DNA of 64,000 nucleotides, taken from NCBI GenBank assembly GCA_947628825.1, contig CANRBH010000003.1, positions 8,084 through 72,083 on the forward strand, written 5' to 3'. Below the pieces are notes generated by a model. The model had not been told where the DNA came from and did not search any database. It worked only from the letters and a program-made list of their open reading frames with translations. The translations under genes and the position numbers were made by a program. Position 1 is the stretch's first letter; each line of letters begins with the position of its first letter. This document shows, one piece after another, positions 1 to 64,000 of the stretch. This DNA is from an uncultured Clostridia bacterium (GTDB lineage: Bacteria; Bacillota; Clostridia; TANB77; CAG-508).

Positions 1-1413
1 AACATATGCTTGAGCATATTCTTTATCAATTTGCGTTCTTGTCTTTTTAAATTTTGGAAGAGTATTATTTCTTCTGTTAGTTTCTGCATTATTATGCATT
101 TGTTTATATTCTTCACTTCTTTTGATTTGAATAAGTATTGTATTTATTTGTGGAATATTTGCAAATTCTGTTAAAAAATCTTCTCCTCCAGCAATAGTTA
201 AATTATCTGCTTCTTTTAATAATCTTGCTATTGAAGGCATTACTCTTGAAAGTTCATATCCATAATTTTGAGCATTATTATCATATATTCCAGAGAATCT
301 TCCTGTTCTTATACTTTCTAAAATAGTTTTAATATTTTGTTCTTCTGAACTCACTCTTATTGTATAAGATGTGATTTGTTCAGAATCTTCATAATCTTTA
401 ATAAAATTTTTTACCCATTGCATCTTTTTTTGAATTTGTTCTGGTGTTAATTTTACGTTTTTTGGTGTACTTTCAGATTGTTTGTCTGTTCTTGGTTTCA
501 CTTTTACTGATTCTATTGATTTAAAATATTGTACTAGTTTTGGGTTATAAGTTCTTATACCATTTTGGTCATAATATCCTATATAACCCCCTGCTTGACC
601 CATTTTTCTATCAAGCCTATCTCTACTTAAAAAGTCATCTGGAATTCCTTTACGGTTATCCTTTAATAAGTCTTGCTCACTATAAACAACATTTCTTTTT
701 ACAACTCGTTCTCCATTTTCATTTACAACTTCAAAAATATGATAACATCTTACACCATATGTGTTTTTTTCTTTAGTCATTTGTTGTACTACAAAAGTAC
801 TACCATCATATCTCGTATATTCTTTTGTAGGAAATTTAAATAATCTTTGATCATCTTCACTTTTTGCTATTTCTGATATATCACTAACAAGTTCAAATTT
901 GTTATCGCTTCGTGTTTTTCGTACTTGCCCTATATAAAAAGTCCCCTTTGATATAGAATCTCTAATATTTTCCCTTGAAAATAAAATATTGTCTATTGCT
1001 TCTTCATATCCATCTGGAACTTTTCTACCAAAGTTTCTTTCATTGATAAAATAAGCAACATTCGTATTGCTATATACTACTGTTTGATTAGATATTTTTC
1101 CATGTTGTGATAAATCTGCATAATAATATCTGTAGAACTTTTTTCCGTTTATTTCATTATCAACTATTTGAGCTATCACATATTTTGATCCGTCTTTTCT
1201 TGTTCCTACATAAGTTGTAGATTTATAATTTTTTTCTCTTGACATTCTTATACTTATTTTTTCTATTTCAACAGGATCTATTTCTGATAATTCAAAATCC
1301 TTGCAAGGCTCACCATTTGCGGGTATATGATTTTTCTTAAATTGTTCTACATTTTGACCTAAAAAGTCATAAGTTTTAGATTTTCCGTCCCCTAAATTTA
1401 GTATTGTCCCAAG
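1..1413 (-). CDS. hypothetical protein (about 470 aa visible), partial, continues past the left edge. There is no start codon before 1245, so it is probably the frameshifted continuation of the upstream transglutaminase-like ORF
   Basis: Manual translation of the minus strand shows a frame open from 1413 down to 1 (LGTILNLGDGKSKTYDFLGQNVEQFKKNH...TRTQIDKEYAQAYV). It is missing from the ORF track because no stop lies inside the window. No family recognised. Confidence 0.6.
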
Positions 1414-2041
1414 TTAAATCAACAGGATAATATTTTTTTCCATCTAAAGAAACTACATTCCAAGCGTGTCCACTTTCTCTTGAAGTTTTGCCAGAAACAT
1501 AATAACATTCTATGCCTTGCCTATCTAGCATTTCCTTTAGCATTACTGCATAACCAGCACAAACTGTTTGACCTGTTATAAAACCTCTTAAACTTCTTGT
1601 TTCTGATGATGGTTTACTTTCAAATTTTGGATCATACATTATTCCAGATTTTAATTTGCTATATATATGTACTAATTTTTCAAGTTGTGAAAAATTTTGC
1701 CATTCAAAATCTTTTTCTATTTTTTCCATAGCTGATACTATCTTTATAGCTTCATTTCTGCTATATATAACTGCATCTGTATAATATTGACCTGTTTCGC
1801 CATCATCATACCTAACACCACCAAGTCTACTTACTCTATCTTTATCATATGCTCCTGCTATCCTTATAGATATTCTTGAGTCCAATGTTTTTAATAGTTT
1901 ACTAGAAATGCCTCTTGTGTTTGGAATTTCAACTAGAATTTTTTGAGAAGGATTTTGTTCCCTAATAGCATTTAATTGTTGAATTACACTAGGAGTTAGT
2001 GTTTTAAGTTCAATTTTTCTATCAAAATTACTCATTCTCAT
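1376..2041 (-). CDS. transglutaminase-like cysteine peptidase domain protein
   Basis: ORF track 1376..2074. Cys/His/Asp core motifs QTVCAGYA, GHAWNVV and VDLTWD. Start trimmed to ATG 2041 (or 2035), just after an AGGAGG that overlaps the stop of the LRR gene. Confidence 0.7.
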   Translation of the reverse strand: MRMSNFDRKIELKTLTPSVIQQLNAIREQNPSQKILVEIPNTRGISSKLLKTLDSRISIRIAGAYDKDRVSRLGGVRYDDGETGQYYTDAVIYSRNEAIKIVSAMEKIEKDFEWQNFSQLEKLVHIYSKLKSGIMYDPKFESKPSSETRSLRGFITGQTVCAGYAVMLKEMLDRQGIECYYVSGKTSRESGHAWNVVSLDGKKYYPVDLTWDNTKFRGRKI

Positions 2042-2732
2042 TACCTCCTTGATTAAAGGCAACAATATTTTCATTCATTACAATTATATTTTTTGCAATA
2101 AGCTTTTTTATGAAATCTTCATTGTTAATATATTGTTCTTCTGATATTCCTAATCTTTTAATGTTATTCATATTTTCTATAATAGATAAATCATCTATAT
2201 TTGTATTATCTATATGTATTTCTTCTATTAAAGGTAAATTCAATGTTGAAATATCAATTAAATTAGAATATGATAGTTGTAAATACTTCAGTTTTTGTAA
2301 ATTATTTATTCCATTTAACGATATATTTCCATTTACAACTGATAATGATTCTAATTCAGTCATTGTATACAAGAAATTATAATCTACTATATTACAGTTA
2401 ATTAATTCAAGATTTTTTACTTTTAGACTTGTAATATTGTCAGCATTCTCGAATTCACATTTTTCAATATAAACATCTTCTAATAATCTTAATTTAGAAA
2501 AATTTGATATATCTTCTTTTGATAAATATAAGTTTTTTAAGACTAATCTCTTTACTCCAGTAAAATAATTAATTACATCTAAATTAATTTTTTTATACTC
2601 TCCACTTATATCTATTGTATTTATAACAATTTCATCAATCTTTTTCAAATCTTCTTCTGTAAATTCGTTAGCTTCTTTATCAAGCTTAAACATAATATAA
2701 TCTGCTAATTGTTCGTTTTCAATTTTTATCAT
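2028..2732 (-). CDS. leucine-rich repeat (LRR) protein with no obvious signal peptide
   Basis: ORF track 234 aa. About 22-aa LxxLxLxxN-type repeats (LKVKNLELINCNI, LESLSVVNGNISL, LKYLQLSYSNLIDIS, IEEIHIDNTNIDDLS). Confidence 0.7.
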   Translation of the reverse strand: MIKIENEQLADYIMFKLDKEANEFTEEDLKKIDEIVINTIDISGEYKKINLDVINYFTGVKRLVLKNLYLSKEDISNFSKLRLLEDVYIEKCEFENADNITSLKVKNLELINCNIVDYNFLYTMTELESLSVVNGNISLNGINNLQKLKYLQLSYSNLIDISTLNLPLIEEIHIDNTNIDDLSIIENMNNIKRLGISEEQYINNEDFIKKLIAKNIIVMNENIVAFNQGGNENE

Positions 2733-2755
2733 AGGTACTCCTAATTTTAATAATT

Positions 2756-3217
2756 TTATTTTCTTCTGAAGAAACTCATAATTTTGTTTAATATCTTTTT
2801 TAAGAAATTGCTTTCCTTATACTCAATAAGTGCTGTATTTTGTTCTATTTCTCTATATGGTTTAGTAATTTTATCATTTTTATCATTTTTAAATAAATTA
2901 TCTGGATTATATTTTTTTCTTAATTCTTCTTCCTTCTTTTTATCATTCTCTGCATATATTTCAATTAATTCTTGCTTTTCTTTTTCATCTTCACACCAGT
3001 AATTAAGATTTAGCATTGCCAAAATTGTATATGTTTTTGTTTGTAAATTTTGTTCATCTAATGGTATTTTAGGATTAATTTTTGGCTCATATCCTTGCAA
3101 TCTTTCATCTTTAAATAATTTTCTTACTTCTAAAGGAATTTTTTCAATATATATATTATCCATATATGATAATATCACATCTACTTCAGCATAGGCTTTT
3201 AATAGTTCGTCAGTCAT
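2756..3217 (-). CDS. hypothetical protein, first gene of the LRR/transglutaminase operon
   Basis: ORF track 153 aa. Same strand as the LRR gene with a 23-nt gap. No motif recognised. Confidence 0.5.
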   Translation of the reverse strand: MTDELLKAYAEVDVILSYMDNIYIEKIPLEVRKLFKDERLQGYEPKINPKIPLDEQNLQTKTYTILAMLNLNYWCEDEKEKQELIEIYAENDKKKEEELRKKYNPDNLFKNDKNDKITKPYREIEQNTALIEYKESNFLKKILNKIMSFFRRK

Positions 3218-3310
3218 TATATATTTCCTTTCTTCTTTTGTATTTTAAATATTAACTTTTAATTATTATAACATAAATATAATTAATGTTTCCATTCTTA
3301 AAGTTACCTA

Positions 3311-4063
3311 TTATTTTTTCTTTTCTTGCATCATATATATAAACTTTGCAGTTATATTATTAGGAGAAATTTTAGATAAGAACTTTCCTATTTTTATAGT
3401 AAATCCCGGTATAATCAAAAACTTATTTTTTAGCATTTTATCTATTGCATATTTAGCAACATCTTTACTGCTTAATGACGATAAATTAAATTTAACTCCT
3501 GCAACATTGTTAAAGTTTGTATCAACAGGACCTGGACATAATATACTAATTTTTACTTTTGATTTTTTCTTTTTTAATTCTTCTCTTATTCCCTCTGATA
3601 ATCTTACTACATAAGATTTTGAAGCATAATAACTTTGCATTAGTGGTCCTGGCATGAAACCTGCAATAGAAGCAACATTTAATATGTGTCCTTCGTCTTT
3701 CTTTACCATGCCTTTTAAAAATAATTTTGTTAAAATATGTACAGCAACTATATTCGTATTTATCATTTCTATTTCTTTATCTAAATCAGTTTCTGTAAAT
3801 TCACCATATATTCCAAATCCAGCATTATTTATTAGAATATCTATATTGTCTCCAACCATCGAATATAATTGTTTACAGTTTTCTTCATTACTTAAGTCTT
3901 TTACAATTATCTCAGTATTTTTTCCTTTTAATTTCTTTTTAACACTTTCTAATTTTTTTCTATCACGTGAAACTAATATCAAATCATATCCCCTTTTATC
4001 TAGTTCTATTGCCATATCACGTCCTATACCAGATGATGCACCAGTTATTAAAGCTTTCATCAT
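3311..4063 (-). CDS. short-chain dehydrogenase/reductase (SDR) family oxidoreductase
   Basis: TGASSGIG cofactor motif, NNAG, and the catalytic YASKS (YxxxK). Confidence 0.85.
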   Translation of the reverse strand: MMKALITGASSGIGRDMAIELDKRGYDLILVSRDRKKLESVKKKLKGKNTEIIVKDLSNEENCKQLYSMVGDNIDILINNAGFGIYGEFTETDLDKEIEMINTNIVAVHILTKLFLKGMVKKDEGHILNVASIAGFMPGPLMQSYYASKSYVVRLSEGIREELKKKKSKVKISILCPGPVDTNFNNVAGVKFNLSSLSSKDVAKYAIDKMLKNKFLIIPGFTIKIGKFLSKISPNNITAKFIYMMQEKKK

Positions 4064-4128
4064 TGCCTCCTAAAATTCTTATTTAATAATTTTTATTATT
4101 ATAATTCTTCTATAATTTTTGAGACTTA

Positions 4129-5214
4129 CTATATGAAAACTCTTGGGACTCTATATGAAATTGTACTCATTATTTCATAATTTATAGTATTACACTTGTC
4201 AGCAATTTCATCTAGGGTTATATTTTCATTATCCCAAATGTAGACATCATCTCCAACTGATACATTGTTTAAATCTGTTACATCAGCTAAGAAGCCATCC
4301 ATGCATACATTTCCTATGATTGGTACTCTTTTACCATTCATTAAAACTTCTCCCTTATTAGAAAGACATCTTCTTAAACCATCTGCGTATCCTATTGGTA
4401 TAGTTGCTACTTTAGTTTTTCTATTTGTTATAAATGTCCTAGAATAACTTATTGAAGTGTTTTCTGGAACTTCTTTTAAAAATGTTATTTTTGATTTTAA
4501 TCTACAAACTGGCTTCAAATTTATTTTTTCCATAGTTTTATCAAAAGAATTGTATCCATATAAAATGATTCCCGGTCTTACAAGATTAAAGCATTTATTT
4601 GGATAATTTAATATTCCATTTGACGCTGAACAATGGATATATTTAATATTTCCAAGTTCTTTTTGAATTTCTTGTACTGCCTCTTCAAAAATTTTTATTT
4701 GTTTTTTTGTATATTCATCATCATAATCTGCTGATGAAAAATGCGTATATATTCCTTCTACTTTTATATTTTTGTTTTGTTTAATTTTGCTTATATATTC
4801 CTTTAAATTATCTAGGCTTACTCCTGTTCTTCCCATTCCTGTTTCTATTTCAATATGTACTTTTACTTTTTCATCTAATTTTCCTAATTCATCTAAGAAA
4901 ATATTAGAACATATTCCTACTGTAATATCGTTTTCTATAATCTTTTGTATTTCATCTGTATAAGGCTGATTTAAAACAAATATTTCTTTTAAATACCCAT
5001 TATCTCTAAGTTCTACTGCTTCATCAACATTAGCTACTGCTACTATGTCAAAATTATTTATTACATCATTTAATTTATTTATATATGTTCCATACGCATT
5101 TGCCTTTATTACAGGCATTATCTTTACATTATTTCCTATATATTCTTGTATCTTTCTTACATTATATTTAAAGGCATTTGTGTCTACTTCTAAAACTGTT
5201 GGTCTAGTAATCAT
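4129..5214 (-). CDS. alr: alanine racemase
   Basis: 361 aa. PLP-lysine motif PVIKANAYG. Length and overall pattern are typical of Alr. Confidence 0.9.
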   Translation of the reverse strand: MITRPTVLEVDTNAFKYNVRKIQEYIGNNVKIMPVIKANAYGTYINKLNDVINNFDIVAVANVDEAVELRDNGYLKEIFVLNQPYTDEIQKIIENDITVGICSNIFLDELGKLDEKVKVHIEIETGMGRTGVSLDNLKEYISKIKQNKNIKVEGIYTHFSSADYDDEYTKKQIKIFEEAVQEIQKELGNIKYIHCSASNGILNYPNKCFNLVRPGIILYGYNSFDKTMEKINLKPVCRLKSKITFLKEVPENTSISYSRTFITNRKTKVATIPIGYADGLRRCLSNKGEVLMNGKRVPIIGNVCMDGFLADVTDLNNVSVGDDVYIWDNENITLDEIADKCNTINYEIMSTISYRVPRVFI

Positions 5215-5390
5215 AATTATCTACCTACCTTTCTTTTCTAAGCTAAGTCATTTTATTATAATGTATTATATTCTATTTATTTTATATTGTCTATTATTTT
5301 AATTGAATTTAAAATTTCAATTTCTAGTATTGAAAATAATCTACTTATAATTATTTTAAAATAAATAACTATTATTATATAAAAAATAAG

Positions 5391-5424
5391 AAAAGAGCCA
5401 GCTGCGTTTGCAACTGGCTCTTTT
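5391..5424 (-). terminator. rho-independent terminator of the GC-rich orphan gene
   Basis: AAAAGAGCCAG-loop-CTGGCTCTTTT hairpin (stem 5395-5401/5414-5420), followed by a T-run on the minus strand. Confidence 0.7.
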
Positions 5425-5484
5425 CTTTTCTTGGCTAAAATTATAGCCTTGGGTCATTTAGGGGTTTGGAATCTGATTGATGTC

Positions 5485-6435
5485 TTAACCTTCCGTGGGA
5501 GTGTCAACGGCGGGAGCATCAACGGCAGTGGTAGTGATATCAGCGTTAGCATCGGCGTTTACGCCTACGAGATTGTCAAAGTCAATTTCGTCATCCTTCA
5601 GCTTACCTGCCGCATACATTCTTACGAGCTGCGCCATAACTTCTTTTGGAATAGCGATGGCCTTTGCCGCATCGGGTTCGCCGATGTAGATAGTATAGAC
5701 CTTATTGGTCATGTTCCCGTTCTCTTCCACAAATTCATATCCGAATTTTTCTTTAAGCAGAATCCTTTCACATTCAAGGAACTTGCCCTTCATCTCCTCA
5801 TTCTTTTTCCCGAAAATTCTGCAAGCTTCCTTGAAGTCGATGAAGATTTGGTCGTTCAAATGATACTTGCCGGTCTGCTGGCTCTTGATGAGAAAGATGT
5901 CATTTTTTTCGATTTCATGCAGAATGGCATAGTGGAGATTGGCGAAGACCTTGACAATTCGCAGGTTCATATCCATAGAATTCTCAGCGTCATACTCATT
6001 CCACTTTTCGTCATTCAACTTTTTTACGAGCCATTCGAGAGCATCGGCATCGGTCATTTTGAGGAACGAATCCACCATGGTTTCGGGAAGGCAGATTACG
6101 TATCTGATCATGGTCATCTCGTCGGTCTTCCGCTGGAGTTCATAATGTTTTTCATCCATCAGTAGGTAACGTTCCAACTCAAAGGCGTATTCGTAAAGTT
6201 CTTTCCCATAATTGCCAAAGTTTCCGCAGGTCTGGTAGAGCCACTGGAAGACGCCCTCATCGATATCATAGAACCCTTGTTGCTGAAGCTTGAAGTTGAA
6301 GTCAGTTTTTTCCATGACTTTCTCAATCTTTGAATGGAACTCCTCAAAAATCTTCACGATACTCGAAGGGGGATTTCTCATCATTTCGAGAAGTTTAAAA
6401 GATTGCGAACGAGCAGCAATTTGCATCTGAGACAT
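5485..6435 (-). CDS. GC-rich orphan protein, 316 aa, acidic Ala/Thr/Asp-rich C-terminal tail, function unknown
   Basis: Long ORF with AGGAGG 8 nt before the ATG. Codon usage (ACC, GGC, CTC, AAG, GCC) is unlike the neighbours. The line at 5521 counts 29/60 G+C, against 20/60 in an alr line. Confidence 0.75.
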   Translation of the reverse strand: MSQMQIAARSQSFKLLEMMRNPPSSIVKIFEEFHSKIEKVMEKTDFNFKLQQQGFYDIDEGVFQWLYQTCGNFGNYGKELYEYAFELERYLLMDEKHYELQRKTDEMTMIRYVICLPETMVDSFLKMTDADALEWLVKKLNDEKWNEYDAENSMDMNLRIVKVFANLHYAILHEIEKNDIFLIKSQQTGKYHLNDQIFIDFKEACRIFGKKNEEMKGKFLECERILLKEKFGYEFVEENGNMTNKVYTIYIGEPDAAKAIAIPKEVMAQLVRMYAAGKLKDDEIDFDNLVGVNADANADITTTAVDAPAVDTPTEG

Positions 6436-6529
6436 CTGTTCTTACCTCCTAAATATGTGCGGAATGTTACTACAGTAACTTTCCTTTTGTCTACGAGTTG
6501 AGTCGTATTGGCTCAGCTCACTATTTATT

Positions 6530-6558
6530 ATTATACCATACTTTACATAATTTTGCAA
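6530..6558 (-). promoter_or_regulatory. sigma-A-type promoter, TTGCAA-17 nt-TATAAT with TGG upstream of the -10
   Basis: Read on the minus strand: CTTGCAAAATTATGTAAAGTATGGTATAAT. An about 87-nt leader runs to the ATG at 6435. Confidence 0.6.
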
Positions 6559-6627
6559 GTCTTTTAAAAAATTTTATTTTTACCCTAAAAATGCGTTAAT
6601 TTTTCACTTGGCATTTCCTAAAAATAT

Positions 6628-8409
6628 TTAGCTCCTTTGTAAAATTTTTTTCATTTCTTCCTGTCTCTTAACCTTTTTAGTTGTTGTCTTAATTAGTTCT
6701 TCACTTGATAACACTAGCTTTTGGATATGTTTGTATCTTGGAAATGTTTTGTTTAGTTCTTTTATTTCATTCCAAATTATTTGATATAATTCATCTTCTG
6801 TCATTCCTTTATACTTTTCTTTTACAACTTCTTTATCATAAAATACTTCCACAGAAAGTGTAACATCATTTTTATCATTTTCATCCGGCATTCCAAAAAC
6901 CATACATTCTTCAACTAAATCTATTCTATTAACTAAAGTTTCTATTTCTTCTGGAAATACCTTTTTACCATTCTTTAAAACGATTAAATTCTTATTTCTT
7001 CCGGTAATAAATAATACACCTTTTTTATTTATATATCCTAGGTCTCCTGTATAAAACCATCCATCTTTTATAACTTCTTTAGTAAGCTCTGGCATTTCAT
7101 AATATCCAAGCATAACATTTGGACCTTTAACTGCTATCTCTCCTATTCCATTTTCATCTTGATTAACGATTTTAACTTCATTGTTAATCATTGGAACACC
7201 TACTGAACCCGGTACCATTATCTTATCATTTTCACCTGCAATAACCGGAGAAGTTTCACTTAAGCCATAACCCTGTACTGTTTTTATTCCTAAACTATTA
7301 AACCCTTTTGCAATTTTTGCATCAGCTGGTGCTCCTCCTGATACAACAAATCTAAGTTCTCCTCCTAAGGCGTCAATTATTTGTTTAAATAATGTTCTTC
7401 TAATATCAATATGTAACTTTAACAGTATATTACTAATCAAAGTTGCAACTTTGATTAACTTTGTCTTTCCTTGTTTGTCTATTTCTTTCATTATTGTTTT
7501 GTAAATTGCTTCTATTAAAACTGGAACTCCAACAAATACTGTAACTTTATATTCATTCAGATTTTGTTTTATATAACGTAAACCATCTGGAAATGTTGTT
7601 TTTGTTCCATTTGCAAGCATAAGAACCATACAAGTTGAACCAAATATATGGTGGAAAGGTAAAAATGCTATATTAGTATCTGTTGGTCTAATATCTTCTG
7701 CAACTTGCAAAGCATATATATTAGATGCAATATTTCTTTGTGAAAGCATTACTGCTTTCGATTTAGAGGTTGTTCCTGATGTAAATAATAATATGCTCAT
7801 TGCATTTTCGTCAACTTTGTAGTCAATATAATCTCTTTCTCCAATTTCTATTAGTTTTTGTCCTTTTTCCAAAAGCTCTTCCACAGAATTATATCCTTCA
7901 ATTTTACTCATACAAACATACTCTGATAAATTGGTATTTCCATTTTCCTTAATTTGTGTAACTTTGTCAGTTAGTTTTTCATCAAAAACTATTGCATTTG
8001 CTTTACTTCTAATTAGCGAACCTTCTAATTCATCATATTGTAAATCTTTATCTAATGGAACTGAGACTATACCACCTAGAAGATTAGCAAGATGTGCTAA
8101 CGCCCATTCATATCTATTTTTTCCTATTACAGCAATTCTTTTTCCTATAAGTTTCATTGAATAAAAAGCTGTCCCCAGTTTGTTTATATCATCTAAAAGT
8201 CTTTTATATGTAATGTTTTCATATTCAATTCCACTTTCTTTTTTATGTTTTATTACAAACGCAATTTTTTCTTTAAATACTTTCGCAGAATTATAGATAA
8301 TTTCTTTAACATTTTTAAACTCTTCAGCTTCAAATACTCTTCTTAGATCTTTGTCTTTTATTCTTTTTAAAAATGTAAAAGATTCTTCATCTTTTTTATT
8401 TTTACTCAT
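6628..8409 (-). CDS. AMP-dependent synthetase/ligase (long-chain fatty acid--CoA ligase-like)
   Basis: 593 aa. AMP-binding signature LFTSGTTSKSKAV, plus YTGDLGY and GRNKNLIVLKNGKKV. Confidence 0.85.
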   Translation of the reverse strand: MSKNKKDEESFTFLKRIKDKDLRRVFEAEEFKNVKEIIYNSAKVFKEKIAFVIKHKKESGIEYENITYKRLLDDINKLGTAFYSMKLIGKRIAVIGKNRYEWALAHLANLLGGIVSVPLDKDLQYDELEGSLIRSKANAIVFDEKLTDKVTQIKENGNTNLSEYVCMSKIEGYNSVEELLEKGQKLIEIGERDYIDYKVDENAMSILLFTSGTTSKSKAVMLSQRNIASNIYALQVAEDIRPTDTNIAFLPFHHIFGSTCMVLMLANGTKTTFPDGLRYIKQNLNEYKVTVFVGVPVLIEAIYKTIMKEIDKQGKTKLIKVATLISNILLKLHIDIRRTLFKQIIDALGGELRFVVSGGAPADAKIAKGFNSLGIKTVQGYGLSETSPVIAGENDKIMVPGSVGVPMINNEVKIVNQDENGIGEIAVKGPNVMLGYYEMPELTKEVIKDGWFYTGDLGYINKKGVLFITGRNKNLIVLKNGKKVFPEEIETLVNRIDLVEECMVFGMPDENDKNDVTLSVEVFYDKEVVKEKYKGMTEDELYQIIWNEIKELNKTFPRYKHIQKLVLSSEELIKTTTKKVKRQEEMKKILQRS

Positions 8410-8617
8410 AATAAATTTATTCCTTTCTTGCTAAGTAAAAAGAATATATTAAATACTCCTTACTATGATTTATATTCTATCATAAGATAAAATATTTTTC
8501 TATAAGGAGTATATCATAAATTTATTTTTTTTGCTTAGACTGATAAGTCAGTATAAAAATTACATTGTAGCATATTGTAGTCTTTATTAAAAGCTCATTA
8601 AAGCCTTTGCTAATAAA

Positions 8618-9562
8618 CTACAATAAAGAATCTATTGCATTTTTTATATTTTCCTTCATAATATCACAACTTCTATCAAACCTTTCTTGGTCTTTTTTAT
8701 TAAGTTTTAATTTTAATATGTCTTTAACACCATCTTTACTTATAATAGCTGGAACTCCAATGTAAATTCCTTCGTTACCATATTCTCCATTTTGAAAAGT
8801 CGACACTGTTAATATAGCTTTTTCATCATTTAAAATAGCTTTTATTAATCTATTTAGAGCCATACCTATTCCATAATATGTTGCTTTCTTTTTTTCTATA
8901 ATTTCGTATGCAGCATTCCACACTTTATCATGTATCATTTCCAAATCTTCCATTGGATAATTATTGTCTTCCATTATTTCAATCATTTTTTTACATCCAA
9001 CATAACAATGTTCCCATGGTACTAAAGAAGAATCTCCGTGTTCTCCTAAAATATATGCATGAACATTTTTACTTGAAACATCAAGATATTCTGCAATTAA
9101 ATATCTTAATCTTGCAGTATCTAGAACTGTTCCTGAACCAATTACCTTAGATGTTGGCATTCCTGAAACTTTTGCTACAACATATGACATTAAATCAACT
9201 GGGTTAGTTGCTATTATAAATATTCCTTTAAACCCACTTTTCATAACATTTTCAGTTATATCTTTCATTATTTTTGTATTTTCAACTGCAAGTTCTAACC
9301 TTGACTGTCCTTCTTTTTGTGCTAAACCCGCTGTAATAACTACAATACTTGCATCATTGCAATCACTATAATCTCCTGCTTTAATATCCATTTTATGTGG
9401 TGAATATGGAAGCCCATCAGATAAATCCATTTCTTCTCCAATAGTCTTATCCTTATTTATATCAATTAAAATAAGTTCTTCCACAGTTCCTTGATTAAGT
9501 AATGAATATGCCAAACTTGTTCCAACAAATCCAGCTCCTACAATAACAATTTTTCTTTTCAT
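8618..9562 (-). CDS. ldh: L-lactate dehydrogenase
   Basis: 314 aa. IVGAGFVGTS Rossmann motif, ITAGLAQKEGQSRLEL, and GEHGDS with the catalytic His. Confidence 0.9.
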   Translation of the reverse strand: MKRKIVIVGAGFVGTSLAYSLLNQGTVEELILIDINKDKTIGEEMDLSDGLPYSPHKMDIKAGDYSDCNDASIVVITAGLAQKEGQSRLELAVENTKIMKDITENVMKSGFKGIFIIATNPVDLMSYVVAKVSGMPTSKVIGSGTVLDTARLRYLIAEYLDVSSKNVHAYILGEHGDSSLVPWEHCYVGCKKMIEIMEDNNYPMEDLEMIHDKVWNAAYEIIEKKKATYYGIGMALNRLIKAILNDEKAILTVSTFQNGEYGNEGIYIGVPAIISKDGVKDILKLKLNKKDQERFDRSCDIMKENIKNAIDSLL

Positions 9563-9752
9563 TTTCTACCTTCTGTTAATATTAAAAATTAACAATCCTC
9601 CTCTCTTTTTTTATAGTATACCACTTTTATAAAATTTTAGACTATTAATTAATCTATTTCAAATAATATTTTTTTATATTATATTTTTATATGCAAAAAT
9701 TATTTTTAATGATATAATTGCTTTGTAATATTTTTATTAGGAGGAAATATAT

Positions 9753-18880: not shown

Positions 18881-20411
18881 ATGTCTTTTTGGATTAAAAA
18901 TTATAAAGAAAAAAAGAATTTTGAATCTCTTAAAAATAATATAAGTTCGGAGGTTTGTATTATTGGTGGAGGCCTTTGTGGCCTTACTACAGGTTATTAT
19001 TTATCTAAAAAAGGATTAAAAGTTACCATTGTAGAAAAGGATACAATTTGCTCTAAAACTAGTGGCTGTACTACCGCTAAAATTACAAGTCAACACGGTT
19101 TATTCTATGATTATTTAAGTAAATCTTATGGTATCGATTTTGCTAAAGATTATCTTTTAGCAAATGAACAAGCAATTATGAATATTACAAATATTGTAGA
19201 TGATGAAAAAATAAAATGTGATTTATCTAAACAATCTTCTTATGTTTTCTGTGATAAAAAAGATGATTTAAGCTTATTTAATCAGGAAATATCAACATTG
19301 AATCGTATTAAAAATATTAATAATGATTTGAAAAAAAGTCGGTTTTGATTTTGATGCAAAGTTTATAAAAAAACTTGATATTCCAATTAAGAATTATGGT
19401 GGGATTGAGTTTAAAAATCAGGCTATGTTTAATCCTAGAAAATATGCTTTTGGACTTGTTAATTGCATTTTAAAAAATGGTGGTAATATTTATGAAAATA
19501 CAAAGGCTACTAATATTAAGTTTAAAAGCGGTTTTTATTATATAACTGCAAATGGAAGAACAATAAAATCAAAATATGTAGTTCTTGCAACACACTTTCC
19601 AATTAAAAATTTTCCCGGCATGTATTTTCTTAAAATGTATCAAGACATTTCTTATGTTATTGCTGTTAAAACTAAATCAAAAGTTTTTGATGGTTACTAT
19701 GTAAATGAAAGTTCTCCTAATATATCTTTTAGAAATGTATATGAGAAAAATGGTGAAAATGTTGTTCTTATTTCTGGAAATGGTCATAAAGTTGGTAGAG
19801 CTATTTCAGATAAAGACAGTTATAAATTTTTAGAAGATATTGCGAAAAAATTATTTGGAAATTATGAGCTTTTAAATAAGTGGTCAACTCAAGATTGTAT
19901 AAGTTTGGATAAGCTTCCCTATATCGGTAATTTTTCAAAAATTCTTCCTAATATATATGTTGCAACAGGATTTAAAAAATGGGGTATGACTTTGTCAAAT
20001 GTATCAGCTAATATTATTGCAGATAAGATTTTAGGAATTGAAAATAAATATGAGTATTTGTTTAAGCCTTCTCGTATAGATGCTTTAAAAAACTCTAAAG
20101 CATTTGGTGAACAAATGAAAGAAACTGTATATTCTATAGCATTAAATAAGTTTAAGATTCCAAAAGAAACAATAAAGGATATTAAAAAAGATAGTGGTAA
20201 AATTGTTATGTTTAATGGTAAAAAAGTTGGTATTTACAAAGATACTGCTGGATATTGTTATATGGTAAAGCCTATATGTACACACTTAAAATGTGAACTT
20301 CAATTTAATCAAAATGATAAAACTTGGGATTGTCCTTGTCATGGCTCAAGATTTAACTACAAAGGTCAAGTTATAAATAATCCTGCTGTATTCGATTTAA
20401 GGAAATTATAA
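18881..20411 (+). pseudogene. FAD-dependent oxidoreductase with a C-terminal Rieske [2Fe-2S] domain, interrupted by a frameshift in an A7 run
   Basis: ORFs 18881..19348 (GxGxxG: IIGGGLCGLTTG) and 19425..20411 (CTHLKC...CPCHGS Rieske motif). The second frame is open back to 19332, and the frames switch inside AAAAAAA at 19331-19337. Confidence 0.7.
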
Positions 20412-20516
20412 CATAAATATTTACGTTTTTAATAAAACTATGGTAATCTGCTTAAAAATGTGATATAATGCGATTATCAATAAATCAATTACGCATTTTT
20501 AAAGGAGGTTTTAAAC

Positions 20517-21047
20517 TTGAAAATTACATCTGATAGTGAAACTTTAGCTGAAAATAAAGTTCTTATACTATATGTTTTAAGTAATGTTAATAAGCCTATT
20601 ACAAGTGATGCTCTTTATAGTATTGTTACTTCTGCTATAGATTTAAATTACTTTTATTTTCAACAGTTTCTTTTAGATTTACTTGAAGTAAAGTATATTG
20701 TAAAGTATAAAAAAGAAGCTCAAGATGTATATGAAATAACTGAGTCTGGTAAAAATACTCTAGATTTAACTTTAGATATTTTACCTGGAATTATTAAATT
20801 AAAAGTTGATACTAATTTTAAAACAAATATGGAATCTTTTGAAAATCAAGAATCTGTAATTGCTGAATATACTCCTAAAAGTGAGAATGAATACGAGATT
20901 GAATGTAAGATAGTTGAAAATGGTGAAATTGTTTTTGAAATAAAAACATATGCATATTCAAGAGAGCAAGCTCAAAATATAGTTGACAACTGGAAAAGAA
21001 ATGCTATAAAGCTATATCCAGAAATGTTACATATATTAACTAATTGA
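20517..21047 (+). CDS. DUF4364-like putative regulator (TTG start)
   Basis: 176 aa. AAGGAGG 8 nt upstream of the TTG. The N-terminal pattern LAENKVLILYVL...PIT resembles the clostridial DUF4364 family, recalled from memory. Confidence 0.5.
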   Translation: MKITSDSETLAENKVLILYVLSNVNKPITSDALYSIVTSAIDLNYFYFQQFLLDLLEVKYIVKYKKEAQDVYEITESGKNTLDLTLDILPGIIKLKVDTNFKTNMESFENQESVIAEYTPKSENEYEIECKIVENGEIVFEIKTYAYSREQAQNIVDNWKRNAIKLYPEMLHILTN

Positions 21048-21226
21048 TATTTAAAATTTTATAGATAAAAATATTATAGTTTGTGCACAATTATAATAAT
21101 AATTTACAATATTATTTATACATTTACGTGCCTTAACTATAATATTTTTATTTATATTTATAATATTTGCTATTCGTAAAGATTCTTTTTTATTTCTTAT
21201 TTTATAATTTTGTGTTTGCAGTATTA

Positions 21227-22507
21227 TTATTTTATTAGATTTACAACCTCATCAATAGTAGCAATTCTTTTTTCTCCTGTCTTAATATCCTCTAATTCTA
21301 CTTTTCCATCTTCTACTTTGTCACCTAATATTGCCATATATGGTGTTCCTAGAATTTTGCAATCTTTTATTTTAGCTCCAAAAGAAATATTTTCTCTATC
21401 ATCTAAAATTGCTTTTCCATTTAGTTTTTCATAAAGTTCTGATGCTTCTTTAGCTTTTTCTTCATTTTCCATTTTGTAGATTATCTGAACTTTATATGGT
21501 GCTAGATCTTTTGGAAGAGCTATTCCTGTTACTTTACCATTTTCATCTTTTAAAACCGAATTTTCATATATTGCTGCTAAAAGTCTTGATACACCGATAC
21601 CATAACATCCCATATAATATGGTTTTTCTTTTCCATCTTTATCAATATATTTTGCATTCATAGTATCTGAATACATTGTTCCTAGTTGAAAAATATGTCC
21701 AAGTTCTATTGATTTTGTTTTCTTAAATTTTGATATGTCTTTAATTCCATATTCTGTTTCCAAGTATTCTTCATAATTTTCTTTTTCTAGAATTTCTGTA
21801 TTTAGGGCAACTTGGGTTTCTTCATCATACAAAATAGTATCTTCACCTATTGGAGAAACTAACATACATTCTTCACTCTTTTTACCTCCCATTGAGCCAT
21901 TATCTGCAACAACTGGTAAGAATTTAAGTCCAACTCTCTCTCCTATTCTTAAATATGCATTTCTTATATTTTTATAAGATTTGTCTAATCCTTCTAAATC
22001 AGTATCAAAGCTATATGCATCCATCATTAAGAAAGATTTTCCTCTTAAAAGATAGCCCCTTGTTCTAATTTCATTTCTATACTTTTCACCTATTTGATAA
22101 TATGTAACTGGCATATGTTTATATGATTTTAATTTTTCTCTTGCAAACTCAACAACCGCTTCTTCAGCTGTTGGAGCAATGCAATATGTTCCCTTATCTG
22201 ATTCTACTGTTAGCATTACACCTTCTTCAATATATTTGTCCCATCTTCCAGAGCTTTTCCACATTGTATCTGGTTGTAAAGTTGGAAGTTGTACTTCTAT
22301 ACATCCTGCTTTATTTAATTCTTCTTCTATAATTCTTTCTAGATTTCTTTTTACAAGCATTACTATATTACCATAAGCATATACTCCTGCACCATATTGA
22401 ACTAATTGTCCTGATTGTAATAAAATGTCTTGTGCAGGATACATTTCATCTAAATTGTTTACTCTCATTGTTCCTATTCCTGATTGTGATAATTTCATTT
22501 TTTTCAT
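21227..22507 (-). CDS. proS: proline--tRNA ligase, short form lacking the bacterial INS editing domain
   Basis: 426 aa. Class II motif 2 YRNEIRTRGYLLRGKSFLMMDAYSF and motif 3 GCYGIGVSRLL. Only about 60 aa lie where the INS domain normally sits. Confidence 0.75.
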   Translation of the reverse strand: MKKMKLSQSGIGTMRVNNLDEMYPAQDILLQSGQLVQYGAGVYAYGNIVMLVKRNLERIIEEELNKAGCIEVQLPTLQPDTMWKSSGRWDKYIEEGVMLTVESDKGTYCIAPTAEEAVVEFAREKLKSYKHMPVTYYQIGEKYRNEIRTRGYLLRGKSFLMMDAYSFDTDLEGLDKSYKNIRNAYLRIGERVGLKFLPVVADNGSMGGKKSEECMLVSPIGEDTILYDEETQVALNTEILEKENYEEYLETEYGIKDISKFKKTKSIELGHIFQLGTMYSDTMNAKYIDKDGKEKPYYMGCYGIGVSRLLAAIYENSVLKDENGKVTGIALPKDLAPYKVQIIYKMENEEKAKEASELYEKLNGKAILDDRENISFGAKIKDCKILGTPYMAILGDKVEDGKVELEDIKTGEKRIATIDEVVNLIK

Positions 22508-22515
22508 TCCTTTCC

Positions 22516-23148
22516 TTATTTATTGTTATTTTCATTTTCTTTTTTTATATTTTCGCCATCTTCAACTTTTTCTTTATCTATTTTATCATTTTCTTCAACT
22601 AATTCATCAATAACAACTTGTCTATTACTGTCAAGTTTATATTTCGGTAGTTCTGGTAAATCTTTAAGTGATTTTAAGCCAAACATTTTTAAAAAGTCCG
22701 TTGTTACTCTATATGTCATCGGTTTACCCGGCAAGTCAGCTTTTCCTGATTGTTCTATTAGATTATATTCTAATAATCTATACATAGTACCACTAGAATC
22801 AACACCTCTTATCATATCAATATCAGCCTTTGTGCTTCTTGGATTATATGAAAGTATGGCTAAAACTTCAAGTGATGCTTGTGAAAGAGTTGGTACCACT
22901 CTTTTATCAAAAGCTGGATATAAATACTCATGATATTCTTTTTTGGATGCTAATTGATATCCATCTTCAACTCTAACAATTTCTAATCCTCTATTCTCTC
23001 TAGCATAATCTTCATCCAGTTCACCTACATATTTAATTATATCATCAGAACTTAATTCCAAAATAGTCATAAGCTCTCTTATCTTTACTATTCTCCCGGT
23101 TGAGAATAGTATAGCTTCTATTACTCCCTTTATTTTCTCTCTATCCAT
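22516..23148 (-). CDS. scpB: segregation and condensation protein B
   Basis: 210 aa. N-terminus IEAILFSTGRIV... and LEVLAILSYNPRSTKADIDMIRGV are typical of ScpB. Confidence 0.8.
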   Translation of the reverse strand: MDREKIKGVIEAILFSTGRIVKIRELMTILELSSDDIIKYVGELDEDYARENRGLEIVRVEDGYQLASKKEYHEYLYPAFDKRVVPTLSQASLEVLAILSYNPRSTKADIDMIRGVDSSGTMYRLLEYNLIEQSGKADLPGKPMTYRVTTDFLKMFGLKSLKDLPELPKYKLDSNRQVVIDELVEENDKIDKEKVEDGENIKKENENNNK

Positions 23149-23338
23149 TACTTACCTTCTATTTATTTTTCTTAGATATCTATTTCTTTAGTGTATTTAT
23201 TTTACCACTTTTTTATGGTTAATTTCAATACTTTTATGTTATTTTAATATTATGTTGCAACTAACTATAACATATTTTTGCGTTATTTATTGATTTATTT
23301 TTTCTAATATGATAATATTTTTTTAGGTTGGTGATATT

Positions 23339-23506
23339 ATGGAAGAAAAAAAAGATAATCAAAACAAAAAAATAGAGATTGTTAAAGGAAAATCAAAAGA
23401 TTTAAAAATCTCTGATGTTAAAGATAATTTAACTTTTGAAGTTCATAAAAATGATGCTAGAAAAAATGGTGAAATTGTAATACCAGAAAATAAGAAGAAC
23501 AATTGA
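23339..23506 (+). CDS. small lysine-rich hypothetical protein (55 aa)
   Basis: Manual ORF MEEKKDNQNKKIEIVKGKSKDLKISDVKDNLTFEVHKNDARKNGEIVIPENKKNN, with GGTGAT 4 nt upstream. It falls below the ORF-track cutoff. Confidence 0.3.
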   Translation: MEEKKDNQNKKIEIVKGKSKDLKISDVKDNLTFEVHKNDARKNGEIVIPENKKNN

Positions 23507-23541
23507 TTTTGTTATATTCTAGAATAAAAGAACAGCTGATT

Positions 23542-24453
23542 TTATATTTCAGCTGCTCCTATTATTCCTGCATCATTTTTTAGTTTTGCCGATACTAATT
23601 CATATTTAGTATCTTTATTAAATATATATTTTTTTAAATTTTCTTTTAGTCTTGGAAGGAATATATCTCCATAGTATGAGAAACTTCCTCCAAAGCATAT
23701 TGCTTCTGGTTCAAAAATGTTTATTATATTAGCCAAGCCAATACTTACGTTGTCTAAATATTCAGTAACTAGCTTTTCTACCTCTTTCTTACCAATATTT
23801 TCTCTAATATATTTTTGCATTTCATCTGATTTAATATTTTTATCTAGTTTTAGTTTCCTTATTGCTTCTTTTTTAAATCTTTTCATTGATGCAAATGTCT
23901 CAAAACATCCCCTATTTCCACAATTACATTCTATTCCATTTTTATCAATTATCATATGTCCTAGTTCAAATCCAGGATTCCTTTTAGGTTCTAATAATTC
24001 TCCATTTAAAAATACTGCGCTCCCTACTCCTGTTCCAATACATAGAAATATGCAATCATCATATTTTTTTAAAGCACCATAATTTTTCTCAGCATAACCC
24101 GCACATTTTCCATCATTTTTTAATTTTATTTTTGCAGAATATTTTTCTTCTAATATTTTAGCAATTTCAAATTTTTTGATATGCAAGTTTACTGTATTCT
24201 TTATTGCTGTTTCCGTAGGATTTCCTGGAACAGCAATACCAATCTTAGAAATGTCTCCTATTTCGTAATCATTTTTTATTAGTAAGTCATTTATTTCACT
24301 TTCAATAGTATCTAAAATAAATTTTTGTGCCTGCTTTTCTGTTTTTATAGATTTTATCTCAACATCTCTTATTTCTTTTGCTTTTAAATTACCGTTTTTT
24401 TCAATAATACCTGTTGCAATATGACTTCCACCTATATCAATTCCTATCTTCAT
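23542..24453 (-). CDS. ROK family glucokinase
   Basis: Start trimmed to MKIGIDIGGSHIA (TAGGAGA 6 nt upstream). ROK zinc motif CNCGNRGCFETFAS. Confidence 0.8.
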   Translation of the reverse strand: MKIGIDIGGSHIATGIIEKNGNLKAKEIRDVEIKSIKTEKQAQKFILDTIESEINDLLIKNDYEIGDISKIGIAVPGNPTETAIKNTVNLHIKKFEIAKILEEKYSAKIKLKNDGKCAGYAEKNYGALKKYDDCIFLCIGTGVGSAVFLNGELLEPKRNPGFELGHMIIDKNGIECNCGNRGCFETFASMKRFKKEAIRKLKLDKNIKSDEMQKYIRENIGKKEVEKLVTEYLDNVSIGLANIINIFEPEAICFGGSFSYYGDIFLPRLKENLKKYIFNKDTKYELVSAKLKNDAGIIGAAEI

Positions 24454-24455
24454 AT

Positions 24456-25802
24456 CTATTCTCCTAATACTGCTGAGAATAAGAATGTTCCCATATAAAC
24501 TTGGATACAAGGTACTAGTACAACTACAGTTATGAATATTAGTAAAACTCCAACCAAACTGTACATAATCTGAGGTAAAACTTTTATAATTCTTTGTAAA
24601 ACGACATCAATATCCATCTCCATAAAATCAATCAATTTTTCCATCATTGTTGATAAATCAGTTTGCATACCAATTTTAAGCATTTCTACGACCATTATAC
24701 TAGCAAGTCCTGATTCTTCAAAAGGCTTAACCCATGATTCACCAGCAATTATATTATTTATTGATGATTCTATTACAGAAAGCATAACATAATTTTTTAC
24801 TACACTTTTACTAACTTCCAATGATTCTTGTATTCTCATACCATTTCTTAAGTTTAAAACCATCGCCTTGCATAATCTAGAAAAATCTATATCAAAAATC
24901 AATTTTCCAAAAATCGGCATTTTATATTTAAAATAATCCCAATTATATCTTCCTTTAGGCGTTTTTATATATAAGATAAGGGCTGTAATTATAACAGCTA
25001 ATATTAATACTGGAATGTACCACACATTTTGCAGCGAATTTAAAAACTCTGAAAAAGCAAGTGTTATTGCTGGTAGTTCTTCTTTACTTCCTATCTTTGT
25101 AAATACGTCTTGTATAATTGGTACAATAATAACTGTTCCTAATATTAAAAGTATAAATAAAAATATAAATTGTGCTATATTAGGTATCAATATAGATTTT
25201 ATTTTTTTAGTTAAGGCATGAGATGATTCAAGATATTCAACTGCCTGTTTTAGTGATTCTTCTAAAGAACCAGAAAGCTCTCCAACTTTTATAAGATTTA
25301 TATATATATATGGGAATATATCTGAATAATATTCCATAGTTGTGTACATATAGTTTCCACTTTCAACTCCTGCTTGAATATCTTCTAATATTCCTCTTAG
25401 AGTTGAATTTTCAGTAGATTCAACTAATGTAGAAAGTGCATGAACATTATTAAATCCTGCCCTTTTAAGTAAATAAAAACTTTGTGTGAATATTACTAAA
25501 TCTCTATTTGTAATCTTCTGTTGCAAAGATAACAACATATTAAGCCTTTCCTGTGGTGTAAGCTTTCTTGTATTAGCTTTAGCTATATTAGCAGAATTAG
25601 CAATTTTCATTAATTCATCTGAATTTGAAATTTTGTTTCTACTTGCTCTTTGTGATTTTCCAAAACTAGTTTGAATAATATCTATAGGTGTCATATCATT
25701 GGCTTTTAATCTTTTAACTAAATTTTGTTTACTTTTTTCTGTAATTCTGCTTTTTACCATTATTCCATTTCTATCAACAGCTTTATATATATACTCCGGC
25801 AT
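24456..25802 (-). CDS. pilC: type IV pilus platform protein PilC (GspF family)
   Basis: 448 aa polytopic protein with duplicated GspF-like halves, in a cluster with pilB and pilT. Confidence 0.8.
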   Translation of the reverse strand: MPEYIYKAVDRNGIMVKSRITEKSKQNLVKRLKANDMTPIDIIQTSFGKSQRASRNKISNSDELMKIANSANIAKANTRKLTPQERLNMLLSLQQKITNRDLVIFTQSFYLLKRAGFNNVHALSTLVESTENSTLRGILEDIQAGVESGNYMYTTMEYYSDIFPYIYINLIKVGELSGSLEESLKQAVEYLESSHALTKKIKSILIPNIAQFIFLFILLILGTVIIVPIIQDVFTKIGSKEELPAITLAFSEFLNSLQNVWYIPVLILAVIITALILYIKTPKGRYNWDYFKYKMPIFGKLIFDIDFSRLCKAMVLNLRNGMRIQESLEVSKSVVKNYVMLSVIESSINNIIAGESWVKPFEESGLASIMVVEMLKIGMQTDLSTMMEKLIDFMEMDIDVVLQRIIKVLPQIMYSLVGVLLIFITVVVLVPCIQVYMGTFLFSAVLGE

Positions 25803-25839
25803 TTTTTGCTCCTTTCTTCGAAACGGTCTATATCATAGA

Positions 25840-26970
25840 CTAGAATCCAGATTGTGAAGACATTCTATTATTCATTTCTTCTTTTTTCATTCTTAGTTGC
25901 ATTATTGTTCTATTTAGTATTTCAATGTTTTTCTCTTCTACTTGAGCTTTTGCTTGTTCTAATGTTATTACATCATCAACATACAATTGTGCTAAAGCAT
26001 TTATGGCGCCTATACTTCCATTTCCTGAAGAACTTTGTATTGCATCTTCTATTTCAGAAACACTTAATTTATCTTTTCTAATAATACCTGCTATAATGTT
26101 ATCAACTACCATAACTTCTGGAATTAAAGTAAGTGTTCCTCTTTTGTTTTTTATAAGTCTTTGTGAAATAACAAGCTTTAATAATGATGCTATTAAGTAT
26201 TTTATTGTTGCTTGATCTCTTACTTCATAAAAGTTTATCATTCTATCAATTGTTTCTGCACAAGATTTTGTGTGTAAAGTTCCTAAAACTAAGTGTCCTG
26301 ATTCTGCAGTTTCTATCGCAGCATCTAGTGTTTCTTTATCTCTTATCTCTCCTATTACTAAGATGTCACAGTCTTCTCTTAAAGAGTTTTTAGTTCCTAA
26401 ACTATATGCTGGCATATCACCACCAGCACCTACTTCTTTTTGTATTATAACTGATTTTTTTGATGTATGCTTGTACTCTACTGGGCTTTCTAATGTAAGT
26501 ATTTTTCTGTTTTGATTTTCATTTATATAATTTATTAAAGCATTTAAAGTGGTTGATTTTCCAGAGTTTGTTTTTCCTGTAACAAGTATTAAACCTTGTG
26601 GTTGTAACGTCATTCTTCTTACTATATCTGGAACTCCCAAATCTTCATACTTTGGCAATTCATTTCTAATTAATCTAGTAGTAATAACTGGAACTCCTCC
26701 AGAATAAGAAACATTTATTCTTAAACGGATATCACCAAATTCTTCTGAACAATCTAATACTTTTTTTTCTCTAAAACTTTTGTCTTTTTCTACATTTCCT
26801 TTTAAGAAGAAGTCATATATTTCCCACATATCATCATCAGTAATTACATCATACTCTTCTAATGTAATTAATTCTCTATTTATTCTTAAAATAGGTTTTA
26901 ATCCTGATACAAAGTGAGCATCAGAAGCTCCTTGTTCTTTTGCCTTTTTTAAAATTTCATCAACATTCAT
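25840..26970 (-). CDS. pilT: type IV pilus retraction ATPase PilT
   Basis: 376 aa. Walker A GKTNSGKSTTLNAL, plus LVIGEIRD and GHLVLGTLHT. Confidence 0.85.
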   Translation of the reverse strand: MNVDEILKKAKEQGASDAHFVSGLKPILRINRELITLEEYDVITDDDMWEIYDFFLKGNVEKDKSFREKKVLDCSEEFGDIRLRINVSYSGGVPVITTRLIRNELPKYEDLGVPDIVRRMTLQPQGLILVTGKTNSGKSTTLNALINYINENQNRKILTLESPVEYKHTSKKSVIIQKEVGAGGDMPAYSLGTKNSLREDCDILVIGEIRDKETLDAAIETAESGHLVLGTLHTKSCAETIDRMINFYEVRDQATIKYLIASLLKLVISQRLIKNKRGTLTLIPEVMVVDNIIAGIIRKDKLSVSEIEDAIQSSSGNGSIGAINALAQLYVDDVITLEQAKAQVEEKNIEILNRTIMQLRMKKEEMNNRMSSQSGF

Positions 26971-26993
26971 TATATTCTTTCCTTTCGTAAATT

Positions 26994-28619
26994 TTAATAG
27001 AATAGTAGTTTATCATTAAGTTCTTCTAAAGTGGTAATTCCATCTACTACTTTTTGAATGCCATCCACTACAAGTGGTTTATAGCCTTGTTCTAGTGCTT
27101 TATCTCTAATTTGTATAGAAGAGGCATTTGAAACAATAAGATCTTTTATCTCATCTGTTACAATTAAAGTTTCAAAAATACCTATTCTTTCGTAATAGCC
27201 ACTATTGTTGCAGTAACTACATCCTACTGCATCATAAGTAACCTTATTATCTACATCAAAGTTAACATTGTATTTGCTTCCTATTTTATTTATTATGGCT
27301 TTTTCTTCATCACTAAATGGTCTTTCTTTTCTACATTTTGGACATAATTTTCTTACTAATCTTTGTGAAATTGCTGTTGCTAATGTACTTGATATATCAT
27401 AATTTGATATATTTAATTTTCTTAATCTAGATACAACTTCAATTGCATTTAAAGTGTGTATAGTGGTTAATACATAGTGACCTGTCTGTCCAGCTTGCAT
27501 TGCTATCTCTGCTGTTTCTTGATCTCTTATCTCTCCGACAAGTATAATATTAGGGTCTTGTCTTAAAACAGTTCTTAATGATTCTGCGAATGTATTTTTT
27601 GGATCTATTTCTATTTGATTTAATCCAGGTATTCTTATTTCCACTGGGTCTTCAATTGTAGTAATATTTATATCTTCTTTATTTAATAAGTCTATTACAC
27701 TGTATAATGTTGTAGTCTTTCCTTCTCCAGTAGGTGCTGCAATTACTGTTATACTATTTCTTTTATCAAAAGCATCTTTTACTAATTTTTCATCATTAGG
27801 AAATCCTAGTTCAAACAATCCTCTAATTGTTGTATTTTTCTTTAATAATCTTAGAACGAATTTCTCACCATAAATATTTTTTTGTGAAGATACACGAATA
27901 TTATAATCTGGATACATTATAATTCTACCATCTTGTGATTCTTGTTTTTCCATATGCATATTTGATATTGCTTTTAATCTACCTATTATTTGGGTTTGCT
28001 TATCTTTATCAATGTGTGCAACGTCAAAAAGTATACCATCTATTCTGTACCTTATTCTTATATCTTGCTCTAATGGCTCAATATGAATATCACTTGCTCT
28101 TTGCTTCATTCCAGCTTTTATAATATTATCAACAAGACTTGAACCATTTGCATCTGTATTTATTGATTCTGTTGAAACATTATTTAATTCTTCTAAAACA
28201 TCTAAAATATTTTGTTTAAAAGTAATATACGGTACCATTACTAATCCTTTATTTAACATTAGTAATCTTACAGCCTCAATTTCACTTTTATTTATAGTAT
28301 TTGCAAAACATACTTTTATTTCTCCATTTGATACTTCAAATGGAATTGCCAAATATTTTTCTGCTAAATCCAAAGAAATATAACTACTTACATTAATCTT
28401 AATATCACTTGTACTAAATAATATAGTTTTTTCTTCTAGTATTTCCCCTAGTGCATTTAATAACTTTTGAGGTTCTACTATATTTAATTTATAAATTATA
28501 TCTCCTATTTTTTCCTTTGGATTATTTTTTTGATATTCTATTGCTCTTACAATATCATCTTGTGATACAATTCCCTTTTTTACTAATTCAATTCCCAAAG
28601 CCTGTCTATTTGATGCCAT
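26994..28619 (-). CDS. pilB: type IV pilus assembly ATPase PilB (GspE family)
   Basis: 541 aa. APTGEGKTTTLYS, ILVGEIRD and GHYVLTTIHT motifs, with a tetracysteine CPKC...CSYC. Confidence 0.85.
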   Translation of the reverse strand: MASNRQALGIELVKKGIVSQDDIVRAIEYQKNNPKEKIGDIIYKLNIVEPQKLLNALGEILEEKTILFSTSDIKINVSSYISLDLAEKYLAIPFEVSNGEIKVCFANTINKSEIEAVRLLMLNKGLVMVPYITFKQNILDVLEELNNVSTESINTDANGSSLVDNIIKAGMKQRASDIHIEPLEQDIRIRYRIDGILFDVAHIDKDKQTQIIGRLKAISNMHMEKQESQDGRIIMYPDYNIRVSSQKNIYGEKFVLRLLKKNTTIRGLFELGFPNDEKLVKDAFDKRNSITVIAAPTGEGKTTTLYSVIDLLNKEDINITTIEDPVEIRIPGLNQIEIDPKNTFAESLRTVLRQDPNIILVGEIRDQETAEIAMQAGQTGHYVLTTIHTLNAIEVVSRLRKLNISNYDISSTLATAISQRLVRKLCPKCRKERPFSDEEKAIINKIGSKYNVNFDVDNKVTYDAVGCSYCNNSGYYERIGIFETLIVTDEIKDLIVSNASSIQIRDKALEQGYKPLVVDGIQKVVDGITTLEELNDKLLFY

Positions 28620-28643
28620 AATATCTCCTTTCTTTTAACATTT

Positions 28644-29090
28644 TTACCAATACCTTAAAACATATTTTATTGTTTTTGAGTAATTAGGATTATCTACATC
28701 TTTTCCAGTTGCTATACTTACTTCAATTACAGTTTTGTTATTTTCAATACCTTGTTTTGCAGTAAAAGATACTATATTAACTGCAATTTTTTCTTTATCT
28801 TTATATATTGCTTTTTCTGAAGGCTTGTAAGTATAGTTTGTACCACTTTCAAAAGATATAACAGTTTCTTCATCCTTGGTTTCAATGTTTACCTTTCTAC
28901 TTTCTTTAACATCCTTTACAAAATTAACATTGAATTTATTAAATTCTTCTGAGCTAATGCTGTTTGAGTCGATATTATCTAAATTACCAAATATATAACT
29001 ACTTAAATAAGCCAAAAGTGCAATGGTCACTGAAAACATAATTATATACATTATTAGAGCTATTAAGGTTATTCCTTTTTCTTTCTTCAT
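28644..29090 (-). CDS. pilin-like protein (minor pilin candidate)
   Basis: N-terminus MKKEKG/ITLIALIMYIIMFSVTIALLAYL, that is a basic leader, a Gly, then a hydrophobic helix. Confidence 0.6.
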   Translation of the reverse strand: MKKEKGITLIALIMYIIMFSVTIALLAYLSSYIFGNLDNIDSNSISSEEFNKFNVNFVKDVKESRKVNIETKDEETVISFESGTNYTYKPSEKAIYKDKEKIAVNIVSFTAKQGIENNKTVIEVSIATGKDVDNPNYSKTIKYVLRYW

Positions 29091-29094
29091 TTTA

Positions 29095-29514
29095 CTACTC
29101 TCTTACCTTTATTTTATTCATTGGAAAAGTTACTTCATTTCCTCCTATGTTATATACTACTGTGATGTTTATCATTTTTAGTAAATCTTCTTCTACTCCT
29201 GATTTTTCCGCGTAATTTGTTAAAGAATATTCAACATGGCTACTATTTTTTTCTTCATTAAAATATTCAGTCATTTTTGCTTCTTCAATCATTTGTTCTA
29301 TTCTATCTTCAGTAATATTTTCATAGTTTTCTAAATCAATTTTTTCAAATATTTCGGTAATACAACCAGTTGCAACTTGATGAACTTTTGTTGAAACAGT
29401 TGTTACAAAGATTTGATAATATATATTTACAACTAAGGCACTTGCTAATACAAATATAATTAATCCTCCAACAATATCAATACCAGTTGCTCCCTTTTCA
29501 TTACTTTTTTTCAT
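29095..29514 (-). CDS. pilin-like protein (minor pilin candidate, divergent)
   Basis: N-terminus MKKSNEKG/ATGIDIVGGLIIFVLASALVV. Translationally abutted to pilD. Confidence 0.4.
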   Translation of the reverse strand: MKKSNEKGATGIDIVGGLIIFVLASALVVNIYYQIFVTTVSTKVHQVATGCITEIFEKIDLENYENITEDRIEQMIEEAKMTEYFNEEKNSSHVEYSLTNYAEKSGVEEDLLKMINITVVYNIGGNEVTFPMNKIKVRE

Positions 29515-30309
29515 TTAACCACCTATTTGAGATAAAAATATACTAATCCATACTATTGCATTTGATATACATAAATAAGCTGCAATAGGTAGTTTCTTAT
29601 TATATTTTTTCCCTTTATTTATAAATTTATTTATTAAAGTTTTTATTGCTATAATTAGTAGTGTATATATTATTGTTAATATAGTTGCTATTTCTAAACA
29701 GAAAAAGTTTATTATTATGCATAATATAATAACACTAATTTCATAATCATCTTTTGCTTTTTTCTTTAATCTAAATGTACTTAATATTGTTAGTATTGCT
29801 ATTACCACAAAATATATAACAATTCTATTTATGTTAAAATTCTTTGTAATAAAATATTGATATATAATATTTAATAGAGATATTACTATACCATATATCA
29901 GTACTCCTTTATGAATTTCATTATGTTCTATATCTATTCCAGCAATTAAGAATAAAAATACAATAAATAGTATACCAAGTAATAGTTCTATTCCTTTAAA
30001 AGTAAGTATTGTATTTATATTTATTCCTAAGCCTAATGCAAGAATAATAAATGATAGGCCTGTTAAAATTTCTATTAGTGGATATCTAAAACTTATTTTT
30101 GATTTGCAATATCTACATTTTCCGCCTAAAAAGATGTAACTTAATATTGGAATTAAGTCAACGAAAGACAATTTATGATTACATTTTGTACAAAATGATT
30201 GCTTATATATTATGTCTTTATGTAAAGGTATTCTGTATGTAGCAAGAGTTAAGAAGCTTCCAAAAAAAGATCCCATTATAAAGATTATTATATAAATTAA
30301 AGCATTCAT
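29515..30309 (-). CDS. pilD: prepilin peptidase (A24 family)
   Basis: 264 aa polytopic protein. N-terminal zinc-type CTKCNHKL...GGKCRYCKSKIS, followed by RYPLIEILTG. Confidence 0.8.
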   Translation of the reverse strand: MNALIYIIIFIMGSFFGSFLTLATYRIPLHKDIIYKQSFCTKCNHKLSFVDLIPILSYIFLGGKCRYCKSKISFRYPLIEILTGLSFIILALGLGININTILTFKGIELLLGILFIVFLFLIAGIDIEHNEIHKGVLIYGIVISLLNIIYQYFITKNFNINRIVIYFVVIAILTILSTFRLKKKAKDDYEISVIILCIIINFFCLEIATILTIIYTLLIIAIKTLINKFINKGKKYNKKLPIAAYLCISNAIVWISIFLSQIGG

Positions 30310-30424
30310 TATGTACTCCTTTCTTTCATAATTTTAAATAAAGGCTACCTAAATACGATTGATTTAGGTAACCTCATATTTAGTACTATTATCATGAATA
30401 ATAGATTTTGTAAAAATTGCATTA

Positions 30425-30652
30425 TTATGATTTTAATTCTTGGATTAATGCATTAAGTTGATCTGTCATATTTTGTAATTCTGTTTTTTCAACTAATTCT
30501 GAATCTTTGTAATCTTGAACAGCATCTTTAGACATGTTGATTAATCCACCATCTTGTAATGCTATTGAAAGTGTTACTCCTGCTAGAATTAATAGTATAA
30601 TTATTGTAACAACTAATGCAACTAATGTAATACCATTTTCTTTCTTAAACAT
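30425..30652 (-). CDS. very short type IV pilin (75-aa precursor), putative major pilin
   Basis: Start trimmed to the ATG at 30652 (AAGGAGGG 7 nt upstream). Sequence MFKKENG/ITLVALVVTIIILLILAGVTLSIAL... leaves only about 68 aa after the predicted cleavage. Confidence 0.65.
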   Translation of the reverse strand: MFKKENGITLVALVVTIIILLILAGVTLSIALQDGGLINMSKDAVQDYKDSELVEKTELQNMTDQLNALIQELKS

Positions 30653-30722
30653 ATTTTTTCCCTCCTTAGTAAAATTTGTGTTATATATATATTTATTATA
30701 ATAAATATAACCTAAAATTAAA

Positions 30723-31118
30723 TTATTTTGTGCCACTATTTACGTTGGCTGCTGTGTAATAATTATCTGTTGTATTTCTATCAATATTTTGATTTGAGTC
30801 AATACCTTCTGTTAAAACTTCATTACCGGCTTCTACAAAAGGATTAACTTTTCCAGGATTGTAATTTTTTTCGCTTCTATACTTTGATAATTCACTATCT
30901 GTTAAATCGAAAACTGTGTTTGTTGCTTCATACTCTTGTTCTGTAATTTGATCATCGATTTCTTTCGCTACTTCTTCTGGAGTAGCATAAGCTGTTACTT
31001 TACTTGGAATGACTCTGTTTGTAGGCATATATTGATAAAGTATCAATGCTAAAACTACTGCTACAGCAACTGTAATTAGCAACATAATAAAAGTTTCTTT
31101 TATTATTGTTTTTACCAT
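30723..31118 (-). CDS. hypothetical single-pass membrane protein in the pilus cluster
   Basis: 131 aa. One N-terminal TM helix (FIMLLITVAVAVVLALILY). Confidence 0.4.
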   Translation of the reverse strand: MVKTIIKETFIMLLITVAVAVVLALILYQYMPTNRVIPSKVTAYATPEEVAKEIDDQITEQEYEATNTVFDLTDSELSKYRSEKNYNPGKVNPFVEAGNEVLTEGIDSNQNIDRNTTDNYYTAANVNSGTK

Positions 31119-31160
31119 TTTTTACTCCTTTTCTTAGGTTTACATACGTTGTCCTTTCGT

Positions 31161-31856
31161 TTATTTTTTTGCACCTAATACTTTTGATTTTGAACCATCT
31201 TCTGATACAGTAACCTCAGGTTCATCTGCTTGTACACTATTGCCTTCTTCTTCACTTGGTTGTGGTGTATTTACTTCAATAGTAGTATTTTCTTTCTTTA
31301 CAATTATATCCTTTACCACGAATGTTGCCTGCGAAGCTGTCATGTGAAAATCATCAATTATGAAATCTAACGTTGTATCATTTTCAAGTTCAGATATAAA
31401 CTGTGTTATTGCAAGATATTCACCTTTTACAGTAAATTTTAGATTGCTATAGTTTTCATTACCAAGTGTAGATGTAGTTCTTTCAATATTGCTTAGTTCT
31501 ACTCCATGTTCAGTTGCATGATTTCCAACTCTGCTCCACAAATATTCAATCGTATATATCTTTGTTTGTGTCGCTTGTCTTATCTCATTTTCTGTACTTT
31601 GTGCAACTAAATCTAGGTAGTCTTTTTTTGCCTTTGTAAGTAACTCTACATCTGATTGAAGCTTTTGTAATGCACTTGTATAGCCTTCACTTTGTGAATT
31701 TGCTATTGATATTGTTTGTGTTAATTCTGTGTTTTTTTGTTTTATATCTTTAAATCCATATACTTGAAATGGACCAATGTGCATTCCATTTTTTATGAAT
31801 AAAACTAATAATACTATGCATAACACTAATAATATACTTAATAATGCCTTTCTCAT
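31161..31856 (-). CDS. PilO-like pilus assembly protein
   Basis: 231 aa. An N-terminal TM helix followed by a coiled-coil segment, positioned directly after the pilM-N gene. Confidence 0.5.
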   Translation of the reverse strand: MRKALLSILLVLCIVLLVLFIKNGMHIGPFQVYGFKDIKQKNTELTQTISIANSQSEGYTSALQKLQSDVELLTKAKKDYLDLVAQSTENEIRQATQTKIYTIEYLWSRVGNHATEHGVELSNIERTTSTLGNENYSNLKFTVKGEYLAITQFISELENDTTLDFIIDDFHMTASQATFVVKDIIVKKENTTIEVNTPQPSEEEGNSVQADEPEVTVSEDGSKSKVLGAKK

Positions 31857-31871
31857 TGTTTTCCTCCATTT

Positions 31872-33545
31872 CTAATATGTTCTTAGATTACCTTCTATTG
31901 ATATTATAATATCATTTCCACTTTTTTGTCCTTCTGTTGATGCTATATCTTCCAAAACATTAGCATTTTTTAATTTTGCTTTAAAGTAAGCTAGTTGCTC
32001 ATACTTTTCAGATTTAACACTTAGTACTATATGTTGCTTTATATTTTCTCCATCTGTTATTTCAGTATTATCGATAGATACTAATTCAACCAATTGTGGT
32101 ATACTATATACAATTTTATTTAATAAAGTAGTAATTTGATTTTTTCTACTATTTCTTTCAACGATTACTGAGCTAATATTATTTAAATTTGAAGTATATC
32201 TTTGATAATCTATTGTTCTTCCAGTTATCTTACTATCATCAGAGTTTACTTTTGAAAGTTCTCCAGAAATATAATCTCTTACATCATCTGCTTCTGCAAT
32301 TTTGCTATCAATCTGTTTTACTAAAAAGTTAGATCCTATAGAATATACTATTATGATAACAAAAACAGTCAAAATATTTCTTAAAAGAAGTTTTTCAGCC
32401 CAATCGAATTTTCCCTTCATATCTGTCTTAAAATTTATGTTTAGCTTAAAGTTTTTCTTAGCTTTTGGACCATTAGATACCTTCTTATCTTTTAAAGAAT
32501 TTACATCAGAAGTCAAGAAGCTTTTTAAATTTTCTTTCCAATCCACTTGTAAAAAGTTTAATGCTTTTATTCCGTTTCCAAGTCCTTGCAAAGCAAGCGC
32601 TATTGCGGAGTCCACTTCAACATAATCTTTTATATTTATGTTCATATTCATTTGTTGTTCTAAGAAGAAAGGTTTTAAAATTTCAACCTTTGAATCTTTA
32701 AAATATTCTTTAAAATACAAGTCTATATTGTTGATAACTGCACCCATTCCTGTTATATAAATATTATCAATCTTATTATATAAATCTTTTAATACTTGTA
32801 GCTTTTCAGTTATTTTATACAATACAGGAACAATAAACTTTAAATATTCATTTTCTTCCATAGAGCTATAGTCTGTTTCCATGGTGTATATTGTCGTATT
32901 TTTACACACTTCATAAGATTTTGAATAAGAATTTTCTTTTTCATTTATCTTATCTAGAACTTCACTCATTCCTTCTTCTATTGTATCAACACTATATATT
33001 GCTTGATTAACAATTGTTGTTACTGTTGTTTTATCTTCTATGTTTATTATCATAGAGTTTTTATTTTTTTCTACATTTATAAGGTTTGGAATGGCCGTTG
33101 CTAAAGGTGTAAGTAATTCTAATCTTTTTTTACCAAAAAACATTTGTCTTTCTGCTATGTCATTTTGGCTATCATAAACGTATATAACTTTACTTTGGTC
33201 AGGATTATCTATATTTTTTGTATATACATACTTACCTTCATATACGCTACTATTTAAATGATTTTCTGTACAAAAAGATTCAAATTCGGTTTTTATAGCT
33301 TTTGTTGCATAAGCCTTATTAGTCAAACTGAAAATATTAAAATAATAATATTTTTCATTAGATAAATTGCTACTGATAGGAATATTTTCACTATTTGTTT
33401 CTGTAACAATTTGATCAAGTGTTTCCATCAAGTCGTTATAGAATTTTATTCCATACGACTCAACGACAAAAGTATTATTGTCTTTTTTCACTTTAGCATA
33501 TCTAATTAGCTTATCTGTTATATCAACTCCTAAACACTCTTGCAT
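31872..33545 (-). CDS. PilM (actin-like ATPase fold) fused to a PilN-like TM/C-terminal domain
   Basis: 557 aa. N-terminus LGVDITDKLIRYAKV and IYITGMGAVINNIDLYFKEYF..VEILKPFF are PilM-like. The TM helix LLRNILTVFVIIIVYSIGSNFLV at about aa 395 is followed by about 140 more aa. Confidence 0.7.
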   Translation of the reverse strand: MQECLGVDITDKLIRYAKVKKDNNTFVVESYGIKFYNDLMETLDQIVTETNSENIPISSNLSNEKYYYFNIFSLTNKAYATKAIKTEFESFCTENHLNSSVYEGKYVYTKNIDNPDQSKVIYVYDSQNDIAERQMFFGKKRLELLTPLATAIPNLINVEKNKNSMIINIEDKTTVTTIVNQAIYSVDTIEEGMSEVLDKINEKENSYSKSYEVCKNTTIYTMETDYSSMEENEYLKFIVPVLYKITEKLQVLKDLYNKIDNIYITGMGAVINNIDLYFKEYFKDSKVEILKPFFLEQQMNMNINIKDYVEVDSAIALALQGLGNGIKALNFLQVDWKENLKSFLTSDVNSLKDKKVSNGPKAKKNFKLNINFKTDMKGKFDWAEKLLLRNILTVFVIIIVYSIGSNFLVKQIDSKIAEADDVRDYISGELSKVNSDDSKITGRTIDYQRYTSNLNNISSVIVERNSRKNQITTLLNKIVYSIPQLVELVSIDNTEITDGENIKQHIVLSVKSEKYEQLAYFKAKLKNANVLEDIASTEGQKSGNDIIISIEGNLRTY

Positions 33546-33802
33546 TTTTTCCTCTTTCTTCTATTGTTCTTTATATTTCTACAATTTTCTCTAGTTTATT
33601 TTATCTTTACATTATTTATATACATTATTTTATATTTTTTTAAATTAAAGTCAATACATTTTTGCTTAATGAAAACAAAATGTAATATTTGTAATTTTAT
33701 TGATATATTATATTTTTTACTAAATAAAATCATAAAAATATATAACTCTTATTATGTCCTAATTTCGACTTAATATGAGTTATATTGATTTTAAATTTAT
33801 TT

Positions 33803-34957
33803 TTAATAGTCTCGTTCCTTTTCTTCTTGTTTTAAATCTATATTATATGTTAAATTTTCAACAACATCATAAGTTTTTCCCAGATGATTTATTGTTTCTA
33901 ATTCTTTTTGTGTTAATTTTGATTGTACTTCTTTTGATTTTTGAGTTTTTATTTTTCCTATGATTATTGAAAATGTATAATCATCTTCAACTTGCTTTAT
34001 TGCATTTGGATTTATTTCTATTGCTAAATTTACATATTGAATTGCTTTATTTAAGTCTTTTTTTATAATTTGTATTTTTGCTAAATATAAATATCCATTT
34101 GCTTGTATTTTTTCGTCTTCACAATTTATACATTCATAAAAATATTTTTCGGCTTCATCATATTCTCTAAAAATTAAATAAATTTGTCCTAAATTTAAAT
34201 TTGAAATATCTTTTAGTGAATTTATTGTTGCTGCTTTTTTATAATATTCTCTAGCATTTTGAAAATCATTTAACATAGTATATGTCATTCCTAGAAAATA
34301 ATACAATTCATATTCTGCTGGTGAATATTTTAGAGCTTCATTATAAACAACTATTGCTTCCTTATATCTTTCATTATCATATAGTATGTTTCCTAATAAT
34401 TTACTTGCTTTATAAAATTCTGGCTTTGTGCTTAATAAATTTTGTAAAAGTTGTATGCTTTCTTCTTCTTTTTTATTTTCATGAAGAATTTCTGCTAATT
34501 TGCAATATGTGTCATAATCCTTTGGATTAATATTTATTACTTTTAAATATTCACCTTCTGCTTTTTCTTTTTCTTCATTTTCTTCATATAATTTTGCAAG
34601 CATTTTATGAGATGTATAACTATTAGGTCGTCTTTCAATATTTAGTAAAAGCTTTTTCTTTAATTCATTTTTATTATTTTTAGATCTTGCTATATTAATT
34701 ATTTCATCTAAGTAAATATTTTTCTTTTCTAATATTAAAAATAGTACTGGTATTATTACTGAAACTAAGTATATGAAGCTTAATATTAATAAATTAGGAC
34801 TTTTCTTTATGAATATAAATATAAAATCAATAATTATACCAATAAATTCAAGTGATAATAAATATACATATCCAGAATTATTTTCTTTTATTAGTTTTGC
34901 AAACGTATATATAAATGTAGAAATCACTAATATACTAAAAATTATGATTTGTACCAT
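33803..34957 (-). CDS. membrane-anchored TPR-repeat protein, first gene of the pilus cluster
   Basis: 384 aa. Three N-terminal TM helices, then repeated TPR-like A..Y....L..NP... units (AEGEYLKVININPKD, AIVVYNEALKYSPAE, AREYYKKAATINS). Confidence 0.7.
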   Translation of the reverse strand: MVQIIIFSILVISTFIYTFAKLIKENNSGYVYLLSLEFIGIIIDFIFIFIKKSPNLLILSFIYLVSVIIPVLFLILEKKNIYLDEIINIARSKNNKNELKKKLLLNIERRPNSYTSHKMLAKLYEENEEKEKAEGEYLKVININPKDYDTYCKLAEILHENKKEEESIQLLQNLLSTKPEFYKASKLLGNILYDNERYKEAIVVYNEALKYSPAEYELYYFLGMTYTMLNDFQNAREYYKKAATINSLKDISNLNLGQIYLIFREYDEAEKYFYECINCEDEKIQANGYLYLAKIQIIKKDLNKAIQYVNLAIEINPNAIKQVEDDYTFSIIIGKIKTQKSKEVQSKLTQKELETINHLGKTYDVVENLTYNIDLKQEEKERDY

Positions 34958-35090
34958 ATAAAACTTCTTTCCTTATATAATTTACTTTATTTTACTATAG
35001 CTATGTTTTTTTTTCAATATTTTTTGAAAATATAAATCGCTGTCTCTTTGTCGAAATTTTAGATTTCGCCTCAACGACTATATTAGCTAC

Positions 35091-35126
35091 AAAAAAGGAA
35101 AAGAAAAAATTTTCTCTTCCTTTTTT
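35091..35126 (-). terminator. terminator of the 83-aa GC-rich gene
   Basis: GGAAGAGAAAATTTTTTCTTTTCC hairpin (one mismatch) followed by TTTTTTG on the minus strand. Confidence 0.5.
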
Positions 35127-35134
35127 GTTTTGGG

Positions 35135-35386
35135 TTAACCGGATTTTTCAACCGCTTCAACTTCGATGAGCTTTGCATGCATAACCTCAGCGATAATCGC
35201 AATGAATTCGTATTTTTCAACGGTCTTGTTTTTGATTGTGATAAAAACAAGTGAAGTCATACGCTCATCATTGGGAATATCAACCTTAACGGTTGCATCC
35301 ATCTTACCCGTAAGCAAGTTGACAAGCTTTTCGAAGCTTTCTGCGGTTTCCCGGTCAATCACCTTAAATGTGTAGGTATAGTCCAC
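35135..35386 (-). CDS. GC-rich orphan protein, 83 aa, GTG start, function unknown
   Basis: ORF track. AAAGGGGGG 7 nt upstream of the GTG. The line at 35281 counts 26/60 G+C. Codon usage is unlike the neighbours. Confidence 0.6.
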   Translation of the reverse strand: MDYTYTFKVIDRETAESFEKLVNLLTGKMDATVKVDIPNDERMTSLVFITIKNKTVEKYEFIAIIAEVMHAKLIEVEAVEKSG

Positions 35387-35416
35387 ATTTAGGCCCCCCT
35401 TTCAAAAATTTTCTTC

Positions 35417-35445
35417 ATTATATTATTATTTATTGCTTTAGTCAA
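35417..35445 (-). promoter_or_regulatory. sigma-A-type promoter, TTGACT-17 nt-TATAAT
   Basis: Read on the minus strand: TTGACTaaagcaataaataataaTATAAT, about 30 nt upstream of the GTG. Confidence 0.55.
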
Positions 35446-35627
35446 GTATTTTTACCTTTTTAAATTATGATTTATCTTAAAAAATTGTATTTATTTTTTA
35501 CTTGATCTCTTTTTAATTACATATTTTTCTTTTTTAGATTAATTTTATTATCTTTGGAGATTCTAAATAGAAGAATTATATAGCACATTTTATCGTTTAT
35601 TCCTTAAAAATTGTTTTGTTGTAGTTT

Positions 35628-35639
35628 ATCGTCAACGAT
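35628..35639. promoter_or_regulatory. candidate operator palindrome ATCGTcaACGAT upstream of the tandem HTH genes
   Basis: A perfect 5+5 palindrome about 55 nt before the ATG at 35692, with a TATCGT half-site at 35591-35596. Confidence 0.3.
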
Positions 35640-35691
35640 TTTTAAGTAGCTTTGCTATACTTTCATAAAATTTTAGAAATGAGGTAATATT

Positions 35692-35958
35692 ATGACACTT
35701 TCAAATGCAGTAAAGCAAAGGATAATTAACTTAGCAGCACAGGAAAAAATTACTATTCATAAATTAGCTTTAAAATCTGGTACAGCTTATTCTACAATTA
35801 GTAGTTTTTTAAATGGTAAATGTACCAGCATAACATTAACTACTCTTTTACACATATGTGAAGGATGTAAAATAACTTTAAAGGATTTTTTCAATGATAA
35901 ATTATTTAAGGATGTTACTCTAGATTCCGCTGAAAAGAAGCCTATAGAAAAGAGGTAA
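35692..35958 (+). CDS. XRE/Cro-type helix-turn-helix protein (paralog 1)
   Basis: 88 aa. IINLAAQEKITIHKLALKSGTAYSTISSFLNG is a typical HTH_3 pattern. Confidence 0.7.
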   Translation: MTLSNAVKQRIINLAAQEKITIHKLALKSGTAYSTISSFLNGKCTSITLTTLLHICEGCKITLKDFFNDKLFKDVTLDSAEKKPIEKR

Positions 35959-35963
35959 ACTTA

Positions 35964-36224
35964 ATGTTACTTTCAGTTGCTATTAGACAAAGGATTATAA
36001 ATTTAACAAAATCTGAACATATTAGCTTAAGAGAATTATCAAGAAGATCTAATGTCTCATATTCAACTTTAATTAATTTTATGACTGGAAAAGGAAGTAC
36101 AATTACTTTAGCTACTTTGTATAAATTATGTCTAGGTTTAAATTTAGAATTAGTTGATTTCTTTAACAATTCACTATTTATTGATGTTATTGATGAACAT
36201 GAAAAAAGGTCATCTAAATTTTAA
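35964..36224 (+). CDS. XRE/Cro-type helix-turn-helix protein (paralog 2)
   Basis: 86 aa. Collinear with paralog 1 (IINLTKSEHISLRELSRRSNVSYSTLINFMTG...LATLYKLCLGLNLELVDFFN). Confidence 0.7.
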   Translation: MLLSVAIRQRIINLTKSEHISLRELSRRSNVSYSTLINFMTGKGSTITLATLYKLCLGLNLELVDFFNNSLFIDVIDEHEKRSSKF

Positions 36225-36504
36225 AATTGATAATTTTTCTTTAGCTTTTTAATTATGCATGTATATTGCTTAATTTTGGCAATTATCTAATTTGTTTCAA
36301 TTATTCTAGTTTATAATTTATGTTTCTATCTCTCTTTGCTTTTATAGAATTTTTCTATATTTATTATTAAAAAGTATTTTTAATTTTCTTACTTTATGAT
36401 AAAATTAAAATTGGAAAATATCTTTCCAATTTATTTTTTAGTAAAACTTTTGCATAAAATTAGAAAGGAGAAATTCGTATAAATATTATACGAATATAAT
36501 AGAA

Positions 36505-37005
36505 ATGAAATTAAATATTGTATTGGTTGAACCAGAAATCCCTCAAAACACTGGAAATATTGCCAGGACTTGTGCGGCTATTGGAGCTAAACTTCATCTT
36601 GTATATCCCCTTGGTTTTAGTATCTCTGAAAAAGCCGTTAAAAGAGCTGGTCTTGATTATTGGGATAAACTTGAAATAGAAGAACATATTTCTTTAGAAA
36701 AGTTTTTAGAAAAATATCCTCCAGAAAAAAACAATATGTTCTTCTCTACAACAAAAGGAAAGCATATTTATTCTGAACCCGATTATGGTTCAATGGATGA
36801 AATATTTATTCTTTTTGGAAAAGAAACCAAAGGTCTTCCTGAAGATTTACTTCTAAAATATATAAACAAAACCATAAGAATTCCTATGAGAGAAAGTTTA
36901 CGTTCTCTTAACCTTGCAAATTCTGTTTGTGTTGTTGCCTATGATGTCTTTAGGCAATGCAATTTCTTTGGTTTGGAAGAAATCAGCTCATATTTTGATA
37001 AATAA
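36505..37005 (+). CDS. trmL: tRNA (cytidine/uridine-2'-O)-methyltransferase TrmL (SpoU family)
   Basis: 166 aa. LVEPEIPQNTGNIARTCAA and the C-terminal SLNLANSV motif. Confidence 0.8.
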   Translation: MKLNIVLVEPEIPQNTGNIARTCAAIGAKLHLVYPLGFSISEKAVKRAGLDYWDKLEIEEHISLEKFLEKYPPEKNNMFFSTTKGKHIYSEPDYGSMDEIFILFGKETKGLPEDLLLKYINKTIRIPMRESLRSLNLANSVCVVAYDVFRQCNFFGLEEISSYFDK

Positions 37006-37066
37006 TATAAATTTTAAGTGTAGAGCAATGATTTAAAATCAATATGTTCTACACTTTTTTAGTTTT

Positions 37067-38203
37067 TTATAATATTGCTCCTAAAACTAGAATTCCTAAA
37101 TTGTCTTTATATATTTCATCAAATTGAGATATTGGCAAAGGGTTCTCTCCCATTCCTACTTCTATTGTATAACCGGGTCTATTGTAATTTTGTATAAACC
37201 AATCTTTGTATCCCGCAAAACTTGAATTATATGGTGTGTCTTCTAGCGAATATCCACTTACTTCCGCTAGTTTCTCTCCTATTTCTAATGCTTGTGGTGG
37301 ATTGTAATTTTGAAATCTCCAATAAATTGTTTTGCCCTGAGAATGGTATGCTAGTATAAGTCTAAAATCATGTCTTAAAGTAAAATTATATACAGCTATT
37401 GATTCTGGTTCTGTTAAAGGTGCTAATCCTACAAAGTCTCTTGGAGCTGGTCTTGTATATCCTTGTGAATATTTTATTGCTTTAGCATTTTGCCAAAGTG
37501 CAGGAAATTGTAAATTTAAATCCACACCTCTAATATTTGCTTTCCATCCTGAAGTAAATGGAATTTGTGGAAAATAGCTTGCTATTTCTTTTGCAAAATT
37601 ATAAATTTCACTGTTAGGAACAATTTCTCCTGTAACTAAGTCTACCCCATCTGGATTTACCATTGGTACAATATAAATAGATGTGTTTTTATAAAGTATA
37701 TTTGCAGATACACCATATATATTTAAATTATTTTTGTAAGCATAGCAATAATCTGCTAAAAATTTCATAAGTACAACAGATGTTATCCACTCGTTGGCAT
37801 GATACGATGCAGAATAAAAAACCTTCTTATTCCCTTCCCCTATTTTTATATAAGGTATATCTTTTCCTAAAATGCTTTTTCCTATCGTTCCTATTTCAAG
37901 AAATGGATAAAGAACTTTTAAAGAATTTAAGTTTATGTTTAATATACTTGAACTATAACTTATATTAGTTGGAACAATAAAATTTAATGCACCATTTATG
38001 TATGGACTAAGTGCATTTCACGTATTAGGACCAACAATACCATCTGCTATTAATCCAAAATTTTTTTGAAAATATAATACTGAATTGTAAGTATTTCTTC
38101 CAAAAATACCATCAATCTCCCCATTATAAAATCCTAGTTTTTGTAATAAATTTTGTAAAAATTCTACCATAGGGCCGGTAGAGCCTATTTTTAAAGTTTT
38201 CAT
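37067..38203 (-). pseudogene. M14 zinc carboxypeptidase (gamma-D-Glu-diamino acid endopeptidase-like) with an N-terminal peptidoglycan-binding domain, interrupted by one in-frame TGA
   Basis: ORFs 38018..38260 (PG_binding_1: [30 protein letters not shown]) and 37067..37768 are in the same frame. The frame is open between them (NALSPYING...[13 protein letters not shown], carrying the HxxE zinc motif). The only interruption is the TGA at 38018-38020. Confidence 0.7.
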
Positions 38204-38278
38204 ATTATAATGTATGTTATTCTTATTGTAGATGATACTTTTATTTTTATAAATAACCAAAATTTTTTACTAAAGTAG

Positions 38279-38308
38279 TTGACAAAACTGTTAAATTAGT
38301 ATTATAAT
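38279..38308 (+). promoter_or_regulatory. tRNA-Leu promoter, TTGACA-18 nt-TATAAT
   Basis: Consensus hexamers about 20 nt upstream of the first GCAGATATGG copy. Confidence 0.6.
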
Positions 38309-38328
38309 AAGTATTGTCGTTGATACAC

Positions 38329-38410
38329 GCAGATATGGCGGAACTTGCTGAGGCTGTTCGAACGTAGTGAGTTACAGCCTCAGTATGTGTAGCTAGATAT
38401 GTTATTTTAT
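38329..38410 (+). repeat. 82-nt unit made of a 17-nt copy of the tRNA-Leu 5' end plus a GC-rich 10-bp hairpin, directly preceding the tRNA
   Basis: GCAGATATGGCGGAACT occurs at 38329-38345 and again at 38411-38427. Hairpin CTGAGGCTGT (38348-57) / ACAGCCTCAG (38374-83). Confidence 0.6.
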
Positions 38411-38498
38411 GCAGATATGGCGGAACTGGTAGACGCACAGGACTTAAAATCCTGCGGACTAATAATCCGTCCCGGTTCGATTCCGGGTATCTGCACCA
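38411..38498 (+). tRNA. tRNA-Leu (anticodon TAA), type II with a long variable arm, CCA encoded
   Basis: Manual fold: GCAGATA TG GCGG..CGC A CAGGA CTTAAAA TCCTG CGGACTAATAATCCGT CCCGG TTCGATT CCGGG TATCTGC A CCA. Confidence 0.95.
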
Positions 38499-38882
38499 CT
38501 AGAACACCAAGTATTTTGAGAAATCAGAACTTGGTGTTTTAATTTTAAAATAGCGCAAAGTTCTAACACTTTTTCAAAGTATGAATTTTTTTTAAGTTAA
38601 AAATGTATTTTTTGAAACAGATTACCTGACTTGCTACTTCGGTAATTTGTTCTTTTTTATATTTAATGCTAATGCGTTACTAATTACATTTGCAGAATTA
38701 GATGATAAACCTGTATGGATGATTTTAATATGATAAGGTATTAAGGATTACGATTAACAAATTTACGCATATATCCTCATTGATGAAGCAGATGCTAAAA
38801 AAAAATGATATACAAATTATAAAGTTAAATAATGGTGGGTTTATAGGAATTGAATAAAATAAATAAAAATTTAATAAATCAT

Positions 38883-38911
38883 TTGACTTTTTCACTTATT
38901 TTGAGTATAAT
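38883..38911 (+). promoter_or_regulatory. promoter of the candidate antisense (antitoxin) RNA, TTGACT-17 nt-TATAAT
   Basis: Exact hexamers and spacing. Part of the left arm of the inverted repeat. Confidence 0.55.
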
Positions 38912-38917
38912 AATTAT

Positions 38918-39012
38918 AGAAAGATGAGATACCACAGAAATGTGGCGTATCGTTTGATTAATATTTTAAATTAAAATACATCTCTAACGATCCAACAGAG
39001 ATGTGTTTTTTT
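38918..39012 (+). ncRNA. candidate cis-antisense sRNA (type I antitoxin-like), about 95 nt
   Basis: Runs from about 7 nt after the -10 to the bidirectional terminator ACATCTCT-loop-AGAGATGT (38978-39004) plus its T-run. Overlaps the last 9 sense codons plus the stop codon and the 3' UTR of the convergent small ORF. Confidence 0.5.
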
Positions 39013-39136
39013 CATTGTCTAATTTTCTTACTGTAACAACTAGAGCTACAAATAAGGCAATAGCGACAACGGTTACTATTGCAAGTTCAATAAATAATAT
39101 GTATATAAAAAATAAGTAGACTTGTTCTAATAACAT
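38984..39136 (-). CDS. 50-aa hydrophobic peptide, type I toxin-like
   Basis: Manual translation: MLLEQVYLFFIYILFIELAIVTVVAIALFVALVVTVRKLDNEKNTSLLDR. AGGAGG 8 nt upstream. One TM helix plus a charged tail. Below the ORF-track cutoff. Confidence 0.55.
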   Translation of the reverse strand: MLLEQVYLFFIYILFIELAIVTVVAIALFVALVVTVRKLDNEKNTSLLDR

Positions 39137-39200
39137 ATGCATCGCCTCCTCTCAAGTAGGATACGATACACCACATTCTGTTTCTCTCATCTAGTTATAG

Positions 39201-39229
39201 ATTATACTTTATTAATAGATAAAAATCAA
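39201..39229 (-). promoter_or_regulatory. promoter of the toxin-like mRNA, TTGATT-17 nt-TATAAT
   Basis: Read on the minus strand. Part of the right arm of the inverted repeat. An about 55-nt leader runs to the ATG at 39136. Confidence 0.55.
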
Positions 39230-39516
39230 TAATTTTTTTACTAAAAAGCAAAAAAATGTTCTATTATATTTTATGTCTAAAAATATTATCAAAAATTCTA
39301 ACAGATAAACATTTTTTTTATCAATGATAAGTTAGACTGTTTTTCTAATAAAATTTCTAACATTTAATTTAAATTTTTAGAAAAGCAGTTTTTTATGTTT
39401 TAGTTGCAGATTTATCAAGATTTATAGCTTTATACTATTATGGTATAGCTGAATTAGTGCATATTAAACATTGATAAAAATTGTTATTCAATAGCAAAAA
39501 TAGAGAGAATAAAATT

Positions 39517-39572
39517 CTTAAAATCCTGCGGACTAATAATCCGTCCCGGTTCGATTCCAGGTATCTGCACCA
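39517..39572 (+). repeat. 56-nt direct repeat of the tRNA-Leu 3' portion (anticodon loop to CCA), att-like
   Basis: 55/56 identical to 38443-38498, with a single G-to-A difference at 39559. Confidence 0.9.
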
Positions 39573-39576
39573 AAAT

Positions 39577-39613
39577 ATCAGGTTAGAAATCAAATTTCTA
39601 ACCTGATATTTTT
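39577..39613. terminator. bidirectional terminator (perfect 14-bp stem)
   Basis: ATCAGGTTAGAAAT-caa-ATTTCTAACCTGAT followed by ATTTTT. It lies 3' of the tRNA fragment on the plus strand and 3' of the IMPase gene on the minus strand. Confidence 0.7.
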
Positions 39614-39683
39614 GAATTTTCAGAATCTTTGATATTATGTAGAACTTAGTATATGTTGTTGCGATTATATATTTATCCATAAT

Positions 39684-40466
39684 TTAATCTTTAATAATAT
39701 TTTTTTTAATTATATTAATAACTTCATCATGTACTTTTCCATTGCTTATTATTGCACCATTTATACTTTGGTCATATCTTTGTTCATTTCCAAATAAATC
39801 CGTTACCTTTCCACCAGCCTCTTCAACAATAACTTTTACTGCTGCAATATCACAGTGTTTATGTTCTGTTCCCGTAAAAATTGTTAAAGTATAATCTCCA
39901 GTAGCAACTAAACAACCTGCTCTTGTAATACTTCCAATATCATTTAAGCGAGTTTTCTTTCTTAATTCTTCAAATACTTTGCAAACATTATATTCTGCCT
40001 TAGACCACATATCACAATGACCTACTGCTCTAATATCATCTAAATTATAATCATTCACAGAAATTTTTTCATTATTTTTATAAGCTCCTTTTCCTTTAAT
40101 AGCTGTATATAAACTATCTGTAAAAGGATCATAAACTACTCCAACTTTTGGGACACCATCAATTACTAATGCCAAAGAAAATACTGCTACTGGTATATGT
40201 CTAGCATACATAGCTGTTCCATCAACTGGATCACATACCCATACAAGATTACTTATACCAAATTGTTCTTCTTCGCCATCTACACTATGCTCCGGATATT
40301 TTTCCTTTACTTTTTTAATTAAATATGAATTAATTTCTGTATCAGCATTAGTTACAATTGTTTTATCTCCTTTATAACTAGCACCATTATTTTGATTAAA
40401 GTATTTAATCATTATTCTACCTGCTTGATATGCAATATCTTTTGCAAATTCTAAATACTCTTCCAT
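39684..40466 (-). CDS. inositol monophosphatase family protein
   Basis: 260 aa. WVCDPVDGT motif and overall IMPase-like pattern. Confidence 0.85.
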   Translation of the reverse strand: MEEYLEFAKDIAYQAGRIMIKYFNQNNGASYKGDKTIVTNADTEINSYLIKKVKEKYPEHSVDGEEEQFGISNLVWVCDPVDGTAMYARHIPVAVFSLALVIDGVPKVGVVYDPFTDSLYTAIKGKGAYKNNEKISVNDYNLDDIRAVGHCDMWSKAEYNVCKVFEELRKKTRLNDIGSITRAGCLVATGDYTLTIFTGTEHKHCDIAAVKVIVEEAGGKVTDLFGNEQRYDQSINGAIISNGKVHDEVINIIKKNIIKD

Positions 40467-40563
40467 TTATAATCTTCACTCCTTAATTTTGCTACTAGTA
40501 TTTCTGCTTTTTTATAAGTTATTGAATGTTCTCCCATTACATTTTTTCAGTAGTTCCATATTT

Positions 40564-40592
40564 ATTATAGAATTTTTAAGAGATGGTGTCAA
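40564..40592 (-). promoter_or_regulatory. promoter of the IMPase gene, TTGACA-17 nt-TATAAT
   Basis: Consensus hexamers read on the minus strand, with an about 90-nt leader. Confidence 0.55.
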
Positions 40593-40617
40593 CAGATAGT
40601 AACTTAAAAAAAGACTG

Positions 40618-40675
40618 TCTGTACCATTAGAGCACCAAATGTTTTGAGAAATCGGAAACTTGGTGTTTTAATTTA
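40618..40675 (+). repeat. third, degenerate copy of the tRNA-Leu 3' tip plus its downstream terminator
   Basis: TCTGTACCA followed by ttagagcaccaaatgttttgagaaatcggaaacttggtgttttaattta, compared with TCTGCACCA followed by ctagaacaccaagtattttgagaaatcagaacttggtgttttaatttta at 38490-38547. Confidence 0.7.
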
Positions 40676-41006
40676 CGAGTAAATTTGGTGAATAATATTT
40701 CAAAAAATATATTATTGTGTTTGAATTAAAAATAATAGATTGCCAAGGTGCAAAAATATATGTTAGGAGATGTTCTCTATGAGAATTAAATCATGGATAA
40801 TAAGAAAGTTAGAAAAATGACTTCCAAGTATTTTTGCTGTTCAGGACATGGAAATGTAATAATCTTAGTTGAATAAAATCTTATGTTAAAAAGGAATATA
40901 CAAAAAAAATATTAAGTTAACATAAAGTTAAAATAATTTTACTAAAAATTGCAAAAACATCAAATATATGCTATAATATAAAGTGTTTTGTTAATTGAGG
41001 TGGATT

Positions 41007-42782
41007 ATGAAAAAAGTAAAAAATGAATCACTAAAAAGTGTTTTAAAAAAATTATATAAGATATTAACTAAAAGACAAAAAATATCTTTTCTAATAATTG
41101 TACTTATTATGATTATATCTGCAGGACTAACACAAATTACACCTAAAGCTATTGGATGGCTAACAGATGATATTTTGACACAAAGCGAAATAGCTTTTTC
41201 TAAAGTTATACCATTTTTAATTTTAATTTTGGTTGTAAATGTTGTAAATGAGGTCATAAAAATTGCTAGAAGAGTTATGGTAGAAGATACTGCAACAAGA
41301 ACAGAAAAACAAGCAAGAGGAATGGTAATAAAATCTTTGCTTATGGCTCCCCTATCTTATTTTAGAGAAAATATGACAGGAAACATACACGGAAGAATGA
41401 ATAGATGCTTAGAAGGAACTGTAAAATTAGAGAAATTGCTATTTATGGATTTTGCACCAGCCATTTTTAATAGTATTGCTGCTATTATAACAATATTTAT
41501 TACCTTGCCATTTATACTTGCATTACCAATGATGTTAGTAATACCAATTGGAATCTTTATAGTTTTTAAACAAATAAATAGTCAAAAAGGAATTAGAGTA
41601 GAACTTTTAGAAAGTAAATCACAAATGGATGGTACTATTGTTGAACTAATAAATGGTATTGAAGTTATAAGAATTAGTGATAGCGTAGATTTTGAAACTA
41701 CTAGATTTGATAATAAATCAGAGTTTTTAAGAAAAAAAGAAATGAAGCATCATAAAGCAATGGCACTATATGACTGTTTAAAATTTGTAAATCAAGCTTT
41801 TTTTACGGTATTGATAATTGGAATTTCAACTTATTTAGCAACTAAAAATATAATATCTGTTGGAGCAGTATTAACAGCATATCTATGTTTCAATCAGTTA
41901 ATAAAACCTCTAGAGGAATTACATAGAATATTTGATGAATTATCTGAATGTACTGTTTTAGCAACAGATTTCTTTAAAATGGTGGAAATTCCTAATGATT
42001 TTTCTTATAGTGAAATATCAAATAAAAAAGAAAAAATAGATATAGAACCAGTTGTACAAATTAAAGATTTAATGTTCTATTATAATGAAGATAAGGACAA
42101 AATAATTTTAGACAACTTTAATCTATCAATAGATAGAGGAATGTTTTTAGGAATAGCTGGTCCAAGTGGTTGTGGAAAATCATCTTTAATTAAAGCTATA
42201 TGTAAATTAGAAAAAGGATATGGATCTATAATATTAGATTCAAGAGATATAACCTCATTAAATAGAAAAGATATTTCTGAAATAATTGCTTTAGTACCAC
42301 AAAACCCTTTCTTAATAGCAGGTACTATATATGAAAATATATGTTATGGAATTGATAGAGAAGTTTCAATAGAAGAAGTAGAGGAAGCTGCTAAGAAAGC
42401 ATATATTTATGATTATATAAATGAATTACCAGATAAATTTGATTCTATAATATCAGAAGGTGGAAACAATTTATCAGGTGGACAAAGACAAAGAATAGCA
42501 ATTGCTAGAATATTTTTAAGAAAACCTAAAATATTAATATTAGATGAAGCAACATCAGCTTTGGATAATACATCAGAAAAACATATTCAAACAGAAATAG
42601 AAAAATTACAAAAAGAAAATAATACTACTATTATATCAATTGCACACAGGCTAACTACTTTGAAAAACTGTGATAAAATTATAGTTTTAAATAAGGGAAA
42701 AATTGAAGAAGATGGAAAGTATGATGAATTGATTGAAAAAGGTGGAATATTTAGTGACATGTATTACGGAAAATTAAAATAA
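41007..42782 (+). CDS. ABC exporter, fused permease plus ATPase (MsbA/type I exporter-like), no N-terminal peptidase domain
   Basis: Start trimmed to the ATG at 41007 (GAGGTGG upstream). GPSGCGKSS, LSGGQRQRIAIAR and ILILDEATSALD motifs. Confidence 0.85.
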   Translation: MKKVKNESLKSVLKKLYKILTKRQKISFLIIVLIMIISAGLTQITPKAIGWLTDDILTQSEIAFSKVIPFLILILVVNVVNEVIKIARRVMVEDTATRTEKQARGMVIKSLLMAPLSYFRENMTGNIHGRMNRCLEGTVKLEKLLFMDFAPAIFNSIAAIITIFITLPFILALPMMLVIPIGIFIVFKQINSQKGIRVELLESKSQMDGTIVELINGIEVIRISDSVDFETTRFDNKSEFLRKKEMKHHKAMALYDCLKFVNQAFFTVLIIGISTYLATKNIISVGAVLTAYLCFNQLIKPLEELHRIFDELSECTVLATDFFKMVEIPNDFSYSEISNKKEKIDIEPVVQIKDLMFYYNEDKDKIILDNFNLSIDRGMFLGIAGPSGCGKSSLIKAICKLEKGYGSIILDSRDITSLNRKDISEIIALVPQNPFLIAGTIYENICYGIDREVSIEEVEEAAKKAYIYDYINELPDKFDSIISEGGNNLSGGQRQRIAIARIFLRKPKILILDEATSALDNTSEKHIQTEIEKLQKENNTTIISIAHRLTTLKNCDKIIVLNKGKIEEDGKYDELIEKGGIFSDMYYGKLK

Positions 42783-42871
42783 TATATTACCTTTGAAATA
42801 AAAAAATAACGCTATTTTAAGGATTTTAAGATAGTGTTATTTTTTATAGAAAATTTAAAATTTGAATAGTC

Positions 42872-42900
42872 TTGCAATATTATGTAAATTGTGGTATAAT
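42872..42900 (+). promoter_or_regulatory. sigma-A-type promoter, TTGCAA-17 nt-TATAAT with TGG upstream of the -10
   Basis: CTTGCAATATTATGTAAATTGTGGTATAAT is 27/30 identical to the promoter at 6530-6559 read on the minus strand. Confidence 0.65.
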
Positions 42901-42986
42901 TAAAAATGATGAATCGTTTTACTCCGTTTCATCATTCGGAAGCAACAACATTGGGATGCGTGATTACGCAGGGAGGAGATCAAATC

Positions 42987-43358
42987 ATGAATAGACTTGC
43001 TGGTTTAATCGCAAACGGAACCATCACTGTCGAGGAGCTTGCTAACGCACAGGATTTGATTGAACGTGCGAAGTTGGTTACTCAAGGGCTTGAAGCCTGC
43101 AAAAAAACGCTTGCTTTCCCGCTTGGAGTCAAGGAAATCAACTGTTATTCCTATATCGATTCCGCTGGAGAGTATGAAGCTTGGGGGCAATGCACAATCG
43201 ATGGTATCTTCACCTGTTACTGCAACTGGGGTGGAAACCATGTGATCGGCAGATGCAACCTTGCAAATTTTGCAGAAGTTTTCACGGCTTTTGACAACGA
43301 CGAGTTTGCATCTGACTTGCAGAGGTTCCTGCTTCAGCAGATAAAAAAAGCAAGTTGA
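42987..43358 (+). CDS. GC-rich orphan protein, 123 aa, six Cys in the central 56 aa, function unknown
   Basis: Start placed at the ATG at 42987 (GGGAGGAG 8 nt upstream), which makes the upstream 27 codons of the track ORF leader sequence. The line at 43141 counts 28/60 G+C. Confidence 0.65.
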   Translation: MNRLAGLIANGTITVEELANAQDLIERAKLVTQGLEACKKTLAFPLGVKEINCYSYIDSAGEYEAWGQCTIDGIFTCYCNWGGNHVIGRCNLANFAEVFTAFDNDEFASDLQRFLLQQIKKAS

Positions 43359-43366
43359 GCTTCGTA

Positions 43367-43402
43367 GAGTAACCCACGGTATAACAACCGTGGGTTTACT
43401 CT
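43367..43402. terminator. GC-rich terminator shared by convergent genes
   Basis: GAGTAACCCACGG-tataacaa-CCGTGGGTTTACTC, followed by TATTTATTT. Confidence 0.75.
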
Positions 43403-43408
43403 ATTTAT

Positions 43409-43987
43409 TTATAATTTTCTATTAAATTTATTATTTTTAAAATATAGCCCATCCCCTTTTTCTGTCCAAAATGGTATAAGAGCATTTGGAACTTTAATGC
43501 TACCATTTTCATAACTTAATATACTATAATTATTTTCTTTAGATTGAATTTTAAATATAGTGTTTGAATCAATATTAAGTATATTGCTTTCTTTAATAAA
43601 GTCTTCTTGTATTTTCTTAAATTCCTTAATATCTACTAAGCTGTCTAAAAACTTTTCAGTAAGTTCTTTCTCTATAACATACTTCCCATTTTCATATTTT
43701 AAAATAGTATCATTTCCTATTTTATCTAAAAGATTTTTTGATATATCCTTTTCTTCAAAAACTTTATTTGTTTTTGTATCTTGCAAAAATACGCTATCTA
43801 TTCCCATATCTACTACTTGATATAGGTTTCCTTCTTCTTTTAAATTAGTTACATTTTTGCTGTTTTGATTGCTTTTGTTATTTTGATTATTTTTTTGCAA
43901 ACTTCCAGATAATTCTTTTATAAAGTTTTGAACAAATCCATTTTCTTTAGTTCCATTAAATAAATTATTAAATAATTCTAATCCCAA
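43409..43987 (-). CDS. hypothetical protein, Asn/Lys-rich
   Basis: ORF track 192 aa. No motif recognised. Confidence 0.5.
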   Translation of the reverse strand: MGLELFNNLFNGTKENGFVQNFIKELSGSLQKNNQNNKSNQNSKNVTNLKEEGNLYQVVDMGIDSVFLQDTKTNKVFEEKDISKNLLDKIGNDTILKYENGKYVIEKELTEKFLDSLVDIKEFKKIQEDFIKESNILNIDSNTIFKIQSKENNYSILSYENGSIKVPNALIPFWTEKGDGLYFKNNKFNRKL

Positions 43988-44096
43988 TAATATTACACTC
44001 CTTACTTTAAATTTATATCATTTTTAATTGGTATAATTATACAATTTTGTTTTTAAATTTTCAATACAAGAATTTATTTTTAATCTTCTCATGCTA

Positions 44097-44954
44097 TTAC
44101 TTTTTCACTTTCTGGCTTTCTCCTGTGCTATAATCTATATTTATATTTGGATGTACATTGTACACATATACATTGAAACAAACTCCCTTTCCATTATCTT
44201 CTACTGAATAGCCTTCCATTTCTACACCACTTGCAAGTAAATTATTTTCTTTAAATATTGGTGTAACTCTGTATAATACATGAGCAGATCCATTTTCTTT
44301 TATATATTCTGCTACTTTATTTTCAAAAGGCAACATTCCAGAAACATTAAAATATCTTGTTCCAGTAATTAAATTCAATTCATTATCATCTTCATCAGAT
44401 AATTGATATCCTATTAAATGACATCTATTATATAAGTATTCTCCATCATATTTCTTTTGTATCCACCCAGTAGGTTTTACTGAACTTATATCCCCTCTTT
44501 CATCCCCATCAGATGGCATTGTTTCTTTACATATATTTGCATAAGCTACTCCGCATCTTCCTAAATCATCTAAATCACTATATTTTTCAAATACTTCTGT
44601 TGTATAGTCTTGTTCATTAAAGTATGGAATATTATTGTTTACCTCTACATAAATTTCACCTGAATAATCTGGAATGTCAATTAGGCTACTGTAGTTTGAA
44701 ACTTTATTATTAATGTTACTACCATCGGAAACTTCTTTATTTATATTATTATTATCAGATATTTTATTACTATCTTGAATACTATTAAAATACCTTAGTC
44801 CCAAAATAATAATTACAACAATAACTGCTGTTATAGCTTTATCTAATCCATTATTTTTTCTTCTACTCATTTTCTTGCTTTTAATTGTCCTTTCTTTTGT
44901 CTTTTTAATTCTTCTTCTATCTTTATTTCTATGTGGTTCTTCTTTATTCTTCAT
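44097..44954 (-). CDS. membrane-anchored DNA/RNA non-specific endonuclease (EndA / DNA-entry nuclease-like)
   Basis: RCHLIGYQLSDEDDNELNLITGTRYFNVSGMLPFENKVAEYI matches the EndA-type motif. One TM helix after a basic N-terminus. Confidence 0.75.
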   Translation of the reverse strand: MKNKEEPHRNKDRRRIKKTKERTIKSKKMSRRKNNGLDKAITAVIVVIIILGLRYFNSIQDSNKISDNNNINKEVSDGSNINNKVSNYSSLIDIPDYSGEIYVEVNNNIPYFNEQDYTTEVFEKYSDLDDLGRCGVAYANICKETMPSDGDERGDISSVKPTGWIQKKYDGEYLYNRCHLIGYQLSDEDDNELNLITGTRYFNVSGMLPFENKVAEYIKENGSAHVLYRVTPIFKENNLLASGVEMEGYSVEDNGKGVCFNVYVYNVHPNINIDYSTGESQKVKK

Positions 44955-45059
44955 TTTACCATAATAAATAATTTACAACAATATAATATCCACAAAAAAT
45001 AGACTATTGCTAGTCTATTTTTTATATGAATTCATATGTATAATATAAAACTCATCTAA

Positions 45060-45338
45060 TTATTTTTTATTAACAACTTCTTTTAAAGCTTTTCCTGCTT
45101 TGAATACAGGAGCTTTTGATGCTGGTATCTTGATTTCTTCCTTAGTTTGAGGATTTCTTCCTTTTCTAGCTGCTCTTTTTCTTACTTCGAATGATCCAAA
45201 GCCAACTAATTGAACTTTTTCACCTTTCTTTAAGCTTTCTGTTACAGCTGATACAAAAGCATCTAATGAAGCTTCAGCACATTTCTTTGTTTCTCCTGTT
45301 TTAGCAGCCATTGCTGCGATTAAATCAGATTTGTTCAT
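45060..45338 (-). CDS. hup: HU family DNA-binding protein
   Basis: 92 aa. MNKSDLI...[41 protein letters not shown]. Confidence 0.9.
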
Positions 45339-45521
45339 TTAATTTACCTCCTATTAAGATACAAATATGTGTAGATTTAGACTGAAATCTTACTCTACTA
45401 CCTTATTATTCGCCAATAAAAAACAAAATCCTTCTTTTTTTTTATTTTTTTCAATTTGAAACCTTACTGTAAGTTGACTTTTGTAATTGTTGTTTTGTAT
45501 AATTATTGATAATACTGCATT

Positions 45522-47105
45522 TTAAGCTTTTTGCTTTTTTCTTAATTTTATAAAAAATATGTCTTTTTTTCTTAAAATTCCTAGTAAAAATAACGAAATA
45601 ATATAAAAAACTCCACCAACTAATAAGGAAATTAATAAGCCAGATATATCTAAATTCAAAAATTTAATTACAACTTTTGATGAATAAATCATAATTATAC
45701 TTGCTAAAATTGGTTTAATAATATTTGCCTTATAAATTTTTATATTAGTATATTTTTTTACTGCTAATAAACTTATTGCAAAAATAACTACATTGTACAT
45801 AACTGTAGCTATAGCTGCTCCTTTTGTTCCACCAATTACTAAATCTACTCTTGGAACTAAAATATTGTTTAAAATAGCCTTAACTATAACTCCACAAGTT
45901 ACTGCAATTATTGGTACTCTTGACTTCCCTATTCCATACAATATTACATTAAGCATTTGTGTTATTGTAATAAATAAAATAGATATAGAACTTATCTTTA
46001 ATATTGTTGCTCCACTTGATGCATTTGGAAATAATAATTTTAATATCTCATCACCAAAGAAAATGAAAATTGCTATAATTGGTATTGTAATTATAGTTCC
46101 AAATAAGATTGATTTATTTATTCTATCTTCTTTACTTTTTAAATTACTTTTAGATGCAACTATACTTGGCAAAAGTGCAGTTGTTATTGCTGTATTAAAT
46201 GACAGTGGAAATGCTATTAAAGTTTCTACTTTACCACTTAAAATACCATACTCAACTTTTGCTTTTTCATATCCTATAATATTTTTTAGTTTATTTACAA
46301 TAGTTGTTGAATCTATGTTCTTAGCGATTGTACCAATTACTGCCGTAAGAGAAATTGGTACTGCAACTTTAATTATTTCCTTTACAATAGTAACTAATCT
46401 TAAAGGTCTACTATTTGCACTAGTTCTAATATCATTTCCTATTTCATGTCTTTGTTTTAAAAATGCACTATATAAATATAAAAACTCAAAAATATTTGCA
46501 ACTGTTGATGAAAAATTTGCACAAGCCGCCATTATTCTAGTATTTGGATTTGACATTAGCATAACTGAAACTTCTATAAATACTATTGTAGAAACAGTTT
46601 TAGTTATTTGATCTATTGACTGACCTTTAGCTGTATCTTTTTGATTTTCTCTTCCTCCAAAATATCCTCTAAAAACTGATATAATTGTAGAGAAAAAAAC
46701 TGAAGGAGCAAGTGCAATAATTGAAAGTTTTGCTTCTGGTATTTTTAGATAATTATTAGCTATCTGTTCAGCAAATAAAGCTAAAGTCAAGCTTCCGCAA
46801 AGTCCTATTATACTAAATATTATAATAGAAACTTTAAATATTTTATATGCTCCTTTATGGTCACCTTTAGAACTTCTTTCAGCAACCAATCTAGAGATAG
46901 CTCCTGGAATACCAACAGATGTAAAGCTTAGTATAAGTGCATACACTTGATATCCTGCTGTTGAAATAGCATTACCTTCATCTCCAAAACCATTTCTATT
47001 TGTCAAATATAACTTATATACTAAGCCTAAAACTTTTACAATTATTTGTGAAATTAGCAAAGCAAAAACACTTTGCTTAAATGTTTCCTTATATTTTTTA
47101 CTCAT
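45522..47105 (-). CDS. MOP-superfamily flippase (SpoVB/MurJ-like polysaccharide biosynthesis protein)
   Basis: 527 aa with about 14 TM helices. N-terminal pattern typical of the SpoVB/Wzx family. Confidence 0.75.
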   Translation of the reverse strand: MSKKYKETFKQSVFALLISQIIVKVLGLVYKLYLTNRNGFGDEGNAISTAGYQVYALILSFTSVGIPGAISRLVAERSSKGDHKGAYKIFKVSIIIFSIIGLCGSLTLALFAEQIANNYLKIPEAKLSIIALAPSVFFSTIISVFRGYFGGRENQKDTAKGQSIDQITKTVSTIVFIEVSVMLMSNPNTRIMAACANFSSTVANIFEFLYLYSAFLKQRHEIGNDIRTSANSRPLRLVTIVKEIIKVAVPISLTAVIGTIAKNIDSTTIVNKLKNIIGYEKAKVEYGILSGKVETLIAFPLSFNTAITTALLPSIVASKSNLKSKEDRINKSILFGTIITIPIIAIFIFFGDEILKLLFPNASSGATILKISSISILFITITQMLNVILYGIGKSRVPIIAVTCGVIVKAILNNILVPRVDLVIGGTKGAAIATVMYNVVIFAISLLAVKKYTNIKIYKANIIKPILASIIMIYSSKVVIKFLNLDISGLLISLLVGGVFYIISLFLLGILRKKDIFFIKLRKKQKA

Positions 47106-47254
47106 GAAATTATCCTTAAAAATTTATTTATTTTAAAATATATGTCCGCTATCTTCTTAATATACTTTAATAATTATTAAAAAAATTGTTCAAAAGTCTT
47201 GTTTTTTTTGCGATTTTGTAGGATAATATAAGTATAGATGAAAGGGATAAAAGT

Positions 47255-49576
47255 ATGAAATTATTAGATAAATTTTTAAAATTTTTACAAACAGATCGAA
47301 ATACTTTTTTTACATATATATTAACCCTAATAAGTGCATACATTATAGTAGATAGATTCGTAGAGTTTCTACTTATTGTGTTTACTGGTGTAGCTTCTAA
47401 TTATTGGGGTCCTATTAGTTACGGTGTCGCATTTTTGTTTCCTATTTTTGCATTTTTATTTTCATTCTCATCAAAGTTCGTAAAATGCGATGATGACAAA
47501 CTAGGATTAGTTTATACATATTACATTGCTTTGTATGTACTTACCATAACAATGATAACAGAATGGATTAACCAAATAATATGGATTGGCTTAATATCTT
47601 TACCAGGATATACAACTATAGCTTCACAATTTGCTTACCTAATAAAACCAGCTTTATCATCAATAGCTATTGCCCTTCCTCTTTCAACTGCTCATCTAAT
47701 GTTTGACAAGTTATATAAAGGCATAAATGATTCTAAAGATATGAAAGATTCTATCTTTGATTATGAAGGAATTAGTTTAGCAGATAAATCAGTTGGTACA
47801 GGTACTTATACAAATGAGATTTTTATTGGTACAGATAAAGACCATGGACATGATGTAAAACTTTCTGAAATAAGAAGATTTGAATCAACCTTAGTTGTTG
47901 GTGTATCAGGCTCTGGTAAAACATCTTTAATATTTGAGCCATGGGTTGCACAAGATATTAGTAAAAAATATTTCTTTAGAGAAACAGCTAAAACTCTTGC
48001 CTTTGCAGCATTAAAAACTGGTATTGCTACAATAAATGCACCATATAACAATGAATATATAAATAAAAACTTTAATTTAAATATGTTAGTTCCTGTTGAA
48101 TCAAGAAAACCTATGTTTAATGCATATTTTAAAAAATTAATTTACTTTGATTCGCCTACAGCTCCTGTTTATAGAAATCTAGGAATAACATATATGGCTC
48201 CTGATTATGAAACAATTTCAAGAGTAAAAAGCGTTTGTGATAACTTTGGTGTAAGTTATAATATAATAGATCCAGATAATGTAGATTCAGTTGGACTTAA
48301 CCCATTTGCATTTGATGACCCAATCCAAACAGCTTTATCTATATCAACAGTTTTAAAAGGTTTCTATACTGATAAAAATCCTGAAATGGCACAAGCTTAT
48401 CAAGAGAATTTATCAAATCAAATTATAGAAAACTTAGCAATACTTTTAAAGGTTGCCTACCCTATTTTAAATAATGGTAAGTTACCAAATATAGATGATA
48501 TGCTTAAGCTTTTAAATAATTTTGAACTTATAGAGAAACTTTGCAAAATATTAGAAATGGATCCTGAACTTGCAGGACAATATGAAAATCAAATAGGATA
48601 CTTTAAAAAGAATTTTTACCACGATAGTCCAAACAGAAATGAAATGCAAAAAGTAATTTCAATACCTATGTCGCAATTAGATACTTTACTAAGATATCCT
48701 GGTGTAAAAAATATTTTATGTAATAGAAATAATAACTTGAACTTTGATAAAGTTTTAGAAAATGGTGATGTATGTTTAGTTTGTACAAGACGTGGTGATT
48801 TAGGAGAAACTGCTCACAAAGCATTTGGCTTATTCTTCTTACTACTTATGCAATTCTCTGTATTAAGAAGACCTGGTAGTGAGAATTCACGTATTCCTCA
48901 TTTCTTATATATAGATGAATTTCCTGATTTCATCTGTCCAGCAACTGAAACAATATTTACTGTATATAGAAAGTATAGAGTTGCAACTGTTGTATCAGCA
49001 CAATCAAGATCCCAACTACTTTCTCAAGGAGAAAAATTAGGAAATACAATTATAGCAAACTGTAACAATAAAATAGTATTTGGAAATAACTCTCCTGAAG
49101 ACAATGATTGGTGGTCTAAAGAAATTGGTGAAAAGAAGGAATGGACTGTTACAGAAACAGGATTCAATGCTAATGAATTAAAATATGACCCTAAGAAAAA
49201 TGCTCAATATGGATTTAAACCAAAATATATGCCTGGTAAGGTTCAGTCATTAAAATTCAAGAAATGTATGTACAAGATAAAGAATGTAAAAGGCGCTCTT
49301 GAAAATGGTACTGCAAACCTTGACTTCCTACCTTCTAAGTATAAAGAAAAACAAGATATTAAAGTATTTAACTTCACTAAATTTACAAGCGGAATTTCAG
49401 AAGAAGAAAATAATCATTCAAATAGAAGAAAGGGTCTTTTAGCTAATAATACTCATTTTAATGATGATGTAAATGGAAATATAGATCCTATACAATTAGA
49501 CCATTCTGATTTAAATTTTGATATAAATAATAGTGATGCAATTACATTTAATTTTAGAAAAAACGGAAAAAATTAA
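47255..49576 (+). CDS. membrane-anchored VirD4/TraG/TraD-like coupling-protein-family ATPase
   Basis: 773 aa. N-terminal TM helices, Walker A GVSGSGKTS, and HFLYIDEFPDF...SAQSRSQL...NCNNKIVFG, which resembles the TraG-D_C / TraM-recognition domain. Confidence 0.65.
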   Translation: MKLLDKFLKFLQTDRNTFFTYILTLISAYIIVDRFVEFLLIVFTGVASNYWGPISYGVAFLFPIFAFLFSFSSKFVKCDDDKLGLVYTYYIALYVLTITMITEWINQIIWIGLISLPGYTTIASQFAYLIKPALSSIAIALPLSTAHLMFDKLYKGINDSKDMKDSIFDYEGISLADKSVGTGTYTNEIFIGTDKDHGHDVKLSEIRRFESTLVVGVSGSGKTSLIFEPWVAQDISKKYFFRETAKTLAFAALKTGIATINAPYNNEYINKNFNLNMLVPVESRKPMFNAYFKKLIYFDSPTAPVYRNLGITYMAPDYETISRVKSVCDNFGVSYNIIDPDNVDSVGLNPFAFDDPIQTALSISTVLKGFYTDKNPEMAQAYQENLSNQIIENLAILLKVAYPILNNGKLPNIDDMLKLLNNFELIEKLCKILEMDPELAGQYENQIGYFKKNFYHDSPNRNEMQKVISIPMSQLDTLLRYPGVKNILCNRNNNLNFDKVLENGDVCLVCTRRGDLGETAHKAFGLFFLLLMQFSVLRRPGSENSRIPHFLYIDEFPDFICPATETIFTVYRKYRVATVVSAQSRSQLLSQGEKLGNTIIANCNNKIVFGNNSPEDNDWWSKEIGEKKEWTVTETGFNANELKYDPKKNAQYGFKPKYMPGKVQSLKFKKCMYKIKNVKGALENGTANLDFLPSKYKEKQDIKVFNFTKFTSGISEEENNHSNRRKGLLANNTHFNDDVNGNIDPIQLDHSDLNFDINNSDAITFNFRKNGKN

Positions 49577-49604
49577 AAGTTCGGAGAGTATCCGAACTTT
49601 TTTA
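49577..49604 (+). terminator. rho-independent terminator
   Basis: AAGTTCGGA-gagta-TCCGAACTT followed by TTTTT. Confidence 0.7.
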
Positions 49605-49650
49605 TTATAACACACATAATCGTTGATACGAAATCGAAGTATTTATGTAT

Positions 49651-50580
49651 TTAAATTAAAACTTTTGCTTCAAGATTTCTTATTTTATATTTTCCGTTTT
49701 CTTCAATGAAATCATATAAACTTTTACTTAAACTATCACTATTTTGATGTAAATCTGTTGTGTAGTAAAAGTTTATTTTTTGTATATTTACTTTATTAGT
49801 AACTAATGCCTTAAAAGTTTCAGCCATATGTCTGTCATCTTCACATACAAATACAAGTTGTGGTAAAGATACAAATCCTGAATCTCCTGGTACAAAATTA
49901 TCATAGAAATCTTTCCATAGATTCATTCTTTCTACTAATTTCTTTTCCCAATCTTCATTTCTTCTAACAACTTCAAACACAAAACTTAGTTTTCTTCTAT
50001 TGAACATTAAATCAATTCCAACAGTAGGTTTAAATTGTTTATTTAAAGTTTTAGCTGTTATTACTGGTTTTAATTTAAAATCAGAAAATGCTTTTACTTT
50101 TCTCATATAGGCTATAACTAATTGATTTCCTGCTAGCTTCTTTTTAATCATCTCAACTGGTTTTGCATTATCACTTGGTTGCCATTTACATTCTACTTCT
50201 CTTGAAGTAAGCAAATATTTTCCCATTTTCTCCATACAATATACTCTGTATATTCCGCTTCCTTCTGGTGAAGTAAAGTAATATCTAGTAAGTATCTTGC
50301 TTCTAATTAACTGATCTAGTTTATTATTCAATTTATCTTGATTTTTAATATCTGCTTTTTGAAGCTCTAATATTTGATATAATTGTCTTGATGTTAAAAA
50401 TTCATATTTATTAATTAAATCTAATATTTGAAAATGTATATCAGTTAAATGTCCTAGATTCATCTTCTGTATAATTTGATTCATAGATACATAACCATCT
50501 TTGCCATCAAATACTTTAATTTCCCCTTCTCTCATTCTAAATGGGGATACTGTTGTTTTAATCTCGCTATCTGCTACCAT
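49651..50580 (-). CDS. replication-relaxation-family-like protein (winged-helix N-terminus)
   Basis: 309 aa. HFQILDLINKYEFLTSRQLYQILEL...LDQLIRSKILTRYYF resembles the replication-relaxation family pattern, recalled from memory and not searched. Confidence 0.45.
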   Translation of the reverse strand: MVADSEIKTTVSPFRMREGEIKVFDGKDGYVSMNQIIQKMNLGHLTDIHFQILDLINKYEFLTSRQLYQILELQKADIKNQDKLNNKLDQLIRSKILTRYYFTSPEGSGIYRVYCMEKMGKYLLTSREVECKWQPSDNAKPVEMIKKKLAGNQLVIAYMRKVKAFSDFKLKPVITAKTLNKQFKPTVGIDLMFNRRKLSFVFEVVRRNEDWEKKLVERMNLWKDFYDNFVPGDSGFVSLPQLVFVCEDDRHMAETFKALVTNKVNIQKINFYYTTDLHQNSDSLSKSLYDFIEENGKYKIRNLEAKVLI

Positions 50581-50684
50581 TTTTTCCTCCTACAAAAATT
50601 ATTTTATAGATTTCTTGTTATTATTAAATTATCTAAATTGGTTATCTAACTTAACAATAACATACTTTTATTATACCACTTATG

Positions 50685-51455
50685 TTAACAAGATTCAAGT
50701 GTTAGCTTAATTTTCTTTTTATCTGGTATTATTCTTTTTATTCTAACATTTACTTCTTTTCCATACTCTAAACCGTCTTTATATTCGCATAATCCTACTA
50801 AATTAGGTTTTAGTTCTATAAATATACCATCTTGATTTTTAGTACATTCTTTTACAATACCTTTAACAACTGAGCCTTCACTAAAATCTTTTATATTATC
50901 TTCCCAACTACCCAACAAATCTTTATATGATAAATAAAACTTCTTATTTTCCTTATCTATTTCTTTTATTTTTACTTTTATTTTCTGTCCTATATATAGT
51001 CTTTCTTCAGGAGATTTCATTCTTGCAACTGAAATATCATTTATATATAAAAGTCCTGAAGAACCTCCTCCTATTTCAACAAATGCCCCATAAGGTTTGA
51101 TATTTCTAACAATACCGTCTACAATGTCTCCACTTTTCAATTCATTTATTGCCCATGAAAGACTTTCGTCTTTAACTGCTTTTCTTGAAAGAGTACAAAT
51201 ATTACTTTCTGCATTTATGTTATTTACTTTAAATTGTATATATTCGTTTTCTTTAAGCATTTGTCCCAATTCTTTATTTGGTATTATTCCTTTAATACCA
51301 TTGCCTAAATTTATATGTACATTATGATTATTATCAACACTTTCTATTTTTCCTTGTAAAACACTATTTGTGCTTTGTGCTGATTTTAATTCATCTAATG
51401 AATATTTTTTATTTTCTTGGTTCCAGCCTTCTGGAACAAATCTTTGGTATATCAT
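50685..51455 (-). CDS. S1 RNA-binding domain protein (three S1-like repeats)
   Basis: GDIVDGIVRNIKPYGAFVEIGGGSSGLLYINDIS, plus two weaker repeats. Confidence 0.75.
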   Translation of the reverse strand: MIYQRFVPEGWNQENKKYSLDELKSAQSTNSVLQGKIESVDNNHNVHINLGNGIKGIIPNKELGQMLKENEYIQFKVNNINAESNICTLSRKAVKDESLSWAINELKSGDIVDGIVRNIKPYGAFVEIGGGSSGLLYINDISVARMKSPEERLYIGQKIKVKIKEIDKENKKFYLSYKDLLGSWEDNIKDFSEGSVVKGIVKECTKNQDGIFIELKPNLVGLCEYKDGLEYGKEVNVRIKRIIPDKKKIKLTLESC

Positions 51456-51545
51456 TTTTTATCATCCTTTGTTTTTTATTTTTCTTAATTTTTTTATTTT
51501 AATTTATGTGCTTTACACTATTTCAATATTCCTTCTATATTTAAG

Positions 51546-52274
51546 CTATCTCAATAATCCTTCTATTTCTTCTTTTCGCAAATATCTCCATTGTCCTAGT
51601 TTTAAATCTTTAACATCAATATTTCCTATTTTTGCTCTATGTAAAGCTAGAACTTTCTTTCCAAGTGCTTCGCACATTTTTCTTACTTCCCTATTCTTCC
51701 CTTCGTGAATAGTAATCTGCAATCTTGATAGATTTTTTTCTTCATCTGTTTTTAATATTTTTACTTTTGCTGGTTTTGTTATGTATTTTTCATCGTCTAA
51801 ATTTATTTCAATTCCTGATTCTAATTTTTTTACATCTTTATTATCTAATATTCCTGCAACAGTTACATTATAAGTTTTCTCTATTTCATTTTTTGGATGT
51901 GTAACTTTGTTAATAAATTCTCCATCATTTGATAGAATCAGTGCCCCAGATGTATACATATCAAGCCTTCCTGCTGGAACTAATCTAACTTTAATCCCTT
52001 TTACCAAATCCATTACAGTTTCTCTTTCAAATTGATCTTTTACTGTTGTTACATATCCAATAGGCTTATTTAATAGAATGTATACTTTATTATTTTCTTG
52101 TTTTAAAACTTTTCCGTTAAACTCAACAATATCTTTTTCTGGATTTACTTTTGTTCCAAGTTCATTAACTACTTTTCCATTTACTTTTATTTTTTCTTGA
52201 ATTATAAGTTCTTCTGCTTTTCTTCTAGATGTTATTCCTGCATCTGCTATGTATTTTTGAAGCCTTATTTCCAT
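51546..52274 (-). CDS. rluB: pseudouridine synthase, RsuA/RluB family with an S4 domain
   Basis: RLQKYIADAGITSRRKAEELI (S4 domain) and GRLDMYTSGALIL catalytic motif. Confidence 0.8.
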   Translation of the reverse strand: MEIRLQKYIADAGITSRRKAEELIIQEKIKVNGKVVNELGTKVNPEKDIVEFNGKVLKQENNKVYILLNKPIGYVTTVKDQFERETVMDLVKGIKVRLVPAGRLDMYTSGALILSNDGEFINKVTHPKNEIEKTYNVTVAGILDNKDVKKLESGIEINLDDEKYITKPAKVKILKTDEEKNLSRLQITIHEGKNREVRKMCEALGKKVLALHRAKIGNIDVKDLKLGQWRYLRKEEIEGLLR

Positions 52275-52352
52275 GCTCTTTTCCTTTCATCTATTTCTTC
52301 TATATTTTTATCATTTTTCTTTAACTAAGTTTTGTCTTCATTGTATTTTTCT

Positions 52353-53270
52353 TTATGGTTTACTGTCTAATATTTTTAAAACATTTTTAAATTCTTCCGG
52401 CAGTTCCGCCTCTAAATGCATTTTTTCATTGGTAATTGGATGATTAAATTCTAAAATTGTGCTATGAAGCATCTGTCCCTTTATTCCAAACTCATTTTTA
52501 CCACTAGAATATACTTCATCACCTACAACTGGATGTCCTATTTTTGATAGATGTACTCTAATTTGATGAGTTCTTCCTGTATCAATTTTTACTTTCAAAA
52601 GAGTATAGTCTCCATATCTTTTTATAACTTTAATGTGCGATATGGCTTCCTTTCCATCAGCTCTTACTTCCATCTTTTTTCTATCTTGTCTGCTTCTTCC
52701 TATCGGCATATTTATAGTAGCTGAATCTTCTGCTATATTTCCCTTTACTAATGCTGTGTATATCTTTGTGACTTTATGTTCTTTTATTTGATTAGACATA
52801 TTTACATGAGCTTCATCACATTTTGCAACTATAATTAACCCTGATGTATCTTTATCTAATCTATGTACTATTCCAGGTCTTATCTCTCCACCTATTCCTG
52901 ACAAACTTCCTTTACAATGATTTAAAACTGCATTTACTAAAGTTCCTTCTTGGTTTCCATTTCCGGGATGCACGACCATACCTTTAGCTTTATTTACAAC
53001 TAATATATATTCATCTTCATATACAATGTCTAATTTAATTTTTTCAGCTTTTATTTTAGTTTCTTTTGGCTTCTCAATTATAATTTTTATTTCATCATTT
53101 TCTTTTACTTTATATGATTCTTTTTGTAATTTATCATTTACAAGTATTTTGCCATTTTTAATTAACTTCTGAGCCATACTTCTTGTAAAATGCATATCAA
53201 GGCTTGCTACATAAGTATCAAGCCTTTGATTTATATTTTCTAAATTAACTTTATAATTTTTTTCTTCCAT
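52353..53270 (-). CDS. rluD: RluA-family 23S rRNA pseudouridine synthase (RluD-like)
   Basis: HRLDKDTSGLII catalytic motif and GRTHQIRVHL. Confidence 0.85.
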   Translation of the reverse strand: MEEKNYKVNLENINQRLDTYVASLDMHFTRSMAQKLIKNGKILVNDKLQKESYKVKENDEIKIIIEKPKETKIKAEKIKLDIVYEDEYILVVNKAKGMVVHPGNGNQEGTLVNAVLNHCKGSLSGIGGEIRPGIVHRLDKDTSGLIIVAKCDEAHVNMSNQIKEHKVTKIYTALVKGNIAEDSATINMPIGRSRQDRKKMEVRADGKEAISHIKVIKRYGDYTLLKVKIDTGRTHQIRVHLSKIGHPVVGDEVYSSGKNEFGIKGQMLHSTILEFNHPITNEKMHLEAELPEEFKNVLKILDSKP

Positions 53271-53349
53271 TTTTTACATCCTTAAAATCATTTGTTTTTT
53301 ATGCTAATATTTCTACTTGTAATTCATTTATCAATATACTATAACTTTA

Positions 53350-55116
53350 TTATTTTTCTAATCTTTCATAAACTACAAATTTTGAGTCATTATATAATTC
53401 CTTATAATTTTCATCCTTTGAAATAAGCATTTTTAATTTAGAATTATCTTTACAAATTACATGAGTAACCCCATATTCCTCAAACTTAGTGTCATACCAA
53501 GTTGAAATATTTGAAACATTTAAATAATCTGAAAATATGTCTTTTCCTTCATATTTCTTTTTCTCTTTATTGTAAGTTCCATTAAATTCAGGTGTATATA
53601 AGTCACATCTTGAATCTACAAATACTGGAATATCATTCAAAAGCAGATAACTTCCATAATTATAATCATTAAATAACTTTATATTTTTATAGTCTAAATT
53701 TTCCTTTATCCAACTTGTTGCATCAACTGGATAGGTATTTGAATTTATATAGTTTGAGTTTACATTTTTCTTATACATACTAAAACTTATAATAAATACT
53801 AGTAAAATTGTAAGAGTTTCTCCTAATACACTTGTTGTGTATTTCATAAAATCTTCTGTACCATTTTTATCGTACATTTCTATAAGATTGGCAAGCATAG
53901 TACAAATTACGGGTCCACCGAATAATATAAGCATTGAAACCTGTCTTCTTGTCATAAGTGCTAATAATGTTAGTCCTCCAAATAAAAATATGTCTCTTAA
54001 TTTTATCTTTATTTTTGAAAACATTGCTAAGGCAAGAGTTATAGAAATAATTGTAAGTATTGGTATATTATTTATAAGTGTAAGTGGTAAATGTTCACTT
54101 ATACTTTCTGTTGTATTTCCTTGCATAATCTTATAAGTGTAAGTATATGGCATATCTTTTATTGGTGTTAGCAATCCTGTAAATAAGCATATTATCATTA
54201 TTACAAATAGCTTTAACACATTGTTGTTCTTCTCTATTATTATTTTATAAGGTTTCTTTCTTCTGTCATTTTGTTTTATTAAACTTGTTTCAAAAGTCGC
54301 ATTTGATTTTTCCAGCATTCTATTAAATATTTGCAAGTCAGCTTGATACTTTTCTATTTTTCCTTCTTTAGCTTTTTTTAATTTATTGTTTGTAATTTTT
54401 ATTCTATTAGTTATCCACATTTGATAAACTTTATGTGGAAGATGCCAATCCAAAACTGCTGCTATTGCATATTCTGCAATGAATGGTAAGTATAACACAA
54501 AATAGAATGGAAAAACTGCAGAGTGTACATTTGCGATAATTATTGGTATTACCACCAGTCCTATTGCATACCTTAATTTTGGTTTTTCTAAATATTTTAC
54601 TATAAGTAACATTGTTGCCACAAATAATGCGAAAGTTACTAACTGAGCTCTAGCAGCAATATAATCTCTCATTAGCTCCATCTGTCCAATAGTCAGTATA
54701 AAGGAGATAACTGCATTTTTTGAAATCTTTTTGTTCGTAAAGTATAGCAACACTCCAAGTATTACTGAAAGTACTATTGTTGACAAATATAATCCTGTAT
54801 ATCCTCCTGCAAAATCAAATATTAGAGACATAATTATGTCATATAGCCAATGTGGATACATATAAGGCAAATTTTCGTGCCATGAGAAATGGTCTTTATA
54901 ATCTATTCCATTTTGTCTAATTAGCTGACCTATTTTTATAGTATAAAAGGTATCATTTTGAAAAGCTTTAGGAACCACAGATATACAAAATACAACTATG
55001 CAAAATATTGCTAGAATATTAAATGCAATTCCTAATGCTCTTTCATCTTTTGGCTTATTTTCTTTTTTTGCTTTTGTATTATTTTTCGAGTCCTTATTCT
55101 TTTTTGTAAGCTTCAT
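53350..55116 (-). CDS. polytopic membrane protein, possibly a GT-C-type glycosyltransferase
   Basis: 588 aa with more than 10 TM helices and a soluble C-terminal domain. The family assignment is a guess from the architecture. Confidence 0.45.
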   Translation of the reverse strand: MKLTKKNKDSKNNTKAKKENKPKDERALGIAFNILAIFCIVVFCISVVPKAFQNDTFYTIKIGQLIRQNGIDYKDHFSWHENLPYMYPHWLYDIIMSLIFDFAGGYTGLYLSTIVLSVILGVLLYFTNKKISKNAVISFILTIGQMELMRDYIAARAQLVTFALFVATMLLIVKYLEKPKLRYAIGLVVIPIIIANVHSAVFPFYFVLYLPFIAEYAIAAVLDWHLPHKVYQMWITNRIKITNNKLKKAKEGKIEKYQADLQIFNRMLEKSNATFETSLIKQNDRRKKPYKIIIEKNNNVLKLFVIMIICLFTGLLTPIKDMPYTYTYKIMQGNTTESISEHLPLTLINNIPILTIISITLALAMFSKIKIKLRDIFLFGGLTLLALMTRRQVSMLILFGGPVICTMLANLIEMYDKNGTEDFMKYTTSVLGETLTILLVFIISFSMYKKNVNSNYINSNTYPVDATSWIKENLDYKNIKLFNDYNYGSYLLLNDIPVFVDSRCDLYTPEFNGTYNKEKKKYEGKDIFSDYLNVSNISTWYDTKFEEYGVTHVICKDNSKLKMLISKDENYKELYNDSKFVVYERLEK

Positions 55117-55181
55117 ATTTATTATTATTCCTTTCTAAGGCACAAATTTCGCTTAACACAACCTTATTATTCTTAAACGAC

Positions 55182-64000: not shown

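Follow-up and report, generated by a model that had tools for sequence, protein, structure and literature searches.

Integron gene cassettes are promoterless, attC-ended units that are arrayed beside intI and moved by the integrase, and they carry unrelated, often orphan open reading frames (ORFs) of varying composition. Phage morons, a concept of Juhala and Hendrix, are single accessory genes, of benefit to the host or of unknown function, with their own promoter and terminator and a G+C content unlike that of the surrounding genes (PMC3594210). Putative mobile promoters are highly similar promoters that precede non-homologous genes, both within and across genomes (PMC3575422), and GC-biased gene conversion or selection for GC in bacteria is reported to change the composition of core genes by a few percent (PMC4450053, PMC2936529). 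In this work we analysed a window of 64,000 nucleotides, i.e. the whole stretch of DNA under study (27.6% G+C), from a very AT-rich uncultured gut Clostridia bacterium, related to the rabbit-gut 'Lapin' MAGs and to Clostridium sp. CAG:354. Three dispersed single genes of this window, P1, P2 and P3, are much GC-richer than their host. The features of the three units, and of an ABC exporter unit that precedes P3, are the following.

6530..6558, minus strand: P1 promoter, TTGCAA-17-TATAAT, extended -10 TATG, spacer element TTATGTAAA
6436..6529, minus strand: P1 leader, ~87 nt transcribed, 38% GC, two hairpins, AGGAGG SD
5485..6435, minus strand: P1 ORF, 316 aa, ATG start, acidic (pI 4.8), GC3 0.56
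5388..5427, minus strand: P1 intrinsic terminator, an 18-bp stem and then a T run
35417..35445, minus strand: P2 promoter, TTGACT-17-TATAAT, without the TGTAAA element, conserved in the relatives L116 and L117
35135..35386, minus strand: P2 ORF, 83 aa, GTG start, GGGGGG SD, GC3 0.46
35089..35128, minus strand: P2 terminator hairpin, with arms of 19 nt at 95% complementarity
40927..42865, plus strand: AT-rich ABC exporter unit (promoter 40949-40977, ORF end 42782, terminator hairpin 42801-42845)
42872..42900, plus strand: P3 promoter, TTGCAA-17-TATAAT, extended -10 TGTG, spacer element TTATGTAAA, 28/29 identity to the relative L133
42901..42986, plus strand: P3 leader, 41% GC, with a small hairpin (GCGUG-AU-UACGC) adjoining the SD
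42987..43358, plus strand: P3 ORF, 123 aa, ATG start, SD GGGAGGAG, GC3 0.48
43371..43396, plus strand: P3 terminator, 10-bp stem with 6 G-C pairs

The preliminary description of this DNA had proposed that each ORF forms a complete transcription unit, and a sigma-A promoter with 17-nt spacing, an SD and a terminator made of a hairpin and a T run were indeed found for each of the three. It had also pointed to hairpins in the leaders; these are present, but the leaders fold no more stably than shuffled sequence does (z -0.8 to -1.05). The small hairpin of the P3 leader is retained in 4/7 family members, with compensating changes. The foreign composition reported for the three loci persists when G+C is computed in windows: 300-nt windows reach 40% at 5311-6571 (P1), 35% at 35041-35461 (P2) and 38% at 42811-43521 (P3), 60-nt values across the loci are 0.35-0.53, and the GC3 of the three ORFs (0.46-0.56) compares with 0.146 ± 0.029 in 43 host ORFs, a gap of more than 10 SD. 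The untranslated parts of the units have 0.37-0.49 GC (0.26 at the 3' end of P2) against 0.13-0.24 in adjacent intergenic DNA. A GC3 filter applied to the window yielded no further real gene with the same signature, the remaining ORFs that pass it lying inside the three loci or overlapping longer low-GC3 ORFs out of frame. Strong expression is not what raises GC3, since ribosomal protein genes of relatives have a GC3 of only 0.05-0.14. GC1 and GC2 are likewise shifted, so that the amino-acid composition looks foreign, as expected if these genes were ordinary recent horizontal acquisitions (for example stranded phage morons) from donors of about 40-50% GC, slowly ameliorating and headed by a simple near-consensus sigma-A promoter that arrived with the genes or arose in situ.

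The units resemble phage morons in being accessory single genes of deviant G+C with, at the sequence level, their own promoter and terminator. They differ from them in that they sit between chromosomal housekeeping genes, outside any prophage, in that relatives have two of them at unchanged positions (P2 in L116/L117, P3 in L133/L134), so that these are no 'more DNA', in that their composition is apparently maintained and not merely foreign, and in that many units use one promoter class. With integron cassettes they have in common the single-gene format and the unrelated orphan ORFs, but they own their promoters, are dispersed, and show neither attC-like palindromes nor an integrase among their neighbours. 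As with mobile promoters, similar promoters precede non-homologous genes within the genome and across genomes; here, however, only about 29 nt are similar, and they look like the consensus of a promoter class, operator-like element included, rather than a longer propagated segment; the similarity goes with genes of one compositional class, and no transposable carrier was seen. GC-biased conversion would also raise the GC3 of often-recombining genes against AT-biased mutation and give a stationary GC-rich composition of the kind proposed below, but in the present case the genome value is exceeded about threefold and the effect is confined to isolated single genes. Finally, a fixed element at a fixed promoter position before several unrelated genes, in more than one species, is the sequence pattern of a putative common regulon.

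Insertion of the three genes had been proposed, and for two of them a recent event can be discounted. In both L116 and L117, P2 lies in the corresponding place, between an HTH pair and a TPR gene; its promoter is conserved there and its GC3 is 0.44-0.45. P3 is syntenic, together with its promoter and the downstream gene, in L133 and L134 (84-86.5% nucleotide identity). This conservation of site and composition in sister species, at 84-88% nucleotide identity, implies that both genes were present in the common ancestor, and argues that P2 and P3 are not recent insertions; for these two it is the first of the observations that the preliminary description had named as refuting its proposal. For P1 no sister-species locus was found, nor any homologue among about 15 billion proteins, and no family was assigned; P1 could be a recent import. 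The genes around the units (alr, an AMP-binding ligase, LDH, a TPR protein, SpoU and the ABC exporter) include no recombinase, transposase or integrase, no phage structural or replication genes were found there, and there were no PHROG hits. P1 and P3 have no homologue in GenBank phages, PLSDB plasmids or IMG/VR, and P2 has none in GenBank phages, the one of these three collections searched with it, which does not favour a recent transfer. The flanks of the three units show no terminal inverted repeats, target-site duplications or attC-like sites, and no shared 3' sites. An IS- or MITE-like carrier was rejected, as there are no significant flanking repeats and the only sequence repeated among the units is the 30-nt promoter, in 2 copies. 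These properties, and the fixation of P2 and P3 at their sites in sister species, speak against a single family of mobile promoter-gene-terminator cassettes that would insert, promoter included, between genes or at terminators by a dedicated mechanism.

If the high G+C were the trace of a recent transfer, it should be decaying. Compared with L116 and L117, P2 has a dN of 0.09-0.18 and a dS of 0.9-1.0 (dN/dS about 0.1-0.2), with a dS of 0.2-0.75 for flanking genes; compared with L133 and L134, P3 has a dN of 0.10 and a dS of 0.65, with 0.30 for the flanking gene. Both dS and dN are thus about 2-fold those of neighbours, and a dS raised to this extent is also expected where a GC-rich gene decays neutrally because mutation is AT-biased, as recent transfer would have it. 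The direction of change does not support such a decay: in the P2 and P3 comparisons, which are small samples, polarised synonymous changes total 28 AT-to-GC and 17 GC-to-AT. A two-state likelihood fit to synonymous third positions (48-76 sites per gene, homogeneous model, vertical descent assumed) gives an equilibrium GC3 of about 0.30-0.40 and rejects the host equilibrium of 0.14, the LRT being 8.1-9.5 with P3 by itself and 9.1-10.7 when P2 is added (p about 0.001-0.004); with P2 by itself it is 1.4, too low to tell the models apart. These results speak against an ameliorating islet in the case of P2 and P3. In addition, P3 homologues were found in seven lineages, every host having 25-30% GC and the housekeeping contexts being different; none of the seven distinct contexts examined is GC-rich, and GC3 is still 0.31-0.48 although pairwise dS is saturated, which is at odds with a recent, un-ameliorated transfer for the P3 family. 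Overall, recent acquisition is an unlikely explanation, and the high G+C appears to be a maintained property, with an equilibrium GC3 of about 0.3-0.4, rather than the fading trace of a transfer. Its cause may be selection on RNA, GC-biased conversion in often-recombining genes, or repeated re-import.

The promoters of P1 and P3 had been presented as nearly identical and as a mark of common cassette origin. The similarity is real (26/29), and the 30-mer is present in exactly 2 copies in the window where shuffles predict 0, but this level of identity is equalled or surpassed upstream of unrelated genes from other species, and viral contigs come near; it is therefore a class consensus and no proof of a shared cassette ancestor, and the upstream likeness of P1 and P3 reflects their membership of a single promoter class. 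The class form is a -35 hexamer, N5, TGTAAA (or its complement shifted within the spacer), then TRTGnTATAAT. The spacer element (TTATGTAAA/TTTACATAA) is found at a fixed promoter position in P1, P3, the ABC exporter and many orphans, across species; either orientation occurs inside the P3 family, and when the ABC exporter promoters of different species are compared, the element is less variable than the -35 hexamer. The simplest reading is that it is the putative binding site of a common factor, which would make co-regulation and strong expression of P1 and P3 probable. The class does not extend to all three units, P2 having a TTGACT-type promoter that lacks the TGTAAA element.

In 1.02 Mb of unbiased related loci, the class promoter lies upstream of 7/13 GC-rich ORFs and at 27/931 AT-rich ORFs, 18 of these 27 being the ABC exporter, so that it precedes about 1% of ordinary ORFs; this association was counted in loci picked around two genes and includes non-independent orthologous pairs, independent GC-rich families numbering about 5 with the motif and 3 without. 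That the class promoter is about 50 times commoner before GC-rich orphans than before ordinary genes, and that near-identical promoters head unrelated ORFs in different species, would be expected of mobile cassettes, although it is missing from P2 and from about a third of GC-rich orphans. The exact 29-nt pattern was also found in 10 IMG/VR contigs, six of them with 46-54% GC; these GC-rich viral contigs, and an AT-rich one in which it precedes a GC-rich orphan, are in keeping with recent transfer.

Evidence for gain and loss comes from the neighbour of P3. In the nearest relatives the entire ABC exporter unit is missing from site 3, and comparison with them identifies this unit, not P3, as the actual indel. 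The 'second block' of similarity described upstream of P3 (42801-42822) is one arm of the ABC exporter terminator hairpin and does not adjoin P3 in the relatives. In many other species the exporter gene has a TTATGTAAA-type promoter. The unit lies in unrelated contexts in other species despite 91% nucleotide identity; this, and its clean presence or absence among close relatives, are what mobile cassettes would produce. However, its cross-species homology begins at the -35 and ends at the stop codon, a pattern of functional constraint rather than of element ends, and the sole indel boundary observed has at most 6-7 nt of AT-rich microhomology. Two further pairs of relatives also show gain, loss or replacement of such units: the closely related L012 and L013 have divergent homologues at different positions, and the slot of L044 is replaced in L045. 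These differences show that horizontal exchange occurs, and some of the 'maintenance' of composition could be repeated import. In L128 a similar unit is located at a viral contig's end, beside a serine recombinase, which again would suit a mobile cassette. The tRNA-Leu that is flanked by sites 2 and 3 is accompanied by duplicated 3' fragments and island-like insertions, which would suit recent transfer. What stands of the proposed cassette family is thus the recurrence of units with unrelated domain-less ORFs, the associated promoter, and clean gain, loss or replacement; recent insertion of P2 and P3 does not stand, and a dedicated mobile family is quite improbable as an account of the three units.

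The three proteins had also been suggested to act together, as one functional system whose genes are unlinked and co-expressed. The promoter class common to P1 and P3 makes co-regulation of these two probable, and P1, P2 and P3 were all recovered from the same few samples, but shared samples merely reflect one genome, the P2 promoter differs, and the three proteins show no similarity to one another. Furthermore, the P3 family comprises about 80 clusters, whereas protein searches gave three homologues for P2 and none for P1, so that P3 functions independently of P1 and P2; a single system is very unlikely. The P3 family has invariant Cys residues and an NWGG-H motif, and the AF2 model of P3 (pLDDT 94.8) has no match among known folds, which suggests that the fold is apparently new.

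We therefore favour, with a probability of about 0.5, a model in which P1, P2 and P3 are moron-like, autonomously transcribed accessory genes of a lineage-wide class whose GC is maintained, and not copies of one transposing cassette. Each unit would have a single ORF, preceded by a leader with a strong SD and expressed from a strong sigma-A promoter and up to a terminator that both belong to the unit, and the class would recur in the lineage at roughly 1% of genes. Its members would have a wholly GC-rich transcript and no known domain (Pfam domains are absent from all GC-rich orphans tested), and, where this is measurable, would evolve at about twice the rate of neighbours under purifying selection. 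P2 and P3 would have been in place before the split from the sister species, and P1 and P3 would belong to one promoter class, with a putative common factor acting at the spacer element. Fast evolution, acidity, variable slots, the neighbouring Endonuclease_NS_2 gene and tRNA-Leu integration hotspot and, elsewhere, AbiE and Imm33 genes, weakly suggest that the class acts in conflicts with phages or competitors. A bolder formulation, which is doubtful but deserves mention, is that an uncultured family of AT-rich gut Clostridia holds a dispersed regulon of domain-less genes, with transcripts of 40-45% GC in a 27% genome, under one promoter/operator and exchanged between genomes. In such a regulon GC could be kept by RNA selection or GC-biased conversion, and the fast-evolving genes could be conflict or accessory genes.

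Off-host composition is routinely taken as a sign of recent transfer; here two of three such genes predate a species split, and P3, the best-sampled family, is GC-rich after complete synonymous turnover, though ribosomal protein GC3 is near 0.1. This is a practical warning for island-finding tools based on G+C. If it holds in complete genomes, gene-specific forces can keep composition far off the genomic equilibrium, and the promoter motif could be a handle for finding such genes. The lineage, a little-known one of the gut, would then be a source of orphan proteins that are probably highly expressed, one with an apparently new fold, and that are candidates for functions in conflicts with phages or competitors.

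Three stretches of the window (5311-6571, 35041-35461 and 42811-43521) reach 35-40% G+C when scored over 300 nt, and 0.35-0.53 over 60 nt, against 27.6% for the window overall, and each contains one ORF. These ORFs, which encode the proteins P1, P2 and P3, and the AT-rich unit adjoining P3 are as follows.

5485-6435, minus strand: P1 ORF, 316 aa
35135-35386, minus strand: P2 ORF, 83 aa, GTG start
42987-43358, plus strand: P3 ORF, 123 aa
40927-42865: AT-rich ABC exporter unit (595-aa gene plus dedicated promoter and terminator), 1.9 kb that are cleanly missing at this site in the related contigs L133 and L134

Third-codon-position G+C (GC3) is 0.56 in P1, 0.46 in P2 and 0.48 in P3, compared with a host mean of 0.146 ± 0.029 (43 ORFs of the window), and GC1 is also elevated; windowed G+C and GC3 thus bear out the GC shift reported at these loci in the preliminary description. 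The 5' and 3' untranslated parts of the units have a G+C of 0.37-0.49 (except the P2 3' end, 0.26) and the neighbouring intergenic DNA only 0.13-0.24, and the anomaly therefore spans the transcript, beyond the codons alone. The architecture described earlier also held at all three units: in each, predicted -35 and -10 hexamers stand 17 nt apart, a strong SD precedes the ORF and a hairpin terminator follows it. Hairpins are indeed present in the leaders, but they fold no better than shuffled sequence, and an Rfam scan returned two tRNAs only, with no riboswitch or leader family in the cassette leaders. A non-coding RNA identity of the GC-rich islands was rejected on account of the long ORFs, the SDs and the dN/dS of 0.1-0.2 of P2 and P3, and an assembly chimera because ENA, Logan and NCBI assemblies, like the sister species, show the same junctions. 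Occurrences of the window's own strain were limited to ENA ERZ27249662, Logan ERR10663778, ERR10663780 and ERR10663781, and one NCBI record.

P1, P2 and P3 are mutually unrelated, and scans against Pfam, PHROGs, NCBIfam and PADLOC gave nothing above noise for any of them. P1 has no homologue in a 5.8-billion-cluster index, and when 1.84 billion representatives were searched in full with HMMER, P1 itself was the sole hit apart from a weak, spurious match to a repeat protein. P2 has three homologues (67-77% identity) and P3 about 80 homologous clusters (55-82% identity), all unnamed, the P3 family being marked by invariant Cys residues and an NWGG-H motif. An AlphaFold model of P3 built with the family alignment reached a pLDDT of 94.8, the AF2 model from the single sequence being poor. 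Foldseek comparison of the P3 model with PDB and BFVD gave no match at E <= 0.001 (best TM-scores about 0.3-0.4), and sequence searches of PDB with P1 and with the P3 profile returned nothing. No relative of P1, P2 or P3 was found among GenBank phages, nor of P1 or P3, the two proteins searched there, among PLSDB plasmids and IMG/VR contigs.

Recent insertion does not account for sites 2 and 3, where P2 and P3 occupy the same positions in sister species. Two P2-bearing relatives, L116 and L117, share 85-88% nucleotide identity with the window across 3-5 kb; in both, P2 lies as in the window between a pair of Cro/C1-type HTH genes and a TPR gene, with promoter, GTG start and terminator as in the window and a GC3 of 0.44-0.45. 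With dN of 0.09-0.18 and dS of 0.9-1.0, compared with 0.003-0.06 and 0.2-0.75 in the flanking genes, P2 is a genuine gene: purifying selection acts on it, and it diverges at about twice the rate of its neighbours. The closest P3 homologue (82% aa identity) is carried by L133 and L134, from two independent samples, the L133 sample being also that of L117. The P3 cassette and downstream gene of both contigs align to window 42866-43718 at 84-86.5%, and so the sister species, too, has P3 at this site (dN 0.10, dS 0.65, for a flanking-gene dS of 0.30). Judged from these alignments, neither P2 nor P3 is a recent arrival. Around site 1, no gene order was shared with the relatives reached via alr (68% aa identity or less in metagenomes, about 75% at one genome locus) or via the ABC exporter, and an exact-protein look-up in the empty-site search for P1 found the same strain only. 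None of the three units is accompanied by terminal repeats, target duplications or recombinase genes, and the single family of mobile cassettes initially envisaged is not borne out. The HTH pair next to P2 (HTH_26, window 35692-36224) consists of tandem paralogues of 88 and 86 aa with about 47% mutual identity, which are divergent from P2 and adjoin it in relatives too.

As to whether the high G+C is a fading footprint, P3 homologues are found in seven lineages, in hosts of 25-30% G+C and in differing housekeeping neighbourhoods, and every one of these homologues has a GC3 of 0.31-0.48, pairwise dS being saturated in nearly all pairs. By parsimony, which is biased at this divergence, polarised synonymous changes numbered 14 AT-to-GC and 11 GC-to-AT in P2, and 14 and 6, respectively, in P3; because of this bias, a two-state model with free root composition was fitted. 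For P3 the fit placed the equilibrium GC3 at about 0.30-0.40, rejecting the host value of 0.14 (LRT 8.1-9.5), while P2 and P3 jointly gave an LRT of 9.1-10.7 (p about 0.001-0.0025) and P2 alone, underpowered with three taxa, an LRT of 1.4. Either the composition is held up, or GC-rich genes are frequently re-imported. Exchange does occur, since the related loci L012 and L013, from genomes 89-96% identical, carry 330-aa orphans that are just 46% identical and lie at different positions, and since the orphan slot of L044 is occupied in L045 by an AT-rich membrane ORF. High expression as the source of the high GC3 was rejected, the ribosomal protein genes of relatives having a GC3 of only 0.05-0.14. 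The relatives retrieved with the ABC exporter gene are uncultured Clostridia MAGs, many of them of rabbit-gut origin ('Lapin'), together with Clostridium sp. CAG:354; each has about 24-30% G+C. In L044, 2.4 copies of a GC-rich 169-nt unit (5261-5664, 95% matches) lie directly 5' of the promoter of a GC-rich orphan, and this repeat matched no Rfam family.

The promoters of P1 and P3, whose near-identity had been taken to indicate a shared cassette, are indeed alike (26/29), and the 30-nt sequence occurs twice in the window and not at all in shuffled sequence. Both belong to a class of the form TTGnnn, about 2 nt, TTATGTAAA, about 2-3 nt, TRTG, n, TATAAT, that is, a -35 hexamer, 5 nt, TGTAAA (the complement of the -35-like TTTACA) and a Firmicute TRTG extended -10; the P2 promoter lacks the class element. 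The class lies upstream of unrelated GC-rich, Pfam-less ORFs in other genomes (330 aa in L012/L013, 292 aa in L044, 185 aa in L046/L061, 82 aa in L008, 63 aa in L040 and 212 aa in L057), of P3 homologues in L106, L114, L115 and L118, and of the AT-rich ABC exporter in 24 of 61 related species. Among 72 loci (1.02 Mb) selected independently of GC-rich genes, it was found at 7 of 13 GC-rich ORFs, three of the six others looking like non-genes, and at 27 of 931 AT-rich ORFs, 18 of these 27 being the ABC exporter that served as bait. The promoter class is genuinely linked to GC-rich orphans. Promoters of unrelated genes in other species equal or exceed the P1-P3 identity (27/29 in L040, 26/29 for one ABC promoter), and those of viral contigs come close (23-25/29); the likeness is thus that of a class consensus and no proof of common cassette ancestry. 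Ten IMG/VR contigs contain the exact 29-nt pattern; six of these have a G+C of 46-54%, at which such an AT-rich 29-mer would be unlikely to arise by chance.

The spacer 9-mer is found in both orientations within the P3 family, and in some ABC promoters the element forms the palindrome TTTACAT-TTT-ATGTAAA. A fixed, inversion-tolerant spacer element is most simply read as a putative protein-binding site; to our knowledge, TTATGTAAA fits none of the operator consensus sequences of CcpA, WalR, CopY/BlaI, DnaA, TnrA and others. Upstream of the ABC exporter of L012, L013 and L014 (about 9930-9960) the palindrome is near perfect and one arm is the -35, which suggests a dimeric binding protein. In L057 (17522-18978), two neighbouring GC-rich genes encode an HNH endonuclease (220 aa) and then the 212-aa ORF, whose class promoter has an inverted TTTACATAA...TTATGTAAA pair upstream of it. 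At the end of L128, a viral contig of 30% G+C, a class promoter (9427-9455, minus strand) would drive a GC-rich 209-aa orphan (GC3 0.44) that adjoins a serine recombinase; in its leader hairpin, GGAGG pairs with CCUCC immediately 5' of the real SD.

At site 3, L133 and L134 lack the entire ABC exporter unit, from its promoter (40949-40977) through the ORF to the terminator hairpin (42801-42845): in their upstream flank, sequence matching the window up to about 40927 continues at about 42860 with nothing in between. In other species the gene is found at 91% nucleotide identity with entirely different neighbours, and the exporter therefore behaves as a relocating single-gene unit. The second block of similarity previously noted upstream of P3 (42801-42822) is one arm of the terminator hairpin of this exporter, and so no cassette feature. 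The tRNA-Leu region (38411-40675) contains repeats of the 3' part of that gene (38443-38498 vs 39517-39572, 98%; 38490-38547 vs 40618-40675, 76%), a 5' fragment is also duplicated at 38329-38354, and in L133 the tRNA-Leu 3' end abuts sequence resembling window 40678-40758; these duplications and this junction suggest that about 2.1 kb, including an inositol monophosphatase gene, entered at tRNA-Leu as one island or several. A further indel in the tRNA-Leu-proximal region sets a 121-aa AAA_18/AAA_33 gene and a 71-aa ORF in L133 (166-728) against only 83 nt in the window (40759-40841). Directly 3' of P3 (43409-44954) lie a family-less 192-aa ORF and a 285-aa Endonuclease_NS_2 (non-specific DNA/RNA endonuclease) gene, which could be a toxin/immunity-type pair.

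From their sequence, the three loci are best described as moron-like autonomous units in the chromosome. Phage morons, as defined in PMC3594210, are likewise autonomous, but the present units are chromosomal; promoter reuse (PMC3575422) and integron cassettes are close concepts, yet the units fail at least one defining feature of each. Across the lineage the class makes up roughly 1% of genes, about 10 per Mb in unbiased sequence, and three units in 64 kb are somewhat above this expectation. P1 and P3 probably share regulation. Selection on RNA, GC-biased conversion (PMC4450053) or repeated import could be the force that keeps the units GC-rich. The observation made in the preliminary description is confirmed and its interpretation upheld in part only, P2 and P3 not being recent and the three units not being one transposing family. 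The usual equation of foreign G+C with recent transfer does not hold here.

Follow-up and report, generated by a model that had tools for sequence, protein, structure and literature searches.

A probable type I toxin-antitoxin-like cassette with co-varying inverted arms in uncultured gut Clostridia

Results and Discussion

The stretch of DNA analysed here (64,000 nucleotides, hereafter the window) carries a compact cassette that is probably a member of an undescribed type I toxin-antitoxin-like family found in uncultured gut Clostridia. Such a module is fitted by coding constraint on a small peptide gene, by a buried Shine-Dalgarno (SD) sequence, by an antisense promoter that appears the stronger of a converging pair and by decay that removes one side of the cassette only. 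A preliminary description of the window had placed here a 50-residue ORF with its AGGAGG, two promoters, a terminator and an inverted duplication, all of which are present where it put them. Its core reading, a hydrophobic peptide together with a cis-antisense RNA overlapping the 3' end of the peptide mRNA, has gained from the conservation of ORF and promoters, from the SD hairpin and from the asymmetric decay.

Extent and distribution of the cassette

We judge the cassette to be real because it is conserved across loci, and not on the window sequence alone. It was found, each element in register, at 85 distinct loci of other genomes, made up of 79 loci from about 75 species-representative metagenome-assembled genomes (MAGs) together with metagenome contigs. 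The carriers, approximately 75 uncultured gut Clostridia genomes, belong to a clade of small-genome organisms from human, rabbit, ruminant and mouse sources. Each genome has one or two copies, mostly one, at differing places.

The unit originally delimited as 38880-39232 is a real one, but its conserved extent is nearer to 38864-39236 (unstranded), the two ends being outward -35 boxes: blastn similarity to the window begins and ends there in nearly all of 93 fetched loci, and column conservation drops sharply beyond both boxes. The whole cassette measures about 370 bp, with 338-351 bp between the -35 boxes in the conserved loci.

The peptide gene

The listing of ORFs bears out the earlier statement that none of 60 aa or more lies within 38880-39232. 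On the minus strand it does contain an ORF of 50 codons plus TAG (38984-39136; MLLEQVYLFFIYILFIELAIVTVVAIALFVALVVTVRKLDNEKNTSLLDR), the stop codon of which falls inside the terminator loop; an in-frame ATG two codons 5' of the start of this ORF would extend it to 52 aa. The 50-residue peptide matches 589 protein clusters, with 114 representatives at 50% identity. The 50-codon ORF is intact in 62/85 loci and is replaced by 49-codon variants in about 10 more. Diversity per site is 0.17 at codon position 1, 0.06 at position 2, the most constrained of the three, and 0.22 at position 3; dN/dS is approximately 0.44. Conserved surroundings around an ORF that is not itself conserved, the pattern which the preliminary description had named as speaking against its reading, are therefore not what is seen: the ORF is conserved and, on these figures, is under coding constraint. 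Because dS is low (about 0.30), some of this conservation may nevertheless be an effect at the RNA level, or of recent transfer, rather than of protein function.

Structure prediction yields a single helix spanning residues 2-49 (pLDDT 91), and hydropathy exceeds 1.6 in all 19-residue windows starting at residues 1-23, reaching a maximum of 3.07. The product is thus predicted to be a single-helix membrane peptide. In its length of 50 residues, its helix, its hydropathy and its constraint it corresponds to the small (less than about 60 aa), hydrophobic and apparently membrane-directed peptide of a type I system. Many type I toxins have lysine-rich tails, whereas the C-terminal tail here is of mixed charge, with a net charge of only +1.

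The leader and the Shine-Dalgarno hairpin

The 5' leader of the peptide mRNA (39137-39197, minus strand) was assigned by reading the sequence and by alignment of arms and leaders. As had been proposed, it contains AGGAGG (39145-39150, minus strand), 8 nt before the ATG of the 50-residue ORF. At minimum free energy (-17.0 kcal/mol) the window leader folds into a hairpin at 39132-39177 (minus strand), in which upstream GUGUAUCGUAUCC pairs with the SD and with the nucleotides between SD and start codon. The SD is base-paired with upstream sequence in the folds of 53/53 mRNAs, and folds made sequence by sequence and anchored on the start codon show the hairpin in nearly all of 61 leaders, where compensatory changes replace A-U by G-C at -6, -11 and -15. 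RNAalifold returned no structure from the short leader alignment, a consequence of gap placement. A conserved leader hairpin is accordingly predicted to bury the SD of the peptide mRNA.

Converging promoters

Both of the converging promoters in the preliminary description were found by the promoter scan, and both are conserved across 75 loci. That of the peptide mRNA (TTGATT-17-TATAAT; 39201-39229, minus strand) has TTGATT as its -35 box in 45 loci, TTGACT in 12 and TTGTTT in 8; its -10 box is TATAAT in 68/75 and its spacer 17 nt in 65/75. It is predicted to be a moderately strong promoter of sigma-A type. The antisense promoter (TTGACT-17-TATAAT; 38883-38911, plus strand) has TTGACT in 62 of the 75 loci and TTGACA in 12, an invariant TATAAT (75/75) and a 17-nt spacer in 74/75. 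It is the closer to consensus in 61/75 loci, the peptide promoter in 1/75, so that the antisense promoter would almost always be the stronger of the two. In the AT-rich DNA of the window, promoter-like matches as such are not above chance (8 observed against 10.9 expected).

The antisense RNA and the common terminator

An antisense RNA of about 95 nt is predicted at 38918-39012 (plus strand) from its fold and from the alignment of 63 distinct copies. It opens with a 5' stem-loop (38922-38955), continues through an AU-rich spacer that varies in length and closes with the terminator; its folding energy is -24.5 kcal/mol (z = -4.9). Its complementarity to the 3' end of the peptide mRNA, the last 9 codons included, is perfect. 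A converging antisense RNA that overlaps the 3' end of its target, as first suggested, is thereby borne out at the level of sequence, promoter and terminator being conserved across loci, and the locus appears to possess the overlapping antisense gene characteristic of type I systems.

The terminator stem-loop common to both RNAs (38968-39012, unstranded) was recognised by reading the sequence; its stem is conserved in 67 loci, across which it is invariant except for one compensated insertion (L062, L063). On the plus strand it consists of the stem ACATCTCT (38978-38985), an 11-nt loop and the stem AGAGATGT (38997-39004), followed by GTTTTTTT. The scan for terminators missed it because loops of no more than 8 nt are allowed there. 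The U-tract on the plus strand is 7-8 U long, while on the ORF strand it is short and interrupted (AUUUUAAUUU). What had been described as a bidirectional terminator is indeed a stem-loop common to both RNAs, but it looks strong only for the plus-strand antisense RNA and weak in the peptide sense. In some lineages the sequence of the terminator loop seemed by eye to go with the antisense 5' motif, but the association is not systematic and was set aside.

At six loci (L001-L006) the cassette is situated between gatC and gatA, in the same orientation as both. Since no promoter-like site occurs after the terminator at these loci, transcription of gatA would have to cross it.

Insertion, mobility and decay

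In the window the cassette is borne by an insertion of 1,018 bp (38499-39516, unstranded), delimited by flanking repeats and by empty sites in relatives. Immediately upstream is an intact tRNA-Leu(TAA) gene (38411-38498, plus strand; tRNA calling), the 3' half of which constitutes the left, attL-like 56-bp repeat (38443-38498, plus strand; tRNA calling and direct repeat). The right, attR-like repeat (39517-39572, plus strand; repeat search) is a partial tRNA 3' half matching at 55/56 positions, downstream of which the original tRNA terminator hairpin is found (39572-39612). In 17 metagenome contigs the site is empty, with nothing between tRNA-Leu and the downstream hairpin. With its 55/56 flanking repeats and its empty sites the insertion is a tRNA-integrated islet, although one in which no integrase is encoded, 38499-39516 having no ORF of 60 aa or more.

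Elsewhere, the same cassette at L017 is followed after about 290 bp by a junction with a tRNA-Leu 3' half, and the copies at L007-L014 adjoin a Phage_integrase gene. Within the fetched flanks a tRNA is present in 12/60 loci, a suggestive raw count. In one MAG two sites (L024, L025) carry copies of a 388-bp unit that are 98% identical, with neither a target-site duplication at the junctions nor terminal inverted repeats beyond the promoter hexamers. The suggestion of a MITE-like element fails on three counts: the arms are internal to the promoters rather than at the ends of the unit, the paralogue pair is free of target-site duplication, and the proposed search for further copies yields only one or two per genome. 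An origin in phage, plasmid or virus was also dropped, since there was no DNA match in the phage and plasmid collections and no relative in IMG/VR.

Decay of the cassette is one-sided. At least 10 loci have the 5' part of the peptide gene deleted or disabled while the antisense gene is intact, and there is no clear case of an intact peptide gene alongside a dead antisense gene. At L075 the loss of the antisense promoter is accompanied by a mutated peptide -10 box and by loss of the peptide stop codon.

These observations bear on an alternative in which the product is a non-toxic small membrane protein, for instance a modulator of some membrane process or a stress-response peptide, tuned by the cis-antisense RNA; the cassette would then be an accessory gene under regulation instead of an addiction or toxin module. 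The conserved ORF, the promoters and the antisense layout do not by themselves speak for toxicity, the tail is of mixed charge instead of strongly basic, and most genomes have a single copy. However, a self-contained unit that shifts between unrelated contexts and resides on an integrative remnant, a sequestered SD, an antisense promoter predicted to be consistently the stronger, and loss of the peptide side with retention of the antisense side are all to be expected of a toxin whose antidote is an RNA, and an ordinary small membrane protein would need none of them. We consider this alternative unlikely, though deserving of attention.

The inverted arms

Alignment shows the inverted duplication of the preliminary description to be real. 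The antisense-side arm (38918-38953, plus strand) has as its partner the part of the peptide leader at 39161-39197 (minus strand), which is homologous to the 5' end of the antisense RNA. It had also been proposed that both RNAs start with nearly the same stem-loop; this holds for the homologous sequence but not for stability, the fold of the antisense arm being the more stable in 66/67 loci. The CC that makes a CCAC/GUGG stem occurs in the antisense arm only, in all lineages, and by prediction a stable 5' stem-loop is formed by that arm only.

Across 67 loci the two arms can be set against one another as 19 pairs; standard pairing is seen in 93.8% of cells, and 11 of the pairs have changed on both sides. 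None of 500 shuffles attained these pairing and covariation values, and in slid controls the paired fraction is 21-61%. With RNAalifold the long-range helix is found in the peptide sense only (-43.2 vs -19.1 kcal/mol; 22 vs 0 pairs), and the arm-to-arm transitions that give G-U number 185 in the peptide sense and 83 in the antisense sense, these counts not being phylogenetically independent. In 43/53 minimum-free-energy folds the leader pairs with the terminator arm. The predicted long-distance 5'-3' pairing, which co-varies, needs either read-through of the terminator or displacement of the terminator hairpin. The arms co-vary as if they formed a long-range helix in a read-through peptide transcript, and this suggests a fold-back like that of hok mRNA. 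Gene conversion between the two repeats would likewise produce covariation of the arms, as would self-complementarity within each arm.

Gene conversion enters into a second alternative, in which the arms act as DNA, whether as operators for a host regulator at both promoters or as recombination or cruciform sites homogenised by conversion, with no RNA fold-back. The arms do begin at the predicted transcription start sites of both promoters, any inverted repeat gives a predicted helix, and lineage-specific changes common to both arms are the expectation under gene conversion. Yet homogenising conversion would erase the differences between arms that are kept in all lineages, such as the antisense-only CC; G-U pairs are biased to the peptide-sense strand, and the helix is found on one strand only. 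A binding site for a host factor would be expected to stay constant rather than to co-vary, and no DNA-binding protein is encoded by the cassette. On balance we regard action of the arms as DNA as improbable. A non-coding MITE-like element with incidental ORF and promoters, or a gene for a trans-acting small RNA with a meaningless ORF, would accord with the sharp homology boundaries in differing contexts, with the duplicated 388-bp unit and with terminal promoter boxes that read as inverted repeats, but is most improbable given a codon-position pattern and ORF integrity that point to translation, ends that bear neither target-site duplication nor terminal repeats beyond the hexamers, the low copy number and the blank phage, plasmid and viral searches.

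Comparison with known type I systems

Searches of Pfam, NCBIfam, PADLOC, PHROGs, PDB sequences and Rfam returned nothing meaningful for the cassette. In Pfam the window peptide and 24 relatives gave only hydrophobic noise. In Rfam the gathering score was reached by tRNAs only, and the best sub-threshold match (SpF39, 30.7 bits vs 60) is architectural only. A search of the literature with peptide strings found no paper. The comparison with known type I toxin families that had been proposed for the peptide was run through the family libraries and revealed no similarity.

The par locus (fst/RNA II) of Enterococcus faecalis pAD1 has converging promoters, a common terminator with complementary loops at which contact can start, and a toxin mRNA with an SD-sequestering 5' stem-loop; the peptide encoded is small and hydrophobic and its tail is charged (PMC7472228). 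The cassette resembles par and the Fst-Ldr group in its converging promoters, its common terminator with complementary loops, its predicted SD-sequestering 5' stem-loop and its small hydrophobic peptide with charged residues in the tail. In par, however, direct repeats transcribed in opposite senses produce 5' complementarity over the toxin start, whereas the repeats of the cassette are inverted and its two RNAs have alike 5' regions. Fst-type peptides have a PXXXG motif; that of the cassette is without proline and gives no match to Fst. Pairing in trans in the style of par or SprA1, between the antisense 5' domain and the leader or start of the mRNA, was considered and rejected: duplexes of the antisense 5' domain with non-overlapping mRNA have energies of -22.5 kcal/mol for cognate, -22.4 for non-cognate and -20.6 for shuffled sequences, cognate thus equalling non-cognate and barely surpassing shuffled.

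The txpA/RatA and bsrG/SR4 modules of Bacillus subtilis are similar in the size range of the toxin and in the position of the antisense RNA, which lies across the 3' end of the toxin transcript. Modules of this type reside in prophage-like or integrated elements (PMC6563280), as the cassette does here. They differ in that Pfam and NCBIfam show no similarity to the cassette peptide, in that the overlap in the cassette is centred on the common terminator, and in that its leader and antitoxin arms are homologous.

In hok mRNA of plasmid R1 the 5' end pairs with the 3' end, which keeps the mRNA inert, and Sok pairs with the hok leader rather than with the 3' end. The likeness of the cassette to hok/sok lies in the 5'-3' pairing predicted for the peptide mRNA. 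The sequence of Hok is unrelated, and the fold-back of the cassette is a predicted one, dependent in part on terminator read-through.

The toxins of type I modules in Clostridioides difficile (e.g. CD2517.1/RCd8) are small membrane peptides, 34-59 aa long, whose C-terminus is charged; the modules lie in mobile or prophage-like regions and in many cases have Sigma B-type promoters (PMC6563280). The cassette has in common with them the class Clostridia, a small, putatively membrane-located peptide with a charged C-terminus and a mobile location. It differs in its near-consensus housekeeping promoters, and Pfam, NCBIfam and PADLOC assign its peptide to no known family.

Proposed mode of action and significance

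Were the cassette a type I module, its moderately strong promoter would produce the mRNA encoding the 50-residue membrane peptide with its single helix, and burial of the SD in the leader hairpin would make that mRNA translationally silent from birth. The stronger, converging promoter would meanwhile provide the antisense RNA of about 95 nt, with its 5' stem-loop and strong terminator. The overlap of the two RNAs would take in the terminator hairpin and the last 9 codons as a minimum, and would extend to about 95 nt should the mRNA read through. First contact may be made through their complementary 11-nt terminator loops, and the resulting duplex would lead to degradation of the mRNA or hold it inactive.

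The mRNA leader, for its part, could pair with the 5' arm of the terminator; in a read-through transcript it could also pair with the segment complementary to the antisense 5' domain, giving a 5'-3' fold-back that resembles that of hok mRNA. The antisense RNA would then compete with the leader for the 3' partner, because both carry the same sequence. This leads us to put forward, tentatively and as a possibility about which we are doubtful, that the antisense RNA mimics the leader of the toxin mRNA, so that fold-back of leader on 3' end, SD hairpin and antisense RNA are in three-way competition within a moving unit of about 350 bp that has no transposase. On such a reading the homology of the leader and the antisense 5' domain would follow from their need to pair with one and the same read-through 3' segment. 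To our knowledge, a leader-mimic logic of this kind has not been described for the antitoxin of any type I system. The co-varying inverted arms in any case supply a falsifiable prediction, that of a 5'-3' fold-back in a Gram-positive system with 3' overlap.

We know of almost no type I toxin-antitoxin modules beyond a few cultured model species, a scarcity that stems from genes too small for annotation. The present family is without a name in all the libraries searched, and is widespread in a clade of uncultured gut Clostridia. In the window, the cassette appears to be the sole conserved cargo of the 1-kb tRNA-Leu remnant or miniature integrative element, which it may serve to stabilise. If it is a true toxin with an RNA antidote, it would be a marker of integrative remnants, a counter-selection tool for organisms without genetics and a compact natural case of control based on RNA structure.

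Organisation of the cassette

Reading of positions 38400-39800 recovered every element listed in the preliminary description. The peptide ORF, of 50 codons, runs on the minus strand from an ATG at 39136 to a TAG at 38986-38984. The ORF listing gives 52 amino acids, by virtue of an in-frame ATG two codons upstream, but since the Shine-Dalgarno (SD) sequence AGGAGG (39150-39145, minus strand; 8 nt ahead of the 50-residue start) is too near that upstream codon, translation likely begins at the ATG of the shorter version. The promoter scan places TTGATT-17-TATAAT before the peptide gene (39229-39201, minus strand) and TTGACT-17-TATAAT before the converging antisense RNA gene (38883-38911, plus strand). 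Between the promoters lies a terminator stem-loop (38978-39004), composed of ACATCTCT, an 11-nt loop and AGAGATGT, then GTTTTTTT on the plus strand; it was not called by the terminator scan tool, which is confined to loops of at most 8 nt. The end of the ORF overlaps this structure: its stop codon falls in the loop, and the stem encodes NTSL, a conserved motif at the C-terminus.

Promoter-like matches in this DNA of 25% G+C were not above chance (8 found by the scan, 10.9 expected); taken by itself, the window is weak evidence. Just upstream of the cassette (39263-39324, minus strand) lie two further strong promoter-like sites, TTGATA-18-TATAAT and TTGATA-18-TAGAAT, which point in the same direction as the peptide gene; this stretch is common only to the closest relatives, loci L016 and L018.

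Conservation and distribution

A scan of species-representative genomes yielded 79 loci, spread over about 75 MAGs from human, rabbit, goat, deer and mouse guts; apart from one Lachnospiraceae, their titles read uncultured Clostridia, Clostridium sp. or the like. Carriers include Clostridium sp. CAG:343, CAG:567, 28_12 and 28_17, as well as a closed 1.55-Mb MAG. Nothing similar to the cassette was found in the phage, plasmid and IMG/VR collections searched.

The cassette is a real, conserved feature. In an alignment of 85 distinct loci, conservation is high from one -35 box to the other, a spacing of 338-351 bp, and absent outside, while blastn similarity to the window starts at about 38864 and stops at about 39236 in nearly every locus. 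Gene neighbours vary from locus to locus: the cassette is placed between gatC and gatA in L001-L006, adjoins an integrase, a C39 peptidase and a two-component system in L007-L014, and elsewhere is sometimes near one of various tRNA genes. In about one third of loci, the window lineage not among them, the motif (A)ATGTTCGC directly abuts the peptide -35 box on its upstream side; it could serve as a regulator site or belong to the true left end of the unit.

The peptide

The peptide matched none of the Pfam, NCBIfam, PADLOC and PHROGs families nor any PDB sequence, and no paper in the searchable literature contains its strings. A large protein collection contains 589 relatives (90% clusters). 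Among the best 120, identity over the aligned part never falls below 82%, most are exactly 50 residues long, and none has an informative name; three are labelled 'hypothetical protein' or, in one case, bear an implausible ATPase name. A profile search of a 50%-identity library recovered no more than 114 representatives and did not tie the peptide to any larger family.

The 50-codon frame is intact in 62 of the 85 loci, and about 10 more carry a 49-codon variant with a different C-terminus. Over codons 1-36, per-site diversity is minimal at codon position 2 (0.06, compared to 0.17 and 0.22), and dN/dS for the ORF is about 0.44; judged by these substitution patterns, the ORF is a real gene. The predicted fold is a single continuous helix spanning residues 2-49 (pLDDT 91), with a hydrophobic core of 31 residues (6-36) followed by the mixed-charge tail RKLDNEKNTSLLDR. 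Within the coding region, RNAalifold predicts conserved hairpins (columns 142-200 of the cassette alignment A2, about 39000-39058, minus strand), one pair of which swaps between CG, UA and UG (19, 17 and 15 sequences). The low synonymous divergence of the ORF (dS about 0.30) hints at constraint at the RNA level.

Features suggesting a toxin with an RNA antidote

In minimum-free-energy folds, the SD sequence and the spacer to the start codon are paired with the upstream leader in 53 of 53 mRNAs and in nearly all of 61 distinct leaders, A-U to G-C exchanges being seen at -6, -11 and -15. The antisense promoter is invariant across loci (TTGACT or TTGACA, a 17-nt spacer, TATAAT) and in 61 of 75 loci is a better match to consensus than the peptide promoter is, the reverse holding in one. 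The predicted antisense RNA (38918-39012) comprises a 5' stem-loop and the terminator (-24.5 kcal/mol, z = -4.9), and its 3' end consists of 6-8 U in all loci but one. Two loci, L062 and L063, carry a matched insertion in both arms of the otherwise invariant terminator stem (CATATCTCT...AGAGATATG), a compensated change that supports the stem.

Decay of the unit is one-sided. In at least 10 loci the peptide promoter, SD, start codon or N-terminal codons are lost and the antisense gene is intact; no clear case of an intact peptide gene with a destroyed antisense gene was seen among the aligned loci. In locus L075, where the antisense promoter is gone, the peptide gene has a mutated -10 box and has lost its stop codon. 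Such a pattern would be expected if loss of the RNA were tolerated only once the peptide is disabled.

Inverted duplication of the transcript starts

The inverted duplication of the two transcript starts (38918-38953, plus strand; 39161-39197, minus strand), first described in the window, is seen in every locus, with the consensus AGAAGAUGAG..CAGAnnUGUGGCGUGUCGCU. The arms change together by lineage, both reading AGACAGA in L001 and L020, AGAUAAG in L046 and GGCAAACC in L082. Modelled as a helix within a peptide-sense transcript of the whole cassette, they form 19 pairs; 93.8% of cells across the loci are standard pairs, and 11 of the 19 pairs change on both sides. None of 500 column shuffles matched these values, and sliding the partner by 1-3 columns reduced pairing to 21-61%. 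RNAalifold predicts the long-range helix in the peptide sense only (-43.2 versus -19.1 kcal/mol), and arm-to-arm transitions lead to G-U pairs 185 times in the peptide sense against 83 times in the antisense, counts that are not phylogenetically independent. The two arms are not equivalent: an extra CC in the antisense arm gives a CCAC/GUGG stem, and in 66 of 67 loci this arm is the more stable one (-10.7 versus -5.9 kcal/mol for the mRNA arm).

The 3' part of the mRNA arm is the strand pairing with the SD region, and the leader motif ACAGAGUGUGG is complementary also to the invariant 5' arm of the terminator, CACAUCUCUG. In minimum-free-energy folds of the terminated mRNA, the leader pairs with the terminator region and the terminator hairpin is absent in 43 of 53 loci, the two alternatives differing by only about 2.8 kcal/mol. 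For the window, the fold of the terminated mRNA has z = -3.6, and the read-through form is predicted to fold with its arms paired (-81.2 kcal/mol, z = -8.0).

The best explanation for the homology of the leader to the antisense 5' domain is that each pairs with one common 3' segment. A DNA-level role or gene conversion is a possible if less favoured source of this homology. No support was found for pairing in trans, in the manner of par or SprA1, between the start region and the 5' domain of the antisense RNA, cognate combinations (-22.5 kcal/mol) scoring as non-cognate ones do (-22.4 kcal/mol; shuffled, -20.6 kcal/mol).

Insertion at tRNA-Leu

In the window, the cassette is carried by a 1,018-bp segment (38499-39516) lying between the 56-bp 3' half (38443-38498) of a tRNA-Leu(TAA) gene (38411-38498, plus strand) and a direct repeat of the last 56 nt of that gene (39517-39572, plus strand; 55/56 matching). 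In 17 metagenome contigs (L094-L110) the tRNA-Leu is joined straight to the hairpin that in the window comes after the partial copy (about 39572-39613), which identifies the segment as an insertion at the 3' half of the tRNA. The ORF listing shows neither an integrase nor any ORF of at least 60 residues within it. Locus L017 has the cassette, the next 290 bp or so and the junction with the tRNA-Leu 3' half in common with the window; its other side is unlike the window, and the locus bears a transposase-like ORF.

In one MAG the cassette occurs twice (L024 1016-1403, L025 944-1330), the copies showing 98% identity across exactly 388 bp and no relationship beyond, with no target-site duplication seen at this pair; the earlier suggestion of a MITE was rejected. 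A further locus, L056, has a tandem 1,240-bp duplication bearing the cassette (2211 and 3451).

The hairpin just after tRNA-Leu (38499-38545; AACACCAAGT...ACTTGGTGTT then TTTTAATTTT) recurs with 89% identity 2.1 kb downstream (40619-40674), preceded there by TCTGTACCA, similar to TCTGCACCA at the end of the tRNA. The recurrence may be an older att-like scar, the second here, with an inositol-monophosphatase gene (39684-40466, minus strand) inside it. Upstream of tRNA-Leu are a perfect TTGACA-17-TATAAT (38280-38309) and, in its leader, a 26-nt stretch (38329-38354) that repeats the tRNA 5' end at 85% identity, set in an imperfect inverted repeat with 28-nt arms (region 38280-38401), which may be a degenerate tRNA or processing element. 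Further left, an M14 carboxypeptidase ORF (37067-37768, minus strand) without the first 85 or so Pfam profile positions and a separate ORF with a PG_binding_1 domain (38018-38260, minus strand) look like one frameshift-split gene, possibly a pseudogene.

Comparison with known systems

In architecture the cassette comes closest to par of pAD1, in which the promoters converge, the terminator is shared and a 5' stem-loop sequesters the SD (PMC7472228). However, the defining repeats of par are direct whereas those of the cassette are inverted, and the peptide is not Fst-like, so the cassette is not a member of the par family. It has the 3' overlap in common with txpA/RatA and bsrG/SR4, and the fold-back, here only predicted, with hok, but is not related in sequence to these systems. 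Among Rfam families none reached threshold, the best, SpF39 (30.7 versus 60 bits), reflecting general shape only. In B. subtilis and C. difficile, type I modules are common on prophage-like or integrated elements (PMC6563280).

Proposed mechanism and consequences

We propose that the SD hairpin would silence the peptide mRNA, with the 5'-3' fold-back probably adding to this silencing. The antisense RNA, presumably the more abundant, would pair with the mRNA 3' end, contact plausibly beginning at the complementary 11-nt loops, and the paired mRNA would then be degraded or locked in an inactive state. This combination of fold-back and mimicry is attractive but unproven. With reasonable confidence, we consider a new family of type I toxin-antitoxin modules the most likely reading of the cassette; we are more confident of the narrower claim that it comprises a small membrane peptide gene and a cis-antisense RNA.

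On the peptide strand, most loci have only a short, broken U-tract, such as UAUUUUAA or UAUUCUUAA (alignment columns 235-245). In L001-L006 (e.g. L001 5909-6325) the cassette lies within the gatCAB operon, co-oriented with it, and, since no promoter-like site occurs between its terminator and gatA, gatA is presumably transcribed through that terminator, which fits leaky termination. In this lineage, expression of gatA and gatB should depend on read-through of the cassette.

Follow-up and report, generated by a model that had tools for sequence, protein, structure and literature searches.

A G+C-rich single-gene cassette encoding an undescribed protein family in uncultured gut Clostridia

Results

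Organization of the locus

The window analyzed here is a stretch of 64,000 nucleotides from an uncultured Clostridia bacterium (contig CANRBH010000003.1). Its positions 42872-43410, designated cassette 3, comprise a promoter, a leader of ~80 nt containing two hairpins, a GGGAGGAG Shine-Dalgarno (SD) sequence, an open-reading frame (ORF) of 123 codons and a strong terminator (Table 1), flanked by an ABC exporter and by a chromosomal operon conserved in relatives. A previous sequence-only reading of this DNA had portrayed it as a one-gene cassette, complete in itself and foreign in composition, a description borne out by its having its own promoter, leader and terminator, and every sequence feature listed in that reading was found where it had been placed.

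Table 1. Features of cassette 3 and of the adjoining exporter terminator (positions within the window)
Feature	Position	Strand	Description
ABC exporter's own terminator	42801..42852	+	20-bp hairpin followed by U-tract; outside the cassette
Sigma-A type promoter	42872..42900	+	TTGCAA (42872-42877), 17-nt spacer, TATAAT (42895-42900), TG-extended -10
5'-proximal hairpin	42905..42936	+	ATGATGAA (42906-42913) pairing with TTCATCAT (42928-42935), loop motif UUUACUCC
5' untranslated leader, ~80 nt	42907..42986	+	Predicted start, inferred from the -10 hexamer
Pre-SD small hairpin	42957..42970	+	GCGT-gatt-ACGC (42958-42969) plus closing U-A pair
Shine-Dalgarno GGGAGGAG	42971..42978	+	8 nt 5' of ATG
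Gene, 123-aa protein	42987..43358	+	13.6 kDa, pI 4.75; undescribed family; motifs GEY..WG, NWGG[ND]H
Intrinsic terminator	43364..43410	+	17-bp G+C-rich stem (43364-43404), then U-rich tail

The extended -10-like TGG attributed to the promoter is present directly 5' of the TATAAT hexamer (42895-42900), and a promoter scan returned 10 of 12 hexamer matches together with the TG. This promoter layout is also retained at homologue loci. The leader has a G+C content of 0.44, against 0.20 in the promoter, and contains both of the hairpins previously proposed for it, the second lying just 5' of the SD sequence. The 5'-proximal hairpin folds with an energy of -10.3 kcal/mol (z = -2.6), and its loop motif UUUACUCC recurs in a corresponding hairpin at homologue loci L006, L014 and L024 and, in weaker form, at L051. 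The pre-SD hairpin is unremarkable in energy alone (z = 0.25); across 11 homologue leaders, 97.7% of its cells are paired and three of its four pairs show compensatory changes, yielding a covariation score that was reached by none of 500 shuffles in a test on segments chosen by eye. The GGAGG sequence is unchanged in all aligned homologue leaders. The leader as a whole shows no unusual folding (z = 0.09), and support is therefore limited to the two local hairpins. Scanning the whole window at Rfam gathering scores identified no relevant RNA family, and an E-value scan of positions 42850-43420 returned only chance-level matches (E of at least 0.9) and no known cis-regulatory RNA. The stem of the cassette terminator, also picked up by a terminator scan, folds with an energy of -26.1 kcal/mol (z = -8.3).

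Coding sequence and translational start

As in the sequence-only reading, the ORF encodes 123 amino acids with six cysteines (residues 38, 53, 69, 77, 79 and 90), although these span 53 residues and not the 56 then reported; the helical N-terminal third noted at the time corresponds to helices predicted at residues 3-10 and 16-41. We recovered ~80 homologues with 55-82% identity, nearly all of them 121-129 aa long, with dN of ~0.15-0.3, saturated dS and a dN/dS ratio (omega) of ~0.14. Given these homologues, the evidence of purifying selection and a confidently predicted fold, ORF 42987-43358 is a real gene under purifying selection, far beyond what chance would produce.

The possibility had been raised that translation starts at an upstream in-frame ATG (42906), in which case the leader would not exist. 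This was not borne out, since the narrow length range of the homologues and the ribosome-binding site 5' of position 42987 establish the latter as the correct start. The upstream ATG lies only 6 nt past the -10 hexamer, and therefore at or before the transcription start; it is not the true start, and the leader is hence real.

Protein family and predicted structure

The 123-aa protein matched no entry of Pfam, NCBIfam, PHROGs or PADLOC, nor did profile searching of PDB sequences yield a match; none of its homologues is named, and the family amounts to just 59 clusters among 1.84 billion representatives. The AlphaFold model (pLDDT 95.5, pTM 0.85) consists of a four-stranded beta-meander preceded by two helices and followed by two more, with the N-terminal pair packed into a single compact domain, and Foldseek searches of this model against PDB and BFVD returned no fold match (best E 0.0099 or TM 0.41). 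Conservation spans the full length of the protein, with invariant residues from L24 to L115, C-terminal helices included. Invariant polar and aromatic residues are found in the beta1-beta2 loop (D58, G61, E62, Y63, W66 and G67) and in the beta3-beta4 loop (N80, W81, G82, G83 and H85). Kyte-Doolittle hydropathy over 19 residues peaks at 0.73, revealing no hydrophobic segment, membrane segment or signal peptide. The evidence strongly supports a product that is a compact, soluble, acidic and cytoplasmic alpha/beta protein and not a peptide precursor, and an undescribed family confined to uncultured gut Clostridia with small, AT-rich genomes.

Distribution and genomic context

The gene is present in one of 25 species of the host genus and in 12 of 185,579 GTDB species. 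Every distinct homologue context is different, and about half of them consist of plain housekeeping genes; neighbors include rplL, gatB, lepA and rho, as well as genes for integrase, reverse transcriptase, AbiE/Imm33, WYL and Fic proteins. The copy at locus L055 resides on a 5.95-kb contig that also encodes a large serine recombinase (DUF4368), a Mob_Pre relaxase and a TnpW-like protein. The linkage of the family to mobile elements derives from this one contig and from the genes for integrase, reverse transcriptase, AbiE, WYL and Fic proteins that neighbor other copies. Tblastn searches of phage and plasmid records (50,697 phage records), and a scan of 2.9 million viral contigs, yielded no family member. 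Between loci L006 and L043 the cassette is 100% identical and the adjacent gatB 82% identical, a comparison that may involve a chimeric low-coverage metagenome contig; between L016 and L006, the flanks are 91-96% identical and the coding sequence 85%.

A search for an empty site in same-genus genomes, conducted through the downstream 192-aa gene, produced no clean instance because synteny breaks at this spot: in relatives, the HU, nuclease and 192-aa genes hold together and the break falls exactly on the cassette side. Contigs from other gut metagenomes, when aligned to the locus, gave noise from cross-matching ABC domains and revealed no junction that was informative. Cassette 1, another such unit in the window, was found in none of the 12 genomes carrying cassette 3, and it has no homologue anywhere searched; cassettes 1 and 3 are independent cargo.

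Transcription of a homologous cassette

RNA contigs of 413-448 nt, assembled from four gut metatranscriptomes of two studies, cover only positions 2936-3388 of homologue locus L038, which belongs to a genome other than that of the window. They begin at least 17 nt 3' of the -10 hexamer and end at or just before the terminator hairpin, with a depth of 6-25 over the cassette against 0-5 in its flanks. On the basis of its sequence and of this homologue RNA, the cassette is a unit transcribed on its own.

Base composition and promoter spacer

The G+C content is 0.44-0.45 inside cassette 3, against 0.21-0.27 in its flanks, and G+C at third codon positions (GC3) is 0.48 for the gene, at the 99.7th percentile of a genome that averages 0.147. 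GC3 remains near 0.4 in every family copy, with hosts near 0.15, and CGG accounts for 12 of the 105 arginine codons in the family. In codon usage the cassette is unlike the genes for ribosomal proteins and elongation factors, ranking at the 2nd percentile by log-likelihood ratio. Codon adaptation was considered as the source of the elevated G+C and rejected, given this poor fit and a GC3 of 0.127 in the ribosomal-protein and elongation-factor genes. The promoter spacer contains the 8-mer TTATGTAA (42880-42887), 7 nt 5' of the -10 hexamer, and the 8-mer was found at 14 of 25 distinct family loci, 6-8 nt from that hexamer. Literature searching turned up nothing relevant to the unusual composition or to the promoter 8-mer.

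Discussion

Cassette 3 as a probable autonomous unit

We consider it rather probable that cassette 3 constitutes an autonomous, horizontally exchanged and actively transcribed single-gene unit, and there is strong support for its being a cargo-type accessory gene that occupies unrelated chromosomal sites as well as mobile elements. Horizontal movement is indicated by the sparse species distribution, by the differing contexts, by the L055 contig and by the two comparisons of cassette and flanks, L006 with L043 and L016 with L006, which contrast in opposite directions. Its sigma-A promoter, extended at the -10 element and constitutive in appearance, would give rise to an mRNA of ~500 nt ended by the strong intrinsic terminator, the leader of which would present the 5'-proximal hairpin and then the small covarying hairpin just 5' of a consensus ribosome-binding site. 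We infer that the leader hairpins most likely stabilize the mRNA and tune translation initiation. Elements that stabilize mRNA from its 5' end are known in Firmicutes, among them the ermC and aprE leader hairpins and the cryIIIA STAB-SD. Like these, cassette 3 has a hairpin a few nt from the predicted 5' end and a structured element beside a strong SD sequence, within a leader of ~80 nt; unlike them, its pre-SD hairpin has just 4-5 bp and its loop motif UUUACUCC lacks a known counterpart, the likeness being known here from sequence.

Morons, the independent promoter-gene-terminator units set between lambdoid prophage genes, provide an obvious comparison. Cassette 3 shares with them the arrangement of a single gene transcribed apart from its neighbors by means of its own promoter and terminator, a composition unlike that of its surroundings and a setting between unrelated genes. 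In contrast to morons, however, it lies outside any prophage, its family is absent from viral contigs and phage records, and the neighbors of the family are housekeeping genes or assorted mobile-element and defense genes. The clostridial mobilizable transposons Tn4451 and Tn4453 encode the large serine recombinase TnpX, the Mob/Pre protein TnpZ and TnpW. The L055 gene occupies a cargo position comparable to theirs, beside a relaxase and a large serine recombinase, but most copies of the family have no adjacent recombinase or relaxase and the window has neither within 4 kb of the cassette; moreover, the TnpW match at L055, on what is a putative element of the Tn4451 type, falls under the Pfam cut-off.

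Candidate function of the protein

In the predicted beta-meander, strand topology would bring the beta1-beta2 and beta3-beta4 loops to the same edge of the sheet, where their invariant residues might form one pocket capable of binding a partner that is conserved, whether a small ligand or a target. We tentatively suggest, as one possibility arising from the model, that the protein may work alone as a binding protein of the cargo type. It would be a factor of the sponge or inhibitor type, useful against phages, mobile elements or competitors; we do not regard it as a core-metabolic enzyme. Tad1, Tad2 and Acb2 are small phage-encoded sponge or inhibitor proteins, and Ocr and ArdA are DNA mimics. 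The cassette 3 protein shares with this group its small size, acidity, stand-alone nature, strong expression and horizontal mobility, and its conserved cluster of aromatic and polar residues is a candidate ligand binder. It differs from these proteins in having no sequence or fold similarity in PDB and in belonging to a family that has no phage association, and the comparison is one of analogy only.

Alternative interpretations

The position of the gene directly 3' of a type I ABC exporter had led the sequence-only reading to envisage a secreted or modified peptide with the N-terminal helix as its leader, while cautioning that the adjacency might be accidental. The corresponding scenario, a bacteriocin or RiPP precursor whose helical leader and Cys-rich core are exported by the adjacent transporter, would account for six cysteines within 53 residues and for a helical N-terminus whose ITVEEL stretch we take to be loosely similar to Nif11 leaders. 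It failed every test that was run. The exporter has its own terminator (-18.7 kcal/mol, z = -5.7, with none of 200 shuffles folding as well), which splits exporter and cassette into two transcription units, and its Pfam domains are ABC_membrane and ABC_tran alone, in agreement with the earlier remark that it lacks a C39 peptidase domain. Class II bacteriocins, by comparison, have double-glycine leaders and are exported by C39-ABC transporters. In neither Pfam nor NCBIfam did leader families (NHLP and Nif11, PF07862) or bacteriocin families match at E <= 1, and the protein has no Gly-Gly cleavage motif past the first helix, with no GG in residues 1-80. Across ~20 distinct homologue contexts, not one transporter or maturation enzyme (rSAM, cyclodehydratase, LanM) adjoins the gene. 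Homologues consistently found away from such genes, and recognizable as cytoplasmic domains of known function, had been anticipated as evidence against a secreted product: the former was observed, whereas no known cytoplasmic function was found. The likeness to Nif11/NHLP precursors and class II bacteriocins comes down to a small Cys-containing protein with a helical N-terminus and an adjacent exporter, an adjacency that is not conserved, and the product differs from theirs in being a globular domain (one compact domain at pLDDT 95.5) with invariant residues from end to end and with cysteines that are missing from distant family members. A precursor peptide is consequently highly improbable and close to refuted, and the evidence strongly supports the view that the gene is unrelated to the upstream exporter and their adjacency a coincidence. 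A further reading treats the ORF as incidental and the G+C-rich island as a non-coding structured RNA or as an artefact of assembly or contamination, given its foreign composition and the fact that RNA genes often form G+C-rich islands in AT-rich genomes. We assign this negligible probability: the codon-position substitution pattern, with saturated third positions and a conserved protein, refutes it, and against it also stand the lack of Rfam matches, the ordinary folding of the whole leader (z = 0.09), the recovery of the same junctions in four runs of the source sample and the occurrence of the family in 12 independent MAG species and 20 metagenome contigs.

The cysteines themselves invite consideration of a metal-binding or redox-sensing Cys/His protein (zinc, iron or thiol-switch) with a stress or regulatory role. 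C38, C53 and H85 are invariant, C77 and C90 are retained in at least 90% of 78 close homologues, the C77-x-C79-x5-H85-x4-C90 spacing resembles a knuckle and the hosts are anaerobes; we nonetheless deem this rather unlikely, as there is no invariant four-ligand set (C69 and C79 vary freely), the distant NWGG-motif members P0121, P0116 and P0132 retain one cysteine or none, C77 and C90 would sit on opposite faces of the sheet according to the strand register of the model, and no zinc-ribbon or Fe-S family was matched. An orphan antitoxin or immunity function directed at one specific protein toxin, delivered by a competitor or encoded elsewhere, is quite unlikely, too. Such a role would suit a small, acidic, cytoplasmic protein with a strong promoter and a patchy distribution, the more so as the L003 copy has an Imm33-family gene as its neighbor, along with an AbiEi/AbiEii pair, and as the window contains the gene for a secreted-type nuclease at a distance of 0.7 kb. 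However, no cognate toxin gene recurs beside the homologues, Pfam and PADLOC yield no immunity or defense profile match, and the nuclease of cassette-free relatives retains its own downstream partner gene. Furthermore, immunity proteins usually diversify fast, whereas this family is highly conserved (55-82% identity, omega 0.14).

A broader interpretation, which we regard as unlikely, would place cassette 3 in a group of foreign cargo genes scattered through these small, AT-rich gut Clostridia and recognizable by a TTAYRTAA operator and a maintained synonymous G+C. The palindromic operator would lie 6-8 nt 5' of the -10 element and allow a common regulator to control the set, with members spreading as promoter-to-terminator units through recombination and sometimes on Tn4451-like elements. 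Synonymous G+C would be actively kept at ~0.4 in genomes near 0.15, with mRNA selection or GC-biased gene conversion keeping the composition high, and the protein would be a ligand sponge or inhibitor of new fold acting in phage, mobile-element or bacterial conflict.

Significance

The analysis of cassette 3 as a cargo-type accessory gene removes a tempting but wrong bacteriocin/RiPP annotation and replaces it with a small, highly conserved and transcribed family, for which a confident model has no fold neighbor in PDB or BFVD. The family is limited in distribution to uncultured Clostridia from the guts of humans, pigs and rabbits and moves between genomes as a single-gene unit, and stand-alone mobile genes are a recurrent source of new anti-phage, anti-defense and interbacterial-immunity functions. 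Its synonymous G+C is far above host level despite saturated divergence. As a separate observation, its TTAYRTAA promoter-spacer 8-mer is common to other orphan genes of foreign composition. Both features bear on the persistence and control of foreign genes in extremely AT-rich genomes.

Architecture and expression of the cassette

Cassette 3 is a horizontally mobile single-gene unit, similar to phage morons, that encodes a member of a new small protein family. The window is highly AT-rich; the genome that carries the cassette (1.37 Mb) has a G+C content of 27.7%, and the unit stands out at 44-45% G+C over window positions 42872-43410, compared to 21-27% in both flanks. All the sequence features described for this unit by the sequence-only reading were recovered (Table). 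That reading had also considered an upstream in-frame ATG, at 42906, as the possible true start; this codon was rejected, as it lies 6 nt past the -10 hexamer, lacks a ribosome-binding site and disagrees with the length of the homologues, nearly all of which have 121-129 aa.

Table. Features of cassette 3 and related loci. Positions refer to the window unless a contig (C, own genome), a locus with a homologue of the cassette 3 gene (L) or a related genome (G032) is named.
Feature	Position	Description
Exporter terminator	42801-42845	20-bp hairpin, z = -5.7
Promoter		TTGCAA, 17-nt spacer, TATAAT; TG ahead of -10 hexamer; 10/12 hexamer matches
5' hairpin		ATGATGAA paired with TTCATCAT; -10.3 kcal/mol, z = -2.6
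Small hairpin		GCGT-gatt-ACGC, immediately 5' of ribosome-binding site GGGAGGAG
ORF	42987 (ATG)-43358	123 codons
Cassette 3 terminator		17-bp stem after ORF; -26.1 kcal/mol, z = -8.3
Cassette 1	5485-6558 (minus)	316-aa ORF, GC3 0.56
Nuclease and 192-aa protein	43409-44954 (minus)	Membrane-anchored Endonuclea_NS_2 nuclease (285 aa), then 192-aa protein
Distant relative	L011:1501-1773 (minus) = G032:C6:46308-46580	Another family of the same order
Putative mobile-element contig	L055:1-5954	ENA contig NODE_3612, 5954 bp
RNA contigs of a homologue	L038:2936-3388	From 17 nt past -10 hexamer to terminator base
9-mer promoters	C1:69148, C1:80764, C3:50962, C3:14633, C4:48855, C7:15756, C12:28032, C18:12015, C19:801, C29:1761, C43:7594	Own genome
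Foreign-composition ORFs	C4:47010-48383, C14:18767-20491, C5:15618-17300, C23:12502-13491, C20:15171-15611, C52:5087-5998	Own genome

Compared to shuffled sequence, the leader as a whole shows no unusual folding (z = 0.09). Across 11 leaders, the hairpin ahead of the ribosome-binding site covaries (97.7% of cells paired, compensatory changes in three of four pairs), with stems GCGT, GCAC, GGGC, GTGC, GGAC, GGCT and GGCA; its score was reached by none of 500 shuffles, for segments chosen by eye, and the hairpin is confined to about half of the distinct leaders. The 5' hairpin, with its conserved loop UUUACUCC, was found again in several homologues. Both hairpins probably serve mRNA stability and translation initiation.

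Transcription was detected for the L038 homologue, represented by one 413-448-nt contig in each of four gut metatranscriptomes from two studies. These contigs cover only the cassette, with a depth (a rough measure for contigs) of 6-25 against 0-5 in the flanks, and their boundaries fit the predicted transcription unit. The window itself originates from a rabbit-gut metagenome, and its own copy appeared in no RNA run.

Protein family and selection

The encoded protein has a pI of 4.75, six cysteines (38, 53, 69, 77, 79 and 90), one histidine (85) and no hydrophobic segment. A search of 5.8 billion proteins yielded 80 relatives with 55-82% identity, none of them bearing a name or a Pfam domain. 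When 1.84 billion cluster representatives were searched with a profile, the family amounted to only 59 clusters, almost all of them single domains of 120-140 aa, with tandem duplications in two. No matches were obtained in PHROGs, PADLOC or PDB sequences. Synonymous sites are saturated between copies, dN is 0.15-0.3 and omega about 0.14, and most invariant columns of the DNA alignment fall at the first or second position of a codon. The ORF is hence a real gene under selection, and its designation as an orphan cassette is upheld. An AlphaFold2 model based on a 78-sequence alignment (pLDDT 95.5, pTM 0.85) predicts helices at 3-10 and 16-41, strands at 50-57, 64-70, 74-79 and 85-91, and helices at 95-101 and 105-122, with the N-terminal helices belonging to a single compact domain. 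Conservation runs from L24 to L115, including the C-terminal helices.

Relation to the upstream exporter

The location of the gene directly downstream of a type I ABC exporter had led to the proposal of a secreted or modified peptide, with the caveat that the adjacency could be accidental. The evidence refutes this proposal. The exporter contains only ABC_membrane and ABC_tran domains, with no C39 peptidase found, and ends in its own terminator, 3' of which the cassette 3 promoter is located. The protein, conserved over its whole length, has no match at E <= 1 to Nif11/NHLP, bacteriocin or any other families. Among about 20 distinct homologue contexts inspected, none presents a transporter or maturation enzyme; the neighbours include Imm33 with AbiEi/AbiEii, rplI-dnaB on one flank and gatCAB on the other, rplL (upstream), NUDIX with prfA, tsaE with lepA, rho, a penicillin-binding protein with Fic, a WYL regulator, a PAPS-reductase/DUF3440 protein, a tyrosine integrase, a reverse transcriptase and a UvrA-like protein. 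A peptide precursor is therefore highly improbable.

Beyond the cassette, the 192-aa protein encoded behind the Endonuclea_NS_2 nuclease has only a weak DUF3006 match. Both genes and the upstream HU gene are kept in two genomes of the same genus, which suggests a nuclease-partner (perhaps inhibitor) pair with no relation to cassette 3.

Distribution and mobility

Within its genus, the cassette 3 gene is present in one of 25 species, that of the window. Across GTDB it was identified in 12 of 185,579 species, all of them uncultured Clostridia MAGs from gut samples, and in 20 further metagenome contigs. The distant relative at L011 retains the GEY and NWWGG core, but its N-terminal region is interrupted by in-frame TGA codons, so that it is either a pseudogene or TGA is read differently there. 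The L055 contig encodes Bro-N, a Mob_Pre relaxase, a TnpW-like protein and a large serine recombinase with DUF4368, which is how Tn4451/Tn4453-type mobilisable transposons are laid out; it looks like such an element, in which the family gene is apparently cargo. A 280-nt G+C-rich stretch without an ORF lies upstream of this gene.

In the gatB-linked clade (L006, L016, L037-L043), the cassette lies between rplI-dnaB and gatB. Identity between L006 and L043 is 100% over a block that starts at least 323 nt before the ATG and ends about 210 nt after the stop codon, and 82% beyond this block, in gatB; L016 and L006 share 85% identity in the coding sequence and 91-96% in the flanks. The histories of cassette and flanks therefore differ in this clade. 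Such discordance is expected from recombinational exchange, and it indicates that recombination has swapped alleles while the locus stayed the same, although L043 may be a chimeric low-coverage contig. The window copy is flanked by neither inverted nor direct repeats, nor by att sites or a recombinase, and no empty site was recovered in relatives because synteny with them stops at the position of cassette 3.

Possible function

Fold searches returned no neighbours in PDB, where the best E was 0.12, or in BFVD (best E 0.0099, TM 0.41). Close relatives all share C38, C53 and H85, and nearly all have C77 and C90, which would accord with a metal or redox protein; C69 and C79 are variable, however, and distant members carry the GEY and NWGG motifs with at most one cysteine. 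The family is thus not defined by its cysteines, and a Cys/His metal or redox role is unlikely. Invariant polar and aromatic residues are concentrated in the predicted beta1-beta2 (D58, G61, E62, Y63, W66, G67) and beta3-beta4 (N80, W81, G82, G83, H85) loops, which would lie on one sheet edge, as in a beta-meander. Small size, acidity, strong purifying selection, autonomous expression, patchy spread and frequent mobile-element or defence-type neighbours lead us to favour, tentatively, a stand-alone binding protein that sponges up a ligand or inhibits a conserved target. Marginally less probable than the metal or redox role is that of a specific immunity protein.

Composition and promoter motif

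The gene has a GC3 of 0.48, whereas the genome averages 0.147; this places it at the 99.7th percentile among 1,103 ORFs. Its codon usage fits the ribosomal-protein and elongation-factor set (GC3 0.127) more poorly than that of 98% of ORFs; this contrast and poor fit mark its G+C as foreign, and adaptation to high expression was rejected on the same grounds. All of the 24-26 distinct copies inspected have high G+C (0.37-0.48; GC3 0.31-0.56; flanks 0.22-0.35), even the one carried by the AT-rich mobilisable element, and mean G+C rises from 0.21 in the promoter to 0.31 in the leader and 0.42 in the coding sequence, the jump starting at the transcription start. Given that synonymous divergence is saturated and that the databases show no G+C-rich donor lineage, a simple recent import does not account well for this composition; candidate explanations are mRNA-level selection, GC-biased gene conversion tied to frequent recombination, and an unsampled reservoir. 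In addition to the three cassettes in the window, about 10 ORFs with GC3 of 0.34-0.6 make up a scattered group of foreign composition in the genome (examples in Table).

The promoter spacer of 14 of 25 distinct family loci contains a pseudo-palindromic 8-mer, TTAYRTAA, located 6-8 nt ahead of the -10 hexamer in either orientation. In the window's genome, this motif in its exact 9-mer form, TTATGTAAA or the reverse complement, occupies the -35/-10 spacer at 11 of 324 promoter-led ORFs, cassette 1 and one ORF of contig C12 among them. The median GC3 of these ORFs is 0.285, compared to 0.144 for the others (Mann-Whitney p = 1.6e-6), and seven of the nine tested lack a Pfam domain, so that the motif is a marker of orphan genes with foreign composition. 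Two of the 11 encode paralogues of 500-559 aa that are Cys-rich at the N-terminus and hydrophobic in the C-terminal half; a third encodes a DEAH helicase. The motif may be an operator or a mere sign of shared origin. We regard cassette 3 as being of moderate interest; its maintained G+C and the common 8-mer would raise its value, if functional. Cassette 1 has no homologues among 5.8 billion proteins and is present in none of the 12 genomes with cassette 3; its promoter is identical to that of cassette 3 at 26 of 29 positions.
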